Source: a virus
IMG/VR virus record: IMGVR_UViG_3300029448_000014
Coordinates: 1 to 64,000 of that record
Reading direction: 5' to 3' (one strand)
DNA: 64,000 nucleotides
This document shows, piece after piece, positions 1 to 64,000 of this stretch (positions are counted from its first letter, which is position 1; each line of letters begins with the position of its first letter). The position numbers were made by a program, and so were the translations under genes. The notes below the pieces were generated by a model that was not told the origin of the DNA, did not search any database, and saw nothing but the letters and a program-made list of their open reading frames with translations.

Positions 1-201
1 GATTGGGCTTGGTACGGTTGTGCTTTAACTGCTCAATCAATCGAAAACATCCTTGTCTCGTTAGATACTAACGGTCAATCCAACATCACACTTAAAATAG
101 ATAGTGGCACTAACGCAGCTAAAACTACTTGGTCAACTGCTGCAAACACTGCTTACAACAATCTGATCACAAAAGGTTGGACAATTGGTTACAACGCTTA
201 A
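1..201 (+). CDS. 3' end of a tail fibre/surface protein (DUF285/BspA-like C-terminus), partial
   Basis: Frame 1 is open from base 1: DWAWYGCALTAQSIENILVSLD...AYNNLITKGWTIGYNA*; the LxxKGWTI ending is typical of this family. Confidence 0.55.
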   Translation, partial: DWAWYGCALTAQSIENILVSLDTNGQSNITLKIDSGTNAAKTTWSTAANTAYNNLITKGWTIGYNA

Positions 202-207
202 ATAACT

Positions 208-483
208 ATGGGACCATTTACTGAAACAAAATGGATAATATGTCATGGGCCAGAAGTTGTTCATTTATCTGAACTCTTACCTGGTTCTTCTATAATTACC
301 GGTCAACCAAATTGCGAATGCTACGACGACAAACAGGCTGGTTTAGATCGAGCTGCTGAACTTTCAAGTGATGAGCAATTTTCTTTTGAGCATCCTGATG
401 AAAGCTTAATTTATGAACAGATCGACGTAGAGGAGATTGATGAACAGATCGACGTAGAGGCGATTCTCGAACCTTCGAATTAG
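208..483 (+). CDS. hypothetical protein with an acidic tail
   Basis: 91 aa ORF directly after the fibre gene; short EQIDVE repeat. Confidence 0.6.
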   Translation: MGPFTETKWIICHGPEVVHLSELLPGSSIITGQPNCECYDDKQAGLDRAAELSSDEQFSFEHPDESLIYEQIDVEEIDEQIDVEAILEPSN

Positions 484-492
484 GAGATTATT

Positions 493-906
493 ATGTCTGA
501 TGGAACAGCTAAAAAGAAAGATCCAGCAAAATGGGCTGCAGCAAAATCTCGTGCTAAAGCAAAAATGGGCGGTAAGCACTCAGCGCGTGCTATGCAACTA
601 GCAACCAAATACTACAAAGACAGCGGCGGCGGCTATGAAGGCAAAAAGCCTAGTGCCAAAACGAATAAGCTCAAAAAATGGGGCACAGAAAATTGGCAAA
701 CTAAAGATGGTGACGGTGATAAAGCCAAGCAATCTGATGGTTCAACCAAGCGTTACCTTCCCAAAAAAGCTTGGAGCAAATTAACTCCTAAGCAAAAAGC
801 TGCAACAGATGCTAAAAAACGAACAGCTTCTAAGCGTGGAGAGAAGGTTACACCGAATACTAAGGCTGCAAAATCTGCAGGTAAAGCAGCACGCAGCAGT
901 GCATAA
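493..906 (+). CDS. Lys-rich conserved protein (DUF5872-like)
   Basis: SD AGGAG; motifs SARAMQLA..YKDSGGGYEG, LKKWGTENWQTKDG and RYLPKKAW. Confidence 0.65.
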   Translation: MSDGTAKKKDPAKWAAAKSRAKAKMGGKHSARAMQLATKYYKDSGGGYEGKKPSAKTNKLKKWGTENWQTKDGDGDKAKQSDGSTKRYLPKKAWSKLTPKQKAATDAKKRTASKRGEKVTPNTKAAKSAGKAARSSA

Positions 907-1082
907 AGGGGCAGCCCCTCCAATAGCTAATTGGAAGAGCTATCAATTAAGCGGCTGGAAACTACAAAAAACGCCACAACCTAATCAGAAACTCTGACGT
1001 AGTTCTTCTTCGAGTTTCTTAGTCATACTAGCTAATATTTGTTTTTAATATCTATTAAAATCAGATTAGTTGATAATAAACG

Positions 1083-1523
1083 ATGTCAAAATTTTCTAGC
1101 TGGTTTTCTCGTTGCGCAGGAAGTTGGAAGTCATACAGGCGATATTTAACGTTGCCTTCCTATAACGACGATTCATACAATACTGAATTTACAATTAAAG
1201 TAAACGGTGACAATGTCAATATTAATTGGAATGGGAATGTGAGCTCAGGTGATATGAACCTCACAATTGATGGAGATATCTTGCATCGTGACATTGGTTA
1301 TTTCAGTGATGAACCAAATGACAGCAAATTGACCCTGCTTGATGTTGATACAGTTGTTTTGAACAGTGCCTATAACGGCATGGAATTCCGAGAGGAGATC
1401 CGTCTGCTCGATGACGACAGCCATCGTCTACGGCAAACCGTTGGATATCGAGACAATAAACCTTTTCTAGTGGGTCAATACTGGGAAGAACGGATGCCTG
1501 TGGAAAACTTTGCCATTGACTGA
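1083..1523 (+). CDS. S-type phycobiliprotein lyase (CpcS/CpeS/CpcV family)
   Basis: Motifs F..C.GSWKSYRRY, LHRDIGY and EEI...RLRQT fit the beta-barrel lyase pattern. Confidence 0.7.
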   Translation: MSKFSSWFSRCAGSWKSYRRYLTLPSYNDDSYNTEFTIKVNGDNVNINWNGNVSSGDMNLTIDGDILHRDIGYFSDEPNDSKLTLLDVDTVVLNSAYNGMEFREEIRLLDDDSHRLRQTVGYRDNKPFLVGQYWEERMPVENFAID

Positions 1524-1593
1524 TAAGCAAAGCTGATTGTTTAATTGGCAATTGTGGGCTAGAGTTAGTGGACAACGCTAATACCGGAAGGAG

Positions 1594-1611
1594 CGAATCC
1601 CTCCCTCTCCG
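1594..1611 (+). other. putative attP core resembling a tRNA-Ser 3' end
   Basis: CGAATCCCTCCCTCTCCG resembles the T-loop and acceptor 3' strand of cyanobacterial tRNA-Ser; there is no 5' tRNA half; it lies 80 bp upstream of the integrase. Confidence 0.6.
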
Positions 1612-1621
1612 TTAGCTAGCT

Positions 1622-1650
1622 AAAACCTCACTTAACGGTGGGGTTTTTTG
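1622..1650 (+). terminator. intrinsic terminator with a TAAC loop
   Basis: AAAACCTCAC-TTAACG-GTGGGG-TTTTTT. Confidence 0.7.
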
Positions 1651-1690
1651 TTAGACATGTATTGGCGTTGCTTATAACCCGATTAACACA

Positions 1691-2497
1691 ATGAAAGTCT
1701 CTCAATTGCTTTTAGATGTCCGTGACATGCAGGACATCCGTGACTCAACATTCAAGTGCTGGCTCAAAGCAGCCAAGCCGATAGCTGATGTTGAAGTCAG
1801 TGACATCGACAGGATGACTGTTACTCGTTATTGGCAGTCTCAACTCAAGCCGATTGGCCCTCTTTCTCCAGAGACACTGCGTCGTCGTCTCAGCCTGCTC
1901 ACAGGCATCTGGAACATGGCAAAAGATGATGAGATCATCGATGTGCCTAACTACTGGAGTAAAGCAAGCAGGAAGGTCAAACTAAATACGGATTACAACC
2001 GCCTAGGTAAAGAGTATCCAGTCAGACCCTTCAGATTCTACGGGCGATATCAGGCAGATCCTATCTTCTTAGCCATCTGGTACCACGGTTTCCGCATCGG
2101 CGAGATAGCAGGACTACTGCCTAACGAAATACGGTTTAACAATCAGATCCCTTACTTCCAAATTAAGAGAAATAGTGTGAGAGATATCAAGCCAGGTGCA
2201 TATCGAGAAGTGCCTATTCATCCTGAGTTCTATGCACATGTCCATCGTCTGACAACTGACTACAGCATGTACCCCGGTAAAAACTGGAGCCAATTGTTTA
2301 GCGAACGTATGCAACTACCGAAAGGCGAAGCAGCACACTCATTGCGGCACAACTTCATCACTCGCTGTAGGACAGCAGATCTGCAGGACTCAATGATCTC
2401 CAAGCTTGTAGGGCACAAACCAAAGGGAATGACAGCACGGTACGGAATCTGGACTTTGGAGGATAAGTTAAAAGCCATTCGTCAGGTAAGGCAGTAA
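1691..2497 (+). CDS. tyrosine recombinase/integrase
   Basis: Catalytic set GFRIGEIAGL (R), HSLRH (HxxR), LVGH and ARY (Y); core-binding domain with ETLRRRLSLL. Confidence 0.9.
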   Translation: MKVSQLLLDVRDMQDIRDSTFKCWLKAAKPIADVEVSDIDRMTVTRYWQSQLKPIGPLSPETLRRRLSLLTGIWNMAKDDEIIDVPNYWSKASRKVKLNTDYNRLGKEYPVRPFRFYGRYQADPIFLAIWYHGFRIGEIAGLLPNEIRFNNQIPYFQIKRNSVRDIKPGAYREVPIHPEFYAHVHRLTTDYSMYPGKNWSQLFSERMQLPKGEAAHSLRHNFITRCRTADLQDSMISKLVGHKPKGMTARYGIWTLEDKLKAIRQVRQ

Positions 2498-2503
2498 TCA
2501 ATA

Positions 2504-2628
2504 AAAACTACGTTAACTACAGTAGTTATCTATATATCTATGCTTTAAATCATGGATATATACTATATAAGACTTTCTCTAGAAAGGGTTAGATAGCAGT
2601 GTAGTTAGCGTGGTTTTGTAGTTAGTAG
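2504..2628. repeat. inverted-iteron element copy A (origin-like)
   Basis: AAAACTACGTTAACTACA (2504) and TGTAGTTAGCGTGGTTTT (2600) are inverted arms around an AT-rich spacer. Confidence 0.65.
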
Positions 2629-2658
2629 AATAGATGTGGACTTTATATATCTACGATT

Positions 2659-2802
2659 ATGGCCATTTTAGAATCCGCAGCTTTTTGGATTGTGCTCGCA
2701 GCAGCTAGTGAGCTCATTGCAATTAGCCCACTTAAGGACAACAGTTTGATTCAAATGATTCTTAGCACAATGAAGAGCTTGAAAGGCGGAAAAAAGATCT
2801 AA
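2659..2802 (+). CDS. small holin-like membrane protein, 47 aa (not in the ORF track)
   Basis: MAILESAAFWIVLAAASELIAISPLKDNSLIQMILSTMKSLKGGKKI*. Confidence 0.7.
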   Translation: MAILESAAFWIVLAAASELIAISPLKDNSLIQMILSTMKSLKGGKKI

Positions 2803-3056
2803 ATGTTCCAGCTGATGGGCGGTGGTTATTACGCTTCAGTACACGTAGTGCATACGATGAGATCAATCGAGCAGTACAAGCAAAGAAGTTCTACAAAACA
2901 CTGCCTATAAAACTAGATAACGCCATAGAAGATGTCATTGAAGAAATGGCAGTTCCAGAAAAGCCAAAAGCTATTATTCAGGAAGATGGTGTATTTGGTG
3001 ATGACGGCTGGAGCATAAGCAAGACAGCGAACTTCTACAAGAAAAATGATACCTAG
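2790..3056 (+). CDS. probable -1 frameshift extension of the holin-like gene
   Basis: In-frame A_AAA_AAG at 2790-2796; the -1 frame is open to TAG at 3054-3056 and has no ATG/GTG/TTG until about 2946. Confidence 0.5.
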   Translation, partial: KKDLNVPADGRWLLRFSTRSAYDEINRAVQAKKFYKTLPIKLDNAIEDVIEEMAVPEKPKAIIQEDGVFGDDGWSISKTANFYKKNDT

Positions 3057-3633
3057 GTTTCAAGTGCCGACACACACGGCACTGCCTGATTCGATTCCTA
3101 TACCAAATATTCCAGTAAAACTACCGTCATTTAATTTGCCACGGTGGACTCCGGTGCCGGTTCCGCTCGATGAGCATCCATTGATGCAGGAACCAAAAGT
3201 ATCTCCAAAAAAAGAAGAAGCAAAAGAAAAACCGAAGCCAAAAAAACTACCATTACCTGAGCCTCAGCTTCCACCGCTACCAGCAATACCTGAGTATCTT
3301 CTAGAACCAGATCCGGTAATTCCTCCTGTTGTGGAGAAAGTTCAGCCCAAAAAGGCAGAAGTTTCAATTATTGAGGTTCCAATTCTTGGTGAAATCCCCT
3401 TACCCACACGAGATGTTCTGATCACAGTGAGTTCAACAGCAGCAGTAGCAGCAACAGTTTCTGTAGCAGCAACAATGGGAGGAACAGCACTTTTAAAGCA
3501 TTTGACTACTGTATTTAAACCAATATTAAAATTTATATTGAAAAAACTATTAAAGCGTAAACAGCTTACTTGGTCACGGCAGAGACTTTCCGTGGGATCA
3601 CGTCAGCGCAAACTGGGTAAAAAGGACTATTAG
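3046..3633 (+). CDS. Pro-rich protein with a C-terminal hydrophobic segment
   Basis: 195 aa ORF; typical cyanophage hypothetical. Confidence 0.7.
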   Translation: MIPRFQVPTHTALPDSIPIPNIPVKLPSFNLPRWTPVPVPLDEHPLMQEPKVSPKKEEAKEKPKPKKLPLPEPQLPPLPAIPEYLLEPDPVIPPVVEKVQPKKAEVSIIEVPILGEIPLPTRDVLITVSSTAAVAATVSVAATMGGTALLKHLTTVFKPILKFILKKLLKRKQLTWSRQRLSVGSRQRKLGKKDY

Positions 3634-4132
3634 GGTGGATCATGTATCCACTATCAAAAATATTTATACATTCTTTAATTCTTACGAGTTCATAGTCTAA
3701 GCGGTCTTTTTCAATCAGGTTGCGAGCAAGCTGTTTACAGAGCTCAACTGAGCTTCCATCTAACGGGACTGAGAGACTCACCTGACCACCAAAGTTACGG
3801 CTATGCATGTTGGTTTCTGTAAGCGTTTCAGTTTGTAGATAGTACGGAGTAACACTTAAAACAGCGCCATTACAATAATGTCCCTGCCTAAAACTTTGTG
3901 TACTTAACGATCCTTGATTTATCTGGACAGCTTGATTGGCCACTGAGCCATTAATACTCGCCTGAGGATTGGCAGCAACACTAGTACTCTCAGCAAAGGA
4001 TGGAGACGGCAAGCAAATGATTACTGTGAAAAGACACTTAATGTATTGGTAACAGAGTCTGTTTGAATCGTGCGTGTTGTGTCGATCGTCTCTACTAAAC
4101 CAGCCTCTCTTGATGTAATCTCTAATTGCCAT
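3566..4132 (-). CDS. secreted/virion-associated hypothetical protein (start uncertain)
   Basis: Signal-like segment ending SFA-ES; ANPQA.. and DYEL.R..EC motifs seen in cyanophage hypotheticals. Confidence 0.65.
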   Translation of the reverse strand: MAIRDYIKRGWFSRDDRHNTHDSNRLCYQYIKCLFTVIICLPSPSFAESTSVAANPQASINGSVANQAVQINQGSLSTQSFRQGHYCNGAVLSVTPYYLQTETLTETNMHSRNFGGQVSLSVPLDGSSVELCKQLARNLIEKDRLDYELVRIKECINIFDSGYMIHPNSPFYPVCADVIPRKVSAVTK

Positions 4133-4395
4133 GGGAGAGCCGTATCAACAATAACAAATTCGGTATTGGTATCTACAATATTAATGCTGTTGCCGGAATC
4201 ATCAACAGCTTCTACGTTATCGCCATTCCAGACTGTTAAATCTCCACCAAAACGTTCAATAGCAGATACTTCATTAATTGATTGAGTTGTAGTAACTGTT
4301 TGCGTCATTGTGCCAGTCGTAAAATTAGGAGTTACAGACTGAGCATAAGCAGGTATCGCTATAAGAGATAATAGTAATAGTAGATAACTTTTCAT
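4021..4395 (-). CDS. signal-peptide protein (VTPNFTTG family of cyanophages)
   Basis: N-terminal signal peptide, VTPNFTTGTM, C-terminal SVFSQ. Confidence 0.75.
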   Translation of the reverse strand: MKSYLLLLLSLIAIPAYAQSVTPNFTTGTMTQTVTTTQSINEVSAIERFGGDLTVWNGDNVEAVDDSGNSINIVDTNTEFVIVDTALPWQLEITSREAGLVETIDTTRTIQTDSVTNTLSVFSQ

Positions 4396-4437
4396 AGTAA
4401 AAATGTAAATCTACTATTCCATTATACTGTCTAGTTC

Positions 4438-4650
4438 ATGCAGGAACAAAACAATAATAATAACAATTGGTTTAAGAATATAGTAGTCAATGCTGTGCCG
4501 GCTGGAGTATTGGTTTGGGCATTAGGGGTCTTAACAGCGAGTTATTTTGGATACGCACAAAGCGTGGACTCAGCATTCATTAGTTCACTTGTGACTACAG
4601 TACTGGCAAGCTATGGTATTACACGAGTTGAGCAAAATAGACGCCGTTAA
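4438..4650 (+). CDS. small two-TM membrane protein (holin-like)
   Basis: Two hydrophobic helices; D..FI.S.....LASYGI motif. Confidence 0.65.
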   Translation: MQEQNNNNNNWFKNIVVNAVPAGVLVWALGVLTASYFGYAQSVDSAFISSLVTTVLASYGITRVEQNRRR

Positions 4651-4709
4651 ATGATCTATAAAGAATCATTGCTAAGTTAGACTATCCGTAAGTTGCTAAC
4701 AACAACTAC

Positions 4710-5105
4710 ATGGGATATGTTGAAGACTGGGGCGAACTTATGTTCAGTCTCCAGTGCCTTTCTAAAGGCTCCGCTAAGCGACAGTTCAGACAAGACATAC
4801 GTTACAGTTTCGGAGGACTATGTGCATACTGCCGAATAAAGAGAGCTGACACTATTGACCATTTAAAGCCCCGCTGTAAAGGTGGTAGTAATTTAAGGTC
4901 AAACTTAGTGCCGTGTTGCAAGGAATGTAACCACTCAAAAGGAAGTCAATTATGGCTACCCTGGTATCAACAACAGCCTTTTTATAATGCTGTTGCTCAA
5001 GAACTAATCGAAGAATGGATAGCTAACAAGCGAATGGACTCAGAAGATTATGACAAACGAATTGACAATAGAACAGAGGTTTGCCTTACAGCGAGCACGG
5101 TATGA
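4710..5105 (+). CDS. HNH endonuclease
   Basis: CAYC...TIDHLKPRCKGG..NLVPCCKECNHSKG, intact. Confidence 0.9.
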   Translation: MGYVEDWGELMFSLQCLSKGSAKRQFRQDIRYSFGGLCAYCRIKRADTIDHLKPRCKGGSNLRSNLVPCCKECNHSKGSQLWLPWYQQQPFYNAVAQELIEEWIANKRMDSEDYDKRIDNRTEVCLTASTV

Positions 5106-5376
5106 AGTCACAAGAATGAGCCGAGGTGCATTAGAGAAAACTGCTGTACGGTTGCTTAAGTCGCGTATGGAGCAAAAGAATGGGGTGCAAGGAATGCTTA
5201 TGGGAAACGGTATTCTATTTAAAGTACAAGAACTTCAGACAGGAATGCCGGAAATCATTTCTGAAGATACTTTTATAGAGCTATTGAAAATGCAGGATGA
5301 TGTACTTCCTTCTGACATTATGGATGAAGGATGGGAAATTGATGATATTGATGATGACGGTCTCACAATGATGTGA
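5050..5376 (+). CDS. nblA: NblA-like phycobilisome degradation adaptor with an acidic extension
   Basis: ELTIEQRFALQ...VTRMSR.AL....RL...MEQKN matches the NblA two-helix pattern. Confidence 0.55.
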   Translation: MTNELTIEQRFALQRARYEVTRMSRGALEKTAVRLLKSRMEQKNGVQGMLMGNGILFKVQELQTGMPEIISEDTFIELLKMQDDVLPSDIMDEGWEIDDIDDDGLTMM

Positions 5377-5410
5377 TATCTATTAGACTTGCATTAGTCT
5401 AGATATCAAT

Positions 5411-5641
5411 ATGGAATACGCAATTATAGGGTCAGTACTTTCGCTGCTCATTAGCATGAAGTTCGTGGATTACAAGTCGAAAGAGACTGAAGAAAAAATT
5501 AATAAATTAGAAGCAAATATTGAACTTGTCAATAGTGCAGTACAGGTTTCTGAACGGGAAGCTCCTAAGAAGACGATGATGATGGTGGCACCTGTGGCTA
5601 AAGCAGTCAAGGAACTTCAGACAACTATTGGCGTTTCGTGA
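5411..5641 (+). CDS. membrane-anchored coiled-coil hypothetical protein
   Basis: N-terminal TM segment, 76 aa. Confidence 0.65.
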   Translation: MEYAIIGSVLSLLISMKFVDYKSKETEEKINKLEANIELVNSAVQVSEREAPKKTMMMVAPVAKAVKELQTTIGVS

Positions 5642-5811
5642 AACTTACTCAAGTTTTTAAGCAGTACAAGCAACCGCATGAAATTGCGGCAATCAATATG
5701 CTTGAAGACTCAATACCAGCAGAACTGCTTGATAGGAATGCAGACTGGATTGTTTGCTTCTATTCAGAACCACCAGTAAAAGAAGCACTTATAATGGTAG
5801 AAAAGATGTGA
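5638..5811 (+). CDS. small protein resembling the N-terminal domain of cyanophage endolysins (not in the ORF track)
   Basis: GTG start overlaps the upstream stop; VKLTQVFKQYKQPHEIAAINMLEDSIPAELLDRNADWIVCF. Confidence 0.55.
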   Translation: MKLTQVFKQYKQPHEIAAINMLEDSIPAELLDRNADWIVCFYSEPPVKEALIMVEKM

Positions 5812-5818
5812 AATTGTA

Positions 5819-6127
5819 GTGTCTGCATTTAGAGGTGAACCTATTGACCAACGACGGTTGAATATGCGTGATAGGCATGATTTAAACGCGGGCGGCGGTC
5901 GTCAAAAGGAAGAACGGGCACAACGCTACTTAAAGGCGTATAAAGGTGCTGTCGCTTATGAAGCAAAGAAACCAATCAAAACAACAACTCAGACGCCTGG
6001 TACTGGTGGAATGACACAGGGATTATCTATTCAGCAACAACGTCAGCGTGATATTGGTGATCAGAAGCGTCGCTCTGAAAGCTTTAAGCCAGATATGGAT
6101 AACTCTCTATATGATATTTATAAATAA
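5819..6127 (+). CDS. hypothetical protein
   Basis: 102 aa ORF. Confidence 0.6.
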   Translation: MSAFRGEPIDQRRLNMRDRHDLNAGGGRQKEERAQRYLKAYKGAVAYEAKKPIKTTTQTPGTGGMTQGLSIQQQRQRDIGDQKRRSESFKPDMDNSLYDIYK

Positions 6128-6142
6128 AAAATAAAAAAGAGC

Positions 6143-6156
6143 CCGGTGTTAACCGG
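6143..6156 (-). repeat. CCGG-hairpin repeat (first copy in the window)
   Basis: CCGGTGTTAACCGG with an A-tract on its left (T-tail on the minus strand). Confidence 0.8.
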
Positions 6157-6217
6157 ACCCTGATTTAATTTAGGTGAGAATAGTTTCTATAATTAATAAA
6201 GGCTATGTAATAATTAG

Positions 6218-6832
6218 ATGTTTCGTAAAGCTGGCGATATTTTTGTAGGATCAGGTCGTTATGGACAAGTTTACGAAAGCCCTATTCCAGGCAGAGTAGT
6301 AAAAGTAGGCGAAGACATACGTGGCATGGAAGATGAAGCTGCTATGCAAAGAGAAGTGGCTGAAATGGGATTAGCACCCAAGGTCACTGATGCAGGTTTA
6401 AATGATGATTACATGCCTACGATTGAGATGAATGATCTTCGTGCTAACTATGAAAAGCATGGACAACGAGCTAGAGGGTTTCCAGAGGGAATTGATGCAG
6501 TACGTGTCAATCAGCAGTTAGGTCAAATGGCTTTAAATAATATATATTTAAAAGATAGACATAACAATAATGTGCTTTATAACAAAATGACTGGCCGTCC
6601 TAAGCACATTGACTTTGGTATCGCAAATCGGGTGACTGGAGCCGATCAAGTGCAAGCCTTGACTGCAGTCACAAGCGATGGATTTGAGGCAGCTGGTATA
6701 CCTGAGATGGGTGATATGCTTCGTGGCATTGTGTATGACTACCTAGAGGGTGGTCAAGTTACAGAAGCAATGGATGTAGCAAAACAGGGATTTAGTCGTC
6801 TACAGAAAATTAAAAATATTGCCCCTCAGTAG
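6218..6832 (+). CDS. protein kinase-like (RIO/APH-type fold)
   Basis: GSGRYGQVY, VVKV, LAPKV, D-x-H-x-x-N (KDRHNNN) and IDFG. Confidence 0.8.
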   Translation: MFRKAGDIFVGSGRYGQVYESPIPGRVVKVGEDIRGMEDEAAMQREVAEMGLAPKVTDAGLNDDYMPTIEMNDLRANYEKHGQRARGFPEGIDAVRVNQQLGQMALNNIYLKDRHNNNVLYNKMTGRPKHIDFGIANRVTGADQVQALTAVTSDGFEAAGIPEMGDMLRGIVYDYLEGGQVTEAMDVAKQGFSRLQKIKNIAPQ

Positions 6833-6845
6833 AGGGGACTAAGCG

Positions 6846-7028
6846 TTACTTGGTGTATGTACGACCACGGTACACAAAAGTGCCGTGTGTTTCGTGTGAA
6901 CCAGAACCAGGTGTGTATTCAACGCCACGATAATGTGTGTCGTTAATACGTGCTAGCTCAAGCTCTTTACGAGCACGCACCATTTGCTTACGAGCAGCTT
7001 CAATGCTCATGATTTGAATGTTTGACAT
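6846..7028 (-). CDS. DUF4278 family small protein
   Basis: HYRGVEY and VYRGRTY motifs; SD GGAG; lies behind a glutamine riboswitch. Confidence 0.8.
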   Translation of the reverse strand: MSNIQIMSIEAARKQMVRARKELELARINDTHYRGVEYTPGSGSHETHGTFVYRGRTYTK

Positions 7029-7056
7029 TTGGAAACTCCATAATTGGGTGAAGATT

Positions 7057-7166
7057 CCCGTTCCTTCAGTCCTGTCTGACCTACTTGCGTCTTGTGGATC
7101 ATAAATTACAAATGGTTAACGACAAAGATATTTGTAGTTAACGAGTGATCCACAAGATGAACGTAT
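7057..7166 (-). promoter_or_regulatory. glutamine riboswitch (glnA motif)
   Basis: Minus strand CGTTCA-TCTTGTGGATC...GATCCACAAGA-CGCAAGTAGG-TCAG..CTGA-AGGAACG gives P1 CGTTC/GAACG, a long P2, and an E-loop AGTA/GAA in P3. Confidence 0.8.
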
Positions 7167-7173
7167 TACTATT

Positions 7174-8889
7174 CTAGTTGATGTCTAAGCCTTCTGAGAA
7201 TCCGAAGTCAGGAATTGTGAAACCTCCAATCTTCCAGCGACCACCACGCTCACGTGCCTGCTTCACTTTCTTTTGAAGTGTTTCTGATTCTTCCTTACGC
7301 TTAGGACTTAGATTAGGAACAGTAGCTTGCATACCAACAGAGTCAGATAATGAACCTGCACCTGCAAGTGGTGCCATTGTCCTTGGAGTAGACATTGCTT
7401 GAATTGCAGGACCAAAGTTACCAGAATCTACAGCTAACTCACGTGCATTCTTTCCTGTAGCAAGAGTGCTTGCAGTATCGATAGCACCAATTGCAGTTAA
7501 TGGTGTAGCAACAATAGAAGAAAGTGCTGATAGAGCGTTAGGTGCTTGAGTTATACCAGCTTTAACGAGTCTATCTGTTGCCATACGTAAACCACCACCA
7601 AAAACTTCACCACCAACATATCCACCACCTACAGTAGCAGCTGCTTCTCCAACCCTACCTTCGCGTAATAGTTTGGCAGCTTCTGGTGAAGTCAAAGCAG
7701 CACCTGCTATACCCATACTTCTACCTTTTACAAACTTAGAATAAGCAGACTGCTTAGGAGAAGCTGCTTCGGGAGTCATTTGAATATAAGCATCAGATTT
7801 TTCAGGCAGAGGAATATGATTAGGTTCAAATGGATCATTATTTTCTTCGAGTAATGAGCCCCAGCCAATACGTGATTTAGTATTTGGTTTCATATTTTTA
7901 AGAGTGAACTCTTCAACCGTAGGAACTTTTCCAGTAGCTCTACCAGGATTACCAGATACAGGATGAGGTGATGCCAAATCTTCTACAACTCTAAATTCAG
8001 ATTTACCTGTAGCATCTGAGATTTTTTTAGTTAAGTCTGATAAGTATTGAGAATTACTAACGTATCCTTTAGGTTGTGGTTTTAGTCCAAGTTCATCTGC
8101 AAATTGATAAAGATCAGCAGCAGTTGTCAATCCTCCTATACGTCTACTTTCACTGCCAAACATTATGTTTTGCGATGAGTCTTCTACTCCCCATGTAGGG
8201 CGAACACCTTTAGTTGCTGCTTCATTAGCACCACCTGTATATAAATACTTTCCTTTTTCAGAAGGTTGTAAATCAGCTCCACTAAAGTGAATAGATGGGT
8301 CAGCCGTGCTTAGTTTACCAGCAGCATAATTGTTATCTGCATAAGAGTAAACAGGATTACTTCTGTGTCCCCAAAGGGTGTTAGAAGTTTGAGCACCAGC
8401 ACCTTGTTGCATTCCTTCTTTAACACCACCAAACCTAGAAGAAGTCGCTGTTGGTGTGACAGTGGCAATTGATTCTAAGCCATCTGAGTTTCGTAGATTG
8501 GTTAGATAACCTCCTCTTTGCGATGTGTCAGGTGGAATGAAGTCGGTTCCTTTGAATGGGAGCTTACGTGCTGGATTAAAGTAACGACCATTTTTAATGT
8601 AGTCAGCTTTTAATTCAGGATCTAAACCAGAAATATCCTTAGCAAAATCGAGACGATCAAACGAATCTGTATAGTCAGAATTGTTTCTAGTGTTATTAAA
8701 TATTTGTGCACCACCAAAACCCATTCCACCAATACCGGCATATAAAGCCTGCTCTCCTGCAAATTTCTTTACAGCATTTAATCTGCGTTGCCCTTCTTTG
8801 GTAACTATTGGTTGGCCGTTTGAGTCACGGCGTGATTCAGGATTGCCTCCTGGTCCATAGTAAGCCTTAAACTCAGGAAACTTTGACAT
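7174..8889 (-). CDS. large Gly/Ala-rich hypothetical protein (virion-like)
   Basis: 571 aa ORF; no recognised catalytic motif. Confidence 0.7.
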   Translation of the reverse strand: MSKFPEFKAYYGPGGNPESRRDSNGQPIVTKEGQRRLNAVKKFAGEQALYAGIGGMGFGGAQIFNNTRNNSDYTDSFDRLDFAKDISGLDPELKADYIKNGRYFNPARKLPFKGTDFIPPDTSQRGGYLTNLRNSDGLESIATVTPTATSSRFGGVKEGMQQGAGAQTSNTLWGHRSNPVYSYADNNYAAGKLSTADPSIHFSGADLQPSEKGKYLYTGGANEAATKGVRPTWGVEDSSQNIMFGSESRRIGGLTTAADLYQFADELGLKPQPKGYVSNSQYLSDLTKKISDATGKSEFRVVEDLASPHPVSGNPGRATGKVPTVEEFTLKNMKPNTKSRIGWGSLLEENNDPFEPNHIPLPEKSDAYIQMTPEAASPKQSAYSKFVKGRSMGIAGAALTSPEAAKLLREGRVGEAAATVGGGYVGGEVFGGGLRMATDRLVKAGITQAPNALSALSSIVATPLTAIGAIDTASTLATGKNARELAVDSGNFGPAIQAMSTPRTMAPLAGAGSLSDSVGMQATVPNLSPKRKEESETLQKKVKQARERGGRWKIGGFTIPDFGFSEGLDIN

Positions 8890-8915
8890 AAGGACTACAA
8901 CTACATGATCTTATT

Positions 8916-9125
8916 TTAACGGTTGAAATCAAACTCAAATACGCAGCCTTGTAACGTTGGTTTGATACCAAGTAAGCACTCTTGGTCAAGTTCTCCTTGA
9001 CCTGCCCATTTCTCTAAAGTGAAGACTACAGCAGAATGTAGCGCCCGAACACTCCGCTCGTTCATCGTAAATGTGATTTCTGTTTGCTCCATAGATAATA
9101 GTATATCTAATGTGTATCTTGCCAA
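8916..9125 (-). CDS. hypothetical protein (true start may be ATG at 9089)
   Basis: Short ORF following the polymerase gene. Confidence 0.55.
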   Translation of the reverse strand: MARYTLDILLSMEQTEITFTMNERSVRALHSAVVFTLEKWAGQGELDQECLLGIKPTLQGCVFEFDFNR

Positions 9126-10408
9126 CTAGCACCGGTATCAGCAGCAGCTGTAATCGGCACACGGAACTTGTAATACTGACCTGCAATAGGTGCAGCTTTA
9201 ACAAGTAGTTCTGCTACATGGTCAGCTTCAGTCGGCACAACAGATAGCTGAACTTCATCGTGCACATACGCACAACGGGTGTAGTCACGGTCGTATGTAA
9301 GACCTGCTTGATCAAGTAAGTCCTGCCCAACTACCACCCAACGCTTGCTGAGGATGGCGCCACATGACTGGAGTAAATAGTTGAGTGACGCATGCTCTGC
9401 GCGACAGAAAATAGGGCGGCCATCGAGGCCCCTAAGACGACCGGTATTACGGACTTTTTGTTTAACAGCATCAATAAGTGGCTCCAAACCTGGGATAGCA
9501 TCAAGGAATTTGCGGCGTAACTCTTGCCCCAGATGTTTCTTCTGTGCATCTGACAAAGCAGGCTGCAGAATATGAGCTAATTTTAGATCTCCAGCTCCAT
9601 AGATGAACCCATAGACTAAACTTTTGACCTCAGATCTTGTGCAACCAACACGGTCAGCATTCTGCTGATGTATATCACCATTCAGCACAACGTCAGCAAA
9701 AGCTCCCTCGTCAAAGACTGATAGGTAGTGCCCGAGCGCTCGAAGTTCGAGGCCCTCTAGGTCAGCACCGACCATGACGTGGCCAGGATGCGGAATGAAA
9801 AGTTGACGTGCCCACGGTGCAGAAACGACCTGTCCGAGATTCGGACCACGGTGTGCGTTACGCCCTGTCTGCGTAGCGAGGCTGCAGCTGTGATGGATGC
9901 AGTTGTCTTGTTCAATCGTGTTGAACCAAGAGTTAGCACCCTCAGACAGCTGTCCAAGCCACTTCTGCAGGGTGAGTAGACGAATGAACATCTCGCACTC
10001 TTCATGGAGTAGATCGTTTTTCTGCTGCAGTGCAAGGTCACGGATCTCAGCTAAGCAAGCTTCATCCACCTTTGGCTTACCGCTGTCAGTGAGCTTGGTG
10101 AAACGAGCACCACGGAACTGCTGTAACGCCCAGGCGATGTTCAGTCTGCTAGTCGGATTAAAGTCGATCAGCTTTGTAAAGGGAGCGCCAGCCACATAAC
10201 CCTTTGCTTTGTTCTGTCGTTTAGGCGTAAACACTTTTCCAGGCACGTAAGGGAAGCGCTTGAGAATTGCAGCTTCAAGGTCTTGCATTTCTGCAGAGAG
10301 CTCATTACGAACACGTTCAGCTGCTGCTATGTCAAAGCGGAAGCCTGAAGCTTCTTGTTGAGACATAATCTCAGCCATACGCATTTCAAGTTCAACACAA
10401 TCAAGCAT
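9107..10408 (-). CDS. polA: family A DNA polymerase, polymerase domain (T7-like)
   Basis: TGRNAH.GPNLGQV, motif A DLEGLELR, motif B KSLVYGFIYG, motif C VHDE; own SD GGAG. Confidence 0.95.
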   Translation of the reverse strand: MLDCVELEMRMAEIMSQQEASGFRFDIAAAERVRNELSAEMQDLEAAILKRFPYVPGKVFTPKRQNKAKGYVAGAPFTKLIDFNPTSRLNIAWALQQFRGARFTKLTDSGKPKVDEACLAEIRDLALQQKNDLLHEECEMFIRLLTLQKWLGQLSEGANSWFNTIEQDNCIHHSCSLATQTGRNAHRGPNLGQVVSAPWARQLFIPHPGHVMVGADLEGLELRALGHYLSVFDEGAFADVVLNGDIHQQNADRVGCTRSEVKSLVYGFIYGAGDLKLAHILQPALSDAQKKHLGQELRRKFLDAIPGLEPLIDAVKQKVRNTGRLRGLDGRPIFCRAEHASLNYLLQSCGAILSKRWVVVGQDLLDQAGLTYDRDYTRCAYVHDEVQLSVVPTEADHVAELLVKAAPIAGQYYKFRVPITAAADTGASWQDTH

Positions 10409-10484
10409 CTAGTTTCTCCATAATTGATTAAATCTAAATTTGAGTTTTTCTCTTCACCAGGTTTATTAGTAGAAAGCTAATTTG

Positions 10485-11024
10485 TTAGGCATAGTCGTTC
10501 ATTCTGCGAAGCATTAGTTCATATAATTTGACAGTAACTTCTGTATCTTGAATACAGTAGTCAAGCATTTCTGGTGTGTATACATCCCAGGCAGCTTCGT
10601 GTTTACCGAAGTCACCTTTAAAGCACTTAAGGCGGTAGCCCCATGCTTCTAGACTATGTCGTCCATAGAGTTTTTGTGGCATACCGTAAGGCCTACGCTC
10701 TTGATCTCGCTCCATGATGTGTGGATAAAATAATCTGCTAAGAACAAGCGTGTCGATAGCTTGTCCTTGGAAATTAAAATCATACGCTTCTTTGATTAAG
10801 GGGATGTCATAACCAAGAATGTTATGACCAATGAGTACATCTGCACGACATAGAGTATCAATGCCATCATCAATATCAAGACGTGGAGCGTCCCAGACAA
10901 TTGGTTTATCAGCTTGACTTAGGTCTCGTGCGACAATACAGTGAATTTTAGATCCACGGCGAAGTAAGCCCGTTGATTCCAGATCAAAAAGTAGTGCTTT
11001 CTTGGTCATTGGTTTGTTCGTCAT
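10485..11024 (-). CDS. 3'-5' exonuclease domain of the family A polymerase, encoded separately
   Basis: FDLES, GHNILGYD, HSLEAWGYRL and YCIQD; start at 11024 or 11009 is more likely than 11168. Confidence 0.9.
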   Translation of the reverse strand: MTNKPMTKKALLFDLESTGLLRRGSKIHCIVARDLSQADKPIVWDAPRLDIDDGIDTLCRADVLIGHNILGYDIPLIKEAYDFNFQGQAIDTLVLSRLFYPHIMERDQERRPYGMPQKLYGRHSLEAWGYRLKCFKGDFGKHEAAWDVYTPEMLDYCIQDTEVTVKLYELMLRRMNDYA

Positions 11025-11568
11025 GTAGTGAAGATTCGATACGGCTTGGTTCTGTCGGGATATGAACGTAGAGGTCTTTGTTGTCAAATTGCTCTTCGCG
11101 GTCGTCGAATCTTGGTGCTTGATTGTTGGTACTGAAACGTTCGTCTTCATTATCAAATAGTGGTTCAATGGATATAAAAAGTTCTCGGGCTAATCGTGCC
11201 GCACGTCTAAATTCATCTTTGTAGTATGGTTCCCAATCGTGAGCTAGAACCATAATTTTACGAATGCCCATCAGGTACAACTGAAAGACAGATGCAGAGA
11301 AGGGATAGCGAGTCGAGTAAATGACAGCTCCAGTAATTGGAGTGCCTCGTTTGCAAGCAGTGGCAATAGCATACGTTATGCAATCAAGTTCAACTTTGCA
11401 GTCGGCAAGGATACTGCGGCCATCACCACATATTTCACGATCACGAATAATCACGCAACCACCTGGTGCGATTGGATGTGTACTAGCAGTAGCTACTTGC
11501 TTGGCTAAATTCATGAAGTATTTATCTTTGTTTTTGATAAATGTTGGATCTGACTTAGGTGCAGGCAT
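10984..11568 (-). CDS. dCMP deaminase-fold protein lacking Zn/catalytic residues
   Basis: DKYFMNLAKQVA..S, G.VIIRD, GAVIYST and GIRKI are present, but HAE is replaced by DCI and PCxxC by PFSAS. Confidence 0.75.
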   Translation of the reverse strand: MPAPKSDPTFIKNKDKYFMNLAKQVATASTHPIAPGGCVIIRDREICGDGRSILADCKVELDCITYAIATACKRGTPITGAVIYSTRYPFSASVFQLYLMGIRKIMVLAHDWEPYYKDEFRRAARLARELFISIEPLFDNEDERFSTNNQAPRFDDREEQFDNKDLYVHIPTEPSRIESSLHDEQTNDQESTTF

Positions 11569-11618
11569 ATCTCACATATAGAGTCGGTTGTTTCTATATT
11601 AGATAGGCAGGCTAATAA

Positions 11619-12014
11619 ATGAGACATATGGATTACGATGAGTTCAAGAAAGAATATAAAACATATATGGAAAATGATATGTGGAATTTCAACCAAGAGG
11701 AAGATTCTATTGAGCCTGAAGGTGTTTCGAGACTTACTGATTTTTTAGAGCGTCGTAACAAAGTAGTTTCATTATCTAAAAACTATACAAGTCCAAACGA
11801 TATGGTCAACAGTCCTGCACACTACACTCGTGGTAGTCAAGAGGTTATTGACATTATCGAGCAAGCTATCAGTGACGCACCCAGTAATACAGAAGGGTAT
11901 TTACAGGGGCAAGCACTGAAGTATTTACTTCGTGTTTGGCTGAAGGATAATCCGAAACAAGATTGTGAAAAAGCTATGTGGTATATGAATCGATTAATTG
12001 ATAAGCTCGACTAA
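11619..12014 (+). CDS. DUF3310 / T7 gp1.7-like nucleotide kinase
   Basis: DMVNSPAHYT..EVIDII..GYLQGQALKY..R...K...D..KA.WY. Confidence 0.85.
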   Translation: MRHMDYDEFKKEYKTYMENDMWNFNQEEDSIEPEGVSRLTDFLERRNKVVSLSKNYTSPNDMVNSPAHYTRGSQEVIDIIEQAISDAPSNTEGYLQGQALKYLLRVWLKDNPKQDCEKAMWYMNRLIDKLD

Positions 12015-12035
12015 GACAGTGCCGGCGTTAGCCGG

Positions 12036-12455
12036 CTAACATCGTTGAAAGTATAGATTACCATCAGCATGTGAGAGAGATTCGAACTCTTGAATATGGG
12101 GGCTAATTTTTTCTAATACAGTTTTAGTGTCTATAGAGGCGTGTCGAAAGGTACATGCATAACCCTCGGCAAAAGGGTGATGCTCGTGTATTGGTATGTA
12201 CCACATTAAAGGTATTAAACAATCCCATAGTTCTAGGCCTTGCGATGCCCAGCAATTAAGCTCTTCCAATCGAGCCGCTGTTTTGATGATATGGGCTTCG
12301 TGAGCTTCAGTTTCAGGTAGAAACAGTTCTTGGTAGGGAGATACAAGAGCATGTCTCCACATAATTGTCCCATCCCGATGTATTAGCCGGGAGTGATGCA
12401 CTTGATTTCCAGAAGGTAAAGTGTAAAAAGAAGAAGCTACGAGATGCTTAACCAT
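12036..12455 (-). CDS. peptidase M15A-like fold, apparently inactive
   Basis: W..A...LP.....HII..A.RLE and WY.P are present; the SxHxxGxAxDF box reads HPFAEGYACTF. Confidence 0.5.
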   Translation of the reverse strand: MVKHLVASSFYTLPSGNQVHHSRLIHRDGTIMWRHALVSPYQELFLPETEAHEAHIIKTAARLEELNCWASQGLELWDCLIPLMWYIPIHEHHPFAEGYACTFRHASIDTKTVLEKISPHIQEFESLSHADGNLYFQRC

Positions 12456-13123
12456 CAGACATTACCTTTGCGTTCTTCGTAATATTCAAGATCTCTTTGC
12501 CAGGAATCACCAGTAAACTCATTTAATACTACTCTGCCGATATCACGGAAAGTATTATAAAAAAGTGAAACTTTATCGACCGAAGTTATCATGACATCAA
12601 TGGGAGGTCCGTAAATGATCAAGTTCCAGGTAGACGGACAAACTGGCTCAAATCCCTTAGCTGTTGCTCTAAGTTGTTTTACCCGCTTGAATGGTATGCA
12701 GAATGGATAATCAAGCAGAGCGGGAGCTGCTCGTATAATTTCCGAAGCACTAGTAAAGAATACAAAACTATTAATATAATGATTACGATATTCATTAATG
12801 GTTTTGTTTAGCCAAATTCGATTTGTACGTACTGCACCTTTAGGTGAGACGAAGACATTTCCATGCCAATGTTCTTGCAAAGGATTTGCTTCAACAGAGG
12901 GCACAGATGTTGCATCAACAAGTACCTGCTGAACTGGATCAGACGTGGGGTCAAAATCAATTGATCCCATAACTGTACGAGCTCGCTCAATGATTTCAGG
13001 TGTTGGATATAGCGGTAGTTTTAATCCAGATGCTTTTAGCTTATCCGCTAAATTCTGCTGTGACCGCTCGGAGGCTTTCTTGGCCCCCTCCTGCTTCGAT
13101 ACTAAATGTTCTTGTTCCAGCAT
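12455..13123 (-). CDS. phage N6-adenine methyltransferase-fold protein lacking NPPY
   Basis: TPEIIERARTVMGSIDFDPTS and W.GNVF are present; motif IV reads SPKG. Confidence 0.7.
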   Translation of the reverse strand: MLEQEHLVSKQEGAKKASERSQQNLADKLKASGLKLPLYPTPEIIERARTVMGSIDFDPTSDPVQQVLVDATSVPSVEANPLQEHWHGNVFVSPKGAVRTNRIWLNKTINEYRNHYINSFVFFTSASEIIRAAPALLDYPFCIPFKRVKQLRATAKGFEPVCPSTWNLIIYGPPIDVMITSVDKVSLFYNTFRDIGRVVLNEFTGDSWQRDLEYYEERKGNV

Positions 13124-13463
13124 TACTGATCAGTGTAATTAATACGTTTTTAGACCAGTCATTCTCGTCAATTTGCTCAAGCAGCGAACGTAAGAACTCC
13201 ACAATTTCTGTATCCTCTTCGCGTTCAGCAGAGACTAAATCAGATTCAACATCATGCCCAGACATATATGTTGTGGAGTCGTTGACTAAATTGATAACTA
13301 AGGAACCTGCGCCATTGGCTTCAACTCCATTCATTGCAACGTTAATTAAGTCTGTAAGTATAAGCTCAGCAGTAGCGGCCAAAAATTTTTGTTCGTTATC
13401 TTTCTCTTCTCCGAATTTATCAGATTGAAGAAGTTGCTGAAGTAGATCTGTACGTCTAGACAT
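13041..13463 (-). CDS. hypothetical protein
   Basis: 140 aa ORF in the operon. Confidence 0.65.
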   Translation of the reverse strand: MSRRTDLLQQLLQSDKFGEEKDNEQKFLAATAELILTDLINVAMNGVEANGAGSLVINLVNDSTTYMSGHDVESDLVSAEREEDTEIVEFLRSLLEQIDENDWSKNVLITLISNAGTRTFSIEAGGGQESLRAVTAEFSG

Positions 13464-13495
13464 AATTGAATGACTCTTTAATAAGGATAAGTAAT

Positions 13496-14311
13496 TTAAT
13501 GTTCTTCTGTGGGGTTACTATCGTTTTCCTCTATATCTGTTGGAGCACGAAATAGTCCAGGATCAGAAGGCTCTGTTTGAGAAATATGAGTACCGGATAA
13601 CATATCGTTCATGACAGCTTCAAACCGGTCTGCAAATGCAGTAGATGGATCTAGAAGAAGAGCTGCTCTAGCTTCAATTTCTTCTGTATTGTCATTCTTC
13701 TGCTCTTCTTTTAATGCCTCTTCAATCACATACTCAGCAACCTGCTGGCGTAATGTGTGAAGCTGACATGCAAGTTCAAATGAATCAATATAACTGTCTT
13801 GATCTACAAATACACCAACATGCTGCGGAATTAGATGGAACGGGTTACAGCAATATTTTTCGCCACATGTTGTTTTGACACCAGTGAAACCTAAGTCACC
13901 CCACGTTAACCACATTGCAACTCGCTGAGGATGATGCTGAGTGGAAGTAGAGATTCCAGGCCTACGCCATGAAAACTGAGGTTGCTTTGTTCTAGGATTA
14001 ACAACCCCATTCCACAACCAGCATTCATCAGGCTGACCTATATCAACTTGAGACCAGAACTTTAATGCCTTACTTCTATATTTTTTAAGCAGTCGGTCAA
14101 TATCAAAGGAAAGCATTCCTTCTCTTGCTGAGGCAACACAACGAACACAAGCTTGATGGCTGTCGTAACGCATTGAGTGTGAACTAAATCGTCCTAGCGA
14201 ATGTCCACTGTAGATGCATAATTCACCCTCTTCGGCAGTATTGGACATTTGCATATGACGTCTGCCATATGCATGTCCTCCTACCCGTTTGTTAGGTTTT
14301 GCTTCAGCCAT
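13496..14311 (-). CDS. Zn-finger plus HNH_3-like domain protein with a degenerate active site
   Basis: C..GH...CVRC, FWSQVD...ECWLW, HPQRVA and VKTTCGEKYCCNPFHL. Confidence 0.7.
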   Translation of the reverse strand: MAEAKPNKRVGGHAYGRRHMQMSNTAEEGELCIYSGHSLGRFSSHSMRYDSHQACVRCVASAREGMLSFDIDRLLKKYRSKALKFWSQVDIGQPDECWLWNGVVNPRTKQPQFSWRRPGISTSTQHHPQRVAMWLTWGDLGFTGVKTTCGEKYCCNPFHLIPQHVGVFVDQDSYIDSFELACQLHTLRQQVAEYVIEEALKEEQKNDNTEEIEARAALLLDPSTAFADRFEAVMNDMLSGTHISQTEPSDPGLFRAPTDIEENDSNPTEEH

Positions 14312-14312
14312 A

Positions 14313-14549
14313 TTAACTTTTTACATGTGGATTAACATAGGATCCACCCAATGCTGGATACTGATCTTCATTAGGTAATGCGCTTAACTGATGATTGATC
14401 ATGTATTCATAACGAGTGCTATTTTCATACTTTATACGAACAAGCTTCGATTTGGGAGTGTAATACTCAGGATTGCCTACAACTAATGCAGTCATGTCAT
14501 TAGGCGACACGAGCACTCGTAAGCCGATTTTAATATCAGTTGATTCCAT
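14313..14549 (-). CDS. small SH3/KOW-like hypothetical protein
   Basis: IKIGLRVLV.....ALVVG beta pattern. Confidence 0.6.
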   Translation of the reverse strand: MESTDIKIGLRVLVSPNDMTALVVGNPEYYTPKSKLVRIKYENSTRYEYMINHQLSALPNEDQYPALGGSYVNPHVKS

Positions 14550-14569
14550 TTTAAAAAAAAATATATTGT

Positions 14570-16783
14570 TTAGAAGTCGTTGAGAATATGATCTTCTGTT
14601 AGTGGATCATCAGATGGACGAATCCATAGACGAATAGACTTAACTTTATTAGTCACAGGATCTTTACGTGAAGTATTTAATCGTCGCCAGCCAAGTGTCT
14701 GTAGGACATCAGCTACACGTCGAGCTTCCCGCCTCCCTTGTTGCCTAGGGTCAAGGTCAAGAGCTTTGGTAAGAACCTCAGCAGCAGTAACCTCTTCTCT
14801 AATTGTGACATAGTGACTAATTTTTTCCATCCAAGGATCTGGATCACCAAACTCTTGAATGTACTCAGCTATTTGTGCAATTTCCCCACTATTGAATTCA
14901 TATGAATTGCCATTTCGATAGGCTTGAACAGCTGAAGCCCAAAGGGAATCACGTTCATCGCTAATCTGCTTCCAAGGAATAAGGAAGCCACTGCCAATTT
15001 CAAGAGGTACAAAGCGACGATTCCCTGTACTGTCAACCAGAAACTGATTACGATTAGTCGTGCCAATCATAACAAAGCGACGAAGAAGTCGCTCTGGAAG
15101 ACTAGCATAAGGACGCCTTACTTCATCACAACGTGTTGTAATTAGATTCTTAAAGTTCTCAATATTACGAGACTGAAAGAAGTGATCAATCTCAGGAAGC
15201 TCTAGCAACCAAGCAACGTGCAATCTATATTGCTCTTTCATTAAGGTCTCCAATGGTGTAGAGACTTCAGCAAAGAGCTTCTCAGGAACAAGGCTACGGC
15301 TAAACATTGACTTACCGACGCCTTGTGCACCGACTAAGATCGGAAGCCAGGACATAGAGCAGCCAGGGTTATAAGCACGAGCTACTGCACCAATCATCAT
15401 CCGCTGCATAGCTAGGGTTGCTAGTTGATGCTTATTACCAAGAAATACTTCTCCTATGGAATCCCAGTCTTTATGTGGAATTGCATGTGCAGAACAGGAA
15501 TCTAAGTAGCTCTTGATAGGGCAGTACTTGTTTTTACCTGCTGCATATTGAATAGCTGACTTGATACGTTGCTCAGGAATAAAGACGCCATACTCACAAG
15601 CTAGCTTGGTAGTCATTAAGTCAAGGTCACTACCCTCTAACTCAATAGTTCGACCTTGAGCGTTGTTATATTCAATAGCCCCAGTAAGTTGATTTTTTCG
15701 TAAGTTACTGAGAATTTCTTTGACTTTGTTTACATCAGCTTCACGTTCTTTTGCAGCATCACTACTAGAACGCTTAGGTCTTCCTTTAGTTCTTTTGGCT
15801 AGAGAAGAATCGGGAATAGGTTCGAATACAGGATCCAATTTCATCTCCATGTTATTTATTACTTCATCAAAATTTGGCAGAGCATCAAACTCTATATAAC
15901 CTACCGCTGAACCGACTGCACCAAAGCGTAGCTCTGGAGGTAATTGTGATGACCAATTACTACTTTGTCGTTTAGCTAGTGAGTACAATTTAGCAGGGCC
16001 ACTATGGTTACCGAGACCACGCCATTTAAATGGTTGTATATTTTCTGGTTTTTCTCCATGGTGCCCACGTAATACCCAGTCAACCCAATCATCAAAGAGT
16101 GGTTGGCCTATGGCCGCACAGGCTGCCATAACTGGCACAAAACGTGTTTCATATTCGCCGTCTTCTGATGGCACTAAAAAGTTTTTAAGTAGCCACTGAC
16201 ATCTTTTGACATCTGTATCAGTTACATCGGACGCTACAAAATCTGTAGGGTCGTCATAGTCAATATCAGTCAGTAAGAACTCAGGGACAAGAGCACCTTC
16301 ATTAGTGAGCCAGTCAGCATTGGTGTTGCCATACCAAAGACGCTCTGACTTTTGACCACAGTTATCTTTAATAGTTTCAATACCGAGGTCAGCAAACAAA
16401 CGGTTAACGACAAGCCAGTAAGCACCACGATGCTGTGACGTAGAAGTCAGTTGCAACCCCAGGGGGAATAAAGCACGGAACCTGTGCTCTGCTTCCGTAT
16501 GACTAGCAGTGGTGTAGGTAGCAACACACCAATTACGTGCAGTATCTGTTTTCCAGAATGCATCAAGAGTAGTGTCACCATCAATATCTACAACAACTAA
16601 GTTGCTGCCTGATGCATTATCTACACGTCTGTGACGTTCAACAAAATGAGTGGCACACCAGCCGTAGCCGGCTTCCACCCATCCTCGTAGCCAAGTAAGG
16701 CTTTCTTCAATGTTTAGCCAGCCATGAGCTGGTTGCTTTTCTTTGTTTCGGCAGTCTTTATGTACTGCTATCCGCAGCTTCAT
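14570..16783 (-). CDS. primase-helicase (primase-like domain + PriCT + VapE ATPase)
   Basis: VVVDIDG, YTTASH..RFRALF, Walker A GAQGVGKS, RRPY and GTTN...D.TGNRRF. Confidence 0.9.
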   Translation of the reverse strand: MKLRIAVHKDCRNKEKQPAHGWLNIEESLTWLRGWVEAGYGWCATHFVERHRRVDNASGSNLVVVDIDGDTTLDAFWKTDTARNWCVATYTTASHTEAEHRFRALFPLGLQLTSTSQHRGAYWLVVNRLFADLGIETIKDNCGQKSERLWYGNTNADWLTNEGALVPEFLLTDIDYDDPTDFVASDVTDTDVKRCQWLLKNFLVPSEDGEYETRFVPVMAACAAIGQPLFDDWVDWVLRGHHGEKPENIQPFKWRGLGNHSGPAKLYSLAKRQSSNWSSQLPPELRFGAVGSAVGYIEFDALPNFDEVINNMEMKLDPVFEPIPDSSLAKRTKGRPKRSSSDAAKEREADVNKVKEILSNLRKNQLTGAIEYNNAQGRTIELEGSDLDLMTTKLACEYGVFIPEQRIKSAIQYAAGKNKYCPIKSYLDSCSAHAIPHKDWDSIGEVFLGNKHQLATLAMQRMMIGAVARAYNPGCSMSWLPILVGAQGVGKSMFSRSLVPEKLFAEVSTPLETLMKEQYRLHVAWLLELPEIDHFFQSRNIENFKNLITTRCDEVRRPYASLPERLLRRFVMIGTTNRNQFLVDSTGNRRFVPLEIGSGFLIPWKQISDERDSLWASAVQAYRNGNSYEFNSGEIAQIAEYIQEFGDPDPWMEKISHYVTIREEVTAAEVLTKALDLDPRQQGRREARRVADVLQTLGWRRLNTSRKDPVTNKVKSIRLWIRPSDDPLTEDHILNDF

Positions 16784-17531
16784 TATTATCTTCCTCAGGG
16801 TAAAGTTCGTGAAACATTTTTGCTCTTTTTAAAAAGCGTGATTCATAAAGATCAAGCTGATCTCCATCAATGAAGATTGCTTGAGTAGTTTCTTCAGTAG
16901 CAACAAGGATGAGTGCTACATCACAGAGATAACCAACACGTTCGTTAAGAGCGTATCGGTATGCAGCCATTTGTTGCGCACACTTTTGAAACTTACGCCA
17001 TCCTCCATATCCAATTCGATCTCCCCTGTCAGGTGAGAAAGCAGAGTAAGGAGCGTTACTTGTTTTGAAGTCAGCGATGATTTTGACACCACCGATTTCT
17101 CCAATTAAATCTGGACAACCAGCATATAAATGTTCTGTACTCCAAACATATGCAACCTCTTTATCATCACTACGTAAATGATTCCAGTCAGGACGAAGCG
17201 GACGTTCCGACCAATGAATTGTATCAAACCAATCGAGATAAGTTGAGAGTCCGTTCCAAAAACTTTGATATTCTTCAGGAACTCCAGGATCAAGGCCACG
17301 AAGATAGTTTTCGCAACCAAGATGAATGGCAGTTCCACGAATACCAGCAGCTTCTAAGGCTCCTGGGTTTTTATCTTGCCACTGACGTAAGCCTGCCTTT
17401 GATTTTTCACTCTCAGTACCGGAAAGGACCGTCGTAACTGACGGCATATATAGGCCGGAGCATAAGTATTTACGGTGTCCTGCGCTTGTTTGTATACGAT
17501 AAGGCTTATCATGTGTTGTGGAAGATGTCAT
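16758..17531 (-). CDS. PD-(D/E)XK exonuclease
   Basis: PSVTTVL, RGTAIH, YAGCPD, IADFKTS and QMAAY. Confidence 0.9.
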   Translation of the reverse strand: MTSSTTHDKPYRIQTSAGHRKYLCSGLYMPSVTTVLSGTESEKSKAGLRQWQDKNPGALEAAGIRGTAIHLGCENYLRGLDPGVPEEYQSFWNGLSTYLDWFDTIHWSERPLRPDWNHLRSDDKEVAYVWSTEHLYAGCPDLIGEIGGVKIIADFKTSNAPYSAFSPDRGDRIGYGGWRKFQKCAQQMAAYRYALNERVGYLCDVALILVATEETTQAIFIDGDQLDLYESRFLKRAKMFHELYPEEDNNEAADSST

Positions 17532-17950
17532 TAATAATCTGCGTCTTGTTCTACGCTTTGTGTGAAGGTGTCGCTGTACGTTGGGCCTTGGCGAGGCGCC
17601 GCCCCTGCCGCATTAGCTTGGGCTGACGGTTGAAACATTTGATATAGAGTTCCAACGGCTTGGCCGACTGCATCAACAACATTTGAATTAGCGTCAATTT
17701 GTTGCATAAGTTGTGCAACTTCATTGCGCATATCGGCAATTTCTCCACGCAAATCAATGATGTGATCCATCAAAGAAGGTGGTCGTGTAGCAAGTAAGTC
17801 TGGATTGGTAAGTCCGACTTGTGGTTGTGGAACAATAGGTGGAGCAGGTACAGGTGCAGCCGGAGCATTACCTGTGATTTGCTGCCCTGCCATAATTTGT
17901 GCAAGACGCTCCTGCATTTCAGGAGGTAAATTTTGAAGTGCGTTAGTCAT
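17531..17950 (-). CDS. coiled-coil hypothetical protein
   Basis: 139 aa ORF. Confidence 0.7.
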   Translation of the reverse strand: MTNALQNLPPEMQERLAQIMAGQQITGNAPAAPVPAPPIVPQPQVGLTNPDLLATRPPSLMDHIIDLRGEIADMRNEVAQLMQQIDANSNVVDAVGQAVGTLYQMFQPSAQANAAGAAPRQGPTYSDTFTQSVEQDADY

Positions 17951-17952
17951 AA

Positions 17953-18690
17953 TTAAAACTCAGTGTTATCTTGTTCTGGTACAGCATTAGTTACAGTCGG
18001 TGCGACTACAGCGCCTCGCTTATCCTGTCCGCCAGCAGGGAGACCTTTTTCGTTAGTTGCACGGCCCTCAAAAGGATCCTTTCCTTCAAAGAAATTGGGG
18101 AGCCAAATACTATCTCGTGAGGTCTTCCACTCTTCAGCAATTTTCGCCGGTACTTTACGTACTTTCGGAAGAATACTATATGTAGTTTCCAGCCCAGCTC
18201 CCTTACGGCTAATTTTAATCGAAAAATTTGCCAAGCCTTCTTCTGTCCAAGTGTAGTCTTCAATTTCTTGAAGGACTTCTGTAAGTTGATCACGGATTGA
18301 TTTCTGCTCAATAAATAAAACTTCTAATCGTGCACGTGTTGCTGAGGTTGCAACCCATGCAAGGAAGCGGCGGGGTTTGACATAACTTCCGTCGATTTTG
18401 GGGCGATCTGGTTTGGACCAGTCGGTTTCACGGGCAATATCAGTAGGAGAACCAGGGTGGCTCCTAGTAACGACGTAACCATTAAAGCGGAGGTCACCGG
18501 TCTTAGGATCTTGGATTTCTGATGCATACTGCCAGCCTGTAATAGCGTGACCTGTTTCATAACATCCAAGAAGTCTAAATTCCTCTGATTCTCCATCTTT
18601 TAGTGAACTAGGTTTCCAGTATGGTTGTGGTTCTTGTGTTGTAATTTTGTTGTCCGCCAGTAATTCTGGTGGAAGGACTTGTAGGTTCAT
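17953..18690 (-). CDS. putative ssDNA-binding/recombination protein
   Basis: YWKPS.LKDGE...FRLLG, I.R.G.GLET.Y..LP, acidic C-terminus ending in F; adjacent to the exonuclease. Confidence 0.6.
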   Translation of the reverse strand: MNLQVLPPELLADNKITTQEPQPYWKPSSLKDGESEEFRLLGCYETGHAITGWQYASEIQDPKTGDLRFNGYVVTRSHPGSPTDIARETDWSKPDRPKIDGSYVKPRRFLAWVATSATRARLEVLFIEQKSIRDQLTEVLQEIEDYTWTEEGLANFSIKISRKGAGLETTYSILPKVRKVPAKIAEEWKTSRDSIWLPNFFEGKDPFEGRATNEKGLPAGGQDKRGAVVAPTVTNAVPEQDNTEF

Positions 18691-18753
18691 ATGAAGTGAC
18701 TATCAACTATTCAAATATACTTAGTACAATAAGTAAATGTGAGTTAATTAGTC

Positions 18754-18978
18754 ATGCGATTTGCTAAAGAATACGTAGATCCAGAGTTGCTTGAAGCTCT
18801 TCTACCAGATCTAGGTAGACCAGGCACGAATTACGACCAATATGAAATCTTAACTCCACCAGCGGAAGGTGGCTATTCAACATTCAAATTAACTCCAGAG
18901 TTGGAAGATTTTTTTGCTAGTCAACGTGGTTTTAGACACCATGGGTGGATGGGCGGACCAACACCAGACCAATACTAA
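18754..18978 (+). CDS. hypothetical protein (lone plus-strand gene)
   Basis: TACAAT box about 28 nt upstream. Confidence 0.55.
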   Translation: MRFAKEYVDPELLEALLPDLGRPGTNYDQYEILTPPAEGGYSTFKLTPELEDFFASQRGFRHHGWMGGPTPDQY

Positions 18979-19069
18979 TTTTTCAAATCACCTTTCTTTG
19001 AAGCGTTTCCAGAGCGTTAATCGCTTCAGCTACACTCATTAAAAAAGCCGGTGCTAACCGGCAGTATTA

Positions 19070-19729
19070 TTAGTAATCTGGCGTCGGATCAAGTTCTGTA
19101 TATCCTACTGCTGAACCACTTGATTGTGGATTATTAGACTGACGTTGCTGATCAGCTCTGGTACTAAAGTCAGTTGCAACAATAGCTCGATATGGACTAT
19201 CTGAATCATCTTTACGATATTCGCGAAGATAACCTTGGACGCAAATAGCACGACCTTTTCGGCACCTTTCAGTTAGCTTTTTCTTACGTGATTCGTGAGT
19301 CTCTAAGTAAAGCCAGGTAGTGACACTAGAGTTATCTAGTGAAGTACCGATTTTGACAGCAATTTGACTATTCTTGCGTTCTTTAATTTCATCGCTACCA
19401 AAGAATGCATTTCCAAGAACGACTTGATTGCAATACATATCTTGTGGGATATTGGTTTCTATCGTAGTGATAATCAGATCCAATGGCTTAGATGTATCGT
19501 CACTAAAGTGAATGTTGCCAGTCACTAAAGCTCTGGTGCCTGCTTTCCAGTTTTGGAAAGTTGTAAGTTTGGCACCGGCTTTGTCGTAACAGAGTAGACG
19601 TAGTTTGACCTCTGAGCCACTGTTACCAGCGGGCACAATAGCGTCAGCACCCCGATAGTCCAACCCATAAGCGTTGATTGGATCGTTAATGGGAGATTTG
19701 AATTCAACGGTTGCTGCTATAAAGTTCAT
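19070..19729 (-). CDS. SSB-like protein with tandem OB folds
   Basis: RKGRAICVQGYLREY, G.RALVTG and an acidic tail. Confidence 0.65.
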   Translation of the reverse strand: MNFIAATVEFKSPINDPINAYGLDYRGADAIVPAGNSGSEVKLRLLCYDKAGAKLTTFQNWKAGTRALVTGNIHFSDDTSKPLDLIITTIETNIPQDMYCNQVVLGNAFFGSDEIKERKNSQIAVKIGTSLDNSSVTTWLYLETHESRKKKLTERCRKGRAICVQGYLREYRKDDSDSPYRAIVATDFSTRADQQRQSNNPQSSGSAVGYTELDPTPDY

Positions 19730-19768
19730 TTAGACAGATATAGATATTATCAGTCTCAATCATATACA

Positions 19769-20401
19769 TTAACCCCACATTGCGCGAGATATATTTGGAA
19801 GTTCAGTGTCAAGAATTTCACCAACTGACCTTGCAATCTTCATATGCTCTTTTTGGGTACCATTTTCTCCGCGTAAAGCTACGTAATGAAGCCAACTTCG
19901 GATTGTTCCTGACATATAAAGCCTGGTCACAGTATTTAGTGGCAGAACAGCACGTGCACATTCTTTAGCTACATCTGAATGCAACAGAGATTCATACAAA
20001 TTGACTGACTCTCGAAAGTGATCGTCGATTCTATTCTTATAATATTCTAAAGTTTCTTTAGGTAGGTCATCAATAGAGTTCTGCCTATTGCTTGTGTCTT
20101 GTCTGCGTAATTCAGGAAGAACAGTTGCAAAAGTGTCTGTAGGAATCGCGTACCGTTGAGAAAACTCTTGAAAAGAAAAACTACGATGACGCAAAATCTG
20201 TGAAGAAATAGCGCGAGTCGTATGAATTTCAATGCACATTGATGCCATTTCGAATGGGCTCCAATGCTTATGTTTGATTAGATACTTAAGTAGTTTCTTT
20301 GAATCAGGATTGTTTTCATTAGAAGGATTGGAAACTCTAGCAATTTTTCCAATAAGTTGTTCAGCATCTGGAGTTACCCAGATGAGTTTAGCGCTGTGCA
20401 T
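19769..20401 (-). CDS. thyX: flavin-dependent thymidylate synthase
   Basis: HWSPFE, QILRHRSFSFQEFSQRY and ECARAVLP. Confidence 0.97.
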   Translation of the reverse strand: MHSAKLIWVTPDAEQLIGKIARVSNPSNENNPDSKKLLKYLIKHKHWSPFEMASMCIEIHTTRAISSQILRHRSFSFQEFSQRYAIPTDTFATVLPELRRQDTSNRQNSIDDLPKETLEYYKNRIDDHFRESVNLYESLLHSDVAKECARAVLPLNTVTRLYMSGTIRSWLHYVALRGENGTQKEHMKIARSVGEILDTELPNISRAMWG

Positions 20402-20425
20402 AACTTGTCAAAAATTTTTTAAGAT

Positions 20426-20644
20426 TTAGGAGTCTTCATGTGTTGGGATTGTAGATTCCAATTTATCCTCTACTCTATCCAATTCAAGTATTTGGTTGAC
20501 GTGATATTTTCGCCAATCATCGATAGCGAGTTTAAACCCTAATACAAGATTATTGCCAAAATCAGGCGAATCGTGCTGAATGTCTGCAATAAAATCAGCA
20601 AACATCTCTGCGTAGTATTTAGTTGTTCCATATTCACTTGTCAT
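20426..20644 (-). CDS. hypothetical protein
   Basis: 72 aa ORF. Confidence 0.65.
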   Translation of the reverse strand: MTSEYGTTKYYAEMFADFIADIQHDSPDFGNNLVLGFKLAIDDWRKYHVNQILELDRVEDKLESTIPTHEDS

Positions 20645-20934
20645 TCTTCTTTCCCTCCAGTTTGAATTCTTCCATACATATTTGGTCTGATGTTGCCGTA
20701 GCCAGATTTGACAGTCTTTACTTTACCTTTGAGAGGCTGTACTTTATCGTAGTAAGCATCAAAGATATCAACCTTATTGTAGGCACGTACAGCGTCATAT
20801 AAGATTTTACCTTCAATTTGATACATAACAATGTGTGTATCTGAAGGCAAACCTTTGTGGTCAAAAGTCTCTGGGTCTATTTCTTGATCAAGTATTTGTA
20901 TTCTGTTCAGTTCTTGTTTAGTAAATTCAAGCAT
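20641..20934 (-). CDS. conserved cyanophage hypothetical protein
   Basis: LPSD...Y......DAVR...VDIFDAYYD...GYG..RP. Confidence 0.75.
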   Translation of the reverse strand: MLEFTKQELNRIQILDQEIDPETFDHKGLPSDTHIVMYQIEGKILYDAVRAYNKVDIFDAYYDKVQPLKGKVKTVKSGYGNIRPNMYGRIQTGGKEE

Positions 20935-21669
20935 TTATGCGTATTGAGGTAAGTTTTGGTTGGCAGTTTCAAAAAAAGCTGGCATTCTGCTAGCTCTTGT
21001 TTCCGCTAGACCTTCGGCTTTTCCACGGGTGTACAAGCTATCTGAACATCCCAGCCAGAAGTTCGACGAGAGATGCTTGTTATCTGCTTCCCCTTTAAGG
21101 GATTGAAGCACCCAAGCAACCGTAGCTCTTCTAAGGTTATTGAGCTCTTTGTCAGACGTAAGACCGAGCTCTTGGCAGACGAGGGTGTTGGCTGCGACGT
21201 GGGTAGTTTCGTCTCTGCTGATATCGGCGCTTGTAGTACGTAATCCTGTATCTCCGAGGAATCGGAAGATGGGGAGGAGAACGAAGAAAACACTACGCTC
21301 CAACACAACTGCCTTGAGGACTGGATGTCGGTCGAGTTCGAGCCACGCTTTAGTAATGCGCGAAGCTTCCTTCTCAATCCGATCGGGGATTCGATGCGCT
21401 TTAGCAGCGAAATTGAGGGCAATATCATGGTTATCTTCATCTTTAACGTTAGAAAGCAGCAGTTCTTTACATCCTTCAATATTAGGTAAGTCGCCTTTCA
21501 TTGCCTCTGCAATAAAGTTACCAACAGGAATCTCTAAACTTCGCAATGCAAGTGCTCGTTGTACTGCTTCTTCACCACCAATTAGTAGTTTACCAGCAGA
21601 TACTTGAACAGGTGTCCAAGTTCTTTTACGCTGATGAAGGTGAATATAAGGTGTTGCTGCTTTTGTCAT
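20935..21669 (-). CDS. nrdB: ribonucleotide reductase small (beta) subunit, ferritin-like, cyanophage type
   Basis: DEDNHD and ISRDETTH metal-ligand motifs; adjacent to the alpha subunit. Confidence 0.75.
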   Translation of the reverse strand: MTKAATPYIHLHQRKRTWTPVQVSAGKLLIGGEEAVQRALALRSLEIPVGNFIAEAMKGDLPNIEGCKELLLSNVKDEDNHDIALNFAAKAHRIPDRIEKEASRITKAWLELDRHPVLKAVVLERSVFFVLLPIFRFLGDTGLRTTSADISRDETTHVAANTLVCQELGLTSDKELNNLRRATVAWVLQSLKGEADNKHLSSNFWLGCSDSLYTRGKAEGLAETRASRMPAFFETANQNLPQYA

Positions 21670-21687
21670 TGGTATATACGGTGTAGT

Positions 21688-23115
21688 TTATTCAGCACAA
21701 CCGACACAAAGTGTTGGGTCAGTGAATTGATCTAGGTTAGGTACAGCATCAGTCTCATCATCAATATCATTGAAGTCAAATAAATCACCAAACTGATTAT
21801 CGAGTGCAACCATGGCATCGTCTTTAGCTTGTGTATTTTGATTTACTTGTAATGAGTAATACATACTTGTTTGCGGTGAAGTTAACCACTCATCAATAAA
21901 TTGATCAGTATAGGAAACTACATCGCTCCAAGTGTTGTAGCTGTAACCGTGACATAGATTAGTACGCATCAGCATTTCCATAATGCCGTTAACAACTTGT
22001 GTGTAAACAGGCCAACCAACTTGATCAGCTGTTTCAACGTTGCCGTAGTCATAATGTTCTACGCCAAATGTAGAGCTGTCCCTATCAACTTTGCGCCCAA
22101 TCGGTGGTGCGATTTCGGGTGCAGTTGTATAGCCTGCTCGGTCTTTGTAGCGATATGAGCAAGAGGCCGTTGGTGCAATTGCAAATGCTCGATCCATGTT
22201 GGCGGATTTAGCAATGTCAGCTGCAGCATTGATACCTGCTTGAAGTGCTTTTACAATCTTAATAGCTTCAGGAGTCACTAAATAATCACCATCAGCATAG
22301 AGGTGATAGTTAAGCGCATCAGCAAATTGAGCATATGTAACCCCTTCCAATGAAAGGAGATTAGCAAGACCAAGCATTCCTAAACCTACTTGTCTATCAT
22401 CTTCTTGAGAAAGATACTCGCCAGTTTTCTCAACACCGGTTTTTGCATGAAGCTCGATGAGCTGTGTCATTCCCGTAGAGAATGCACCAACAATATCTTC
22501 TGGACGACAACCGCCTAGTGATATGTGTTGTAACAAGCAAGTGCCCCTTGATTTGAGAAAAACTTCAAGGCAAACGTTGGCATAAATACGTTCGCCTTTA
22601 TTATCTTTTCGAATCTTCGCTAACCAAATATCGCCACGTGAGATGCCCTTAAGAATTGCATTACGTACTTCTTCATTTGCATTGTTCCACATCTTTTCAT
22701 TAAGATTAATGCAACGTTTAGCCCATGGAATTTCGTGACGTGGTGTCTCAATGAACTCAAGGATATCTTTGTGTTCAAGGTCTAGATGCAGGACAACCGC
22801 ACCATTTTTGTAGACACCGCCTCTGCGGAGCTGCTCATTAAGACAGCTATATATTTTGCCAAAAGAGACTGGACCAGAAGCTACCAGACCTTTACCGTTG
22901 TCTTCACCTGCAGCACGAAGCTTACTTAAATGAACAGCTACTCCTGCCCCAAATCTCAATCCGTGGCTGACATAGCGCCAGCTAGCCTCAATGCCATTAC
23001 GGCCTTCCATACTATCTTCAACTACAAAAACGGTACATGAAACGGGCAAGCGGCTAGTAGGGTCATCAATCCAATTTTGAACGCGACCAGTGCGGGCTAT
23101 TAAATTATTTTCCAT
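21688..23115 (-). CDS. nrdA: ribonucleotide reductase large subunit, compact cyanophage type
   Basis: PVSCTV, ANVCLEV, GLGMLGLA, AIAPTASCS and C-terminal CVGCAE. Confidence 0.92.
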   Translation of the reverse strand: MENNLIARTGRVQNWIDDPTSRLPVSCTVFVVEDSMEGRNGIEASWRYVSHGLRFGAGVAVHLSKLRAAGEDNGKGLVASGPVSFGKIYSCLNEQLRRGGVYKNGAVVLHLDLEHKDILEFIETPRHEIPWAKRCINLNEKMWNNANEEVRNAILKGISRGDIWLAKIRKDNKGERIYANVCLEVFLKSRGTCLLQHISLGGCRPEDIVGAFSTGMTQLIELHAKTGVEKTGEYLSQEDDRQVGLGMLGLANLLSLEGVTYAQFADALNYHLYADGDYLVTPEAIKIVKALQAGINAAADIAKSANMDRAFAIAPTASCSYRYKDRAGYTTAPEIAPPIGRKVDRDSSTFGVEHYDYGNVETADQVGWPVYTQVVNGIMEMLMRTNLCHGYSYNTWSDVVSYTDQFIDEWLTSPQTSMYYSLQVNQNTQAKDDAMVALDNQFGDLFDFNDIDDETDAVPNLDQFTDPTLCVGCAE

Positions 23116-23545
23116 AGGTATCGTAGTCAGTTGATGTTGTTTGTGGAACGCAGTCTTGGAGATTCGGAGGCATATAATTAGGACCTTTCAATACCTTACC
23201 GTCAGCCCTATAGATGGGTTTTCCTTGTTCATCTAGTTTACTCATATTAGAATCGTAAACGCGCTGCATTGCTTCATCTAGGTCAAGATTAAACGCAGCA
23301 GCAAACTGATAGCAAACAAAAACAACGTCAGATAGTTCTTTGAGAAGATTTATTCGTTTTGCATTGTTTTCGGGGTCTGCATATACTTCATCAGATGCAT
23401 CTAAAAATTCCTTTGACTCTTCACAGATAAGGCCAACTTGCATGTCCCATAATTGCTTTTTGACGAAACCATAACGGGACAGATTGTCAAGTGATTCTTG
23501 ATTAAATGTTTCGCGGAATATTTGTGCTTGTTCTTGTAATGTCAT
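23105..23545 (-). CDS. MazG-like NTP pyrophosphohydrolase
   Basis: EE..E, KELSD, V..SNMSKL and DGKVLKGPNY. Confidence 0.9.
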   Translation of the reverse strand: MTLQEQAQIFRETFNQESLDNLSRYGFVKKQLWDMQVGLICEESKEFLDASDEVYADPENNAKRINLLKELSDVVFVCYQFAAAFNLDLDEAMQRVYDSNMSKLDEQGKPIYRADGKVLKGPNYMPPNLQDCVPQTTSTDYDTYGK

Positions 23546-23546
23546 T

Positions 23547-23774
23547 TTATTTTTCTCTTAAGATAATGCGTCCTCTTGTTAAGTCAAAAGGGCTAAGTTC
23601 GACAGTGACACGGTCACCAACTAATAGTTGAATCTTCCGTGTAATAAGTTTACCTGAAGCACGACACAAGCATTTGTGTCCTTCAGGCTCCTCTAATTCA
23701 ACGTTAAAAAAACCGTTGCCACTCTCTTTAAAAATCAGCCCCTTCGCTGATATTACGTTTGTTTTTTTGGACAT
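23547..23774 (-). CDS. infA: translation initiation factor IF-1
   Basis: F.VEL...H..L...SGK.....I.LLVGDRVTVELSPFDLTRGRI. Confidence 0.9.
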   Translation of the reverse strand: MSKKTNVISAKGLIFKESGNGFFNVELEEPEGHKCLCRASGKLITRKIQLLVGDRVTVELSPFDLTRGRIILREK

Positions 23775-24058
23775 AAGGCAAGTAATAAAAAATATATGTG
23801 ATTAATCCAGTTGCTTCGTTTTCAGTTATGAATTTCCAGTCAATAGGACATTCAGAAAGCCATTTGTTAAATTGTTTGCGTTCTGTTTCGTTCATTCAGC
23901 TCATAAATTATCATCTATTTTGAGGCCATAGTATGTATAAGAATGTACTACTGCATTTTCATAATCAGCAGTAGCACATATCTCTTCTAACAGATGTTCG
24001 ATCAGACTGGGTTTACAGTCAATGATCATTTCAACTTTAAACTTCTTACGCTGTTGCA

Positions 24059-24310
24059 TTATTTTTGTGAGACGATGGGGCGCATTGAATCCATAAAAGA
24101 AACCGCATCTTCAGTGCCATATTTTTTTAGAACGTATAAAAGACATTTAGCTAACTGATTGTCAGCTATTTTTTGAACCAATTCTTGTTCTTGTTCTTCA
24201 AGCCATCCGTCTTTAGATAATGGATAGAGATAATCGTCACCATTACCAATAGGCGATGGATCAAAGTCATCCAAGTATTCTTGGTAGGCTTTGCGTTGTT
24301 CAGGTGTCAT
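24059..24310 (-). CDS. hypothetical protein
   Basis: Small ORF in a coupled array. Confidence 0.6.
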   Translation of the reverse strand: MTPEQRKAYQEYLDDFDPSPIGNGDDYLYPLSKDGWLEEQEQELVQKIADNQLAKCLLYVLKKYGTEDAVSFMDSMRPIVSQK

Positions 24311-24495
24311 TCAGGAGAGATTGGTAGAGATACATGTAAATATTCAGCTTCTTCTATTAATTCAGACGGGGAGTATTCGCCCCATCCGTCATATAGAAGT
24401 TGTTGAGCAATTTCAAAGATTTCTTCTTTAGAAGCATCTTTTAAAATAGCATCAGTAAGTGCAAACTTGAGTTCTTGAATTTGTTCGTCTGTCAT
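24307..24495 (-). CDS. hypothetical protein
   Basis: ATGA overlaps on both sides. Confidence 0.6.
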   Translation of the reverse strand: MTDEQIQELKFALTDAILKDASKEEIFEIAQQLLYDGWGEYSPSELIEEAEYLHVSLPISPE

Positions 24496-24842
24496 TCAGG
24501 AGGATTTGCGTAGGTATAAGCTTCAATGGTGCTATCAAGTGCATCGATGATTGCATTGGCACCAATGAATGTTTCAACAGGTTCTTCTGTATAGTCACAG
24601 TCTTCATCACCCTCGGCGTCAACTTCACAGTGGAGACCTTCGTAGGTAACAACCAAGGTAGGTGTTAGCTCGACTCCAAGCTCCTCTGCAAGGGCTGTGT
24701 AGTTACCGTTAGGTGCACGTAGAGGTACGTAATGCAACGCACTCTGTTGAGCTTCTGTAAGGCAACTTACGTGAGCTTTAAGTCGTTCGCAAGGCGGACA
24801 ACCTGGTTGAGTGAAGACATATAGTTCGTACTGTTTCATCAT
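24492..24842 (-). CDS. thioredoxin/glutaredoxin-like protein
   Basis: FTQPGCPPC and a cis-Pro loop TPTLV. Confidence 0.85.
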   Translation of the reverse strand: MMKQYELYVFTQPGCPPCERLKAHVSCLTEAQQSALHYVPLRAPNGNYTALAEELGVELTPTLVVTYEGLHCEVDAEGDEDCDYTEEPVETFIGANAIIDALDSTIEAYTYANPPE

Positions 24843-26864
24843 GCTTTGGTTCCATCTGTGTAATAGAAACCTCCTAAGCAGTTTCTACTATTTGATACAA
24901 TCACGTTCCTATTATGCTTATAAGAACGCATACCATGATGATAAACTAACATGACAGGTTCACCGACATTTACGGTGTCAAGTCTGGAACACAAGATAGT
25001 TTTTATCTCGTTTGGTTTACGTTTGTATTGCATCTCTGCTTCATAAGCAAGATGCTGAGTCTCTTCCAACGTATTTGAGTTAAACACAGCTACCATATGT
25101 GGTTTAGACACAGGGATAGCTTCCATCTCAGTGATGTAAGGGTTCATGATTTTGTAGTAATCAAAGGTTCGTTGTATTTATCAATTTGAGAAGTTACAAC
25201 TGTGTTTCCCATCCAACGGTTGTAAGCATCAGGCAGTTCGATCATGAGCTTGCGGCGCATGTCAGACTGCATATGACTTTTAAGAAACTCAAGCAAGAGT
25301 TCTTTTTGTAAGTACGTTAGAGGTTCTGTCATTAACTTTTAAAAGTGATGCTTAGGAATGCTGCGTCATCTAGTAGTTGTTTTCGTACTTCACCACTTTC
25401 AACATCAGAGCCACGAAAGTGATACTCAGCTACATTTTCAAGGTAGTAATTAATTTCGTTGTGGACATGGTCATCCAGTGATGCCATGAGAAACGTACGA
25501 AAGTTTCTTTGTTGCACTTGATTGAGTGTCATAAACTGTCAGTGATGATTGATTGTGCTGCTGCGTTAGAACTTGCTTCGTTGGGACGCACAAGCTTCAA
25601 CGGAGGCAGATACTTTTTCTCAGCAAGATAGACTTCGATTTCTTCTCGCATTCCAGGATATTTAAAAGCGTCAAGACGCCCAAGTATTTCGTTGACATAG
25701 AACGAAGGAAGCTCTGGTGAGTCCTGGGCCAATGCTGCGTGGCACAGGCATACGAGATCGAACAGCTCATAATCTGGAATTTTGATTGTTGTAGACATTT
25801 AATAGCTCGTAGTATTCTTTTGGATTTTCAGCAAAGTGATCGAGCATTACAAGCAGAGTTGCAACAGTTGTCTCACGTGTATCGATGGGAAGGTTAAGAA
25901 GTACGGCGGTTAGATTCCTCCGTACGTTTCTCAAGCGTCCGACAGTGTCAGCTGTCATCCTCTTGTTCTTTCTTTAGTAGATTTAGTTGTTCTTTGGCAT
26001 AATGACTAACGACTTCGTCTACAACATCCTGAAGATGTTCAGCATCGAACCATTCAAGAGCCAATGCACAGACAGAACGACGTGTTGCCATATTCATAAC
26101 CGGGTAGTTTTCTACTAGATAAGAATTAATATCAAAAGAAAACTCCCGATCGTAATCAGGATTAATAGGCATCAGAAATCTTTTACAACTTCGGTCACAA
26201 CAGTCTCAATAACATTTTGTGGTGAAGTTTCAGAAAGTGCAGTATTGATAAGTGTTACAGCATCACGCATAAGAGCGTCAGTTTTTGCCTTGTCTTTGTC
26301 ACTACGTGCTTCCGTAAGTGCTTGATACATATCATTGCTAGTCGCTTTAATGCCACCATTGCGGACAGCAGCAAAGCAAGGCTTCATTGCTGAAGTACCT
26401 TTCCAGGTGTCGATGGCAATGAAGCTATTCAGTGATTCGCCTTCGAACAAGCCCATAAGGCTAGTCATGAGGCACTGAGACCAAATAGTCACCAGACCAG
26501 AAGTAAGCATGACAGTGCGGTCGCTTTGCGTTGTCAAAAAGACATTGAGCTTGCTACCGCTGAAGCCTGCTTCAGCATATACGTCATCAACAATGCTTAG
26601 ACCAGTCAGCCGGACATTACCGATGCGAGATACAGGTTTACCTGATGATTCAAGTAGTGCAACTTTTTGGTCATCACCTACGTACTGGAAGTAAACAGCT
26701 TCACTATCCTTGACTAGGCCAACGCCAATCATGAGATCTACAGATTGTGTTGCTTGTCCTCCAAACTCGGCAACGATTGAAGCGGTTTCGACAGAAGGAT
26801 TAGCAGTTGAAATAACAGTCATTTTATTTTTAGATAGGTTGAACGACTGCCCCTTAAGGGGCAT
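24839..26864 (-). CDS. array of 7 coupled hypothetical genes (24839-25147, 25144-25332, 25332-25532, 25529-25798, 25767-25958, 25948-26172, 26172-26864)
   Basis: Overlapping start/stop codons on one strand; no recognised domains. Confidence 0.6.
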
Positions 26865-26897
26865 TAATGTAAACAGCCGGCGTTAGCCGGCATAGGG

Positions 26898-27068
26898 TTA
26901 TACGGTTGGCGTTAACTCACCAGCAAGCTCAGCTTGTTTGGCAACAGCTAAACACTCAATGATTTTCCAGACCATTTCACCAGATAACTGATGAAGATCA
27001 CATGCATACTCAATCGTGTCTTCGATCACCTCGGTGAGTTCGTTCAACACGTCTGAAGAAATTTTCAT
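26898..27068 (-). CDS. small cyanophage hypothetical protein (not in the ORF track)
   Basis: MKISSDVLNELTEVIEDTIEYACDLHQLSGEMVWKIIECLAVAK; flanked by two CCGG hairpins. Confidence 0.65.
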   Translation of the reverse strand: MKISSDVLNELTEVIEDTIEYACDLHQLSGEMVWKIIECLAVAKQAELAGELTPTV

Positions 27069-27181
27069 TTAGCTCAAGATATAATTTGCTTTAGCCCTTT
27101 CGGACACTTTTAACTATAGCCGGCATTTGCCGGCCATGGGCTGCTACTTTGATGAATTAAATATTAAGTATCAGCTAGTTG

Positions 27182-27376
27182 TTAAAAGATGCCAGGGATA
27201 AGATCACCTGTCAGTGCATAAGCACCAATTGCTGCAATAACACCAAGCATTGCTAGGCGCCCGTTGAGCTTTTCTGCTTTTTCGTTGTGTGTCACGGAAA
27301 TCTCCATTACTTGCATTTGAGGCTCTGTGGCGTAAATATTTGTACGTCCGCCGTCTTCAGTTACTGTTGTCATCAT
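27182..27376 (-). CDS. hli: high-light inducible protein
   Basis: AEKLNGRLAMLG...TG.LIPGIF; SD AAGGAG. Confidence 0.95.
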   Translation of the reverse strand: MMTTVTEDGGRTNIYATEPQMQVMEISVTHNEKAEKLNGRLAMLGVIAAIGAYALTGDLIPGIF

Positions 27377-27406
27377 AACTCCTTAATTATTAATTATTGT
27401 AACGGA

Positions 27407-27712
27407 TCAATGCTGGCTAAGTGAGATTCTGTCCAGCTTACTTTCGATCCTTATCATGTGAGCTTCTACCTTAGCTATGATTTCACTAAGATCTTTTTTG
27501 CTTACATATTGTTCTGCTAGTCGTAACTCTAGATTATCGACACGTCTATCAATTTCAGACAGATGTTCTTTGGTAACGTACTTATCTACAATTCGTAATT
27601 CAATAGAATCAAGACGCCTATCAACATGATTGATGCGTCCATGGACTCTATTAGTAAGTGCGCCGAGGCCTGTAATTATGCCAATGGCTCCAACAATTGT
27701 AGCTTCAAGCAT
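27407..27712 (-). CDS. TM plus coiled-coil protein with an internal 24-aa duplication
   Basis: DRR.D..ELR....YV.K..LSEI occurs twice. Confidence 0.7.
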   Translation of the reverse strand: MLEATIVGAIGIITGLGALTNRVHGRINHVDRRLDSIELRIVDKYVTKEHLSEIDRRVDNLELRLAEQYVSKKDLSEIIAKVEAHMIRIESKLDRISLSQH

Positions 27713-27747
27713 TGTCCCATTAGTAAAACGTAGTTCCTTTCATTTTA

Positions 27748-27981
27748 TCAGTTATCTGCTGAGATACATTCAGCAAGTGACTCTTCAGCCCACTCAATAA
27801 ATGCTGTACGTTTGAATTGATGATTGTCCTTGGATTCGACTATTGCGTTTTCTACAATTGCAACAATTAAATTGAATTCTTTGAAGCGTGGATTGTTAAC
27901 ACTGATGTTGTGATTTTGATAATGCTTGAGAGCATTAATCACATCACGCATTTGTTCTGTTGTAAGTTTAATCATAGTCAC
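27748..27981 (-). CDS. hypothetical protein
   Basis: 77 aa ORF. Confidence 0.55.
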   Translation of the reverse strand: MTMIKLTTEQMRDVINALKHYQNHNISVNNPRFKEFNLIVAIVENAIVESKDNHQFKRTAFIEWAEESLAECISADN

Positions 27982-28034
27982 CTATATATTATTTAGGCAT
28001 TACAGTAAGAATGTAAGCAATACCAAGAATAGTT

Positions 28035-28421
28035 GTGAAGACCTGCAGTATATGCAGGCAATCGTTGTCAGAAGATAAATTCCACAAGAGAACTTATAAG
28101 ACTGGAAAGATTGGCCTGCAAGCAAAGTGTAAATCATGTTGCACTAAAGTGCGACGAGAAAAATACTACAAGCCTCATTCGTCTATAAGACTAAAGCTAA
28201 AGCTTAGTCAAAGTGAAGTAGATGAATTGCTAGCTCCAGGTAAATGTCAATGTTGTGGCGCTAAAGATAGAAAACTATGCATAGACCACAATCACGACAC
28301 TGAAAAACCTAGAGGCTTACTGTGTCACAACTGCAACACTGCTCTAGGTCTGTTAGGAGATAACGTTGAAACTATCCTATCGCTCAGCCGATACTTGGCG
28401 CAACGAGAGCCACTGGTGTAG
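28035..28421 (+). CDS. Endonuclease VII-family free-standing homing endonuclease (F-CphI-like)
   Basis: CSIC..CKSC N-terminus; CQCC...IDHNH...[12 protein letters not shown]; converges on and overlaps the psbA 3' end. Confidence 0.85.
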
Positions 28422-29472
28422 TGGTTGCTGATGCCAAATCAAGAGGAAAGTTATGTGCATTTCTCTCATGAATCACTTCTAGCCCAAGACCAGCGCGATT
28501 AAGAATATCGCCCCAGGTGTTGACGACGTGACCCTGGCTGTCCTGAATGGACTGGTTGAAATTGAAGCCATTTAGGTTGAAAGCCATTGTACTTACACCA
28601 AGTGCAGTAAACCAAATACCAACCACAGGCCAAGCAGCGAGGAAGAAGTGAAGGCTACGGCTGTTATTAAAGGAAGCGTACTGGAAGATAAGCCTACCAA
28701 AATAACCGTGAGCAGCGACAATATTATAAGTCTCTTCTTCTTGGCCAAATTTATATCCATTGTTATGACTTTCGTTTTCAGTTGTCTCACGAACAAGTGA
28801 GCTTGTAACAAGACTTCCGTGCATAGCACTAAAAAGAGAACCACCAAAGATGCCTGCGACACCCAGCATATGAAACGGGTGCATAAGGATATTATGTTCT
28901 GCTTGGAATACCAACATATAGTTGAATGTTCCGCTGATTCCGAGTGGCATTGCATCGGAGAATGAGCCTTGTCCAAAGGGATATACCAGAAAAACTGCAG
29001 AGGCTGCGGCAACTGGTGCGCTATATGCAACCATGATCCAGGGGCGCATACCTAAACGATAACTAAGTTCCCATTCGCGTCCCATATAGCAAAAGATGCC
29101 AATAAGGAAGTGAAAGATGACTAATTGGAATGGGCCTCCGTTGTAAAGCCATTCATCAAGGGAAGCAGCTTCCCAAATTGGATAAAAGTGTAGACCGATT
29201 GCATTACTGCTAGGCACAACAGCACCAGAGATGATGTTGTTGCCATACATTAGTGATCCGGCAACAGGTTCACGGATGCCATCGATGTCCACAGGAGGAG
29301 CAGCGATAAAGGCGACGATGAAACATGTTGTAGCAGCAAGCAGTGTAGGGATCATCAAGACTCCAAACCAACCGACATAGAGGCGATTGTTGGTGCTTGT
29401 TACCCAGTCAGTGAAAGAATCCCAAGTATCTTTAAGCGGATTAGACTTGGGAAATAGTGTTGTAGTAGACAT
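28384..29472 (-). CDS. psbA: photosystem II D1 protein
   Basis: [14 protein letters not shown] ... [13 protein letters not shown]; uninterrupted. Confidence 0.99.
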
Positions 29473-29574
29473 TAAAATAAGACATTGTTTGTGTATTAAA
29501 GGTAAGTACTCGGCACGAAAGCCTACGCAACAATTCTACACTTTAATGTGTGAATATGGTGACAGTAGTTATAC

Positions 29575-29817
29575 TTAGTCGTCAAAGAAAGTTTCAGCAA
29601 ATGATGAAGCCTTTAGGTCGTCGAAGTCTGTAGGAATATAACGAGATAGACGATTAACAGGAGAAATACTAACTTGATGTAATCGAGCATCTGTTTGTAG
29701 ACCATTAAGTTGACGGCGTTCGCTCATCGTATGTGGATGCCTAAGTCCAGTACTGGACTCAGGATTGTGGCGATAAGTTCTAGACATAATTAACTCCATT
29801 TCGTATAACAGGAGCAT
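29575..29817 (-). CDS. hypothetical protein (likely start MSRTYR)
   Basis: Basic small ORF; GGAG precedes the internal ATG. Confidence 0.55.
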   Translation of the reverse strand: MLLLYEMELIMSRTYRHNPESSTGLRHPHTMSERRQLNGLQTDARLHQVSISPVNRLSRYIPTDFDDLKASSFAETFFDD

Positions 29818-29887
29818 GGGATCTGCTCCCGCTTATTTACAGTTTATGTTGAAAAGCTAACGGTTGTGGTTGTCAGAAGAGGTGGAA

Positions 29888-30229
29888 TTAAAGGTAAGTA
29901 ATTCTTACGTAATCTACACCAGGTCCAGTTAATCCAATTGCCTCAGCAGCACCACGAGATAAGTCGAGCTCACGAGCCCCAATGTACGGACCACGGTCGT
30001 TAATTCGGACGTTGACACATCCTTGATAACAGACCTTTAGTCGCGTTCCGAAAGGGAGCGTCTTATGTGCTCCGGTAAATCCCATTTGGTCATACACTTC
30101 TCCGTTAGCGGTGAGGCGACCGTGAAAGCCTGGTCCATACCAACTGGTGAGCATAGAGCCACCAGCGGATACGGATGTAGACAGAGTTAATAGAAGAGCA
30201 CTAGAAGTGCAAAGAATTTTAGATAACAT
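29888..30229 (-). CDS. rlpA: RlpA-like lytic transglycosylase (DPBB domain)
   Basis: SWYGPGFHGRLTANGE, AHKTLPFGT, VRINDRGPY and DLS. Confidence 0.92.
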   Translation of the reverse strand: MLSKILCTSSALLLTLSTSVSAGGSMLTSWYGPGFHGRLTANGEVYDQMGFTGAHKTLPFGTRLKVCYQGCVNVRINDRGPYIGARELDLSRGAAEAIGLTGPGVDYVRITYL

Positions 30230-30304
30230 AGGTTACTCATATTATTTTCTAAACTTAAGTTAGCAAATAGGGAACACATTTACGTGCTCCCAATTGTATA
30301 ACTA

Positions 30305-31276
30305 TCACGCAGTGACTAAGTCACGTGCAACAGCAAAAGCACGCTTGCTAATCTGTGCTCCAGCACCGAAAGTGCCACGTGCAAACTGAGCGCGACCCTT
30401 GGCAGCTGTAGTGCCACGAGTGCTTGTTTCTACCTGGGTGATGGCATTAATACCATTCCAGAGACTATCTGGTGCGTAAGCAATAGCGCCGTAGCCTTGT
30501 TGAAAGGCACGCTCAAGCGCTTGACGTTTACGGAAGACTTGACCTTCGTCAATATTGTAAACCTCGTCAAGAAATTCGTTGAATTGATTGAGGTTCATAG
30601 CTTCACGAGAAAACTCACGCATCAAGTCACACTCAGTCACAAAGTCTTGACGTGCTACATCAATACTCTCAATAAGAGCATCAAAGTTGTTGTTAGCACC
30701 ATTCTTGTGAGTGATGCTGGAGTGCGCACCGCTCTCACCAAGTGCTGCAGTCAGTGTGTTCTGACAGACAACACGGATGTTGGTGAACTTTGCGCCACAG
30801 CCAGTCTTGCCGTCGTGTCCTAAGTAACCGACGATGCGACGTTTTACTGTGTCACCAGGGACGATGTCCGTCTCCGCACCACGGAGTGTGGCGGTAAAGC
30901 AGACTTTGGCACCATCCGATAAAACGATGACGCAGTCCATGTCTGCCTCTTCGCGGATGAACTCAGCCATCCGAAGGAGCGAATCGTTTTGGACGATTTC
31001 GTATTGCTTGGAGACGATACCGAGCAAAGCTTGGGTGTCAGTGCGGACAACTCCGAATGTACCTGTTGGACGAAACTCGTCGGAAGGGAATTCGTCTTCG
31101 TTGTAGGCAGCTGAGACAGTGATTGGTAGTTGAAGCTCTCGCTTCTCGACAGTAAAGAGTGCGTCTGCAGTTTCAAACGCTTCTCGCGCCGGAAGTGTGC
31201 CTGTTGTGACGACACCCATGCCGTGCCAAGCCTGTTCCGAGTTGCCGAGCCAGCCAGATGTGAAGTTTGAGGACAT
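30305..31276 (-). CDS. DUF932 family phage/plasmid protein
   Basis: AWHGMG, Y.IVQN, HDG, IRVVCQNTL, H and W..INAIT. Confidence 0.85.
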   Translation of the reverse strand: MSSNFTSGWLGNSEQAWHGMGVVTTGTLPAREAFETADALFTVEKRELQLPITVSAAYNEDEFPSDEFRPTGTFGVVRTDTQALLGIVSKQYEIVQNDSLLRMAEFIREEADMDCVIVLSDGAKVCFTATLRGAETDIVPGDTVKRRIVGYLGHDGKTGCGAKFTNIRVVCQNTLTAALGESGAHSSITHKNGANNNFDALIESIDVARQDFVTECDLMREFSREAMNLNQFNEFLDEVYNIDEGQVFRKRQALERAFQQGYGAIAYAPDSLWNGINAITQVETSTRGTTAAKGRAQFARGTFGAGAQISKRAFAVARDLVTA

Positions 31277-31326
31277 AGGATTAGATCCATATATACGATT
31301 TACCCCGATTGGGGCACATAAAAAAA

Positions 31327-31346
31327 GAGCAGCCGTTAGGCCGCCC
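31327..31346 (-). terminator. TAAC-loop terminator
   Basis: Minus strand GGGCGGCC-TAAC-GGCTGCTC-TTTTTT. Confidence 0.65.
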
Positions 31347-31405
31347 TTATTATGTTGATTTCAGACTTACTTGTATCAATGAAATATCAAAATGTTCAGA
31401 CATAT

Positions 31406-31795
31406 TTATTCATTAACACAGATAGGGGTGTATTTTGATGCTTTATCGGATACTTCCCAGGTTCCGTTATATGCCCCAACTCGACAGGCAGTTTGGTGCT
31501 TACAGCAGAAGCAGCCGTGTCCGTAACATTCTTTAGATAAGCGCTTATCTTTTGCAATGCCCTTTATTTGAAATAAAGAACTTATGTACCCACAGCAAAG
31601 AGAATGCTTTTGAACATAGGAACGCATCGCTTCATACATGACTTCTGACATAGTCACACCAAAAGCATTGGCATAGTCTTTGAGCATACTGTGACATTGG
31701 TCAGGCATTTGAACTTGCAGTTTTTTCAAGTCATTTCCAAAAAGGTATAGTCGGATTCTAATTACATTGATAAGTAAATTTGCGCAGTAAGACAC
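31406..31795 (-). CDS. ribbon-helix-helix protein with a Cys-rich C-terminus (start uncertain)
   Basis: KKLQVQMPDQCHSMLKDYANAFGVTMSEVM..A...Y; C..HGCFCC.H..AC. Confidence 0.6.
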   Translation of the reverse strand: MSYCANLLINVIRIRLYLFGNDLKKLQVQMPDQCHSMLKDYANAFGVTMSEVMYEAMRSYVQKHSLCCGYISSLFQIKGIAKDKRLSKECYGHGCFCCKHQTACRVGAYNGTWEVSDKASKYTPICVNE

Positions 31796-31825
31796 CGAAT
31801 GGAAACATTTAAGTTACCTTAAGTT

Positions 31826-31993
31826 TTAATGTGAATCAATTTCTACATTTTGCTGTAAATACATTTCAATAGCATTTGCCATGACATCGTTCATTGTGAC
31901 ATTGATTTGAGCTGCATGAATTTTTAATTTCAAGTGAGTTTCCGTGTCTAGAAGAACCGTAACTCGTTTTTTAGGCGACATCATGAGATTCAT
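31826..31993 (-). CDS. ParG/CopG-like ribbon-helix-helix protein (not in the ORF track)
   Basis: KKRVTVLLDTETHLKLKIHAAQINVTMNDVMANAIEMYL. Confidence 0.75.
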   Translation of the reverse strand: MNLMMSPKKRVTVLLDTETHLKLKIHAAQINVTMNDVMANAIEMYLQQNVEIDSH

Positions 31994-32130
31994 GTGCCCA
32001 CACTATAGGGGATTTGCTTAACAAAACTACAGATCACTGTAAAAATGTTTTTACAGTGCGTTTTTGCCACGTTACTGCTGTGGTTTCTAGATCCATTGCA
32101 ATGACTGCAATTCAGGCAATAATTTAGGCA

Positions 32131-32250
32131 AAAACCACGTTTGCCACATTCGATTCTCTATATACTTCTTTTTTAATACATAGTCCTTTCTATAGACTAT
32201 TTATTTTGCAGTTTATAGTAAGTAGTGCAGCAAGCGTGGTTTTGTAGTTT
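32131..32250. repeat. inverted-iteron element copy B
   Basis: AAAACCACGTTTGCCACA (32131) and TGCAGCAAGCGTGGTTTT (32226), followed by GTAGT. Confidence 0.65.
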
Positions 32251-32259
32251 AGATGGAAA

Positions 32260-32808
32260 TTAAGTCCTATTGCTAGGGACAAGCATATTGCCAAGATTTA
32301 ATTTATAATTATCAGCAAAGGATTGCGCCTCTTTGTTTTTGTCAGGCTTATTTATATATGACTTTCTATTTTCTTGTAAATTAGAACCATACTGCTGATC
32401 AAAGTTATCTTTTACTGATTCATCGCCAAAAATATAATTACCTTTGTAGGGAAGAACTTTTCTTTCATAGGCATCTGTATAAGCATTAGCCTCTGCTGCC
32501 CGTTCAGATAGCTTGACAGGTAATTCAGGTTCAGGTTCAGGTGTAGGTTTAGGAGCTACAGGTTCAGGAGCTGGCGGAGCAGGAGCAGGGGGGGCTGCCT
32601 GATAAATAGGCATGTCAAATGTTCTTTCTTGGTTAGCGGATCGTTTCCATCCATCGATACGGATCGGCTCGTAGCCAGTAAGGTTACGTCCTTCTGCTTT
32701 TGCCTTTTTATCCGCTTCAGACTTTTGCCGACTTAAGTCTTGTAAAATTACATGTAAATCTCTCCCAGTGTTCTCTTTGCTACCATCTGCGTAATAAAGA
32801 GTTGCCAT
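32260..32808 (-). CDS. Pro-linker hypothetical protein, paralog 1
   Basis: Shares PELPVKLSERAA.ANAYTDAYERKVLPYKGNYIFGDESV with the neighbouring gene. Confidence 0.75.
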   Translation of the reverse strand: MATLYYADGSKENTGRDLHVILQDLSRQKSEADKKAKAEGRNLTGYEPIRIDGWKRSANQERTFDMPIYQAAPPAPAPPAPEPVAPKPTPEPEPELPVKLSERAAEANAYTDAYERKVLPYKGNYIFGDESVKDNFDQQYGSNLQENRKSYINKPDKNKEAQSFADNYKLNLGNMLVPSNRT

Positions 32809-32860
32809 CAGCTTATCCTGCTAATAAAAAGTGTAGATTAATCTTACTTCCTATTTTAAC

Positions 32861-33439
32861 TTAGTATTCACCAAGTTTAAGAGAGTAATCAAGCTTTTCC
32901 CTATCGTTAGCTTTAATTTCTTTAGCTTTATCGTCAAGAATGTTTGGATTCTTTGTTTTTAGTTCGTTTGTAAGGTTAGTTTGGTATTGATTCTTAAAAT
33001 TCTGCTCAACTGATTCATCACCAAAAATATAATTACCTTTATATGGAAGAACCTTTCTTTCATATGCATCTGTATAAGCATTAGCATCAGCTGCTCGTTC
33101 GGATAGTTTGACAGGTAATTCAGGTTTAGGTTCAGGCGTAGGTTCTGGAGTAGGTGCTGGTTCAGGGGCTGGAGTAGAAGCAGGTTCAGGTTGTGGGATT
33201 TTATAAATAGGAATAACTTCATCGTAGTCATTGTCATCTATTCCGCCTGAGCCCCAATCGTCGAATGTAAATGCAGGTTTAGCACCACCGTGTGGCTGGT
33301 ATAGTGTATATTGTTCTGGATTTTTTTGAGCAGCAGTTATATGTTTCAAGTCTTCTGTTCGGCCATACTTAGCGTCATGCTTCGCGTGCGTTGTACGTGT
33401 TCCCCATTGATAGTCATTAATGCCAAAAAGGTCAGCCAT
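32861..33439 (-). CDS. Pro-linker hypothetical protein, paralog 2
   Basis: Same shared block; duplicated upstream region. Confidence 0.75.
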   Translation of the reverse strand: MADLFGINDYQWGTRTTHAKHDAKYGRTEDLKHITAAQKNPEQYTLYQPHGGAKPAFTFDDWGSGGIDDNDYDEVIPIYKIPQPEPASTPAPEPAPTPEPTPEPKPELPVKLSERAADANAYTDAYERKVLPYKGNYIFGDESVEQNFKNQYQTNLTNELKTKNPNILDDKAKEIKANDREKLDYSLKLGEY

Positions 33440-33515
33440 AGTATTTCACTTTGCTAGTAAAAAGTGTAGATTAATCCCAATTCCTATATTAACTTAGTAT
33501 TTAAGCAAAGTGATA

Positions 33516-33586
33516 CGAGACATACCAGATTCGAACTGGTACAAACTGCGAATAGGCAGTCGTGATAGCCATTTCACTAATGTCCC
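33516..33586 (-). tRNA. tRNA-like gene with a 6-nt anticodon loop (identity undetermined)
   Basis: GGGACAT-TA-GTGA(AATGGCTA)TCAC-G-ACTGC(CTATTC)GCAGT-TTGT-ACCAG(TTCGAAT)CTGGT-ATGTCTC-G. Confidence 0.75.
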
Positions 33587-33590
33587 AATA

Positions 33591-33641
33591 AGAAATGGGG
33601 AGGAATTGCACCTCCCCTAGTTTCAGCTATCTGTCATCTCT
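33591..33641 (-). ncRNA. tRNA-like minihelix (acceptor stem + T-arm)
   Basis: AGAGATG...GGGAGG(TGCAATT)CCTCCC-CATTTCT. Confidence 0.4.
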
Positions 33642-33859
33642 TAGTTAAGGTGACTTTCTAAAGTTTGCAAAATATCGCGCATGGTTGCACGTGCAAAGCC
33701 ATTAGCACCTATAACAGATTCTGTTGGTTCAGTTTTAGTATGGTAAAGCTCATATTTCGTTAAAAAACGAGCTTTTTCACAGTATGTTGCTGATTCATCT
33801 AGCTGCATGATGAGTTTCTCAACAAGTGGTCGAGAGATACGAATCATCTCTGGTTCCAT
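33641..33859 (-). CDS. hypothetical protein
   Basis: Follows the CCGG hairpin at 33895. Confidence 0.6.
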   Translation of the reverse strand: MEPEMIRISRPLVEKLIMQLDESATYCEKARFLTKYELYHTKTEPTESVIGANGFARATMRDILQTLESHLN

Positions 33860-34152
33860 GGCTGTTACCTGATGTTGGACACAAATATCGAACCCCGGCG
33901 TTAGCCGGGTAAAGCTACTAAATTTGTGTACTTAATCAATGGAAAATTAATGAGGCAGTGATACAGCCTACAGAAAAGCCTGAAAATAAGCTCAACACAA
34001 TTGTAGTACTCATTAAATCAATAGCTGCTATTTATTTAATTTAGCGTTGATTTTTGCCGCTTTCTTAAGTATTTTCTGCCCTGTTTTGCGATCAACACAG
34101 TGGGCAGCTAAATTCATTACTTTAATTAATTTTGCGTATTGTTTGGAGTAAT

Positions 34153-34677
34153 TCATAGACCATAAGCATAGGTTAATTCGGGGTGTTTATCCCAATATTC
34201 GTTGTTAGTATTCAGTTGAATAGTATCAACACCCTGTAGTTCAGCACCACGGATATTGGCTGGTGAATCATCAAACAATGTACCGACCATGCGGTATTTC
34301 TGTTGCAAGTATTGAATCATTGCCTGCTTAACAACACTAGAGGTTTCACCTTCGGTACTAAGTAAGAGTACGTCAAAGGGTATGTTGTTTCGCTGTAGCC
34401 ATTCAAAGGTTTCAGGTAAACGACTTGAAGGCCTTGCAGTTGCAATAGCAATGGCGTCACCAAAGCTGTGCAGCATTTGAACTAACTCAACCATAACGTT
34501 ATTTGCTGGAAAATTACGCGAGGCATCAAAGAACAAGTCTTTAGTCATGCCAGCGTTGTTAAATCCAGCAGGTTTACAAGTAAGAGTGTCATCAACATCA
34601 ATTACGTGCACGACTTGATCCTTAGAGGGATCAGTCATTGAAAGTCCTGTGAACAGGTCGCTTCCGATTGTATTCAT
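34153..34677 (-). CDS. HAD-family phosphatase (PNK 3'-phosphatase-like)
   Basis: DVDDTL, TAR, K and FDD motifs. Confidence 0.85.
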   Translation of the reverse strand: MNTIGSDLFTGLSMTDPSKDQVVHVIDVDDTLTCKPAGFNNAGMTKDLFFDASRNFPANNVMVELVQMLHSFGDAIAIATARPSSRLPETFEWLQRNNIPFDVLLLSTEGETSSVVKQAMIQYLQQKYRMVGTLFDDSPANIRGAELQGVDTIQLNTNNEYWDKHPELTYAYGL

Positions 34678-34870
34678 AAATAAATTTCAAAGTTCATTGA
34701 GATTAACAGCCGGAGTTATTCGGCATTGACTGTTCTTAGACGACATAAATGCCTTTGCTTACTAATAAGCAAGCGTCTTAATTTGTTTTAGTTAGTTATA
34801 CAAACTATCTAAAATAAAGAGGTAAGTAAGTAATACCTAGATGAATAAATAGTCATAGGTATGTGTATGG

Positions 34871-36034
34871 GTGCAGATCAATCCTGGGTATAGAAGTAAT
34901 TTGTCCAATAGGGAAATTGCTCGTATCAATACGTTATCTCCAACAAAAAGGGCTCAGATTCGGCATAGTTTGCAATATTCAAACAATGATGCGCTTGATG
35001 ATTTATTGCGTAATTACGCTGGTGGAACAGATGATCCTGTGATTCAATTATTGTTAGATCAAGAATTTAAGGACGCAATAGTTCACGGTGCTTCTGGTGA
35101 AGGATATAGGTATCAAGATACTAAGCCTGGAACAAGAGGCGAAGGTAATGGTAAATATCTATTGATGGCCGATAAACCTACGGATTACGGTCCTGAAGAG
35201 CAGGCTGCATTAGAAATTCTTGCATTAAGAAAAGAACTTGACTATGTACAGGGTGGAAGGATTGATCCTATTGACCCTGAAAGCGCCTTATACCAAATGA
35301 TTGCTCGTCACAATGCTGCTAACATTAGGCCTACTTCAATTAAAGCAATAGGTGAAGGAGGCATTGATAAAGACAGAAGAATGCATCCTGATTTGCCACC
35401 TCAAACTCTTGCAAATGCTACTGTTGCAACTAATAACCAATTAATAGACAATTTACTGGGTAACGAAAGGTACGAACAATCAATTACCGATGTAGATAAA
35501 AATGGTATTAGAAGCGGTATTCCAGTAGAGCATAAACTTTCATTTGATGGTCATGAAGCTTTAGGCAGGGAGCCAAGTAACAGAATGCTGGGAAGTACAG
35601 TTAAAAACAGTGTACTTAGATCAGAAGGTGATCCATACCGCCAGCAAATATTGTTACTTAGAAAAGCTGCAGAACTTGAAGACGCTTTTAGATTAAATCA
35701 TGGTAGAGATGTAAGGGAATATATGGTTGATAATGATTGGGATTATAAGCCTTATCAAACAGTTATGCCAAAGCTTGAGGATTTCGGTACAGTAGATAAA
35801 GGCGCAAGAAAGTTAACTTCTGACAAATCTATTATGAAATCCCCATTACGAATGGCAGGTACTCGACCTGAAATGGTAAGACTTGCTTCTGGCAAACGTT
35901 ACGAAAGCCCTGGAGAAAGTAAGGAGCGTGGCCTCTATGTGGATAGTGGCGGTGGTGATGTAACCATTGGAGAAGGCGCTCTTCGAAGCAATGGTAATGG
36001 CAACGGTAAGCGTAAGAATGGCAATGGCCACTAA
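34871..36034 (+). CDS. hypothetical protein (lone plus-strand gene)
   Basis: 387 aa ORF ending at a CCGG hairpin. Confidence 0.7.
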   Translation: MQINPGYRSNLSNREIARINTLSPTKRAQIRHSLQYSNNDALDDLLRNYAGGTDDPVIQLLLDQEFKDAIVHGASGEGYRYQDTKPGTRGEGNGKYLLMADKPTDYGPEEQAALEILALRKELDYVQGGRIDPIDPESALYQMIARHNAANIRPTSIKAIGEGGIDKDRRMHPDLPPQTLANATVATNNQLIDNLLGNERYEQSITDVDKNGIRSGIPVEHKLSFDGHEALGREPSNRMLGSTVKNSVLRSEGDPYRQQILLLRKAAELEDAFRLNHGRDVREYMVDNDWDYKPYQTVMPKLEDFGTVDKGARKLTSDKSIMKSPLRMAGTRPEMVRLASGKRYESPGESKERGLYVDSGGGDVTIGEGALRSNGNGNGKRKNGNGH

Positions 36035-36092
36035 AGGCAAGGCTGTTTAAATAAAAGTAAAAAAGCCTCCGGTGTTAACCGGAGGTGCAGGA

Positions 36093-36545
36093 TCAGAAGA
36101 CGGGAGATTCGTCAATTACAGCTTCTGCTGGTTGAGCGTCTGCTGGTCGTACAACAACGCCAGTCTTACGTACAGCATTCTCAACTTTGTCCTTAGGCAT
36201 AGCACCTAAGCCACCAGTTGGGACTTGAACGTCAAGCATCTCAATTGTAGGACGCTTAAGCATTACAACTTCACCTTGTGAGTTAGTGTATGTTTCTGCA
36301 ATGGACTTGATATGTCCAGTGAGAGTAATCATACGACCTACAGGGAGTTTGCCATTGTTGTACAAGGCAAGCAAACCGTTGCTATTCAAGAACTTGATGT
36401 TTGCGCCTTCGTCATCATTCATAAAATTCGTGATGACAGTGACGGCGATAAACTCTCCGTTCCGTCCATTCACCAAGTCAATGTTGCTAATGCGGCCATT
36501 GACGGTGAAAGTGTTAAATGCAGCGTAAGTTTTGTAGTCTGTCAA
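36093..36545 (-). CDS. SSB-like OB-fold protein
   Basis: N..TV.GRI, G..ITLTG.I and C-terminal DESPVF. Confidence 0.7.
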   Translation of the reverse strand: MTDYKTYAAFNTFTVNGRISNIDLVNGRNGEFIAVTVITNFMNDDEGANIKFLNSNGLLALYNNGKLPVGRMITLTGHIKSIAETYTNSQGEVVMLKRPTIEMLDVQVPTGGLGAMPKDKVENAVRKTGVVVRPADAQPAEAVIDESPVF

Positions 36546-36613
36546 GGTTGTTACCTGTTAGTTGGACATGAAAAAACACAACCGGTGTTAACCGGAAGTG
36601 TTGGGTTAGGGAT

Positions 36614-36853
36614 TTAGACTTGGGCTAAAAAAGCACCAGCGTCATGGATTTTCTCGCCAACAATGGCAAGTACAAGTCCGACGTTGTTAACGCCACCACG
36701 GCAGCGTTGACGTACTTCTTTCCAATCGACCTGCTTAATCCAGACAATAGTGTCTGATACAGGAGGGAAGCTTTTAAATGCACCTTCGTCAAGTGACCAC
36801 TCAGGGTCGCCACTTACGATTCGTGCATTAGCTTCAAAGTCTGAACTAGTCAT
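36614..36853 (-). CDS. hypothetical protein (start corrected to MTSSDF)
   Basis: The longer ORF-track call runs through the hairpin at 36888. Confidence 0.6.
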   Translation of the reverse strand: MTSSDFEANARIVSGDPEWSLDEGAFKSFPPVSDTIVWIKQVDWKEVRQRCRGGVNNVGLVLAIVGEKIHDAGAFLAQV

Positions 36854-37018
36854 CAATTTATTGATTGAAGAACAAGAAAAAACACAGCCGGTGTTAACCG
36901 GCGTGTATTTCAAAGGTTTCTTCCATTGGTAAGAGTGGCAGCAAAGCCAATCCACACAGTGGTGCTTCAAAATTAAGAGCTAAAGTTAGTGCAGCATAAA
37001 ATGTGATTGCGATACGGT

Positions 37019-37381
37019 TCAAGAGACATTGCAATCGCAAGGGTCTTCACCGAGATCTACTTTATCGAGGCATGAATATGCTATATGAATAAGCTTTTCA
37101 TCACCTGCCCATAGTAGGCAAGTATCATCTTTCTCACTAAACTTCTTGTCAGCTATAACATCGTGCCATGCACCTAAGTGACTAAGGATGCGAAGACCAA
37201 GAGCTTTTGCAGCAATTGGACCTGGATGATCTTCTTGAAGTGTTTCTATGAGTGCATCAATATATACATCTAAATCGACTTTAGCTCCGTCAGAAGTTTC
37301 TGCAGGGACAAAGTCTGGTTCAGCATCGACTTGAAGACTGAGCAGCTGATTTCGTGAAATGCTGTCAGGTATGAATGTCAT
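37019..37381 (-). CDS. hypothetical protein
   Basis: Cassette gene after the hairpin at ~37414. Confidence 0.65.
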   Translation of the reverse strand: MTFIPDSISRNQLLSLQVDAEPDFVPAETSDGAKVDLDVYIDALIETLQEDHPGPIAAKALGLRILSHLGAWHDVIADKKFSEKDDTCLLWAGDEKLIHIAYSCLDKVDLGEDPCDCNVS

Positions 37382-37439
37382 TATTTATTGACTAAGAACA
37401 TAAAAAACCAAGGCCGTCGTTAGATCGGCCAAGGTTGGA

Positions 37440-38570
37440 TTAAAACGGAAGGTGGACTATTCCACTCCCGTTATGTATGTACAACAAAGGTTCAATGTTG
37501 TGATTCTTACGAAGGGAGTGAGCTGCATGTGTAGCTAAGTCCTTATCTCCGTAAGGTAGTACATTTGTAGACCCACGGGGGGTCTTGTACTGCAGGTAGT
37601 AGGTCATCAAGGATGAGGCCTCCTGCATGTTCGAATGTCTTCGTCGTAGTCATCATAAAGACTTTCAATCCACGCAAGATGGACTGCACGTCTATGCTCT
37701 ACATTTTCGCGCCACTCAGAAGTACCGGGATGGTCTTCAGGATCTAGCGCAGGTTCATAAGCCATATTAGATAAACAAAGGATATGAAGTTGTTACGCCT
37801 CAGACGAGGGATGTGCTCAATTGAGCCCAACCTGCATCGGAAATAAAGTTTCCGACGTTGTCTGTAAAGAGTGGAGCGGAACCATCTGGTAGGACGGCGC
37901 ACTGTGCCTCTTCAGTGAGGTAGTTGTAAGCATCTTCGTTTAGAGGCATAACCAACGAGAGTCCAGGAATAGCTGTGTTGCTAATGATCTGGAAGTCTGT
38001 GGTTACTGCCATTTAGGTTTTGAAGTTATAGAACATTAAAACCAACTCCCGGTATTAACCGGGAAGGCTGTGAGGTTGTTCAGGCTGTTATTTAGCAAAC
38101 CTGCTTGTTTCTATTTATAGCACCTATTTCTTACTGGTATTTACCTGAGCCGGTCCTATTACGTGAGAATCCGTACATAAGGACAACAGCAGTTGAGGTA
38201 ACCCCTATTAGCCCAATTACAGCGAGAATAATGTTTGATTCAGAGAAGATCATGGTTATAGATTAAAGTTCGTTAAAACCTATGACCGGCGTTAGCTCGG
38301 CAAAGGTTGGTTTAGAGTTAGTTTGGGCACCTACTTGTTTCTATTACCGCATTTTTATAAGCCCGCTACCCAACCGCTATTAATGCAGTTAGTAATGACT
38401 TGATGAGCTTCATCGTAGGTAATAATACCTTCGTGAGCGGCAATATTTAGCTCGACAGCTATTTCATAACAGATGTTAGAAGGCTCATGTTCAATGACAG
38501 GTATTTCTATGGGACTAGCAGTTACGGGAGCAACTATTAGCAATAGCCATATACAAGGTAGAAGCATCAT
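37440..38570 (-). CDS. several small early hypothetical genes (including 37440-37628, 37800-38012 and 38355-38570)
   Basis: Short ORFs in hairpin-bounded units. Confidence 0.5.
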
Positions 38571-38649
38571 AGTGTTCTTTATAGTGGGTTCTTTATATTG
38601 TCTTAATGTCGCCTAACATTTACAATAGGCGTATGTACATCATACGAAT

Positions 38650-39015
38650 ATGCGACACAAATTAAGAGATAGAATAATGTCCGTCGGACGGAATATACGC
38701 AACTTCGATGATGCATACAGTCAAGAGATTGCGCAGATGTACGAAGGAGCTAATCCAGTCGTAAGAGCTGCCAGTTACATGGTAGGAGGAGCACATCCTT
38801 CATTTCGGAAAGGCGAATTGAGTAAAGGGATGGGTCCTGAAACACGTAGAGAGCAGATGCTACGTAACGCGATGGAGTACGGGGTACCAGCAATGAACGC
38901 TGTCCCCAAATACGTAGTACCAGTCGCCGGAGTGACGCTGGCAGGGAGGGGGTTGATTGATCTAACGAATGCGTTCACCAATCAACAGACCCCAAACACT
39001 GTTATGCCTGACTAG
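38650..39015 (+). CDS. hypothetical protein (lone plus-strand gene)
   Basis: TACAAT box upstream; ends before the hairpin at 39045. Confidence 0.65.
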   Translation: MRHKLRDRIMSVGRNIRNFDDAYSQEIAQMYEGANPVVRAASYMVGGAHPSFRKGELSKGMGPETRREQMLRNAMEYGVPAMNAVPKYVVPVAGVTLAGRGLIDLTNAFTNQQTPNTVMPD

Positions 39016-39111
39016 ACATAGCTACCAAGCATGTAAAAAAGAGCCCAGCGTTAGCCGGCCTCTTGTGAACTCCTAATCTTGAGTAAATTAGGAGACGATT
39101 AGAAATATGTC

Positions 39112-40519
39112 CTACGCAGCTACTGGTGGAGCAGCTTCTGTAGGAACAGTAACCGTCTGCTTATCAGCATCGTTCTTCTTAGCTTTGTTAGCGTCTGCTT
39201 GACGAGCAAGAGACTTGGCATAGCTGAAGGAGCCACCAACGACAACACTGTCGATGGAGCCATCTTCTTGTTGAAGTCCAACGTCGAAAATGTCGTACTG
39301 AGAATCAGTAGTGCCGACACGCTCGAAAAGACGGACAGAAACATCTTGTCCAGGGATCTTGAAAATCATATGCTTAATAACGAAGTGAACTGCTCTGATA
39401 GAGCATAAAAACCATGCCCGGCATTAGCCGGGTAAGGTGGCTGTTCAAACAGAGAGCAGTTCAAGCTCTTGCTGTAGATGGCTAGGTAGCTCAGTAGACC
39501 ATGGGTCATTGAGAAATACCTTCTTATGAATTGGCTTAGTAGGTACTAGTCCAGGTTCATAGCCATAGCTGATCCATGACTTGTAGCAAGAGCGAAGCTC
39601 AGCTAACGAAGCAAAGGCTTTACACGAAGGTTTGCAACCGCCAAAGGCGAAGAAGCAACCGTCGTCAGTCTGAACGAAACGCCAGACAGAAAGACCTTGC
39701 TTGGTCATTTTGGATACAACAGCTAAATTAGTCATTTGAATTTATGAAAAGAACACTAATAAGAAAACCCGGCGTTAGCCGGGGTAGATAGTTAGGAACC
39801 TATCACCACCATCCAAAGGATGACAGTGAAGGTTAGTAAGAAATAGATGATCAAAGGTACTTAATAGATACACAGTATTTAGTTGTGCCAGAAAAGCCAC
39901 GTACAGATATCAATGTATGAGTAGTGGATTGAGCTTGACAATCACGTGAGGCAATCTCATTGTTCATTGCAGTAAGAGGAATGAGTGAGATAAATCCCAT
40001 GGTGATGCCAAACAAGATGGCGGAGGAATACTTGAACATTAGTGAAAGCAAATGATTACATAGAAATAGAAGCCCGGTATTTGCCGGGCAATGTGTCAGT
40101 TCCCGTTGAGGAACTCAGCAATTTCCCAGTCGTAGTCTGCTTCACAAGCGAAGTAGCGACCGTGGATGGTACAAGGAAATGTACGCTTAGTAGGAGACGT
40201 AGACTGATGAACTTCACGTTCAGTCATTCCAGTCTGCTGCATTATGTTAGTCACATAAGGATTAGTGGACATAGTAGTTAATGAGATATAGAACAATAAA
40301 AAACACAACCGGCATTAGCCGGAGTGTTGGCAGTTGTTAGAAAGGGATGTCAGTGTCGTTGGGAGCAACTATCTTGTGGACACTGGTTTCAGCGTTTACA
40401 TCTTCGTATGTAGCAGCATATGCATCTGCTTCATCGCGAGAGTTGAACTCGAAGTAGTTGTCCTCGGCGTAACCATCGTCACAGGACATGGTACTTACAC
40501 GACACATGTAGATAAACAT
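39112..40519 (-). CDS. five single-gene cassettes (39112-39369, 39445-39735, 39851-40039, 40096-40272, 40337-40519)
   Basis: Each ORF starts about 35-50 nt after a CCGG hairpin. Confidence 0.65.
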
Positions 40520-41259
40520 AGTAGTTAATTGATTAAGATCACAAGACATAGAGCCGTTGTTAAACGGCGAAGGGTTATGGATGTTCGGTAGGTGTGGTAG
40601 GAGAATATACTTATGGGTAACTGATTGAGACTAAGGATCACTTAAGAAACACACAAGTATTGGGTAAATGTTGCAACGGAAGTAAGACTTAAGTTGCTAA
40701 TTGCAATAACTTATGTGAACGCAAGATGGAAACGAAAGTTAATTCGTAAGAAAACTTATGCATGATACGAAATCGTATCGCAAAAGAATTAACTTGAGTT
40801 TACTTGCGTGAATCGTGAGTGAAATCGTAAGTGTAACTTACGGTTGATCGAACAAATGCATACGTGAACGAGCGAAGCGAGTGAACAACTGTAGTTATAC
40901 ACTAACTTTTAATCGTAAGTGCAAACGGTTGTTATAACGGCTGTTCTTCCCTTTTTTTTGTTTGAGTAACCTGATGGGTAGTGAGTATATTAGACCAGTC
41001 GAGAAAATCATATTAATTTACGGTTCCTATAGGGTTTTTTGTCAATAAGCCGCGTGCGTATATAACTATAAAATATTTTTTCAACTTTTTTGCCGCCCAT
41101 AGAAAGTTTCTTGCCAAAGACTCACGTGCTCTGCTTATTTGGCAAACGAATGTTCGTCCACTACCTAACTCATACCGACTACGGATAAAGGCTGTGTTTT
41201 GATACCCACAAATTCCACAGATAGTGCATGTTTGCGCAATTTATTGGAGTCGAGCACTA

Positions 41260-41384
41260 ATAACCACGCAAACCACGGTAAAACACGTTAATCCCTATAA
41301 ACCTATTCCGTTATTCCTCTCTCTGTACCCCTATTTAAAAATGCTCTTTATAGAGAGTAGTGTGGTAAGTGTGGTTTTGTAGTA
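41260..41384. repeat. inverted-iteron element copy C
   Basis: ATAACCACGCAAACCACG (41260) and TGTGGTAAGTGTGGTTTT (41361), followed by GTAGT. Confidence 0.6.
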
Positions 41385-41416
41385 GTTACTATTGAGTTGA
41401 TAGAAGCGGCATCTCA

Positions 41417-41743
41417 ATGTTTAAAACTAGTGAAGACAGATGGAGAGATAGAAGCTTGCGATTAGCTTTCGGAGATGATATAGGATATGACGCTGCTAAA
41501 AATGCCCTAAAACAACGTTATGGTGTAGGGAAAATAGTAAAAGGACCATCTAATCCATCTGTAAGAATTCCTGATGGAAAAACTACGGAGATCGCAACAC
41601 CAATTCAGTCAATACCTACTGCATATGCAGAAGAAACAGTAATGCCTGCCTATTTGACTGCTGATACTAGAGAAAATACTGAGGCCGCACAAAAAGCACA
41701 AGCTGTTTTACGGCAATATCTTTCAACGATGAAGGATCGTTAA
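41417..41743 (+). CDS. hypothetical protein
   Basis: First gene of the plus-strand late block. Confidence 0.65.
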   Translation: MFKTSEDRWRDRSLRLAFGDDIGYDAAKNALKQRYGVGKIVKGPSNPSVRIPDGKTTEIATPIQSIPTAYAEETVMPAYLTADTRENTEAAQKAQAVLRQYLSTMKDR

Positions 41744-41769
41744 ACTAAAGGTACTGTAATATCAGATTA

Positions 41770-42060
41770 ATGCGTAACATAGCTGAAGAAAGTAGACAAC
41801 GTAATTTCTTGAAGAGAAGTCGTCAGGAAATGATTGACAAGGCTATGTGTAAGCCTGGATATACCTGGAATGAAACTCTGAAGAGGTGCCTGCCTGCTTA
41901 TGTCGGTGATATGGATAATGTAATCGAAATTCCAGAACAACCAATAGAAAAACCTGTGCCGGAAACAATCGCGATGCCAAAATCAGAGATGCCACAACTT
42001 AAGGCTCCGGATAAGGCAATTGCTAAAGAAGTAAGTAAAAGGTCAATTAAAAAAAGATAA
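41770..42060 (+). CDS. hypothetical protein with a CxxGYxWNxxxKRC module
   Basis: CKPGYTWNETLKRC. Confidence 0.65.
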   Translation: MRNIAEESRQRNFLKRSRQEMIDKAMCKPGYTWNETLKRCLPAYVGDMDNVIEIPEQPIEKPVPETIAMPKSEMPQLKAPDKAIAKEVSKRSIKKR

Positions 42061-42101
42061 AATGATTGTAGAATTAAGTTATTAAGACATTAAATTGAGC
42101 A

Positions 42102-43169
42102 ATGAATTCATACGGAAATGAACCGACCTTTCAGCAGCTTATTGCAAAAGGCCTTAATTATTATAATAATAATTTATACGGTGAGAATGGGGGATATTTC
42201 AACAAAATAAATCAAACGCCTGGGAAAAAATATTTAAATAAGGATGTAACTCTAAACAACGTTTATGGAAGTCTACCTTCAGACTATAAAAGAACTGAAC
42301 TTTTGGCAAGAGGTGACATTTATGGAGCTCTACCTTCAGACTATAAATCAACAGAATTAGCAACCCGTAATGTAACAAAAGATAGTGGCGCAAAAGGTAC
42401 TCAAACCAGCCCTGGTCGTGGGATGAATATCATGTCTATGAAGAATGCTGATGATTTGTATAAAGAGCTTGGACTAGGCCCATATCATCAGAATAATCCG
42501 TTTTCTCAAAAGCTTGATACTTCAAACACTAATTTCCCTACTGAACCAATCACTGGCATTGATACAGGTGAGATGGGAGATTATATGGGACCGGCTAGCA
42601 CTAATTTTTTCAATAATGAAGCTGCATCAAATATTGAGGGAATCCCTACAGCAAAATTATTTTCTAAGGAATTAGATCTAGATATTGCTGACAAGCCTGA
42701 AACACAAAGGGAGCGTGCAAGGAGAGCGTTTCTTGACACCGATGAATCCATGAAAGCGCTTCGTGCCCGTGACAGAGAATTAGGCATGATGTATGCAGGT
42801 GGAAACTATTATGAATTAGGAGATGACGGTGAATTCCAAAAAAATGCAGATGGAAAAACAAACAAACCCCTTACTGCTGAAGAGTTTAAAGATAGATTTA
42901 AAAATAATTTAATTTCAAGTAAAGCATCAGAAAACCCCTTTGCTCAGCAACCAGCTCCAGCCTCATTTGATACTGAATTTAATACTGAGAGAAAAGTTGA
43001 TATCGGAACTACACAAGATCTCGGGAATCAATTTGACATGGAGAATGCGTTTGACTTTAATAATCCAGAAACTCCAAAATACAAAGATGAATATTTTAAT
43101 GGTGAGATTGATTTAAGTAAAATACTAGGTGAAGATTTCAATAGAACCCCTTATATGAGATCCAAATAA
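42102..43169 (+). CDS. putative virion/internal protein
   Basis: 355 aa; repeat YG.LPSDYK.TEL occurs twice. Confidence 0.7.
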   Translation: MNSYGNEPTFQQLIAKGLNYYNNNLYGENGGYFNKINQTPGKKYLNKDVTLNNVYGSLPSDYKRTELLARGDIYGALPSDYKSTELATRNVTKDSGAKGTQTSPGRGMNIMSMKNADDLYKELGLGPYHQNNPFSQKLDTSNTNFPTEPITGIDTGEMGDYMGPASTNFFNNEAASNIEGIPTAKLFSKELDLDIADKPETQRERARRAFLDTDESMKALRARDRELGMMYAGGNYYELGDDGEFQKNADGKTNKPLTAEEFKDRFKNNLISSKASENPFAQQPAPASFDTEFNTERKVDIGTTQDLGNQFDMENAFDFNNPETPKYKDEYFNGEIDLSKILGEDFNRTPYMRSK

Positions 43170-43218
43170 AGTTAATACAAAACTTTCTACAATAGGTTTA
43201 GGTTTATAAGTAACGAAT

Positions 43219-45288
43219 GTGTCTTTAGAAGATATTCAACGCATCCATAATCGGGTCATTACCGGTATAGGTAATACATCTGCTAGCAATAACTTTAAGC
43301 AGCATAAAAATGACCTCAATAGTAAGCTAATTGCAAGTGCAGAAGCATTTGCTGCTGGTCGAACACTTGGGATGAGCGAAGAAGAGACACTTGCTGCTAT
43401 CTCAAGAAGCCTACGTAAGCAAAAACGCGCTGATGACAGGGTTTCACAAGATGATATTGAGCGTAGATTAATACAATCTTCAAAAACCCTCACTGATCCA
43501 GCCAATCCTGCTGAAATTAAAGGTGTATCACTACGAGAAGAGCCTGAAGTAGACCCATTCGGGCAAGATCAGGGTCAATATTATGAATATAGGGAAGGAG
43601 ATAGTCAATATACAGACCAACAACGTAGAAATACGCTCGAAGCCATGGCTGACATGGAAGCTCGGGACGAAATGGGACAAAGAGTTTACGATCGCTACGG
43701 TGTTCAGCTAAACAACAACGTCAATCCAGCTGATTACGACGAATTAGCTGCTGAATTGGAAACATTACGAGGAACAAGTGCAAGTGCAGGCGACAGATCG
43801 CCAGTTGCTCCACAATCTGCACTCAGAGACGCTGTTGCACGCCTCAATGCCGCTGAATCTCAACAATCAGGCTTAATGTCTAAAGTCAGAGGACTAATTG
43901 GCGGTAATCCAGAAGAAATTCCTGGATTAGTCGGCATAAGAGGCGAATTAGAGGATGAACTACAGGCTGGCAAGGTTCAACGTGATGCTGATTCTGCATT
44001 ATCCCAAGAAATGGTCCGAAGAGATAACGAGAGGTTCTCTGGTCGTCGTGCAGGCTATAGCAACGTAAAAGCTGCGATGGAAGCAGAAGATATCGGTGAA
44101 ACAATGTATCGCCCTTCATCTACTTATCCAGGAATTGAGCTGCCTGCAGTACGTGCAGATAAAACAATAGCTGCTATCGGAGCTGCAAATCCACGTCAAT
44201 TCCCAGTCGCAGGCTTCAATGATGGAGGTATCGCGTTAGATCCAGCTACCGGTAACCCAATCGGTATGCAGGGTATGGATATTTATACAGGTCCTAATAC
44301 GGATTCTGGTTCAACTCTAAATGCACCTATGACGACTAGGGCATGGATGGTTGAGAAACAACCAGGATATAGAGAAGGCGGAAGAATGTTTGGAGACTTC
44401 CCTCAAGCAGGTGTAACTGCAGCAACATCTTTATTTGCAGACCGTATCCGGGGAATGGAAGGAGCAGAAGAGGGATCACGACCATTCAGTAATGTGTCAC
44501 CAAACATTCGAAGTATCAGCGAACTTCAACGCGCTGCTGATGCCGTTATTGCCGATACACCTGGACCTTTTTACACAAAAGAGGTAAATCCAGAAGGTGG
44601 TCGGATGATTAGTAGAAAGCAGCAGATCCCAGATATTCGAGGTGTTCTAGGCAAATTACGTTATACACCTGCCCAAGAAGCTGAACTAGCAAATGCAATG
44701 TATCAATTGGAAGTAGCTCAGGCAACTGAAATCAATCAAAACGGAAAAGGTCAGTACTACACGCGAACTGGCCCAATGGGCAAATTAGAACCAACTGGTT
44801 TCGGAGGCACAACACCAGGTGGAGCAAAAGTCTTCTTTAACTCACCTGAAGCAATTGACCCTCGTGCTGGACAAGCTCCTGTTGCACGAATGAATCCAGG
44901 TCAAACAATTGAAGGCCGTGACATTGTCACCGCATTTAAGGGTCTGCCATCACCAGGAGCTCAACAACCATTCATTGGTCAAGTTGCTGATGAACCTCCA
45001 CGTATGAATAGATTTAATAGTACAGGTCAAACATCGCCTGAAGGTATTGAGCAAGCACTACGGCAACAGGAACAGGAGTTTGCATTTAAGAGGCAAAAGA
45101 CAGCAGCAAAGAAAGATCCACGCACAATCGTAAGACCAGTTGAACAGCAACCAGTAGATGAATCAGCGCTTCGAGGTAAAGTAGTAAAAGCACAACTTAC
45201 GCAAGAACGTGCTAATCGTGACGCTAAAAAACGTCAGGCCAAACAGACCGAAATTATGCAGTACATTCCACGTAGGTTCAGAGGTTAA
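43219..45288 (+). CDS. putative virion/internal protein
   Basis: 689 aa in the late block. Confidence 0.75.
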   Translation: MSLEDIQRIHNRVITGIGNTSASNNFKQHKNDLNSKLIASAEAFAAGRTLGMSEEETLAAISRSLRKQKRADDRVSQDDIERRLIQSSKTLTDPANPAEIKGVSLREEPEVDPFGQDQGQYYEYREGDSQYTDQQRRNTLEAMADMEARDEMGQRVYDRYGVQLNNNVNPADYDELAAELETLRGTSASAGDRSPVAPQSALRDAVARLNAAESQQSGLMSKVRGLIGGNPEEIPGLVGIRGELEDELQAGKVQRDADSALSQEMVRRDNERFSGRRAGYSNVKAAMEAEDIGETMYRPSSTYPGIELPAVRADKTIAAIGAANPRQFPVAGFNDGGIALDPATGNPIGMQGMDIYTGPNTDSGSTLNAPMTTRAWMVEKQPGYREGGRMFGDFPQAGVTAATSLFADRIRGMEGAEEGSRPFSNVSPNIRSISELQRAADAVIADTPGPFYTKEVNPEGGRMISRKQQIPDIRGVLGKLRYTPAQEAELANAMYQLEVAQATEINQNGKGQYYTRTGPMGKLEPTGFGGTTPGGAKVFFNSPEAIDPRAGQAPVARMNPGQTIEGRDIVTAFKGLPSPGAQQPFIGQVADEPPRMNRFNSTGQTSPEGIEQALRQQEQEFAFKRQKTAAKKDPRTIVRPVEQQPVDESALRGKVVKAQLTQERANRDAKKRQAKQTEIMQYIPRRFRG

Positions 45289-45290
45289 TC

Positions 45291-47724
45291 ATGGCATTTG
45301 ATCCAAAGGTAGTTCTACAAGGAAATGCCGATAAAAAGAAACTTGAAGAAAATCCAACCGTAGGATTTACTGCAAGCGGTGCAAGTAGTCCTGAACCTAC
45401 CGAGATATTAGGCCAAGACACTACGCGAATGGCAGGACCAGGTGGAGCCTTTGCATTCAAGATGATGCAAGATCCAGCTTTCGCCGAAAACATACAAGGC
45501 TGGAATGCGTTATTTGCACAATCAAACCAAGGCATGGAATTTAACCGAGCTAAAAATCAAATGGGAGCTGTTTAATCATGGGTTTAAGAATTGCAGGTAA
45601 TGCACTAAAGGGGTTAAGCGGTGGTGCTAAGAACCTTCTGTTCGGCGACATGGGTAAAAAGGCGATTGCAAAGAGATTGGCCTTTGATGCATTCTTTGGC
45701 GGTATGTCTGCAGTTCAAACTCCAGGTGATTTAGTAGACAAACTGATTGCTGGTGGGTCAACGTTTGCAGGAGGAGGCTTAACCGGTCTTGCGGCTGGTG
45801 GCATTGCTAGACGCACTCCAGGATTACGTAAGTTAGAAGGTGCAGCAGATTTGGTGGGTAGTTTTGGTGGTGATTATTTAGGAATGATGGCCGGCGACCA
45901 ACTGCAACGTGGAAAAGACGTATTGATGGGCGGTGAAGGTCGCACTGCTTGGGAAAGAATGAGTGCTGAACAGCAGGCGCAATATGCAGAGGAGCTAGAG
46001 CAACAAATTATGGCTCAGTACGGAATCATCCCAGGAACACGTGAACAGTATGCAGACCCAACCACGGGTTATGGAGTTGCGTAATGGTCAAGAAAACAGG
46101 AAGGCTTGCAAGATTTACAGAAGCCTTTAACGATGCTTATGGTGAAGGTCGTGAGGAGTGGACAAGGTCTTTTCGTCAAGGAAGGAAGGCTGAGGGCTTA
46201 GCAGAGAATGCGCCTCGCATGACTGAGATGACAGGTGCCTATCCAACAGGCATTCGTCTAGCTGAAGTCTTTCAAGATGCAGTAGGTCGCGGAGTAACAC
46301 CACAGGAGGCTGCTAGACGTCAGATCAGAGACGACCTAGGTATTGGCGCGAAAGAAGGGTCTGTAGAGCGAGCAGGGCAATTGCTAGGTACAGTTGGAGC
46401 AGACTTAACCCAAGACAACACTCGTAATTTCTACTGGTTAATGAATGCCGCTCAGGCTACGGGTAATGTTCTTGCTGAATCTGCAATGGGCAGTAAGCGT
46501 CTAGGAAATCCCAAGCTTTATGGCAAAAGCCAGATCAGGGATGAGAAAGGTATCCCATTTAGTATGAAGAACAAAGATGATGTTGAAATCGCAAAAGAAC
46601 GGGGTTTTCTAGATTCCAAAGGAAATCCAACAAAAGGTGTATCTATTGGAGATACAAATGAAAAGCTTTTAGAGAAGCGTAACTTTGAACCCGGCCACTT
46701 AGCTGCCTTAATGATTCCAACTGGAGTTGCTATTAATACAGGATTAGGATTGATGTCTCCGTTTGGTGGAGCTGAAGGTTATTGGGCAGCACTTCCTAGT
46801 TCAGAAGATCCCACAGTTACAGACAATGTATTAGGTGAAGTAGCCCTAAAATATTTCATGGGTAAAACAGGTAATCTATTGCCATACGATGAGTTCTCAA
46901 AAATAAGACCTGATGTAAGTCCTGAAGAATATGGACAATACAAAGCATGGAAATATAAAAGGGGTGAAGACTGGAATCCATTAGATGATGGAAAAACAAG
47001 TATGGGTGCTGGGCTGATCCGCACCACAAATGAAGGTATCCATGGTCCTGAACTTCAGTTTATGGGACGAAGCCTTCCTGTTACTACTGGAATCGTGCCT
47101 TACATCGGAGCACTTGCTGGTGGCATTGCTGGCGTCAGAGCACAGAGACCAATTCGAGGTGGAATGATCGGTGGCCTCGGTGGACTAGCTGCTGGCCAAG
47201 TTGTAGGACAATTACTTGAAAGTGAGCGTAGGCGTAGAAATCAAATTGAAAACCAATCTAACATTCCTCAGTATTGATAAACTATAAGAATATATGACTA
47301 AATTCCAATGACAAGAATGGCGGGTAGTGTTAAAGGTATCTCAAGTTTCTTGAACCTGAAGCCCGGATATGGAAATATTGGAGGTCAAGGGATACAAGAT
47401 ACAGCACAAGAAATTGCAACAATAATGCAAGGAAATGAAATGGCAGCAGATGCAGGATTGAACGCAGTAACAGATACAACATCAGCAAAAAACTTTGGTT
47501 CTAGCATAAACAGTATTGCAGGCTACGAAGCTGGTGCTGACATATTTGGGAGTGTTATGGACAATGTAGTAACACCACTTGGAAACGTAGCTATTTCCAA
47601 ATTTGGTAAACCTAAAGATACTACACAAGGTACAACATTTGGTACATTTGGTGATTACTCTGGCGGCTTAAAGAATTACGATCCAGGAGTTTGGACCACT
47701 AACCTCAGATTTGGAAAAAGCTAA
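45291..47724 (+). CDS. four Gly/Ala-rich putative virion proteins (45291-45575, 45578-46084, 46084-47277, 47308-47724)
   Basis: Contiguous ORFs with glycine-zipper-like segments. Confidence 0.7.
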
Positions 47725-47750
47725 AATGAATAAAGGCAGGACTTAAACAA

Positions 47751-48431
47751 ATGGCTATTGGTGGAATAAGAACAGGAATAGGCTTTAGCGATTTTACGCC
47801 AACAGCATCGAAACAGATGCAAGGTGGAGCTGGAGCTGCTGAACTAGCATCTGTTGGTGAAAATTTTAATGCACTACGATCAGGTGCTGTTAACTTTGGC
47901 AGCCAAGCCCAGGCAGGCATTGCAGCTGAATCATTAAAGCGACGCGCAATAATGGATTCTAATTCAGAAGGTGCTGAAAATGCTCTAGATGCTATATCCA
48001 CAGTAAAAAGTAAAAAAATATTAGATGAATATGCGAAGGCTGCAGCAAGAAAAGCAGCTGGTGCATCTAAGTTTGGAAGCTTTCTTCAAGCCGGTGGCTC
48101 TTTGATTGCTTCAGCAATAATGAGCGATGAAACGGTAAAAAATAATATTGAGCAAATTGGTGATGCCCTAGCGACTTTACGTGAATTACGTCCAGTCACT
48201 TTTTACTACAATGAAGAATATAGTTCAAGTCCTGAAAGACTTCATCACGGGTTCGTTGCTCAGGAGTATGCAAAGCATATGCCAGATGCAACTTATTACG
48301 ATGAAAGTATTGACAAGCTGTGTATCGACACTACCGAACTTATTGCCCTACTTGTACGTTCTGTACAGCAGTTAGAAACAAAGGTTGCCCGCATGGAAGC
48401 ACAAACAGCATTAGCAGGAGTTAAGTCATGA
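47751..48431 (+). CDS. virion protein with a C-terminal peptidase S74 intramolecular chaperone domain
   Basis: SDETVKNNI...L..LRPVTFYY...HGFVAQE...LIALLV.SVQQL. Confidence 0.85.
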   Translation: MAIGGIRTGIGFSDFTPTASKQMQGGAGAAELASVGENFNALRSGAVNFGSQAQAGIAAESLKRRAIMDSNSEGAENALDAISTVKSKKILDEYAKAAARKAAGASKFGSFLQAGGSLIASAIMSDETVKNNIEQIGDALATLRELRPVTFYYNEEYSSSPERLHHGFVAQEYAKHMPDATYYDESIDKLCIDTTELIALLVRSVQQLETKVARMEAQTALAGVKS

Positions 48432-49650
48432 CTGTCGGACACTCTAGAGAAGACCTTCAATTTCTCATGGATAAAATTGGAGCTACAAGTGTAGATGACG
48501 TTCTGAGGTATCTAGGCGGTAAACCTACACAAGGGCAGGTAATGAGCGGCATGGAGAAAACGCTTAATGACGTGACGTTTAAAAAATTACCTACAAAGGT
48601 TGGACGGTTTGCAGGATCATCAATTGGTCGTGGAATTGCCCGAGTAATTCCTGGTTTAGCCCTTTTAGGTAATGTCACTGATGCAGCGGATATTGTTGCC
48701 GGCGACGATAGCTTAGGAAATAAGGCAATGGATGCAACAGCCATGGTTGTCGGGGGAACAGCAGGGGCACTACTTGGTGGACCACTTGGTGCTTCTTTTG
48801 GTGCAAGTGCAGGCAAGATGCTTAGCGACGGCACACAGTTCTTGTTCGGCGGAGGTAAGTCTCCTGAAGAACGTAGAATGGAAGAAGCATTGTTAGCACT
48901 ACGTGGAGTACAAATATCATGAGACAACTTCCAATTGGTGGATTAGCCGGTTACAACACAGATGCAAGTACCCATAGAAACTGGGCAGATAATTTTGGAG
49001 ATTTCTTTGCGGGAGATGCACGTAGCGTTGCCAACAAACGTGAGTTAATTGATGGGCAGGTAGAAGCCAATTGGTGGGATCGGTTGATGAACAAGTCAAC
49101 TGAAGAGTTGACTAATGCCAAAATGAAGAGCTTAGCTGATGAGCTTAGACGAGATCCAAGAGTTCAAAATATTATCGACAAAGGGGGTAAGGTTAATGTA
49201 AATGACTCCCAGAGAAGTATTTTAAATAGGAACAACGAACTTGTGAAACTAGATGCCGCCAAAGAAAATGCATCACTTTTACTAGGAGATAGGTATTACG
49301 AAGTAGCGGATTTGAATAACTCAAGAGCTGTTAACGCCAAAGTAAAAGAGTTACAAAAAGCAGAAGCAGAAAGAGTATCTAATGAAAGGGGAGGTTCAAA
49401 ATATAATGCTGAGCAGGCTGAAAAAAGGTATGAAGCTGAGCGTGAATACAGACGTTCACAAGATGAAAACCTTCGTCTTGACCGTAATCTTCAACGCCAG
49501 CTATCTGCTGAAAACAACAAGATGCAGCTGCAACTAGAATACGCACGTCTAGGACAAGCTGATAAGTTCAGAGTGCAAGACCGAAAGGATCAAGCAATTA
49601 TGGCACTGATGAGTGGACTTTCAAATCTAGGTGCAGGATTCGCTCTCTAA
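48428..49650 (+). CDS. two putative virion proteins (48428-48922, 48919-49650)
   Basis: Coupled ORFs; Gly-zipper and coiled-coil segments. Confidence 0.7.
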
Positions 49651-49750
49651 CCAGCACTATAGATTCGCCATGCTTCATCAGGTGTTAAGCCGCCCTGACC
49701 GTAAAATGAAGTACCAGTCTTGAGTAGGTATAGCTTTAACAATCTAAGAC

Positions 49751-50641
49751 TTACATCTTATTTTTATAAATACCTTCGTTGTAGACTGTCCAATCAACAA
49801 ACCCTCCACTCGCATCATGGAGGTATTTTGCTGCCTTCATATTTTTAACTGGATCAAATAAGTCTTCTCTTGAATTAATGCCAAGTTTTTGAAGCCAACC
49901 CCTGTCTTTGTGATAACCCCAGTTAATTTGCATTAAGCCGACGCTATCTTCTCCAGTGGAATCATATAAACCACCTTTAAGTCGTCTAGTACTGTTACTA
50001 GGATCATAACCGCTTTCACCTCCAGCAATACCAACAACAACAGCTGCATCTTGTGGTGAGAATCCCTGTGAAATTGCTAAATCTCTAATCGCCCCTTTTG
50101 ACATAACTCCACTACTGTTAGCAGATTGCTGTGCAGAAATGTTAGTACTTACTGATTCACCTTGATCAGGCTTAGTATTGGCAGGAACAGAAGTAGGTTT
50201 TTTAATCGCTGCTCTAATCTTCTCTGCTTCAATCTTTAAGTCCTCAATACGATTATCATATGTCCCCATTTGCTGCATCAGTGACCCAAGCATTTCATTA
50301 GGCTCAGTCTTCTGACGCATCTTCATAGCGCCAATACCAAGCAATGCAGCACCACCAGCTAGTTTGCCTGCCTTACGTGCACTACGTACTGAATTATCAA
50401 ATGATTTATCACGATCGACCTCAATATTAGTCAGCTTGATGTTTGTAGCTGCATTTGTGGCAGCTTTAGCTACTTTCGCATTTGAAGCAATGATCGCAGC
50501 TTTATCTTGAGCTGCTGCACGTATTGATGCCTGCCCAAGAGCACCAAAGTCAGTTTTATTATCTGCCAGTGTTTTTCGTATAGCAACTGCTTTTCTAACA
50601 GCTGCATTACCAGCTCTAATATAATTATTGACGTTTGCCAT
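49751..50641 (-). CDS. virion protein with a C-terminal lytic transglycosylase/lysozyme-like domain
   Basis: IA.GESG, S.GLMQIN, L.DP..N..AA and W.VY. Confidence 0.85.
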   Translation of the reverse strand: MANVNNYIRAGNAAVRKAVAIRKTLADNKTDFGALGQASIRAAAQDKAAIIASNAKVAKAATNAATNIKLTNIEVDRDKSFDNSVRSARKAGKLAGGAALLGIGAMKMRQKTEPNEMLGSLMQQMGTYDNRIEDLKIEAEKIRAAIKKPTSVPANTKPDQGESVSTNISAQQSANSSGVMSKGAIRDLAISQGFSPQDAAVVVGIAGGESGYDPSNSTRRLKGGLYDSTGEDSVGLMQINWGYHKDRGWLQKLGINSREDLFDPVKNMKAAKYLHDASGGFVDWTVYNEGIYKNKM

Positions 50642-50709
50642 ATCTTATTCAGATTAGATAACTACATTCTAACTTTGTAGAATAAAGGGAGACATAGAAA
50701 AAAAAGTAG

Positions 50710-52581
50710 ATGGCTCAAACTCCTTATGATAATATAAAAAATCCTGATTACAAAGAACCGGATGGGGATGCTGGCAAAACAGGAACTAATACAGGCTTAT
50801 TCAATTTTCAGTCCATTATGGACCAATTTTTTGGTTGGGAACCGGGGCCAGATGATACTGCAGGTCAGGCACTAAAAAATACTTTTTTGGCAGATAATGT
50901 TCAAACAGTAATAAACAATCAGATGGCCAAGGACTTAGCATACACTAATGCTGAGATTGCAACAGGCCAAATGGCAACTGCTGCACAGCTTGAGCTCGCA
51001 AACACATCAGCTGTAATGGCGGATGAGTTAGATTATGGCTTGCAAAAGATGGGAACAGAATATGACTACCAGTCTAAGTTTGCGGTTGATGAAGCAAATC
51101 GCGGTCTAAATGCTGCTGCACAAGCTGGTGATATACAACAGAATCAAACGTTGCTTGAAGGAGATGAAAATAGACTTAATATTGCAGCTCAGGGTCGAGA
51201 AGAGCTTGAGCAAATTAGTGCCCAGGGTCAACAAGATCAAGCTTTACAAGGTCAAGCCTTAACTTCTCAAGAGAAACAGATTGGGTTAAGTGGCGCTGAA
51301 GACCTTAAAAAGATTGAAGCGCAACAGTTTGCTGACGAGAAAATAACAAAAGTCAAAGCTGATGCAGAAAAAATGCTAATTCTTGAACAAGGTGGGGTTG
51401 ATGTGAGTAAGATTAAAGCTCAAGGTGGCATTGATAAGTGGTTGCAGACTGCAGCTGGTAAACAACAGATGGCTCAATTAGAGAAACAAGGTAATATTGA
51501 TGTGAGTAAAATTCTGAAGCAAGGTGGAGTAGACATTGATAAAATTGAAGCACAAGGAGCTGTTGAAGCAGGAATGCAGAAGGCTCAAATTGGAAGTGAC
51601 CAAAAGATGCAAAAAGTATCTGGTCAACAGGCTATGGAGCAACTAAAAGCTTCTAACGCTAGCCAAGAGCAAATTCAGAAGTTACAAAATAGTGGACAGC
51701 TGAACAATATAAAAACTCAAGGTGATATTGATAAATTACTAGCAAAAGAAGGTATCCAAAGTCAAGAGAAGATGCAAGGTAAGGATATTGCTAGCCAGGA
51801 GCAGATGCAACAAGTATCTGGTCAACAGGCTATGGCGCAACTAAAAGCGTCTAACGCTAGCCAGGAACAAATCCAGAAATTACAAAATAGTGGACAGCTT
51901 GACAATATCAAAACTCAAGGTGATATTGATAAGTTAATGCAGTCCTCAGGCATCACAAGTCAAGAAAAGATGCAAGGGAAGGATATTGCTAGCCAACAGC
52001 AGATGCAAAAGGAGCAAGGGAAGATTGATATCAGTAAAATTACTGAGGCAGGATCACAGGATCTGTTAAAGATTGATGCTCAAGCTAGTGCTGATGAAGG
52101 AAATATATATGCCCAAGGCAATGTTGACAAAGCAAGCATTATTGCCAGTGGTGGACAAGAAAGAGAGACACAAGCCCAAGCCTTAGCTTCTCAGGAAAAT
52201 CAGATTGGGTTAAGGGGTGCAGAGGACAGAGCAACACAAGGTCAATCCTTAGCCTCTCAAGAGAGACAGATTGGGTTAAGTGGCTCAGAGGACAGAGCAA
52301 CACAAGGTCAAGCCTTAGCTTCACAAGAAAAGCAGATTGGGTTAACCGGTGCTCAAGACGTTAAGAGGATTGATGCACAAGGATACATGGATCAAAAACT
52401 GCAGGAGGTAAAAGGAAAAACTGATCTTGATAGTATTTCAGCAACAGGCGACCAAGGTGTCCGCACAATTGGAGCGCAAGGAGACCAAGATCGTAAAACC
52501 ATGATGCAAAAAACTAAAGAAGAAGGCAAAACGGCTACTAGACAAAGTAAGTATGCACGTAGTCTTGCAGGTATGTTCTGA
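50710..52581 (+). CDS. Gln-rich repeat protein (putative ejection/pilot or tape-measure-like)
   Basis: 11-aa periodicity; DNA repeats with periods of 198 bp and 66 bp. Confidence 0.7.
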   Translation: MAQTPYDNIKNPDYKEPDGDAGKTGTNTGLFNFQSIMDQFFGWEPGPDDTAGQALKNTFLADNVQTVINNQMAKDLAYTNAEIATGQMATAAQLELANTSAVMADELDYGLQKMGTEYDYQSKFAVDEANRGLNAAAQAGDIQQNQTLLEGDENRLNIAAQGREELEQISAQGQQDQALQGQALTSQEKQIGLSGAEDLKKIEAQQFADEKITKVKADAEKMLILEQGGVDVSKIKAQGGIDKWLQTAAGKQQMAQLEKQGNIDVSKILKQGGVDIDKIEAQGAVEAGMQKAQIGSDQKMQKVSGQQAMEQLKASNASQEQIQKLQNSGQLNNIKTQGDIDKLLAKEGIQSQEKMQGKDIASQEQMQQVSGQQAMAQLKASNASQEQIQKLQNSGQLDNIKTQGDIDKLMQSSGITSQEKMQGKDIASQQQMQKEQGKIDISKITEAGSQDLLKIDAQASADEGNIYAQGNVDKASIIASGGQERETQAQALASQENQIGLRGAEDRATQGQSLASQERQIGLSGSEDRATQGQALASQEKQIGLTGAQDVKRIDAQGYMDQKLQEVKGKTDLDSISATGDQGVRTIGAQGDQDRKTMMQKTKEEGKTATRQSKYARSLAGMF

Positions 52582-53117
52582 TGACTACATCAACAGCAAA
52601 AGGTTCAAAGGTCTACCTTACGTTTGTAGACCAATGGCTGGACACACTACCAGCATCAGAGAGCGAAGAGTTCAAAGAATTTGCTGAGTACACTCCATCA
52701 ATTATTGAGATTTGGGTATACTCAGGCATTCTTGGTTATCCAGGCACGTTTAATGACCTGTCTAGATGGGTAAAGATGAAATATAAGAAGCTGAACAGAC
52801 GTGAAATCCTGAATAGTGAAATAGCCGCACTGCATTGTGATATTCAAGAGTTACGCATGGCTGTAACCTCAGGAGAAATTAAAGGAGATAATGGAGCTGC
52901 ACGATTGGCAGCACTAGAGAAAGAACTCCGATCACACATTGAAGTAAGTGAACGACTTAACCGATCTACAGATAAAAGAGGATTAATCCTTGCAGGTGCT
53001 GATCGAGTAATGCGTGAGATGACAAACATTTTTAAGGACGATCCACAATTTGCAGAACCTATTGATAATGCAATGAATGCCGTGTGGGCTAAAGTTTATA
53101 GTGAGGTAAGCAGCTAA
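52581..53117 (+). CDS. helical protein, candidate terminase small subunit
   Basis: Position upstream of terL only. Confidence 0.45.
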   Translation: MTTSTAKGSKVYLTFVDQWLDTLPASESEEFKEFAEYTPSIIEIWVYSGILGYPGTFNDLSRWVKMKYKKLNRREILNSEIAALHCDIQELRMAVTSGEIKGDNGAARLAALEKELRSHIEVSERLNRSTDKRGLILAGADRVMREMTNIFKDDPQFAEPIDNAMNAVWAKVYSEVSS

Positions 53118-53404
53118 TGATGATTCCAGAGTTACCAGAACTTCCTGAAATTATCGATCATAGTTCACGTGCTATAAGATTACGTAGCACAATTCAAGCA
53201 ACACTTCCTGGTATGGAAAATTTAGATATTAAAGAATTTTATTCAGTTGATCCTCGCATTATAGAGAGACAAAGATTTTTAGAGGCCATGAGGATTGCAT
53301 ATGAGATTACACGTAGACAAAATCAAATTCAAGCTACTCGTGCAGCTTATGCCGACAGAAGGATGCAGTATCAAGCAGAGCGAAAACGGGGATGGTGGCG
53401 TTAG
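53117..53404 (+). CDS. hypothetical protein
   Basis: Coupled ORF. Confidence 0.6.
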   Translation: MMIPELPELPEIIDHSSRAIRLRSTIQATLPGMENLDIKEFYSVDPRIIERQRFLEAMRIAYEITRRQNQIQATRAAYADRRMQYQAERKRGWWR

Positions 53405-53431
53405 ACTATAAACACTATTTAATATATATAT

Positions 53432-54970
53432 ATGGCAGTTCCAAGTGTCGCTTTAGCATACAGAAGAACGGCACTAATGAATGCCACAAAAGTAACAGTT
53501 AAACCGCCATCTCCAGAAGTTCTAAAAGCCAGAGACAACTTTCAAGACTTCTGTGTATTAATGGGAAAACCTCCAGCAAAGCACATGCTGGAGTGGCATG
53601 CTCAGCTGTGTACAGGCAAGGACAGCGAATGTCTGATTGGCATTGGTGGAGCAAATACTTCAATCCTTGCCCCTCGTGGCTCTGCAAAATCCACTGTTCT
53701 TGGATTATTTGCTGCATGGATGATTGGTAGACATACCGCAGCCAAGAAAATGCTGAGGATACTATATATTGCTTACATGGTGGATATTAGTCGTGCAAAG
53801 TCTGCCACGATAAAAGGAATATTAGCTAGTAGTAAGTATCGAGAAATATTTCCAATGGTTAGGTTATCTAAGATAAAACGTAGTGATGAATATTGGAGTA
53901 TTGACTATGAATTTGCGGGTATTGATACAGCGGGTGAGGAAGCTTTTACCATTGCGTGTGGAGGTCTTAAGGGTGCAATCACCTCCAAACGATCCCAGCT
54001 GGTTCTTATCGATGACCCTATTAAATCCGCTGCGTCAATCAATAACCCGGATATTCGCCGTGAGATGGAACAGACATGGAGTAACGTTATTGCGCCCACT
54101 ATGTTTCAGGGAGCACGTGCCGTTTGTTTGGGCACACGTTTTCACTTTGACGACATCCACGCCACGTTGTTTGTTCCAAAAAATAATTGGAGGCAGATTG
54201 TACAAAAGGCAGTAATAACAGACAGTGAAGGACGACAACGTTCGTACTGGCCTGAGTTTTGGTCAATGAAATATCTCAATGAACGTAAGTTAGAGAATCG
54301 AGTTGCCTTTGCTTATCAGTATTTGAACACCGCAGTTCAATCTAGTGATGTTGGAATATCGCCAGATCTCATTGTGCATGGTGAAGTACCTGAAGACTAT
54401 GACTGTATTGGTGTAGGAATTGATCTGAGTGCAGGATTAAGTGAAAAGAATGATTGGACAGTATTTACGTTAGGTGGCATTAAAGACGGAAAGATCTATA
54501 TGATTGACCAACGTCGTGTTAGGAGCATGGGTAATCTTGAAAAGATGGACACGTTATGTGAGATGCTTGCTGATTGGAATATTGTTCTTGAAAATGATGA
54601 AGGTCAATATTTTCCATCCATGTCAACATGTATGATTTGGCCTGAAGCTGTTGCATATCAATCATCATTTGAGGGTGATTTTAAACGTGTTATGTTCGAT
54701 CAACGTGCATTATATAATTTAAGCTGTTCACCAGTAAAAGGATTTAAAGGCGACAAATTAGCAAGACTACGAGGAGTGCTTGGACTATATGAACATCGAA
54801 AAGTAGTATGGAATAAATGGCGTAAGTGGAATATTCTAGAAGACGAACTGATTAACTTTGGCCATTCGCCACATGATGATGCTGTTGATTCAATGGTGCT
54901 TACTATGGGTGGATTATTAAGGCGTGGTGTACTCCAGATGGAGTTCAATGAAAATAGTAACTTAGTATAG
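53432..54970 (+). CDS. terL: terminase large subunit
   Basis: APRGSAKST, LIDDP, LGTRFH, GIDLS...NDWT and HDDAVDS. Confidence 0.93.
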   Translation: MAVPSVALAYRRTALMNATKVTVKPPSPEVLKARDNFQDFCVLMGKPPAKHMLEWHAQLCTGKDSECLIGIGGANTSILAPRGSAKSTVLGLFAAWMIGRHTAAKKMLRILYIAYMVDISRAKSATIKGILASSKYREIFPMVRLSKIKRSDEYWSIDYEFAGIDTAGEEAFTIACGGLKGAITSKRSQLVLIDDPIKSAASINNPDIRREMEQTWSNVIAPTMFQGARAVCLGTRFHFDDIHATLFVPKNNWRQIVQKAVITDSEGRQRSYWPEFWSMKYLNERKLENRVAFAYQYLNTAVQSSDVGISPDLIVHGEVPEDYDCIGVGIDLSAGLSEKNDWTVFTLGGIKDGKIYMIDQRRVRSMGNLEKMDTLCEMLADWNIVLENDEGQYFPSMSTCMIWPEAVAYQSSFEGDFKRVMFDQRALYNLSCSPVKGFKGDKLARLRGVLGLYEHRKVVWNKWRKWNILEDELINFGHSPHDDAVDSMVLTMGGLLRRGVLQMEFNENSNLV

Positions 54971-55007
54971 CTCTAGTTATAATAAAGAAAATAAAAGTAT
55001 CTCACTC

Positions 55008-56222
55008 ATGGCCATAAAGCGTACTAATTACAGCCGGATACACCAGTTAATATTACAAAATCAATCTAAAAAGGCACCAAAACGACCAGAGGGTTTTACG
55101 AAATCAAAAACTGAACTAGCCAAAGAGAAGGCTGCAGCATATAATAACAAAGAAGAAGCTAAGAAGAAGGCTTTTGCACTTAGGTCGCAAAAACAAGATC
55201 CCAAGGCAAAAACTTTGCGGAAAGAGTCAGCCAAAGAAAAGGCTGTAGCATATAAAGGGAATTCAAATATTCAGGTTAAAGGTAACGATAATTCTAATAT
55301 TGGTAATAATTATAGTAACAATAATGGTCGATCACGACCTGTTGTTTCTCGACCAGTAGTCCAACCTCCAGAGAACAATAGACCTGTACAACAACCAAGC
55401 GTTGATACTAGTACTCCTAGGAAACAACTCAGTGGTGGTTATGGTAATTATGAAGAATGGAGCAAGAATAGATTCCAAATGCGCACCGCGGACTGGCAAG
55501 ATTATGATAACGATGGTATAGACAATAGAGATCAAGCTGGTCCCGGTCAACCTCGTTTTAGTGATTATGTAGATGGCAAACCACCATCCTCGGGAAATGA
55601 TCAGCTATCTCAAGATCAAGGGCTGGATCGCGTCGCCTTCGCGAAGGAGATGCCTAATAGGGAATCTGCACAAAAAAGATACAGGGAATCAATGCAACAA
55701 TTCAAAGATCAGTACACTTCTAATTTAAAGAGGAGAGGCGTTGGAAATAAATCCACGAATATTGATGTAACAGGAAACAACAATAGCAATGTAGGAAATG
55801 ACTATAGTAATAACACAACTAATCAAAACGATTACAGTGTGAATATTTCAGGCAACAATCGTGGAAGATATGGTGGTTTCAGCAATATGCAGGGTGCTGC
55901 TGCCTATTCAGCATTAAACAATAATCAGTCACGACGCTCAAACAGTGAACTAAGTGGAAGTACTCGTGCAGCTCAAGCATCGGAAGATGCTGACAGGATT
56001 GTTGACGGAAGGGGACGTGCTAAAAGATTGTATAATATGACTGGTTTTGACCAAAATTATTGGCGCTCAAAAGCAGACGCTCAGCAGAATTTCTACTTAG
56101 GTGACATATTTAAAATGAACTTAGGTGATTATAAGTTACCATCGCCACCATCTAATCCTTTTGACAACGATAAGACAGATAAATATTACGATGATGCTAT
56201 AGAGAGGATAGAGAACATCTAA
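55008..56222 (+). CDS. Asn-rich putative virion protein
   Basis: 404 aa; GNxNSNxGNxYSNN repeated. Confidence 0.7.
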   Translation: MAIKRTNYSRIHQLILQNQSKKAPKRPEGFTKSKTELAKEKAAAYNNKEEAKKKAFALRSQKQDPKAKTLRKESAKEKAVAYKGNSNIQVKGNDNSNIGNNYSNNNGRSRPVVSRPVVQPPENNRPVQQPSVDTSTPRKQLSGGYGNYEEWSKNRFQMRTADWQDYDNDGIDNRDQAGPGQPRFSDYVDGKPPSSGNDQLSQDQGLDRVAFAKEMPNRESAQKRYRESMQQFKDQYTSNLKRRGVGNKSTNIDVTGNNNSNVGNDYSNNTTNQNDYSVNISGNNRGRYGGFSNMQGAAAYSALNNNQSRRSNSELSGSTRAAQASEDADRIVDGRGRAKRLYNMTGFDQNYWRSKADAQQNFYLGDIFKMNLGDYKLPSPPSNPFDNDKTDKYYDDAIERIENI

Positions 56223-56265
56223 TGACTACTGACGCTAGACTTAATAATATAATTATGAAATAAAG

Positions 56266-58518
56266 ATGTCTAACAATAATGCTCAGTTTCAGGAGATTTT
56301 GAATGCAGCAAAAGAGAAACGTGGTGATTTACCAGTAGACACAATGATTGTGTCATCACATCTTGCGCAAATGCGTTTGTTCATTCTTCGTCGAGGCGTA
56401 GAGTTTTTCTGTGATCAAGATACATATGGTGATCGACGAGAATTCTTAAGTAAGGTTTATGAGAGCAATATGCTCGAAATGAAGCTTGATAGCATCATTG
56501 ATTATTTCTTGTGTGATGGTCAAGGTCTATTTTATTTCAGACCTTCAGGAGATACATATCAACTTTTATATTTTCCAAAGGATAGTTACAGGTGTTATCG
56601 CGATCAAGTTAATGATATTGAACATGTCGAGCTTATCTATACCTTTGCTGTAAAAGAGCCAAGCATGATGGACGCATATGCCACGCCTGGCCAGCGCGGC
56701 GGAAGAAAAAAATATATCAAGCTTAAGGTCTATAAAGATCGAATTGAACAAACTATCTCAAATGAAAAGATAGAGTTTGAGAATTCTGGTGGTGCAATGA
56801 TGATGCAGCAGCCAGGTCAAACCGAGACACTTAGTAATAGCCTTGGATTTATCCCTGCCGTTGAAGTATTTAACCATTTGGATTGTACAGGCGAATCCAC
56901 AGGTACAGGTGAGTTCGATTGGATGTCTAATCAAATCTTGTTCCACGACGAGCTAGTACGAAATGTGCGTAAGAACATGAAGTTCTTCGGCAACCCCACA
57001 TTGGTATCTAGCCGGCCACGACACGACATTCTTGAGAGTGGCGATGAAGGTGCAATGCGACCAACCATCAGCTCACAAGCTGGATTTTACGCGATGGATA
57101 GGCCTAGCACTCGCACTAGTCAACCAGGTTTCAGTGCAGGTGCTGATGGACAAATCAAAGTGCCAAGGGTGATTGCAAATCTTGAGCCAACTGACCGTGT
57201 CTCATACATGACACCTGATGCAGTCAGTGGTGATCAGAACATGTACGTTAAACAGTACAGGTCTGAAATTCGTTTAGCACTCGGTGGAGTTGATGACCTT
57301 GACTTCAATATGGCATCTTCTGCTTATGAAATGAAGTCTTTATACGGTAGATGCGCAGCTACTGCAGAGAAGAAAGCGAAAGCACTTTTTGAGTTTGGAC
57401 TGTGTAAGTTGTTTGCATTAATGATTCAGCATGAAGAATACCTGTTTGAACAGTCATTTGCTACAGCAATGGGGCTAGTGAATCCAGAACCACCCCTAGA
57501 AGAACAGTTCGAAAGTACTGAAGACTTTGAACAGGCACTACTTGCTTATCAACAGGAACAGAAAAATTTCTTAGATACAAGAGCTCAATTGTTTTCTGCT
57601 AGTATTGAGTCAGGTAATATACCTAATGGGGTTATTGGACTAATCCCAGATGGCAGTAGCAAAGTTAATTGGCGCTGGACCGGAGAAATTTTCGAAGAGG
57701 ATTCCCAAGGCATTCTAAATAACAGTATTGTCGTAAGGAACCTACAAGAATTAGGTGTTGATTCTATTGAGGCACTTAAGTATCTCTTCCCCAGTAAAAC
57801 TGATGAAGAACGCGCTGCTATGTTAACTGGATATCCATTTAGGATGGTTCAGCAGTCACAACAAGCTTTCAATACATTCATACAGATGCTTGGTCAGTTG
57901 TATCAATTGCCGCATCCACAAATGCCCAATCAGCCATTAGCAGCTGACCCGAATCTTGATATCACAGGGTTCCTATATAGATCACTAGAGTTTTTACGTA
58001 AGGAGTTAAGTTACAGTGGAAAGTACAAGTCCGATGATGGCGAGCAACGCCCCAACAAGCTCAGCGACGCCGACCGTAAGCGCGCCAAGCTTGGCCTCCC
58101 AACCAGGGATGAGCGCCCCGTCCAGTTACCAGGCAGCACCCCAGGTAACACCCCAGGCACCAACGGGTTACCAGCCAATGGCGGCCCAGCAGGCTTCGGC
58201 GGCCCCGGCAGCAGCAGCCAATCCTTGGCAGGAAGCGTTCCAGGCACTGAGCGCAAGCCTGAATACGCCTCAAGCATCCCCGGCCCCGGCGTCGTACTCG
58301 GCGTATCAAACACCGACAGCACAGAGCAATACCCAGGCCAGTTGGGGCTATCAACCCCAGCAGGAATTGGTAAGTCAGGCTCAGCAGACCTACGCTCCGC
58401 AAGCTTCAACCCAGGGTTATTCGGCCCAGGAGCTCAGCCAAATCCAGCAGCTGGTCAGCCAGCAACAACAGGCAGCGCAGGCTCAGTATCTAAGCCAAGG
58501 CGCAAGCGATCCAAGTGA
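56266..58518 (+). CDS. portal protein
   Basis: Size and position after terL; LGFIPAVE and S..E...L motifs; low-complexity C-terminal tail. Confidence 0.75.
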   Translation: MSNNNAQFQEILNAAKEKRGDLPVDTMIVSSHLAQMRLFILRRGVEFFCDQDTYGDRREFLSKVYESNMLEMKLDSIIDYFLCDGQGLFYFRPSGDTYQLLYFPKDSYRCYRDQVNDIEHVELIYTFAVKEPSMMDAYATPGQRGGRKKYIKLKVYKDRIEQTISNEKIEFENSGGAMMMQQPGQTETLSNSLGFIPAVEVFNHLDCTGESTGTGEFDWMSNQILFHDELVRNVRKNMKFFGNPTLVSSRPRHDILESGDEGAMRPTISSQAGFYAMDRPSTRTSQPGFSAGADGQIKVPRVIANLEPTDRVSYMTPDAVSGDQNMYVKQYRSEIRLALGGVDDLDFNMASSAYEMKSLYGRCAATAEKKAKALFEFGLCKLFALMIQHEEYLFEQSFATAMGLVNPEPPLEEQFESTEDFEQALLAYQQEQKNFLDTRAQLFSASIESGNIPNGVIGLIPDGSSKVNWRWTGEIFEEDSQGILNNSIVVRNLQELGVDSIEALKYLFPSKTDEERAAMLTGYPFRMVQQSQQAFNTFIQMLGQLYQLPHPQMPNQPLAADPNLDITGFLYRSLEFLRKELSYSGKYKSDDGEQRPNKLSDADRKRAKLGLPTRDERPVQLPGSTPGNTPGTNGLPANGGPAGFGGPGSSSQSLAGSVPGTERKPEYASSIPGPGVVLGVSNTDSTEQYPGQLGLSTPAGIGKSGSADLRSASFNPGLFGPGAQPNPAAGQPATTGSAGSVSKPRRKRSK

Positions 58519-59050
58519 TTCTTACCTCAGTCAGATTTCTGACGTAAGTCTTGAAGTACTTGAGCACTTTGGGTCCGAAGCACCAGCTCTACTCAATAAC
58601 TATGCCTGTGCTGTAGAAGATGCACTAATTGAACAGGTTGGCCGTAACGGCACAATGAACCTGATGCTTGATGCAGCTTCAGAAGAACGTGCAGCAATGA
58701 ATATCATGCTGACCAATCCTGATGTTTTGTCTGATTACGTCAATGGCTTCTTTGGTCAAGAAGGTCCTTATCCAGTTCCGACTGCTGCTGAAACAGCCGC
58801 AATTAACGAGCAACAGGCACGTGAACAGTTTGCACAAGAAATTGCTCAACAGGAAGAGCGTGGAGTTCCTACAAACTTCCAACGCCCTGTAATGGATATG
58901 CCTACACCAGGTCGTCAACAAAGCGCATCCACCTCCTTCTGGGGTGACTTCAGCGCTCTGATGGATAACAACCCTGAAAACGCATGGCAGTACCTTTCCG
59001 GTGCACCTGCTCAGGCTTTCCAAAGCAAAATGCTTGTCCAAGACTACTGA
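58016..59050 (+). CDS. putative capsid scaffolding protein
   Basis: SD AAGGAG 10 nt before the GTG; Q/A/P-rich N-half and helical C-half. Confidence 0.65.
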   Translation: MESTSPMMASNAPTSSATPTVSAPSLASQPGMSAPSSYQAAPQVTPQAPTGYQPMAAQQASAAPAAAANPWQEAFQALSASLNTPQASPAPASYSAYQTPTAQSNTQASWGYQPQQELVSQAQQTYAPQASTQGYSAQELSQIQQLVSQQQQAAQAQYLSQGASDPSDSYLSQISDVSLEVLEHFGSEAPALLNNYACAVEDALIEQVGRNGTMNLMLDAASEERAAMNIMLTNPDVLSDYVNGFFGQEGPYPVPTAAETAAINEQQAREQFAQEIAQQEERGVPTNFQRPVMDMPTPGRQQSASTSFWGDFSALMDNNPENAWQYLSGAPAQAFQSKMLVQDY

Positions 59051-59061
59051 TAAATAACTGT

Positions 59062-59094
59062 AGGGGGGTTACTTAAAGTAGTCCCCTTTCCTTT
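59062..59094 (+). terminator. intrinsic terminator
   Basis: AGGGGGGTTAC-TTAAA-GTAGTCCCCT-TTCCTTT. Confidence 0.6.
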
Positions 59095-59157
59095 AATAAG
59101 ACAAATCCTTATTTAAAGATATGTTATTACAATAGAACTATAGATTGTTGATTAAAA

Positions 59158-59985
59158 ATGGCACAACGTATTTCTCAATTACCAAGTGAAGCTATTCCTT
59201 TTGCACAGGAAGCTCTGCCTTATTCCTCAGTAGCACAAGGCATTGGTGCAATGACTTTGCCTAATGTAGGTATGAAGAATATTCAAGACGGTGGAGCCTA
59301 TACAAAGTTGCAAGTTAACCCTCAAGGTCAACGTATGCAACAGCAGCAAATGCAAGAAGTACAGCAGAATGCCCTTGCACAACAAGGACAGATGGCAGCA
59401 GCGGCATCAGGTCTAGTAGATAAAGCGTTACTAGAGCAAAGTAATGCAGATTATAAAGCTCAGATTGGAATGAACAGCTATATTGCAAACATTATGGATT
59501 TAACTGATAGTGGTATGGCAACAAGAGAAATGGGTAATCCCGTGTTGTTTGACAAACGTATGAATGATATTGCTGTTAATCGTGCAATAGCTTCAATGCA
59601 AGCGGCAGAACTTGGACAACTTCAAGCAGAGGCTGGACGCTACAGTTAAAGAATTTATTAGAATATACAGATAGGTGTATAGACGGTAAAACTTGTGCGA
59701 TTAGCTGGTCAAAATGCAGATGCAAATCCAGAAGTATTCCAAACTATATGGAAGCATCTGAGGACTGATGGTGTGCCTGATCAGGCTGCTAATCAGATGA
59801 CAGCTGAGATGCTGACACATGGAGAAGACTTTGAGAGCTCAGTAGAGAAGTATCAACAATACGAAGACAACTATAAGTCAAAAGGTTTTAACGAGCATGC
59901 TGCACAAGCAATGGCCGTTGAAGCATTAGAGGGAAGAGAAGAGGCACCTTCAGAATCAATTAGGTTTGCAAGGATTAATTTTTAG
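59158..59985 (+). CDS. two hypothetical proteins (59158-59649, 59695-59985)
   Basis: Each has an upstream TACAAT/TAGAAT box. Confidence 0.65.
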
Positions 59986-59987
59986 TG

Positions 59988-60017
59988 TTGACAATAGTAA
60001 GAATTAGGGGCTATAGT
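59988..60017 (+). promoter_or_regulatory. sigma70-type promoter of the sigma gene
   Basis: TTGACA-N18-TATAGT. Confidence 0.65.
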
Positions 60018-60040
60018 TAGTACATAGGCGAGTCATTTAT

Positions 60041-60982
60041 ATGTCAAACATAAAACTATCAGGGGACTCAGTTCGTTCATACTTGCGTGATATTGGGCGG
60101 ATTCCACTGCTAGAGCATGAAGAAGAAATCTTGCTAGGACGCAAGGTCCAACGACTGATGGAGATAAAAGAGATTGAAAAAGAAATGGTGATTAAGGATC
60201 AAGATGATTTGGCTAGGATCCTTGGTATTGGCAATAAGGAACTGAAACGTCAACTGAGAGAGGGTGAAAAGGCAAAAGAAAAAATGGTGACTGCAAACCT
60301 AAGGTTGGTTGTCAGTGTTGCCAAGAAATATACCAAACGCAATATGGAGCTATTAGACATAATTCAGGAAGGGACAATTGGCCTCGTTCGTGGGGTTGAG
60401 AAATTTGATCCTGGTCGTGGCTATAAATTCAGCACTTATGCTTACTGGTGGATTCGACAAGGAATTACAAGAGCTATTGCAGAAAAATCACGAGCTATAC
60501 GGTTGCCAATTCATGTAACAGAGAACCTCAATAAACTCAAGAAAGCTCAGCGTGAATTAAGTCAAATTAATGGAGAAATGCCAACGGTTTATCAAGTTGC
60601 TGAGTACCTCGACTATTCAGTTGATGAGATCAAAGATCTTATGTGTAAGGCACGTCAACCTACGTCACTTGAAATTAAAATTGGTGAAAACCGAGATACA
60701 GCATTAATTGATCTGCTTGAAGATGAGACGCAGCTACCGGAGATGTTGATGGAGCGCCAAGCGATCAAAGAGGATATGAGAGCAGTAATTTCCGAATTAC
60801 CTGAAATGCAAGCTGCCGTTATCAGGATGAGATACGGTATCGGGGAGGAAGTGTTTGAGCCAATGTCAATGACTGCAATTGGCCAAGTGCTTAATATGAG
60901 CCGTGACCGGGTGCGGACTCTAGAAAATAAAGCTCTTAAATTTATACGTGAGTGTCCTGATACGTTAATTGCACATCTTTAA
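60041..60982 (+). CDS. rpoD: RpoD/group 2-like RNA polymerase sigma factor
   Basis: DSVRSYLRDIGRIPLL, ANLRLVVSVAKKY, GYKFSTYAYWWIRQGITRAIA and a region 4 HTH. Confidence 0.95.
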   Translation: MSNIKLSGDSVRSYLRDIGRIPLLEHEEEILLGRKVQRLMEIKEIEKEMVIKDQDDLARILGIGNKELKRQLREGEKAKEKMVTANLRLVVSVAKKYTKRNMELLDIIQEGTIGLVRGVEKFDPGRGYKFSTYAYWWIRQGITRAIAEKSRAIRLPIHVTENLNKLKKAQRELSQINGEMPTVYQVAEYLDYSVDEIKDLMCKARQPTSLEIKIGENRDTALIDLLEDETQLPEMLMERQAIKEDMRAVISELPEMQAAVIRMRYGIGEEVFEPMSMTAIGQVLNMSRDRVRTLENKALKFIRECPDTLIAHL

Positions 60983-61011
60983 TACAATAGAAAAAACAGC
61001 ATATATGGCAA

Positions 61012-61704
61012 ATGAATGTCACCAAAGAGATAAACAATAATTATATTGTTTATGGTGCAAGTGAGTACACTGCAAGCAAGGGACTTTCGGCCAGTAAACA
61101 GCTTAACTACGCCGCTGGTCCATCACTTACTAATCCTGAAAAACAGACGGTAAGTGTTATTCCGCATACGTTTAAGTATAAGGATAGTGTTGGCTTGATG
61201 GGGGCTGAAAACTATTTTACGAAGGTAATCCTTACTATTGCCGGTGATATTGTCAGATCTTGCTTTGAAGAAGAATATTGGTCATGTGCCAAAATAACAC
61301 CTGGAAGTGATGCATTAGATCCAAACTATAGTGGTGGAATTGTTGATTTCGGTAGTTTTGCAACTGTAAATACTTACGTTGAAGCTGTTGCCGCTGAGGA
61401 CAGTTTACCTTTTCTGCCAGGAGCAAGAGGGTTTCTTAGTGTTGATCTAAGCAACCTTAAGACTGGTAATGCATATGTAGATAAAGATCTAGATGTTCGT
61501 TTATACACAATGGATAGGGAAGAACATCCATTTGACAAAATGTATTTACAAGCCAATGATTATTTTTACATTGGCTTTCATGCACGAAATACTAAAAGGA
61601 TAAATTATGACATTGAATGCACGATTGGGACTGAACTCAGAAGCTATGATTCGATCGCGGATAAAACACTAATTATGAGGAAGATAAACTCAGGCTGTTA
61701 TTAG
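61012..61704 (+). CDS. putative structural protein
   Basis: 230 aa, beta-rich. Confidence 0.65.
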   Translation: MNVTKEINNNYIVYGASEYTASKGLSASKQLNYAAGPSLTNPEKQTVSVIPHTFKYKDSVGLMGAENYFTKVILTIAGDIVRSCFEEEYWSCAKITPGSDALDPNYSGGIVDFGSFATVNTYVEAVAAEDSLPFLPGARGFLSVDLSNLKTGNAYVDKDLDVRLYTMDREEHPFDKMYLQANDYFYIGFHARNTKRINYDIECTIGTELRSYDSIADKTLIMRKINSGCY

Positions 61705-62387
61705 TCACTGTCTTCGTCGATCTCTACTGCTACTACACGGTATCCAGAAGGTGAAGCGTCACTCTCAGATATATCGTCAGATGAGATAGTACAGGTCACA
61801 CCAACGCTTGATGAACCAAGTACAACTTCCACTGTTTTGTTAGTGGTTTTTCCAGAAAAAGTGGCATTGCCAGTAAGAGTCCATTGATAGGTTAATTGTG
61901 ATGCATTACCATCATTTGAAGCAGTAAAGGTACAAACATCACCTTCCTTACCTGAGGAAGGACCACTTACATTAACTACACCAATTGACTTTGTTGTTGG
62001 ACGAACTGCTGCAGTTGGTGGAGTTACAGTCATAATTTTTCCGCCACTAATTTTGGGAAATACATAATGCTCAATGATCTGCTTATCTTCTGTAAACAGG
62101 GCTGCTCTAGCTACGCCATTACAGATATAGAAGTTAAAGTTAAAATTTCCGTCATGATCGATACGAATAGTTGACAGAGAACTTGCATCAATTGCTAACA
62201 GTACCGAATTTCCATCAACAGTAACTTTAAAAAGTGCGCAAGATGCATATTGAACACTACCCGCATTGACAGCCCACCACTTTTTAATAGGAAACTCAGT
62301 CCCACTCCTTGGACGTTGCAGCTTCATTTCTGTACCAGTATGCTTTTTAACTTCTTTAAAGCCTTTAAGCACAAGACTATCAGCCAT
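61701..62387 (-). CDS. protein with a C-terminal Ig/PKD-like domain
   Basis: VSGP.....GD..TFTA.......LTYQWT. Confidence 0.7.
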   Translation of the reverse strand: MADSLVLKGFKEVKKHTGTEMKLQRPRSGTEFPIKKWWAVNAGSVQYASCALFKVTVDGNSVLLAIDASSLSTIRIDHDGNFNFNFYICNGVARAALFTEDKQIIEHYVFPKISGGKIMTVTPPTAAVRPTTKSIGVVNVSGPSSGKEGDVCTFTASNDGNASQLTYQWTLTGNATFSGKTTNKTVEVVLGSSSVGVTCTISSDDISESDASPSGYRVVAVEIDEDSD

Positions 62388-62392
62388 CAGAT

Positions 62393-62764
62393 TTACATAT
62401 AACTTTCTTCTATTTTAGTCCATTTAAGATTGTCTATAGTGTTATTTAATTTATCACCATCAATATGCTTAATTCTGCTGCTTGTCCTATATTTACCGAG
62501 AGGTGTTGGTGGTGATTCAAGAAATGCCAAGGCGACTAACTTATGAACCGCAACTGTTATTGTTTGTTTGCGTCCTATACGTTGAGTTAGATTGACTTGT
62601 GAATAACCATTCTTATTTCTTCGAGCTTTAAGGATACGTTCAACAATTCCCTTGGTACTTTTGACTTCTCCTAAACAGTTCACATAGTACTCAATACAAC
62701 ACTCAAAGCCTGGCAGTAAATGTATCGGCTTCCAAACACTGTCATCTATAAATTCCATTACCAT
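62393..62764 (-). CDS. NUMOD4-HNH homing endonuclease-like protein
   Basis: WKPI...YYV...GEVKS, VHKLVA.AF and HIDGDKLNN...NL.W. Confidence 0.85.
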   Translation of the reverse strand: MVMEFIDDSVWKPIHLLPGFECCIEYYVNCLGEVKSTKGIVERILKARRNKNGYSQVNLTQRIGRKQTITVAVHKLVALAFLESPPTPLGKYRTSSRIKHIDGDKLNNTIDNLKWTKIEESYM

Positions 62765-62870
62765 AATATTTTGGGGTTCTATTAATAAATACTAGCAATT
62801 ATTATTAATATCTAATTATGTGGCTAAGTCGAAGTCACTTATATAACTATTAGTTTGGAGTTACGATCCT

Positions 62871-64000
62871 ATGTGGATTGATAATGACTTTCCCAAACTT
62901 CTTGGTGCAGAACTTTACCGTCCTCATCCTGCTTACATCATTGAGATGGCAGTTGAGCCAGTAGTCGTACACGATTTCTCAAAGCAGCCCGGCCAGACCG
63001 TTCAGCTTGATCGTTACCGCTTCTGGGGTAAGCCTGGCACTAAGGAGTCCCGTGAGCGCACAGCCGACCAAACCCTCGGTACCGCTTCCGCCCGCAATAT
63101 TGTCAAGGACAAAGTGCTTGTCACTCTGCGTGAATACACCGGCCCCGCCGATACTCGCGACAGCGCACAGCCTTCTACTTTCAAGGTTGCTCGTGAAACC
63201 CTGATCACTGCTCAGCGTCTTCTACTTGACACTGGCAATCTCAACGTCTTCCACCAGTCGATTGGAAGCTTGACCCTTTTGGATGATTACCGCCGCTGGC
63301 GCGATCGCGTCTTCGCGAACGAACTGCTTAAAGCAGAAGCTGCCGGTCAAGCATCTAAAGAACAAGGCGGCTACTACCTTCCCGGTGGTAAAGCCAAAGG
63401 TGGTTCAGGTGGCACCCTAGGTGTTACTTACGCTGCTGGCGAATCTGCCAAGTTTGACATCACAACTGACCTTCTTGAAGTTGTAAAGGACATGCGTAAG
63501 CGCAACGTCCCAACCTTCTCAGATGGTTACTACCGCTGCATCGTGGACCCCACGGCAATGATGCACTTGCGCCAGAACAACGACTTCCGCGAGATTGCTC
63601 GTTATCCCGGCACAGGCATGATCAACCCCATGCAGCCAAACCAGGCACCCAACGCTAATTTCTACCAAGGAATGGGTCCTGCTTATGGACAAGCCGGCTT
63701 TGTTGCTGGTCAGCCCGTAATGCCAACTGGCTTCCTCTTCGAGGGCGTCCGCTGGTTCGAGTCCACCAACCTGCCTGAAACTTCATACAACCTTATTGTT
63801 ACTGACCAAGCCAGTGGCGCAGCTGATTACAGCGCTAGCCAGCTGATCTTCTTCGGTCCTCAAGCTGTAGGCGTTGGCATCGGTGGTAATAACGCTCAGA
63901 TTCTTCTCAACAACAATGATGATTTCTCACGTTTCATCATTATGATTTGGAGTCTGTTCGCCGGTTTTGAAACCCTGAATAAGGATTTCATCACGGTTGG
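62871..64000 (+). CDS. major capsid protein, partial (runs off the window; not in the ORF track)
   Basis: SD GGAG; MWIDNDFPKLLGAELYRPHP...PGQTVQLDRY...; GVRWFESTN; strong codon bias; open to the end. Confidence 0.85.
   Translation, partial: MWIDNDFPKLLGAELYRPHPAYIIEMAVEPVVVHDFSKQPGQTVQLDRYRFWGKPGTKESRERTADQTLGTASARNIVKDKVLVTLREYTGPADTRDSAQPSTFKVARETLITAQRLLLDTGNLNVFHQSIGSLTLLDDYRRWRDRVFANELLKAEAAGQASKEQGGYYLPGGKAKGGSGGTLGVTYAAGESAKFDITTDLLEVVKDMRKRNVPTFSDGYYRCIVDPTAMMHLRQNNDFREIARYPGTGMINPMQPNQAPNANFYQGMGPAYGQAGFVAGQPVMPTGFLFEGVRWFESTNLPETSYNLIVTDQASGAADYSASQLIFFGPQAVGVGIGGNNAQILLNNNDDFSRFIIMIWSLFAGFETLNKDFITV

Follow-up and report, generated by a model that had tools for sequence, protein, structure and literature searches.

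A repeated UAAC hairpin between leftward genes of a cyanophage as candidate stop half of a compact stop-and-restart cassette

Promoter-early stem-loop (PeSL) cassettes were described in T4-type myoviruses (Arbiol et al. 2010, PMC2839356; Comeau et al. 2014, PMC4122927). As set out in the available parts of these two reports, the stem-loop is followed downstream by a recognisable sigma-70 promoter (-35, N17, -10) and by a Shine-Dalgarno sequence.

Tuerk et al. reportedly found, in 1988, C(UUCG)G tetraloop hairpins in intercistronic regions of T4. The nut sites of lambdoid phages are few, one or two per genome; they lie next to boxA, are read by the arginine-rich N protein and are not terminators themselves. 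Stoperators of cluster A mycobacteriophages are asymmetric duplex repressor sites for which pairing is not needed, and the promoter hairpins of N4 have loops of 3 nt.

The window considered here is a stretch of 64,000 nucleotides of DNA from a marine cyanophage, positions 1-64,000 of IMGVR_UViG_3300029448_000014 (letters shown, 6,143-41,259), in which a first-pass annotation had listed 19 copies of a hairpin. On sequence evidence, the hairpin most probably ends one message and, together with a fixed signal downstream, begins the following one. The full reading, in which it serves as the stopping part of a compact stop-and-restart cassette in an S-EIV1-related cyanophage lineage, restart and gene shuffling included, has in our judgement about an even chance of being correct.

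Copies and structure of the hairpin

Every one of the 19 sites was found again on the minus strand, 14 of them with perfect CCGG arms in minus-strand reading. The exact pattern CCGGNTAAYNCCGG matched 11 times, always on the minus strand (0.00 expected from 100 shuffles), and CCGGN6CCGG matched 14 times (0.09 expected from shuffles). Imperfect copies are those at 34710 (one A.C mismatch), 38286 (two mismatches), 39045 (one G.U pair) and 37414 (one-base bulge), and the compensatory CCGT/ACGG stem ascribed to the copy at 40554 is present in minus-strand reading. A covariance model, as the first-pass annotation had proposed, was trained on 86 hairpin copies and gave 20 matches in the window at E<1e-3, every one on the minus strand and within 6133-40577; 18 of these 20 fit the model by construction, being part of the training alignment, and the two absent from it lie at 37404-37438 and 31320-31353. 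The latter adds a 20th copy (31327-31346) to the 19 listed. All 20 copies sit on the sense (minus) strand of leftward genes. At 41-64 kb, where shuffles also predict zero, the model found no hairpin, in agreement with the claim that there are no copies past 41 kb, nor did it find any in S-EIV1 or in the contig's final 9 kb. The loop is TAAC in 14 of the 20 window copies and TAAT in 3, the two forms that had been said to prevail, with AAAT in 2 and TAGC in 1; the closing pair is C-G in 11, T-A in 7, A-T in one and C.A in one.

The element has a stem of 6 bp (N-CCGG-N) capped by a UAAC tetraloop. Across the 86 copies, from six phage records, compensatory changes occur at five of the six stem pairs, 80% of stem cells are paired as against 66.7% in shuffles, and the covariation score is 0.376 as against 0.127, a value reached by 0 of 500 shuffles. 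The closing pair is CG in 51 of these copies, UA in 21, AU in 4 and GC in 3, the outer pair is GC in 46, CG in 18 and AU in 9, and inner pairs show the compensatory doubles CCGT/ACGG, CCTG/CAGG, CCCG/CGGG, CTGG/CCAG and CCGC/GCGG. The expected hairpin is the minimum-energy structure in 18 of 19 copies, with energies of -8.1 to -17.2 kcal/mol and folding z-scores of -2.2 to -6.1, the exception being the copy at 34710. The structure of the hairpin is under selection and its loop is fixed; the selection implied by the earlier claim of a covarying, fixed-core hairpin is borne out by pairing and covariation relative to shuffles. Less firm is the accompanying premise, that ordinary terminators need no fixed core and loop. 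It is weakened by the special C(UAAC)G tetraloop, CUAACG being one of 30 such loops in the Turner-1999 table shipped with ViennaRNA, and by the length of the repeat, ~45 nt, which recombination could keep uniform; with Turner-2004 energies UAAC has no advantage and ranks 159 of 256 loops.

Watson-Crick pairs make up 492 of the 516 stem cells, and among the same cells 7 G.U pairs of the sense strand stand against 6 A.C pairs, which equal G.U pairs of the antisense strand. The wobble pairs thus name no strand, as had been noticed, and their numbers fit DNA-level pairing or plain decay of copies equally well.

Terminator features and rival readings

The hairpin resembles an intrinsic terminator, because it lies near stop codons and has a T-rich tract behind it. 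The distance from the nearest long-ORF stop codon is usually 0-18 nt, and some stops are within the TAA of the loop. In the 9 nt after the stem, T averages 5.55 on the sense side and 3.00 on the antisense, and six or more of the nine are T in 42 of 86 copies on the former and in 2 of 86 on the latter. Ten window copies have U runs of at least 5, and 23 terminator-like sites fall between 33.5 and 41.8 kb, where shuffles give 5.6 +/- 2.6.

Five copies consist of the terminator only; they occupy operon ends or convergent junctions, and in four of them a U6 tract directly follows the stem. These four, all on the minus strand, are 39045..39058 (one G.U pair; convergent junction with plus-strand ORF 38650-39015), 36069..36082 (8-bp stem; convergent junction with plus-strand ORF 34871-36034), 19048..19061 (UAGC loop; 8 nt past the stop of ORF 19070-19729) and 6143..6156 (10-bp stem; the last minus-strand copy, with G005 homology resuming 9 nt downstream). 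The fifth, 12022..12035 (minus strand), is a hairpin with no U tract on either strand; it lies between the convergent ORFs 12036-12455 (minus) and 11619-12014 (plus, DUF3310) and is conserved in G001 and G005. Since the five operon-end copies look like plain terminators, the hairpin itself requires no exotic function, and we infer that it acts as a terminator. In the proposed mechanism, the 6-bp GC stem and UAAC tetraloop would fold on the sense RNA of the leftward genes, no more than ~18 nt from most stops, and the U-rich tract behind the stem would give it the function of an intrinsic terminator or attenuator; at convergent junctions and operon ends the stop half stands alone.

The U tracts, the folding and the excess of terminator-like sites would equally suit terminators or attenuators only, with no promoter behind them and one or a few long transcripts from a control region at 40.6-41.4 kb, a reading that we consider unlikely. 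Passage could be secured by ribosomes which, halting 0-18 nt from the stem, prevent its folding, and most copies do have a stop codon either at most 18 nt away from the core or within the TAA of the loop. It could also be secured by a phage factor that binds the UAAC loop and renders the polymerase resistant to termination, as in the N-boxB system. According to the available part of one report (PMC12550061), UMAC loops take a GNRA-like fold, and the boxB loop of phi21, CUAACC, which is bound by N peptide, has one. However, no convincing arginine-rich N-like early protein common to the genomes was found. The small number of nut sites in a genome, and their not being terminators themselves, also count against this route. 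The U-rich, G-poor spacer and the TG box would then be a translation start region without Shine-Dalgarno sequence, with which the composition of the leader and the lack of a consensus promoter behind any hairpin agree. The fixed distances of 13 nt from core to TG box and 32-36 nt from core to start are nevertheless left unexplained; moreover, cassette 1 would put a terminator before the first gene, and cassette 34710 sits behind an opposite-strand gene and a U6 terminator.

A dedicated factor reading the hairpin, as the first-pass annotation had postulated, was likewise not found. No phage RNA polymerase was detected among 37 ORFs scanned against PHROGs and 18 against Pfam; a giant virion RNA polymerase is absent, the largest ORF of the window having 750 aa. 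Two host-type group-2 sigma genes share 61-62% identity with the phage sigma factor, for which private specificity is therefore unlikely; judged by this identity, the factor is an ordinary group-2-type copy of host genes. A conserved early ORF, 36093-36545, gave an SSB-like match (score 0.92), to be taken as a lead only.

Quite improbable, to our mind, is an element of RNA processing or stability. Cleavage of a long early transcript within the single-stranded U-rich spacer, with host RNase E acting near the TG box as one possibility, would leave the upstream message with a very stable tetraloop hairpin at its end, closed to 3' exonucleases, and each gene with one stable message. A compact, very stable hairpin directly past stop codons fits such a role, as does a single-stranded U-rich spacer with one conserved G-containing box at a fixed distance, and the copy at 12022, U-tract-less between convergent genes, makes a better 3' protector than terminator. 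On the other hand, the stem is far too short for RNase III, the TG box has no evident counterpart among published RNase E motifs, and there is no explanation for the U6 tracts that mark operon ends, a classic sign of terminators, or for the fixed distance from box to start codon.

The restart half and the movement of genes

Behind 15 of the 20 window copies, a TG(T) box lies 13 nt past the core and is followed by a G-poor leader and then a start codon. The spacing from core to start codon is 32-36 nt in window cassettes, and 48-54 nt in four. Among 92 candidate copies, 45 have an ATG 28-37 nt past the core (mode 32); a G stands at core+15 in 28 of these 45, whereas G makes up 9.5% of the spacer (P = 5e-18), and TGT or TGA is missing at the expected place in 10. 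Most T-rich-preceded TGT[TC]C[TA] sites on the gene strand in small-gene blocks come after a hairpin, and only post-hairpin ones were seen directly upstream of a start codon. The hairpin-to-ATG spacing and the TGTTC motif reported at first pass are thereby confirmed, and the arrangement of single genes between hairpin copies is supported.

The first cassette of the block, cassette 1 (40517..40567, minus strand, like all that follow), has its core at 40554-40567, a CCGT..ACGG stem, a UAAC loop, a TGATCT box and ATG 40519. A TGTTCT box occurs in the cassettes 40270..40322 (core 40309-40322, U6 tract, ATG 40272, 36 nt past the core), 39733..39782 (core 39769-39782, ATG 39735), 38010..38062 (core 38049-38062, UAAU loop, ATG 38012), 37379..37427 (core 37414-37427, stem bulged with the C(UAAC)G loop retained, U6 tract, ATG 37381) and 36851..36901 (core 36888-36901, stem of ~11 bp, U6 tract, ATG 36853). 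The box is TGTAAT in 40037..40087 (core 40074-40087, AAAT loop, C.A closing pair, ATG 40039) and TGCTCT in 39367..39431, which has a longer leader (core 39418-39431, U5 tract, ATG 39369, 48 nt past the core). TGTCCA boxes and paralogous leaders are found in 36543..36595 (core 36582-36595, U6 tract, TTG start 36545) and 33857..33908 (core 33895-33908, ATG 33859; G005 homology starts 3 nt before the core). The cassette 38251..38299 is degenerate (core 38286-38299, two mismatches, bulged fold, without TGT box, ATG 38253), and 34675..34723 is weak (core 34710-34723, A.C mismatch, not the minimum-energy fold, ATG 34677; G005 homology starts 3 nt before the core); at the latter, minus-strand genes resume after an opposite-strand gene. 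A second hairpin is present in three cassettes: 31274..31346, with the new 20th copy (8-bp stem with two G.U pairs, UAAC, 31327-31346; U7 tract, second hairpin from TGTG, ATG 31276), 27066..27133 (core 27120-27133, AAAU loop, second small hairpin from the TG box, ATG 27068) and 26820..26890 (core 26877-26890, second hairpin 26848-26863, and a probable ATG 26822, assigned manually by reading frame and comparison with the G005 orthologue).

A restart appears to be needed, because cassette 1 has solely ORF-free DNA upstream, because 34710 comes after an opposite-strand gene and a strong terminator, and because of the ten window copies with U runs. No sigma-70 consensus promoter was found behind any hairpin and no Shine-Dalgarno sequence in the cassette leaders; the region has 10 sigma-70-like sites where 20.1 were expected, and no hairpin is followed by one. 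The remark that there is little room for a full promoter behind each copy is supported, the space being 32-36 nt. Before the sigma gene stands a consensus promoter (TTGACA-17/18-TATAGT or TATTAT), conserved in all three genomes that have the gene, and the lineage does employ such promoters where wanted, which counts against a promoter in the cassettes. In about three quarters of the window copies the hairpin is fused at fixed spacing to the TG(T) box, and in the stop-and-restart mechanism box and leader would most likely be a non-standard start signal for the next gene. In one geometry that fits a promoter, the loop (TTAACA or CTAACG) would act as the weak -35-like element, and 17 nt downstream of it a TGTnnT without the usual A would play the part of a -10. 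Against this, the supposed -10 is without the A at position 2 needed by sigma-70-type factors, and a start site ~7 nt past the TG box would give a leader of only ~6-8 nt.

The element was found in the window phage, in five related viral contigs and in one prophage-like island. The first 5 picocyanobacterial genomes gave 1 match in ~11 Mb, and 121 further ones gave 32, not above the reversed-pattern control except in G090, whose prophage-like island has 3 clustered copies; over the 126 genomes surveyed, the hairpin appears phage-private. Shared ORF families are ordered differently in G000, G001, G002 and G003, and hairpins mark the joints. Six homology blocks start 0 to 5 nt before the core start, the flanks upstream of the hairpin of the F9 cassette are unrelated in four genomes, and cassette-only matches between non-orthologous sites span 32-53 nt at 83-94% identity. 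Between G000 and G005, a homology boundary lies within 50 nt of 5 of 7 hairpins and of 20 of 74 hairpin-less junctions (one-sided Fisher p = 0.027); within 10 nt, p = 0.095. Enrichment of breakpoints in relatives, which the first-pass annotation had suggested looking for, is therefore modest, with a single genome pair and its 7 hairpins as its basis. Gene-order changes and homology boundaries at hairpins support the proposal of a gene-shuffling point, as in T4-type cassettes; the pattern is plain, and related phages probably produced it by swapping genes at hairpin joints. As the unit of ~45-50 nt is a repeat, it would also supply short homology, through which single-gene cassettes could be gained, lost and moved between phages.

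That the element acts chiefly to move gene cassettes at the DNA level, its palindrome forming a cruciform or single-stranded hairpin at which DNA recombines or is nicked, or which works as a promoter of the N4 kind, is very improbable: the prevalence of Watson-Crick pairs with G.U no commoner than A.C (expected if both strands pair), homology blocks beginning at the core, permuted cassette positions among relatives and the SSB-like lead suit it, but the strand bias is strict (loop UAAC, not GUUA, on the gene strand, T tract, orientation relative to genes), the scanned ORFs include no RNA polymerase family match and no giant virion enzyme, N4 loops are of another size, and a 6-bp palindrome is short for cruciform extrusion.

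Comparison with known elements

The stop-and-restart cassette shares with stoperators the many short oriented sites in intergenic gaps with one transcription direction; in contrast to these, its compensatory changes show a folded hairpin. As with the C(UUCG)G hairpins of T4, one phage reuses a single extra-stable tetraloop hairpin between genes, but here the loop is UAAC (UMAC-type, with a GNRA-like fold) and not UNCG, the arms are fixed and there is a downstream box. Like phi21 boxB, as far as the available part of the report describes it (PMC12550061), the element is a small hairpin with UAAC in a GNRA-like fold, in an early transcript and linked to termination control, whereas its 20 terminator-like copies, and the N-like protein not found, set it apart from boxB and nut.

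The nearest known system appears to be the PeSL terminator/promoter cassette of T4-type phages. Compared with its description in the available text, the element has only 32-36 nt from hairpin to ATG, with no TAnnnT and no Shine-Dalgarno sequence; its sole promoter-like geometry puts the -35 inside the loop; its stem and loop (CCGG arms, UAAC loop) are far more uniform; and it belongs to an S-EIV1-related lineage with a cyanobacterial host, not to the T4 type. The two would nonetheless work alike. On the same partial description, each is a repeated composite in which a stem-loop precedes the start signal of the next gene and, at a set distance, its start codon; each is crowded into a plastic region of small ORFan genes, with few copies in the virion block, and stands at the joints of indels, replacements and displacements between related phages.

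Copies, structure and genome of the hairpin family

All 19 hairpin sites listed in the first-pass annotation exist when the minus strand is read, with a 14-nt core in which, typically, an N-CCGG-N stem closes a UAAC tetraloop (copies are named here by core start). The strict pattern gave 11 matches in the window against 0.00 in shuffled sequences, and CCGG-N6-CCGG gave 14 against 0.09. No avoidance of CCGG as a restriction site was found, 97 sites being present where 77.6 were expected, with 31 of the 97 inside hairpins. Five related viral IMG/VR records (G001 to G005), retrieved in a search of viral contigs for the hairpin together with TGTTC, hold 14, 21, 8, 4 and 6 strict copies, respectively. 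Together with the contig of the window (G000) they supplied an alignment of 86 copies, 6 of 92 major-strand candidates having been left out as chance-like or duplicate. The covariance model proposed as a check returned 20 window matches (E<1e-3), all on the minus strand and within 6133-40577; as it was trained on these 86 copies, 18 of the 20 agree by construction. The two matches from outside the training set are a bulged copy (37404-37438) and a new one (31320-31353), in which an 8-bp stem with two G.U pairs closes UAAC. No copy had been noticed in the virion block, and the model likewise had no match at 41-64 kb, nor in the 9 kb by which the contig exceeds the window.

Eighteen of the 19 copies fold as the expected hairpin, at -8.1 to -17.2 kcal/mol. 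Across the 86 aligned copies the selected structure is a 4-nt loop on a 6-bp stem, beyond which there is no fixed pairing register. The covariation ascribed to the closing pair is borne out (CG 51, UA 21, AU 4, GC 3); the outer pair varies likewise (GC 46, CG 18, AU 9), and compensatory double changes occur at the inner pairs. Paired stem cells amount to 80%, against 66.7% in shuffles, and the covariation score of 0.376 (0.127 in shuffles) was matched by none of 500 shuffles, while sliding the partner strand by 1-3 columns lowered stem pairing to 26-48%. C(UAAC)G is among the 30 special tetraloops of the Turner-1999 table shipped with ViennaRNA; in Turner 2004 the UAAC loop carries no bonus and ranks 159 of 256. 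UMAC loops are reported to adopt GNRA-like folds and to be present both in ribosomes and in boxB RNAs of phages, among them the phi21 boxB CUAACC (PMC12550061).

The window is 64 kb out of a 73-kb viral contig, in which PHROG and Pfam scans detected psbA, ribonucleotide reductase, thyX, a MazG-like pyrophosphohydrolase, a primase-helicase, an integrase, a large terminase, a sigma-70-family gene and DNA polymerase A, the last as two split genes. The sole match in the phage collection for a 750-aa virion protein, the size of the largest ORF of the window, was Synechococcus phage S-EIV1 (44% identity), which itself lacks the hairpin both in a census of its first 50 kb and by the covariance model over all 79 kb. 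An uncultured marine cyanophage lineage with integrase, split polymerase and psbA, with S-EIV1 as the closest isolate, is described in bioRxiv 10.1101/325100, and the gene content predicted for the window matches it. Minus-strand genes run leftward from 40.5 to about 7 kb, and the rightward virion block starts at 41.4 kb. These divergent blocks are separated by about 850 nt of control DNA devoid of ORFs (40568-41416), possibly an origin or an array of sites bound by regulators. This region contains 19-nt repeats ending AATCGTAAG, placed 81 and 88 nt apart, plus several inverted repeats, and its part at 40785-40995 is 68% identical to G002. The 36-41 kb stretch had no megablast match in the phage collection, and a related-locus search using the 355-aa protein gave none either.

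Several other elements were noted on the minus strand. A glutamine riboswitch (7055-7165; Rfam RF01739, 39.5 bits where the gathering score is 35) is followed downstream by a 60-aa ORF (6846-7028), and ARAGORN called a tRNA-like gene with an abnormal two-base anticodon (33515-33587), preceded on the transcript by a terminator not of the hairpin family (33597-33617). The conserved early ORF 36093-36545, of family F8 and present in G000 to G003, had no match in Pfam or PHROG; in the ESM Atlas it gave an SSB-like lead, with a score of 0.92 against clusters of viral SSB. For ORF 37019-37381 the ESM Atlas provided only a weak Imm51 lead, with a score of 0.77.

The hairpin is hardly a host element. 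Five cyanobacterial genomes carrying the closest psbA genes contain one match in about 11 Mb, and 121 genomes of one picocyanobacterial family contain 32, not above the reversed-pattern control; mimicry of a host terminator was therefore rejected, as host matches stay at the control level save for one island. This exception, in the picocyanobacterial genome G090 (G090:C1, about 1,700,000-1,735,000, loci L121-L122), holds three covarying copies within 5 kb, one of them followed by TGTTCT and ATG as a full cassette. The island has a GC content of 0.44-0.49, against about 0.56, and carries homologues of window genes, including the primase-helicase and an exonuclease; it is probably a prophage or relic of the phage lineage. 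It resembles the relic prophage reported from a Synechococcus genome (bioRxiv 10.1101/325100).

Gene order and probable exchange at the hairpin joints

Core genes are syntenic in G000, G001, G002, G003 and G005, at 65-85% nucleotide identity, and in the small-gene block these five genomes have almost no DNA in common except the cassettes. Changes of gene order at hairpin joints had been anticipated, and the protein families shared by the early regions are indeed permuted among relatives, hairpins lying at the joints. The polynucleotide-kinase-like family F9 follows F8 in G000, lies between F6 and F7 in G002, follows F27 in G003 and is missing in G001, and families F16 and F25 change place as well. 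Around F9, similarity among the four genomes compared starts at the hairpin, and what lies upstream of it is unrelated DNA. Six homology blocks between genome pairs start 0 to 5 nt ahead of a core and none ends at the 3' edge of a core, so that the hairpin travels with its downstream gene. Non-orthologous cassettes are linked by matches of 32-53 nt with 83-94% identity, which begin about 11 nt ahead of the core and extend 20-35 nt beyond it; by this extent, the repeat unit measures about 45-50 nt and is larger than the hairpin alone.

Enrichment of breakpoints was examined between G000 and its closest relative, G005, where a homology boundary falls within 50 nt of 5 of 7 comparable hairpins and of 20 of 74 hairpin-less junctions (p = 0.027), as predicted; a limit of 10 nt leaves 3 of 7 and 11 of 74 (p = 0.095). 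The support which homology boundaries lend to crossover at hairpins is thus real but modest. Two ORFs without a DNA match in G005, 7174-8889 (minus strand, 571 aa, no PHROG, Pfam or PDB-sequence match) and 34871-36034 (plus strand, 387 aa, without a family match), look for that reason like recent insertions adjoining hairpin copies. The 77.9-kb G002 record has the same cassette with its flanks at both ends (positions 709 and 77847, loci L026 and L029), which suggests terminal redundancy and hence that this record is a complete, circularly permuted genome.

Probable termination and restart

Two of the features by which an intrinsic terminator is recognized were found in the hairpin: a GC-rich, covarying stem-loop, and a position downstream of the stop of a co-oriented gene. 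Loop, downstream T tract and genes have a common orientation, and 20 of 20 window copies lie on the sense strand. In the 9 nt past the stem the gene strand has on average 5.55 T, the other strand 3.00, and at least six of these nine bases are T in 42 of the 86 copies, compared with 2 when the other strand is read. T runs of at least five follow half of the window copies (10 of 20), the run being only 2 in copies 12022, 27120, 34710 and 40554. Between 33.5 and 41.8 kb there are 23 terminator-like sites, mostly the UAAC hairpins, where 5.6 +/- 2.6 were expected. The stop of the nearest long ORF is at most 18 nt from the core in most copies; the TAA of the loop may itself be a stop in some, part of such calls being probably off-frame artefacts. 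Copies 39045, 36069, 19048, 12022 and 6143 have no same-strand start codon behind them and are located at operon ends or convergent junctions, and in four of these five a U6 tract directly follows the stem, copy 12022 being devoid of a U tract on either strand.

In the remaining 15 window copies the hairpin is the first part of a cassette. The spacing from hairpin to start that was first described is borne out, the start lying 32-36 nt past the core in 11 cassettes and 48-54 nt in 4, with a second leader hairpin in 3 of the latter 4. When the six records are taken together, an ATG lies 28-37 nt past the core in 45 of 92 candidates (mode 32). The spacer is T-rich, with 9.5% G, and yet G stands at core+15 in 28 of these 45 cassettes (P = 5e-18). 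This G is part of a TG(T) box, typically TGTTCT, TGTCCT, TGTAAT or TGTCAT, which takes in the TGTTC motif noticed earlier and is missing from 10 of the 45. No Shine-Dalgarno sequence was found in these leaders: any given position between -17 and -1 is a G in 0-9 of the 45 cassettes, and a GGAG-like motif is absent. Most T-rich-preceded TGT[TC]C[TA] sites on the gene strand of the small-gene blocks come after a hairpin, and only such hairpin-following sites were seen directly upstream of a start codon. A search of gene starts for the loop-to-box geometry without a hairpin gave nothing convincing, one such site lying in the control region of G002. Second small hairpins begin at the TG box at 26848-26863, 27092-27105 and 31298-31316 (minus strand), and at two of the three sites they covary when orthologous positions of the genomes are compared; thus TGCCCC..GGGGCA of the window has TGCCTTCGGGCA and TGTCC..GGACA as its counterparts in relatives.

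The best explanation, which we hold with moderate confidence, is that the cassette would combine a terminator for one gene with a restart signal of non-standard type for the next, and that this terminator-restart unit would double as a recombination joint. Of the earlier interpretation, in which a dedicated factor reads the hairpin and the hairpin acts as a crossover point, the cassette boundaries and the crossover role hold, given the permuted gene order and the homology blocks starting at the core; for the putative dedicated reader no candidate was found. The case for the restart signal is indirect. It is drawn from the fixed geometry of core, box and start, from cassette 1 (copy 40554), which precedes the first gene and has nothing but ORF-free DNA upstream of it, from cassette 34710, which lies behind an opposite-strand gene and a U6 terminator, and from the ten copies with U runs of at least five, which would be hard to read through.

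The alternative that survives best, unlikely as it seems, is that the hairpins are attenuators passed by read-through or antitermination. The terminator features and the boxB-like loop would suit it; the long U runs and the position of cassette 1, with no ORF before it, would not. The search for an arginine-rich N-like peptide, made over the early ORFs in basic windows of 18 aa, brought up small basic ORFs in G001-G003 and G005; the window genome shares none of them.

Somewhat less probable still is an RNA processing and stability element. Any simple reading in terms of RNA alone has the pair counts against it. Of 516 stem cells, 492 form Watson-Crick pairs, 7 are G.U and 6 A.C on the sense strand, and 11 are other mismatches, so that wobble pairs favour neither strand, as had been observed. 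These counts fit very strong selection for perfect stems, DNA-level pairing, or the decay of copies homogenized by recombination. An element acting at the DNA level altogether agrees with this balance of wobble pairs and is nevertheless improbable, considering the T tract kept on the gene strand.

How the restart would be read is a separate problem. It was supposed earlier that a full standard promoter does not follow each hairpin, and scans of 33.5-41.8 kb and of the whole window found no sigma-70 consensus site behind any copy; promoter-like sites in 33.5-41.8 kb number 10, where 20.1 were expected. The sole promoter-like geometry consists of a -35-like TTAACA/CTAACG in the loop and, exactly 17 nt downstream, TGTnnT without A at position 2. 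The lineage uses consensus promoters elsewhere. A group-2-like sigma-70 gene (59988-60982, plus strand), located inside the virion block and encoding regions 1.2, 2, 3 and 4, is preceded by the best consensus promoter of the window (TTGACA-18-TATAGT), and TTGACA-17/18-TATAGT or TATTAT stands before the sigma gene in G000, G005 and G002. With these regions, and with 61-62% identity to two host-type sigma genes of G090, the phage sigma is an unlikely private reader of the TG box and looks, from its sequence, like a captured group-2 sigma. The gene does not occur in S-EIV1, and its co-occurrence with the hairpin was judged in four genomes only, as G001, G003 and G004 do not span the sigma region. 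Comparison of 37 ORFs with PHROGs and 18 with Pfam gave no match to a phage RNA polymerase family.

Other known signals were considered for the box. ECF-sigma promoters follow the pattern AAC ... CGT/GTT; the spacing here is 1-2 nt too long for that consensus, and the phage sigma is not of ECF type. The spacing does not agree with the sigma-54 -24/-12 pattern either, and the box is too distant from the ATG for pairing with the 16S 3' tail.

A bolder form of the restart signal, which we consider rather doubtful, is that the cassettes would be phage start signals of a new class, each gene receiving its upstream promoter element from the terminator of the gene before it. In that case the UAAC loop and closing pair would act as the -35-like element, TGTnnT, which lacks the canonical A, would take the -10-like place, and the host RNA polymerase would read the signal only once reprogrammed by a putative small early phage protein. 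By analogy with boxB, the hairpin RNA might also load this putative factor, and the joints might serve as timed stop/go switches. The marine cyanophages of this lineage are widespread and uncultured, and may be temperate. A 50-nt unit of stop, start and exchange would, if real, account at once for the logic of expression in them and for the fast turnover among their small early genes. Being non-standard, the TG box points to a signal for promotion or processing during picocyanobacterial infection which current consensus models overlook, and the unit is compact enough for direct testing in reporter constructs.

Comparison with known systems

In bioRxiv 10.1101/325100, which describes the lineage, the words hairpin, terminator, promoter, sigma, stem-loop and palindrom- do not occur. 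A full-text search of the literature on cyanophage terminators, hairpins and early promoters gave no such cassettes among the matches listed. Sites of the boxB/N type occur once or twice per genome, downstream of early promoters, and are not terminators themselves; the window, in contrast, has 20 copies, and every second one carries a U run of at least five. Hairpin promoters of the N4 type are accompanied by a giant virion RNA polymerase gene and have a 3-nt loop, whereas the loops of the window have 4 nt, its largest ORF encodes 750 aa, and no RNA polymerase family was matched among the scanned ORFs.

The closest parallel is with the PeSL cassettes of T4-type phages, in which a stem-loop is directly followed by an early sigma-70 promoter, a Shine-Dalgarno sequence and a start codon (PMC4122927), and which are dense in hyperplastic regions and sited at indel joints (PMC4122927; PMC2839356). 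In the cyanomyovirus S-PM2 they were looked for and judged unlikely (PMC4503421). Unlike PeSLs, the window cassettes have neither a sigma-70 promoter (-35, about 17 nt, -10 TAnnnT) nor a Shine-Dalgarno sequence before the start codon, and their carrier, with its S-EIV1-like virion protein, is not a T4-type phage. As in PeSLs, a stem-loop repeated many times stands directly upstream of the start signals of the next gene (15 of 20 window copies), and the hairpins are concentrated in plastic ORFan regions, at joints of indels and replacements between relatives, the support for this location being modest.

Follow-up and report, generated by a model that had tools for sequence, protein, structure and literature searches.

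Viral pseudoenzymes, the subject of two reviews (PMC7605207, PMC10211241), are homologs of enzymes that have no catalytic motifs and are kept for binding or regulation. The examples named at the start of the abstract of PMC7605207 (homologs of a glutamine amidotransferase, a kinase and a superoxide dismutase) belong to enzyme families different from those at the locus described here. Our literature searches found no description of this locus, and no phage replication-block cluster of several pseudoenzymes.

We analyzed a window of 64,000 nucleotides (positions 1 to 64,000 of the 73-kb record IMGVR_UViG_3300029448_000014) from an uncultured marine cyanophage related to the cultured Synechococcus phage S-EIVl (KJ410740.1), one of whose virion proteins is 44% identical to a 750-aa virion protein in the window. 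The window phage probably belongs to the split-DNA-polymerase cyanophage lineage of Flores-Uribe et al. (bioRxiv 10.1101/325100). The split family-A polymerase, the integrase and psbA that the preprint describes are also found in the window, and the genome size given there is about 86 kb compared with 73 kb for the window's record. The words 'methyltransferase' and 'deaminase' do not occur in the main text of the preprint, and the genes of the cluster are not mentioned in the passages covered or in the first part of the Results. S-EIVl has an HNH-like homolog and also a homologous pair of acidic ORF and Dam-like gene, which overlap there by one base; the Dam-like gene is followed by a dCTP deaminase gene. 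The M15-like and deaminase-like proteins had no tblastn match in S-EIVl (E <= 1e-3).

Layout of the locus

An earlier note on this DNA had proposed that four full-length genes between the primase-helicase and the polymerase encode enzyme folds that have each lost their catalytic residues, and that together they form one module of repurposed pseudoenzymes. All four ORFs are present on the minus strand (Table 1), and they are real, expressed-type genes. Their frames are intact and several overlap or abut their neighbors, as the note had it: base 12455 belongs both to the stop codon that ends the Dam-like gene and to the M15-like start codon, the acidic ORF and the Dam-like ORF overlap by 83 nt, the HNH-like ORF ends at 14311 and abuts the 78-aa ORF starting at 14313, and there is also an overlap between the deaminase-like and exonuclease ORFs. 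The split polymerase consists of an exonuclease subunit (10485-11168) and a polymerase subunit (9107-10408), and is 45-47% identical to the polymerases of T7-like cyanopodoviruses. Nearby enzymes keep their motifs, those of PolA and the exonuclease being visible and thyX having RHR..S. The neighbors with functions in nucleotide metabolism are DUF3310, thyX, RNR and a MazG-type pyrophosphohydrolase. No P-value is assignable to the co-location of four such genes.

Two conserved ORFs inside the cluster, the acidic ORF and the 78-aa ORF, had been left out of the earlier note. The cluster is also broken by the plus-strand DUF3310 gene, likewise omitted there, which does not encode a pseudoenzyme; relative to the cluster genes, its strand is the opposite one in 75 of 80 loci and the same one in the other 5.

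Table 1. Genes of the cluster and its flanks in the window
Feature	Position	Strand	Length	Assignment
Split family-A DNA polymerase, downstream flank	9107-11168	-		PF00476 99.8 bits; PHROG exonuclease and polymerase families
Deaminase-like	10984-11568	-	194 aa	Cytidine/dCMP-deaminase core at about residues 11-140, disordered acidic tail 141-194
DUF3310 gene	11619-12014	+		PF11753 55 bits; PHROG 'nucleotide kinase'-type families E 8e-23
M15-like (LAS/peptidase-M15A fold)	12036-12455	-	139 aa	No conserved zinc-ligand set
Dam-like (PF05869-related methyltransferase fold)	12455-13123	-	222 aa	Motif IV is SPKG
Acidic ORF	13041-13463	-	140 aa	Fold not recognized; pI 4.2, net charge -16
HNH-like (HNH_3/His-Me finger)	13496-14311	-	271 aa	PHROG endonuclease families, PF13392 alignment
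Small ORF accompanying the HNH-like gene	14313-14549	-	78 aa	
Primase-helicase with VapE-like domain, upstream flank	14570-16783	-		PF05272 171 bits; PHROG helicase and primase families

Enzyme folds and their motif positions

The deaminase-like protein matched PF00383 at 27.1 bits (Pfam cut-off 25), and its AF2 model had a pLDDT of about 90 across residues 11-140. Foldseek matched the model with the dCMP deaminase 7fh4 (E 1.5e-10; TM 0.80, normalized by target length) and with the dCMP deaminases 2w4l, 4p9c and 1vq2. The fold is the same as in the dCMP deaminases and RibD domains of PF00383, including the enzymes of cyanophage S-TIM5 and T4 (Foldseek E 1.5e-10 to 1e-7), with a further likeness to RibD in the N-terminal THP..GG-C-V-I stretch. 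Unlike these proteins, the deaminase-like protein has neither the zinc ligands nor the catalytic Glu, and carries an acidic disordered tail of 54 residues (net charge -10). At the start of helix 2, the HAE position is occupied by D62-C63-I64 (DCI), and at the start of helix 3, the PCxxC position by P89-F-S-A-S93 (PFSAS); the catalytic and zinc-binding His, Glu and Cys of the two motifs are absent from all 56 close orthologs (56/56). In the sister phages, on the other hand, the deaminase is canonical, with HAE and CxxC in 23/23 sequences and a Pfam score of 69.4 bits. Thus, the apparently dead deaminase is special to the window's lineage, in which E60 and D62 are invariant and H110 and E113 are also newly invariant. 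Inactive deaminase domains such as those of ADAT3/Tad3 and plant PyrR provide an analogy.

The M15-like protein had no match in Pfam, PHROG or NCBIfam. Its AF2 model (pLDDT 92.7) matched the M15A zinc DD-peptidase 1lbu (Z 10.3, rmsd 2.6, 105 residues), followed by Hedgehog-N (Z 7.0 to 7.2), Ply500, VanX and LdcB, and the BFVD matches were 'Peptidase M15A C-terminal' models with a TM of up to 0.65. The fold is common to the LAS metallopeptidases (1lbu, VanX/VanY, phage endolysins and the Hedgehog N-domain), from which the M15-like protein differs in having no conserved His/Asp/His set and in the place of its gene, which sits in the replication block instead of the lysis block. With the metal ligands mapped by motif spacing from the invariant G98, and not by residue-level superposition, the expected H..D columns in the orthologs contain L/F/M/Y/T and Y/T/F/I/E. 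No His, Asp or Cys column is common to the window's lineage and the sister lineages. Within the window's lineage, where the identity is 41-91%, H52, E53, H55, H105, E125 and C139 are invariant and H120 is near-invariant; beyond it, the identity is barely detectable.

For the Dam-like protein, hhalign aligned the ortholog profile with canonical PF05869 relatives at a probability of 99.9% (E 5.6e-32, 156 columns), with S93-P-K-G96 falling on N-P-P-Y. While the Dam family PF05869 has (D/N)PP(Y/F/W) at motif IV, [A/S]PKG was found in 80/80 Dam-like orthologs, whose amino-acid identity across the 80 loci is 78-95%. The Dam-like protein also has extensions relative to PF05869 of about 35 residues at the N-terminus and about 20 at the C-terminus, and none of 34 Dam-like members matched Dam in Pfam at E values up to 1. 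The N-terminal IDxDP and the C-terminal PF.R, which are common to active Dam relatives, are kept. Elsewhere (sister phages, S-EIVl), motif IV reads APTG, TPSS, APPS, PVTT, FPPN and others. Because 46 of 128 representative Dam-family homologs have NPPG instead of NPP[YFW], loss of the aromatic residue is common in the family and may not abolish all activity. Pseudo-methyltransferase partners such as METTL14 and the trypanosome PRMT prozyme provide an analogy for the Dam-like protein. The acidic ORF was found in 79/80 close loci, 45/46 sister loci and S-EIVl, with the Dam-like gene always immediately downstream of it, and had no family match in searches that included Pfam, PHROG and NCBIfam.

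The HNH-like protein matched PHROG endonuclease families at E 8e-9. It was compared with HNH_3 (PF13392) homing-type endonucleases such as Corynebacterium phage StAB gp46 and Halovirus HCTV-5 gp56; the CW.W.G hairpin and the zinc-type core C....C.NP.H are common to both. Alignment with two PF13392 proteins placed T147 at the position of the general-base His and showed that the downstream GT..DN is lost and that C149, C154, N156, P157 and H159 are retained. The protein also differs from HNH_3 in having an N-terminal Cys/His cluster before the HNH-like core, a long C-terminal third that is acidic (net charge -13) and no Pfam match. The general-base His is missing from 66/66 close orthologs, and the zinc-type Cys/His residues of the core are invariant in the same 66 sequences and in 31/31 sister sequences. 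Across lineages, the residue at the general-base position varies among P, H, A, N, M, T and R, with His in 8 of the 31 sister sequences. The 78-aa ORF was found in 65/80 close loci, with contig ends limiting the misses.

Taken together, the scaffolds preserved in the four proteins are those of a cytidine/dCMP deaminase, a LAS/M15A peptidase, a Dam-type N6-adenine methyltransferase and an HNH_3 nuclease, and the catalytic or metal-binding residues of these families are missing. Both the folds and the motif losses named in the earlier note are therefore confirmed.

Selection and linkage in related phages

Gene order is identical across the 80 related loci examined, and for each gene an intact ORF was found in 56-81 orthologous sequences. 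The dN/dS ratios, for which many pairs were saturated at synonymous sites, were 0.038 for the Dam-like gene, 0.051 for the HNH-like gene, 0.059 for the M15-like gene and 0.144 for the deaminase-like gene; the polymerase and the primase had 0.099 and 0.062, respectively. All four genes are under strong purifying selection, in the range of the polymerase and the primase. The motif substitutions, too, are fixed in the close orthologs.

The idea of a single four-gene module held up only in part. The four genes are syntenic in the close loci, but do not form a single unit. Deeply divergent sister phages, to which the Dam-like identity is about 31-37%, were represented by 46 loci. There, linkage persists among the acidic ORF, the Dam-like gene and the M15-like gene, and the 78-aa ORF remains with, and directly upstream of, the HNH-like gene, whereas the order is different and the trio and the pair are separated by some 2.7 kb containing other genes. 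The acidic ORF adjoins the Dam-like gene in 45/46 sister loci. All 45 sister loci with enough room for the M15-like ORF carry it: in 43 it comes right after the Dam-like gene, and in the other 2 it separates that gene from the acidic ORF. The locus thus holds an old, closely linked trio and an old pair, both older than the split of the window's lineage from the sister phages. The place between the primase-helicase and the polymerase is lineage-specific as well: four sister genomes had no PolA match, and PolA of S-EIVl is about 45 kb from the Dam-like gene. Since the loci behind the linkage all belong to one broad phage group, whose genome architecture is conserved, adjacency may partly reflect shared descent.

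Possible roles of the four proteins

Because the enzyme folds are kept without the residues needed for catalysis, the four proteins probably act by binding. We lean towards the explanation, which we consider somewhat probable, that they are conserved non-catalytic binding proteins of the replication and nucleotide module, from the trio, the pair and a lineage-specific dead deaminase gene. In the replication and nucleotide-metabolism program of the phage, they would bind and not catalyze. The HNH-like protein would bind DNA via its retained zinc-stabilized His-Me scaffold, and its acidic tail could make protein contacts. The Dam-like protein may bind a cofactor or DNA, its likely partners being the acidic and M15-like proteins, and for the deaminase-like protein the ligand may be a nucleotide or another protein. 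From lineage to lineage, the loops in place of the motifs show free variation, as would be expected after a loss of catalysis.

The term pseudoenzyme is used here on the basis of sequence and means that the canonical residues are absent; catalytic residues can migrate, and H105, E125, C139 and H120 of the M15-like protein or E60 and D62 of the deaminase-like protein could form a new site. We consider it unlikely that some or all of the four proteins are still catalysts that use migrated or new residues to carry out a different reaction, for example on nucleotides, or on phage DNA in a modification pathway. The newly invariant polar residues of the M15-like and deaminase-like proteins, the large NPPG subclass of the Dam family, the nucleotide-metabolism neighbors and a Dam-like protein as conserved as the polymerase would all fit such activity. 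However, the M15-like candidate residues are not kept in the sister lineages, the motif-IV loop of the Dam-like protein is different in almost every lineage, and the starts of helix 2 and helix 3 in the deaminase-like protein allow no three-ligand zinc site.

Less likely still, in our view, is a role in host takeover or anti-defense, in which the proteins would imitate host enzymes and, as decoys or sensors, tie up SAM, nucleotides, restriction enzymes or defense proteins based on deaminases or nucleases. Enzyme scaffolds without catalysis fit decoys, the acidic partner, with its low pI, could serve as a DNA mimic, and the M15-like protein diverges fast between lineages. Typical accessory anti-defense genes are fast-evolving, however, while the Dam-like and HNH-like proteins are conserved to the same degree as core replication proteins and the position in the replication block is fixed in all loci examined.

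It is very improbable that the motif losses are artefacts of misalignment, wrong ORF calls or decaying genes: although three of the four proteins have no Pfam match at E 0.1 or better, so that none of the three reaches the Pfam gathering score, and the deaminase-like protein is just 2 bits over its cut-off, this explanation is largely refuted by two independent structure models that match the folds strongly, the hhalign result for the Dam-like protein, the intact ORFs with dN/dS far below 1, and the motif columns that are fixed in the orthologs.

Gene layout and the phage lineage

The earlier note had described four genes between the primase-helicase and the polymerase, encoding proteins with the folds of a dCMP deaminase, an M15A peptidase, an adenine methyltransferase (Dam-like) and an HNH_3 nuclease. 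All four were found at the locus, together with two extra ORFs, one of 78 aa and an acidic one of 140 aa, and an opposite-strand DUF3310 gene, which were absent from the earlier note.

Features of the gene cluster and other genes discussed, with positions in the window
Feature	Position	Strand
Integrase	1691-2497	
HNH gene	4710-5105	plus
571-aa ORF	7174-8889	minus
Polymerase subunit	9107-10408	minus
Exonuclease subunit	10485-11168	minus
Deaminase-like	10984-11568	minus
DUF3310	11619-12014	plus
M15-like	12036-12455	minus
Dam-like	12455-13123	minus
Acidic 140-aa ORF	13041-13463	minus
HNH-like	13496-14311	minus
78-aa ORF	14313-14549	minus
Primase-helicase	14570-16783	minus
psbA	28384-29472	
Sigma factor	60041-60982	
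HNH gene	62393-62764	minus

The acidic ORF shares 83 nt (13041-13123) with the Dam-like ORF, which is read in another frame, and both protein ends look conserved among orthologs in the overlap region. In public gene calls, the Dam-like protein has various later start codons and is 211-216 aa long, and in sister phages the two genes lie a few bases apart. The acidic protein had no usable match in the Protein Atlas. At 10984-11168, the deaminase-like gene shares 185 nt with the longest exonuclease ORF, which has a TTG start at 11168. The exonuclease DxE motif starts near residue 62, and a start at one of the internal Met codons (at about 11024 or 11009) would shrink the overlap to about 26-41 nt. 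Relative to the cluster genes, the DUF3310 gene is on the opposite strand in 75 of the 80 related loci and on the same strand in the other 5, a pattern suggestive of a local inversion or of an independent cassette. In one sister phage locus (L088), the approximate place that DUF3310 has in the window, some hundreds of bases downstream from the M15-like gene, is taken by a dGTP_diPhyd_N (PF18909) gene. Scans for promoters (16 matches versus 18.1 expected) and terminators (7 versus 6.3) were at chance level.

The source of the window is a cyanophage. The window covers positions 1 to 64,000 of a 73,051-base IMG/VR record whose completeness is 92% (CheckV), and the record encodes psbA, a tyrosine integrase, a sigma factor, thyX, a class I-type RNR, a MazG-type pyrophosphohydrolase and a terminase. 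The split family-A polymerase is 45-47% identical to the polymerases of T7-like cyanopodoviruses, and a structural-protein search found the Synechococcus phage S-EIVl as the only cultured relative, with a 750-aa virion protein 44% identical. The main text of Flores-Uribe et al. (bioRxiv 10.1101/325100) describes an uncultured marine cyanophage lineage with a split DNA polymerase, integrase, psbA and NblA, and gives S-EIVl as its closest relative. The window agrees with that lineage in the split polymerase, integrase, psbA and S-EIVl kinship, and the integrase, psbA and sigma factor possibly mark its phage as a temperate member. An N4-like phage was rejected because the window has no giant RNA polymerase, its largest ORF being 750 aa. 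In a blastn search of the region against phages, the only match was a polymerase stretch of 77 bases, shared with two Pelagibacter phages. The 571-aa ORF near the polymerase gene is Gly/Ala/Ser-rich with a basic C-terminus and had no match in PHROG or NCBIfam. The two further HNH genes, 4710-5105 and 62393-62764, match PHROG HNH endonuclease families at E 6e-24 and 2e-21, respectively.

Folds and catalytic positions of the four proteins

In the deaminase family, the H(C)AE motif provides a zinc ligand and the catalytic Glu, and the PCxxC motif provides zinc ligands. The deaminase-like protein matched Pfam dCMP_cyt_deam_1 (PF00383) over the whole domain at 27.1 bits (cut-off 25). An AF2 model built from an alignment of the window protein with 28 of 43 distinct orthologs had pLDDT of about 90 over residues 11-140, with a tail disordered from residue 145. 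Foldseek matched the model to 7fh4, 2w4l, 4p9c and 1vq2 at E 1.5e-10 to 8e-9, the best being the PBCV-1 dCMP/dCTP deaminase (E 1.5e-10, TM 0.80 normalised by target length). The matches also include the human, Streptococcus mutans, cyanophage S-TIM5 and T4 dCMP deaminases, followed by RibD. Thus, Pfam and the model confirmed the alpha-beta-beta-alpha-beta-alpha-beta core of the proposed deaminase fold. By sequence, a PDB search found only an N-terminal stretch of RibD, and tblastn found no match among phages. In the model, helix 2 begins at residue 63 with D62-C63-I64 (in the sequence E60-L-D62-C63-I64) in the H-A-E position, and helix 3 begins at residue 91 with P89-F-S-A-S93 in the P-C-x-x-C position. 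The loss of HAE (DCI in the window) and of PCxxC (PFSAS in the window), as first noticed in the single sequence, extends to the close orthologs, 56 of 56 of which lack the motif His, Glu and Cys. A PF00383 search of the phage's own record had no match, which argues weakly against a second, canonical deaminase elsewhere there, as its loose first pass also missed the window's own deaminase-like gene. A pseudo-deaminase profile had no match in five sister genomes, in a search whose first pass also missed their canonical deaminases and which therefore gives no answer either way.

The M15-like protein had no match in the sequence libraries (Pfam, PHROG and NCBIfam; no Pfam M15 at E 0.1 or better), in the PDB sequence search or in the phage tblastn, and no usable match in the Protein Atlas. 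Its model, built from the window protein and 60 of 67 distinct orthologs, had a mean pLDDT of 92.7. Foldseek against PDB gave only weak Hedgehog N-domain matches (E about 0.1). The VIA search, which is independent of Foldseek, placed first the Streptomyces zinc DD-peptidase 1lbu (M15A; Z 10.3, rmsd 2.6, 105 residues), 3 Z units over the next matches, themselves mostly of the LAS fold (Hedgehog-N, VldE, Ply500, LdcB, LysB4, VanX, VanXY, and the T5 and RB49 endolysins). BFVD returned models named 'Peptidase M15A, C-terminal', matched at probability 1.00 and a TM as high as 0.65. The two model searches, VIA and BFVD, therefore established the proposed M15A assignment as a Hedgehog/DD-peptidase fold. 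The zinc ligands of LAS/M15A enzymes are H-x(3-6)-D plus a C-terminal His, and the M15A signature is S-x-H-x-x-G-x-A-x-D. When the invariant G98 was taken as the signature Gly, the expected His and Asp fell in columns 95 and 102, which are L/F/M/Y/T and Y/T/F/I/E among 81 sequences. The metal His and Asp thus appear to be replaced as proposed, by hydrophobic or variable residues at ligand columns mapped from motif spacing rather than from superposition. In the window's lineage, H105, E125 and C139 do not vary and H120 hardly varies; none of these four is conserved in the sister homologs, and no His, Asp or Cys column is common to the M15-like proteins of both lineages.

For the Dam-like protein, none of 34 lineage members matched PF05869 even at E 1 or better, and PDB sequence searches found no solved structure of the family. 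A word-index search found 472 proteins at E <= 0.001, the best 120 of which were all close orthologs at least 74% identical, and tblastn found phage methyltransferases (best E 5e-10), with all three scanned matching PF05869. A profile search of 1.84 billion representative proteins had 3,504 matches at E 0.001 or better. Aligned by hhalign with 12 canonical relatives, the lineage profile had a probability of 99.9% (E 5.6e-32, 156 columns), which confirmed its homology to the Dam-family (PF05869) core; 3 of those 12 relatives were scanned and had PF05869 at 57 to 67 bits, and 7 of 7 scanned NPP[YF] relatives had it at 33 to 83 bits. The alignment puts V-S-P-K-G on L-N-P-P-Y and S93-P-K-G96 on N-P-P-Y, and the change from NPPY to SPKG held across the lineage, with motif IV being [A/S]PKG in 80 of 80 close orthologs. 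Among 128 listed representatives of at least 150 aa, motif IV was [ND]PP[YFW] in 52, NPPG in 46, [SA]PKG of the window lineage in 4 and something else in 24, and was not covered in 2. The IDxDP and PF.R motifs are common to nearly all representatives irrespective of motif IV, and IDxDP is kept in the window. The 46 proteins with NPPG(G) for NPP[YFW], noticed among proteins P0147-P0258, make up a large subclass of the PF05869-related Dam family, and only some of its members reach the Pfam cut-off. The only matches to the Dam-like protein in a scan of bacterial and archaeal genomes were four short MAG contigs; the Synechococcus WH8016 island to which the lineage paper (bioRxiv 10.1101/325100) refers was not among them. 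The predicted complex of the Dam-like and M15-like proteins scored 0.00 in both runs, which gives no answer for or against.

The HNH-like protein matched PHROG endonuclease families at E 8e-9 to 1e-5 (PHROG 1872 at 8e-9, 826 at 2e-8) and nothing in the PDB sequence search. Its tblastn matches were an ORF of S-EIVl (E 1e-10) and genes annotated as HNH endonucleases in viruses of Corynebacterium (StAB gp46, E 6e-5) and of haloarchaea; these annotated endonucleases have PF13392 HNH_3 at 54 and 32 bits. In a four-way alignment, the active proteins read V-R-H-T-C-D-N-R-x-C-V-N-P-x-H-L-x-x-G-T-x-x-D-N and the window protein V-K-T-T-C-G-E-K-Y-C-C-N-P-F-H-L-I-P-Q-H. The proposed HNH_3 fold was upheld by its C....C.NP.H zinc-type core, with C149, C154, N156, P157 and H159 invariant in 66 of 66 orthologs, and so was the loss of the catalytic His, whose general-base position is Thr in 65 orthologs and Ser in one. 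The downstream Asn of GT..DN is missing in the window, S-EIVl and sister sequences. In 31 sister sequences the general-base column has Pro in 11, His in 8, Ala in 5, Asn in 4, and Met, Thr and Arg in one each.

Conservation and linkage across cyanophages

Relatives of the Dam-like gene are encoded on 269 IMG/VR stretches, of which the best 80 loci were kept as close orthologs. The gene order was the same in all 80, as far as each contig extends.

Conservation of cluster genes and neighbours among close orthologs (dN/dS, median pairwise Nei-Gojobori against the window over pairs with dS 0.05-2 only; dropped pairs are saturated at synonymous sites)
Gene	Amino-acid identity to window	dN/dS	Pairs used
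Dam-like	78-95%	0.038	22/79
HNH-like	69-93%	0.051	9/65
M15-like	41-91%	0.059	6/80
Deaminase-like	60-86%	0.144	37/55
140-aa ORF		0.148	70/77
Polymerase	74-95%	0.099	17/34
Primase		0.062	12/38

The motif losses and the synteny are conserved, with dN/dS of 0.038 to 0.144 for the four genes.

To look further out, we collected relatives of ten distant Dam-like representatives with degenerate motif IV, which gave 46 sister loci (L088-L133) on contigs ranging from about 6 to 94 kb, around half of them longer than 40 kb. Their Dam-like proteins are about 31-37% identical to those of the window lineage, and the loci were searched with HMMs built from that lineage. The Dam-like gene was found in all 46 and the acidic ORF directly upstream of it in 45, the single miss beginning at the contig end. 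The M15-like ORF, found with a second-round HMM, was present in all 45 loci with room for it, after or overlapping the Dam-like end in 43 and between the acidic ORF and the Dam-like gene in 2. The HNH-like gene was found in 37 loci, in most of which the 78-aa ORF is directly upstream of it; in seven of the loci without it the upstream sequence is shorter than 3.5 kb, whereas the other two (L100 and L103) have 7 kb upstream and no HNH-like match. The sister order is primase, deaminase, 78-aa ORF, HNH-like, about 2.7 kb of other genes (in L088 including a thyX-like gene), acidic ORF, Dam-like and M15-like. The deaminase gene, present in 25 of the 46 loci, lies between the primase and the 78-aa ORF (2275-2781 in L088), which are only 20 nt apart in the window. 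It is canonical, with a Pfam score of 69.4 bits and HAE and CxxC in all 23 distinct sequences, and has only family-level similarity to the window protein (E 1e-4 to 1e-8).

S-EIVl holds three of the elements: an HNH-like gene that reads V-S-R-T-C, a Dam-like gene with F-P-P-N as motif IV, and an acidic ORF that overlaps the Dam-like gene by one base. On the other hand, a dCTP deaminase gene follows the Dam-like gene in S-EIVl, where the window has the M15-like gene. Of the two pairings of the Dam-like gene, that with the acidic ORF is thus better conserved than that with the M15-like gene. The S-EIVl polymerase is elsewhere in the genome than the cluster genes. In four sister genomes (from the set of the L088, L106, L111, L128 and L122 records; 75-94 kb), of which three are complete and have terminal repeats, the search tool returned no match to the window's PolA or PF00476, a negative to be taken with caution. 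The sister order, the canonical sister deaminase and the placement of the polymerase indicate that the adjacency to the polymerase and the dead deaminase are features of the window lineage. Thus, the single four-gene module proposed in the earlier note stands in part: the acidic ORF, Dam-like and M15-like genes stay linked, as do the 78-aa ORF and the HNH-like gene, and both groups are old, but they lie about 2.7 kb apart in the sister phages, where the deaminase is canonical.

Possible roles of the cluster

The observation of four enzyme folds with lost catalytic residues is confirmed. Judging from their sequences, all four proteins appear to be pseudoenzymes, that is, homologs of enzyme families that lack the catalytic motif and are kept by selection, and none of them would be able to work canonically. 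We propose, with somewhat better than even confidence, that the four genes encode binding-only proteins descended from four enzyme families and are maintained under strong selection within a replication/nucleotide-metabolism block. Loss of catalysis is favoured over changed catalysis because, from one lineage to another, the scaffolds are retained and the sequences in place of the motifs are free to differ, because the structural zinc-type residues of the HNH core are still present, and because the Dam-like protein keeps the motifs shared with active relatives except the base-binding loop. The acidic partner ORF (pI 4.2) and the acidic tails on the deaminase-like and HNH-like proteins also favour it. 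Acidic tails mediate contacts in the T7 replisome, and the tails found here may be analogous to those.

It is unlikely, in the light of these features, that the proteins have retained catalysis by means of changed residues, although there are invariant polar residues specific to the lineage, the NPPG class of the Dam family is large, and some sister HNH-like proteins have the general-base His. Decaying pseudogenes were rejected because the frames are intact and dN/dS is low.

For the binding-only descendants, the polymerase-like conservation, together with two sub-clusters whose linkage holds in very divergent cyanophages, one of them cultured, suggests an unrecognised replication function, based on binding, in an abundant ocean virus group. 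More speculatively, and with a low probability, the acidic 140-aa, Dam-like and M15-like proteins, perhaps with the HNH-like protein, could form a previously unknown non-catalytic assembly core to cyanophage genome replication or its control, to which the window lineage would have added a dead deaminase subunit. Such an assembly would be found across a widespread group of marine and freshwater cyanophages, and the dead deaminase would be an added nucleotide-sensing or scaffolding subunit.

Phage genomes are full of 'hypothetical' genes or of enzyme names given on fold similarity alone, and here such naming would wrongly label four neighbouring genes as those of a deaminase, a peptidase, a methylase and an HNH nuclease. 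Pseudoenzymes are already known as a kind, and the lineage itself is already published. Neither these genes nor a similar cluster in another phage turned up in literature searches that took in parts of the lineage paper; its main text (bioRxiv 10.1101/325100) does not contain 'methyltransferase', 'deaminase' or 'primase', and the supplementary annotation tables might list the four genes as hypothetical proteins. The active sister deaminase and the dead window deaminase make a natural active/inactive pair of one fold, and the acidic-ORF/Dam-like pair and the HNH-like gene of the cultured S-EIVl provide concrete testable candidates. In the S-EIVl record (KJ410740.1), the annotation of the 225-aa HNH-like ORF (7027-7704; L085) covers only 7027-7467, as a hypothetical protein shorter than the ORF, and over the rest two tiny opposite-strand ORFs are annotated.
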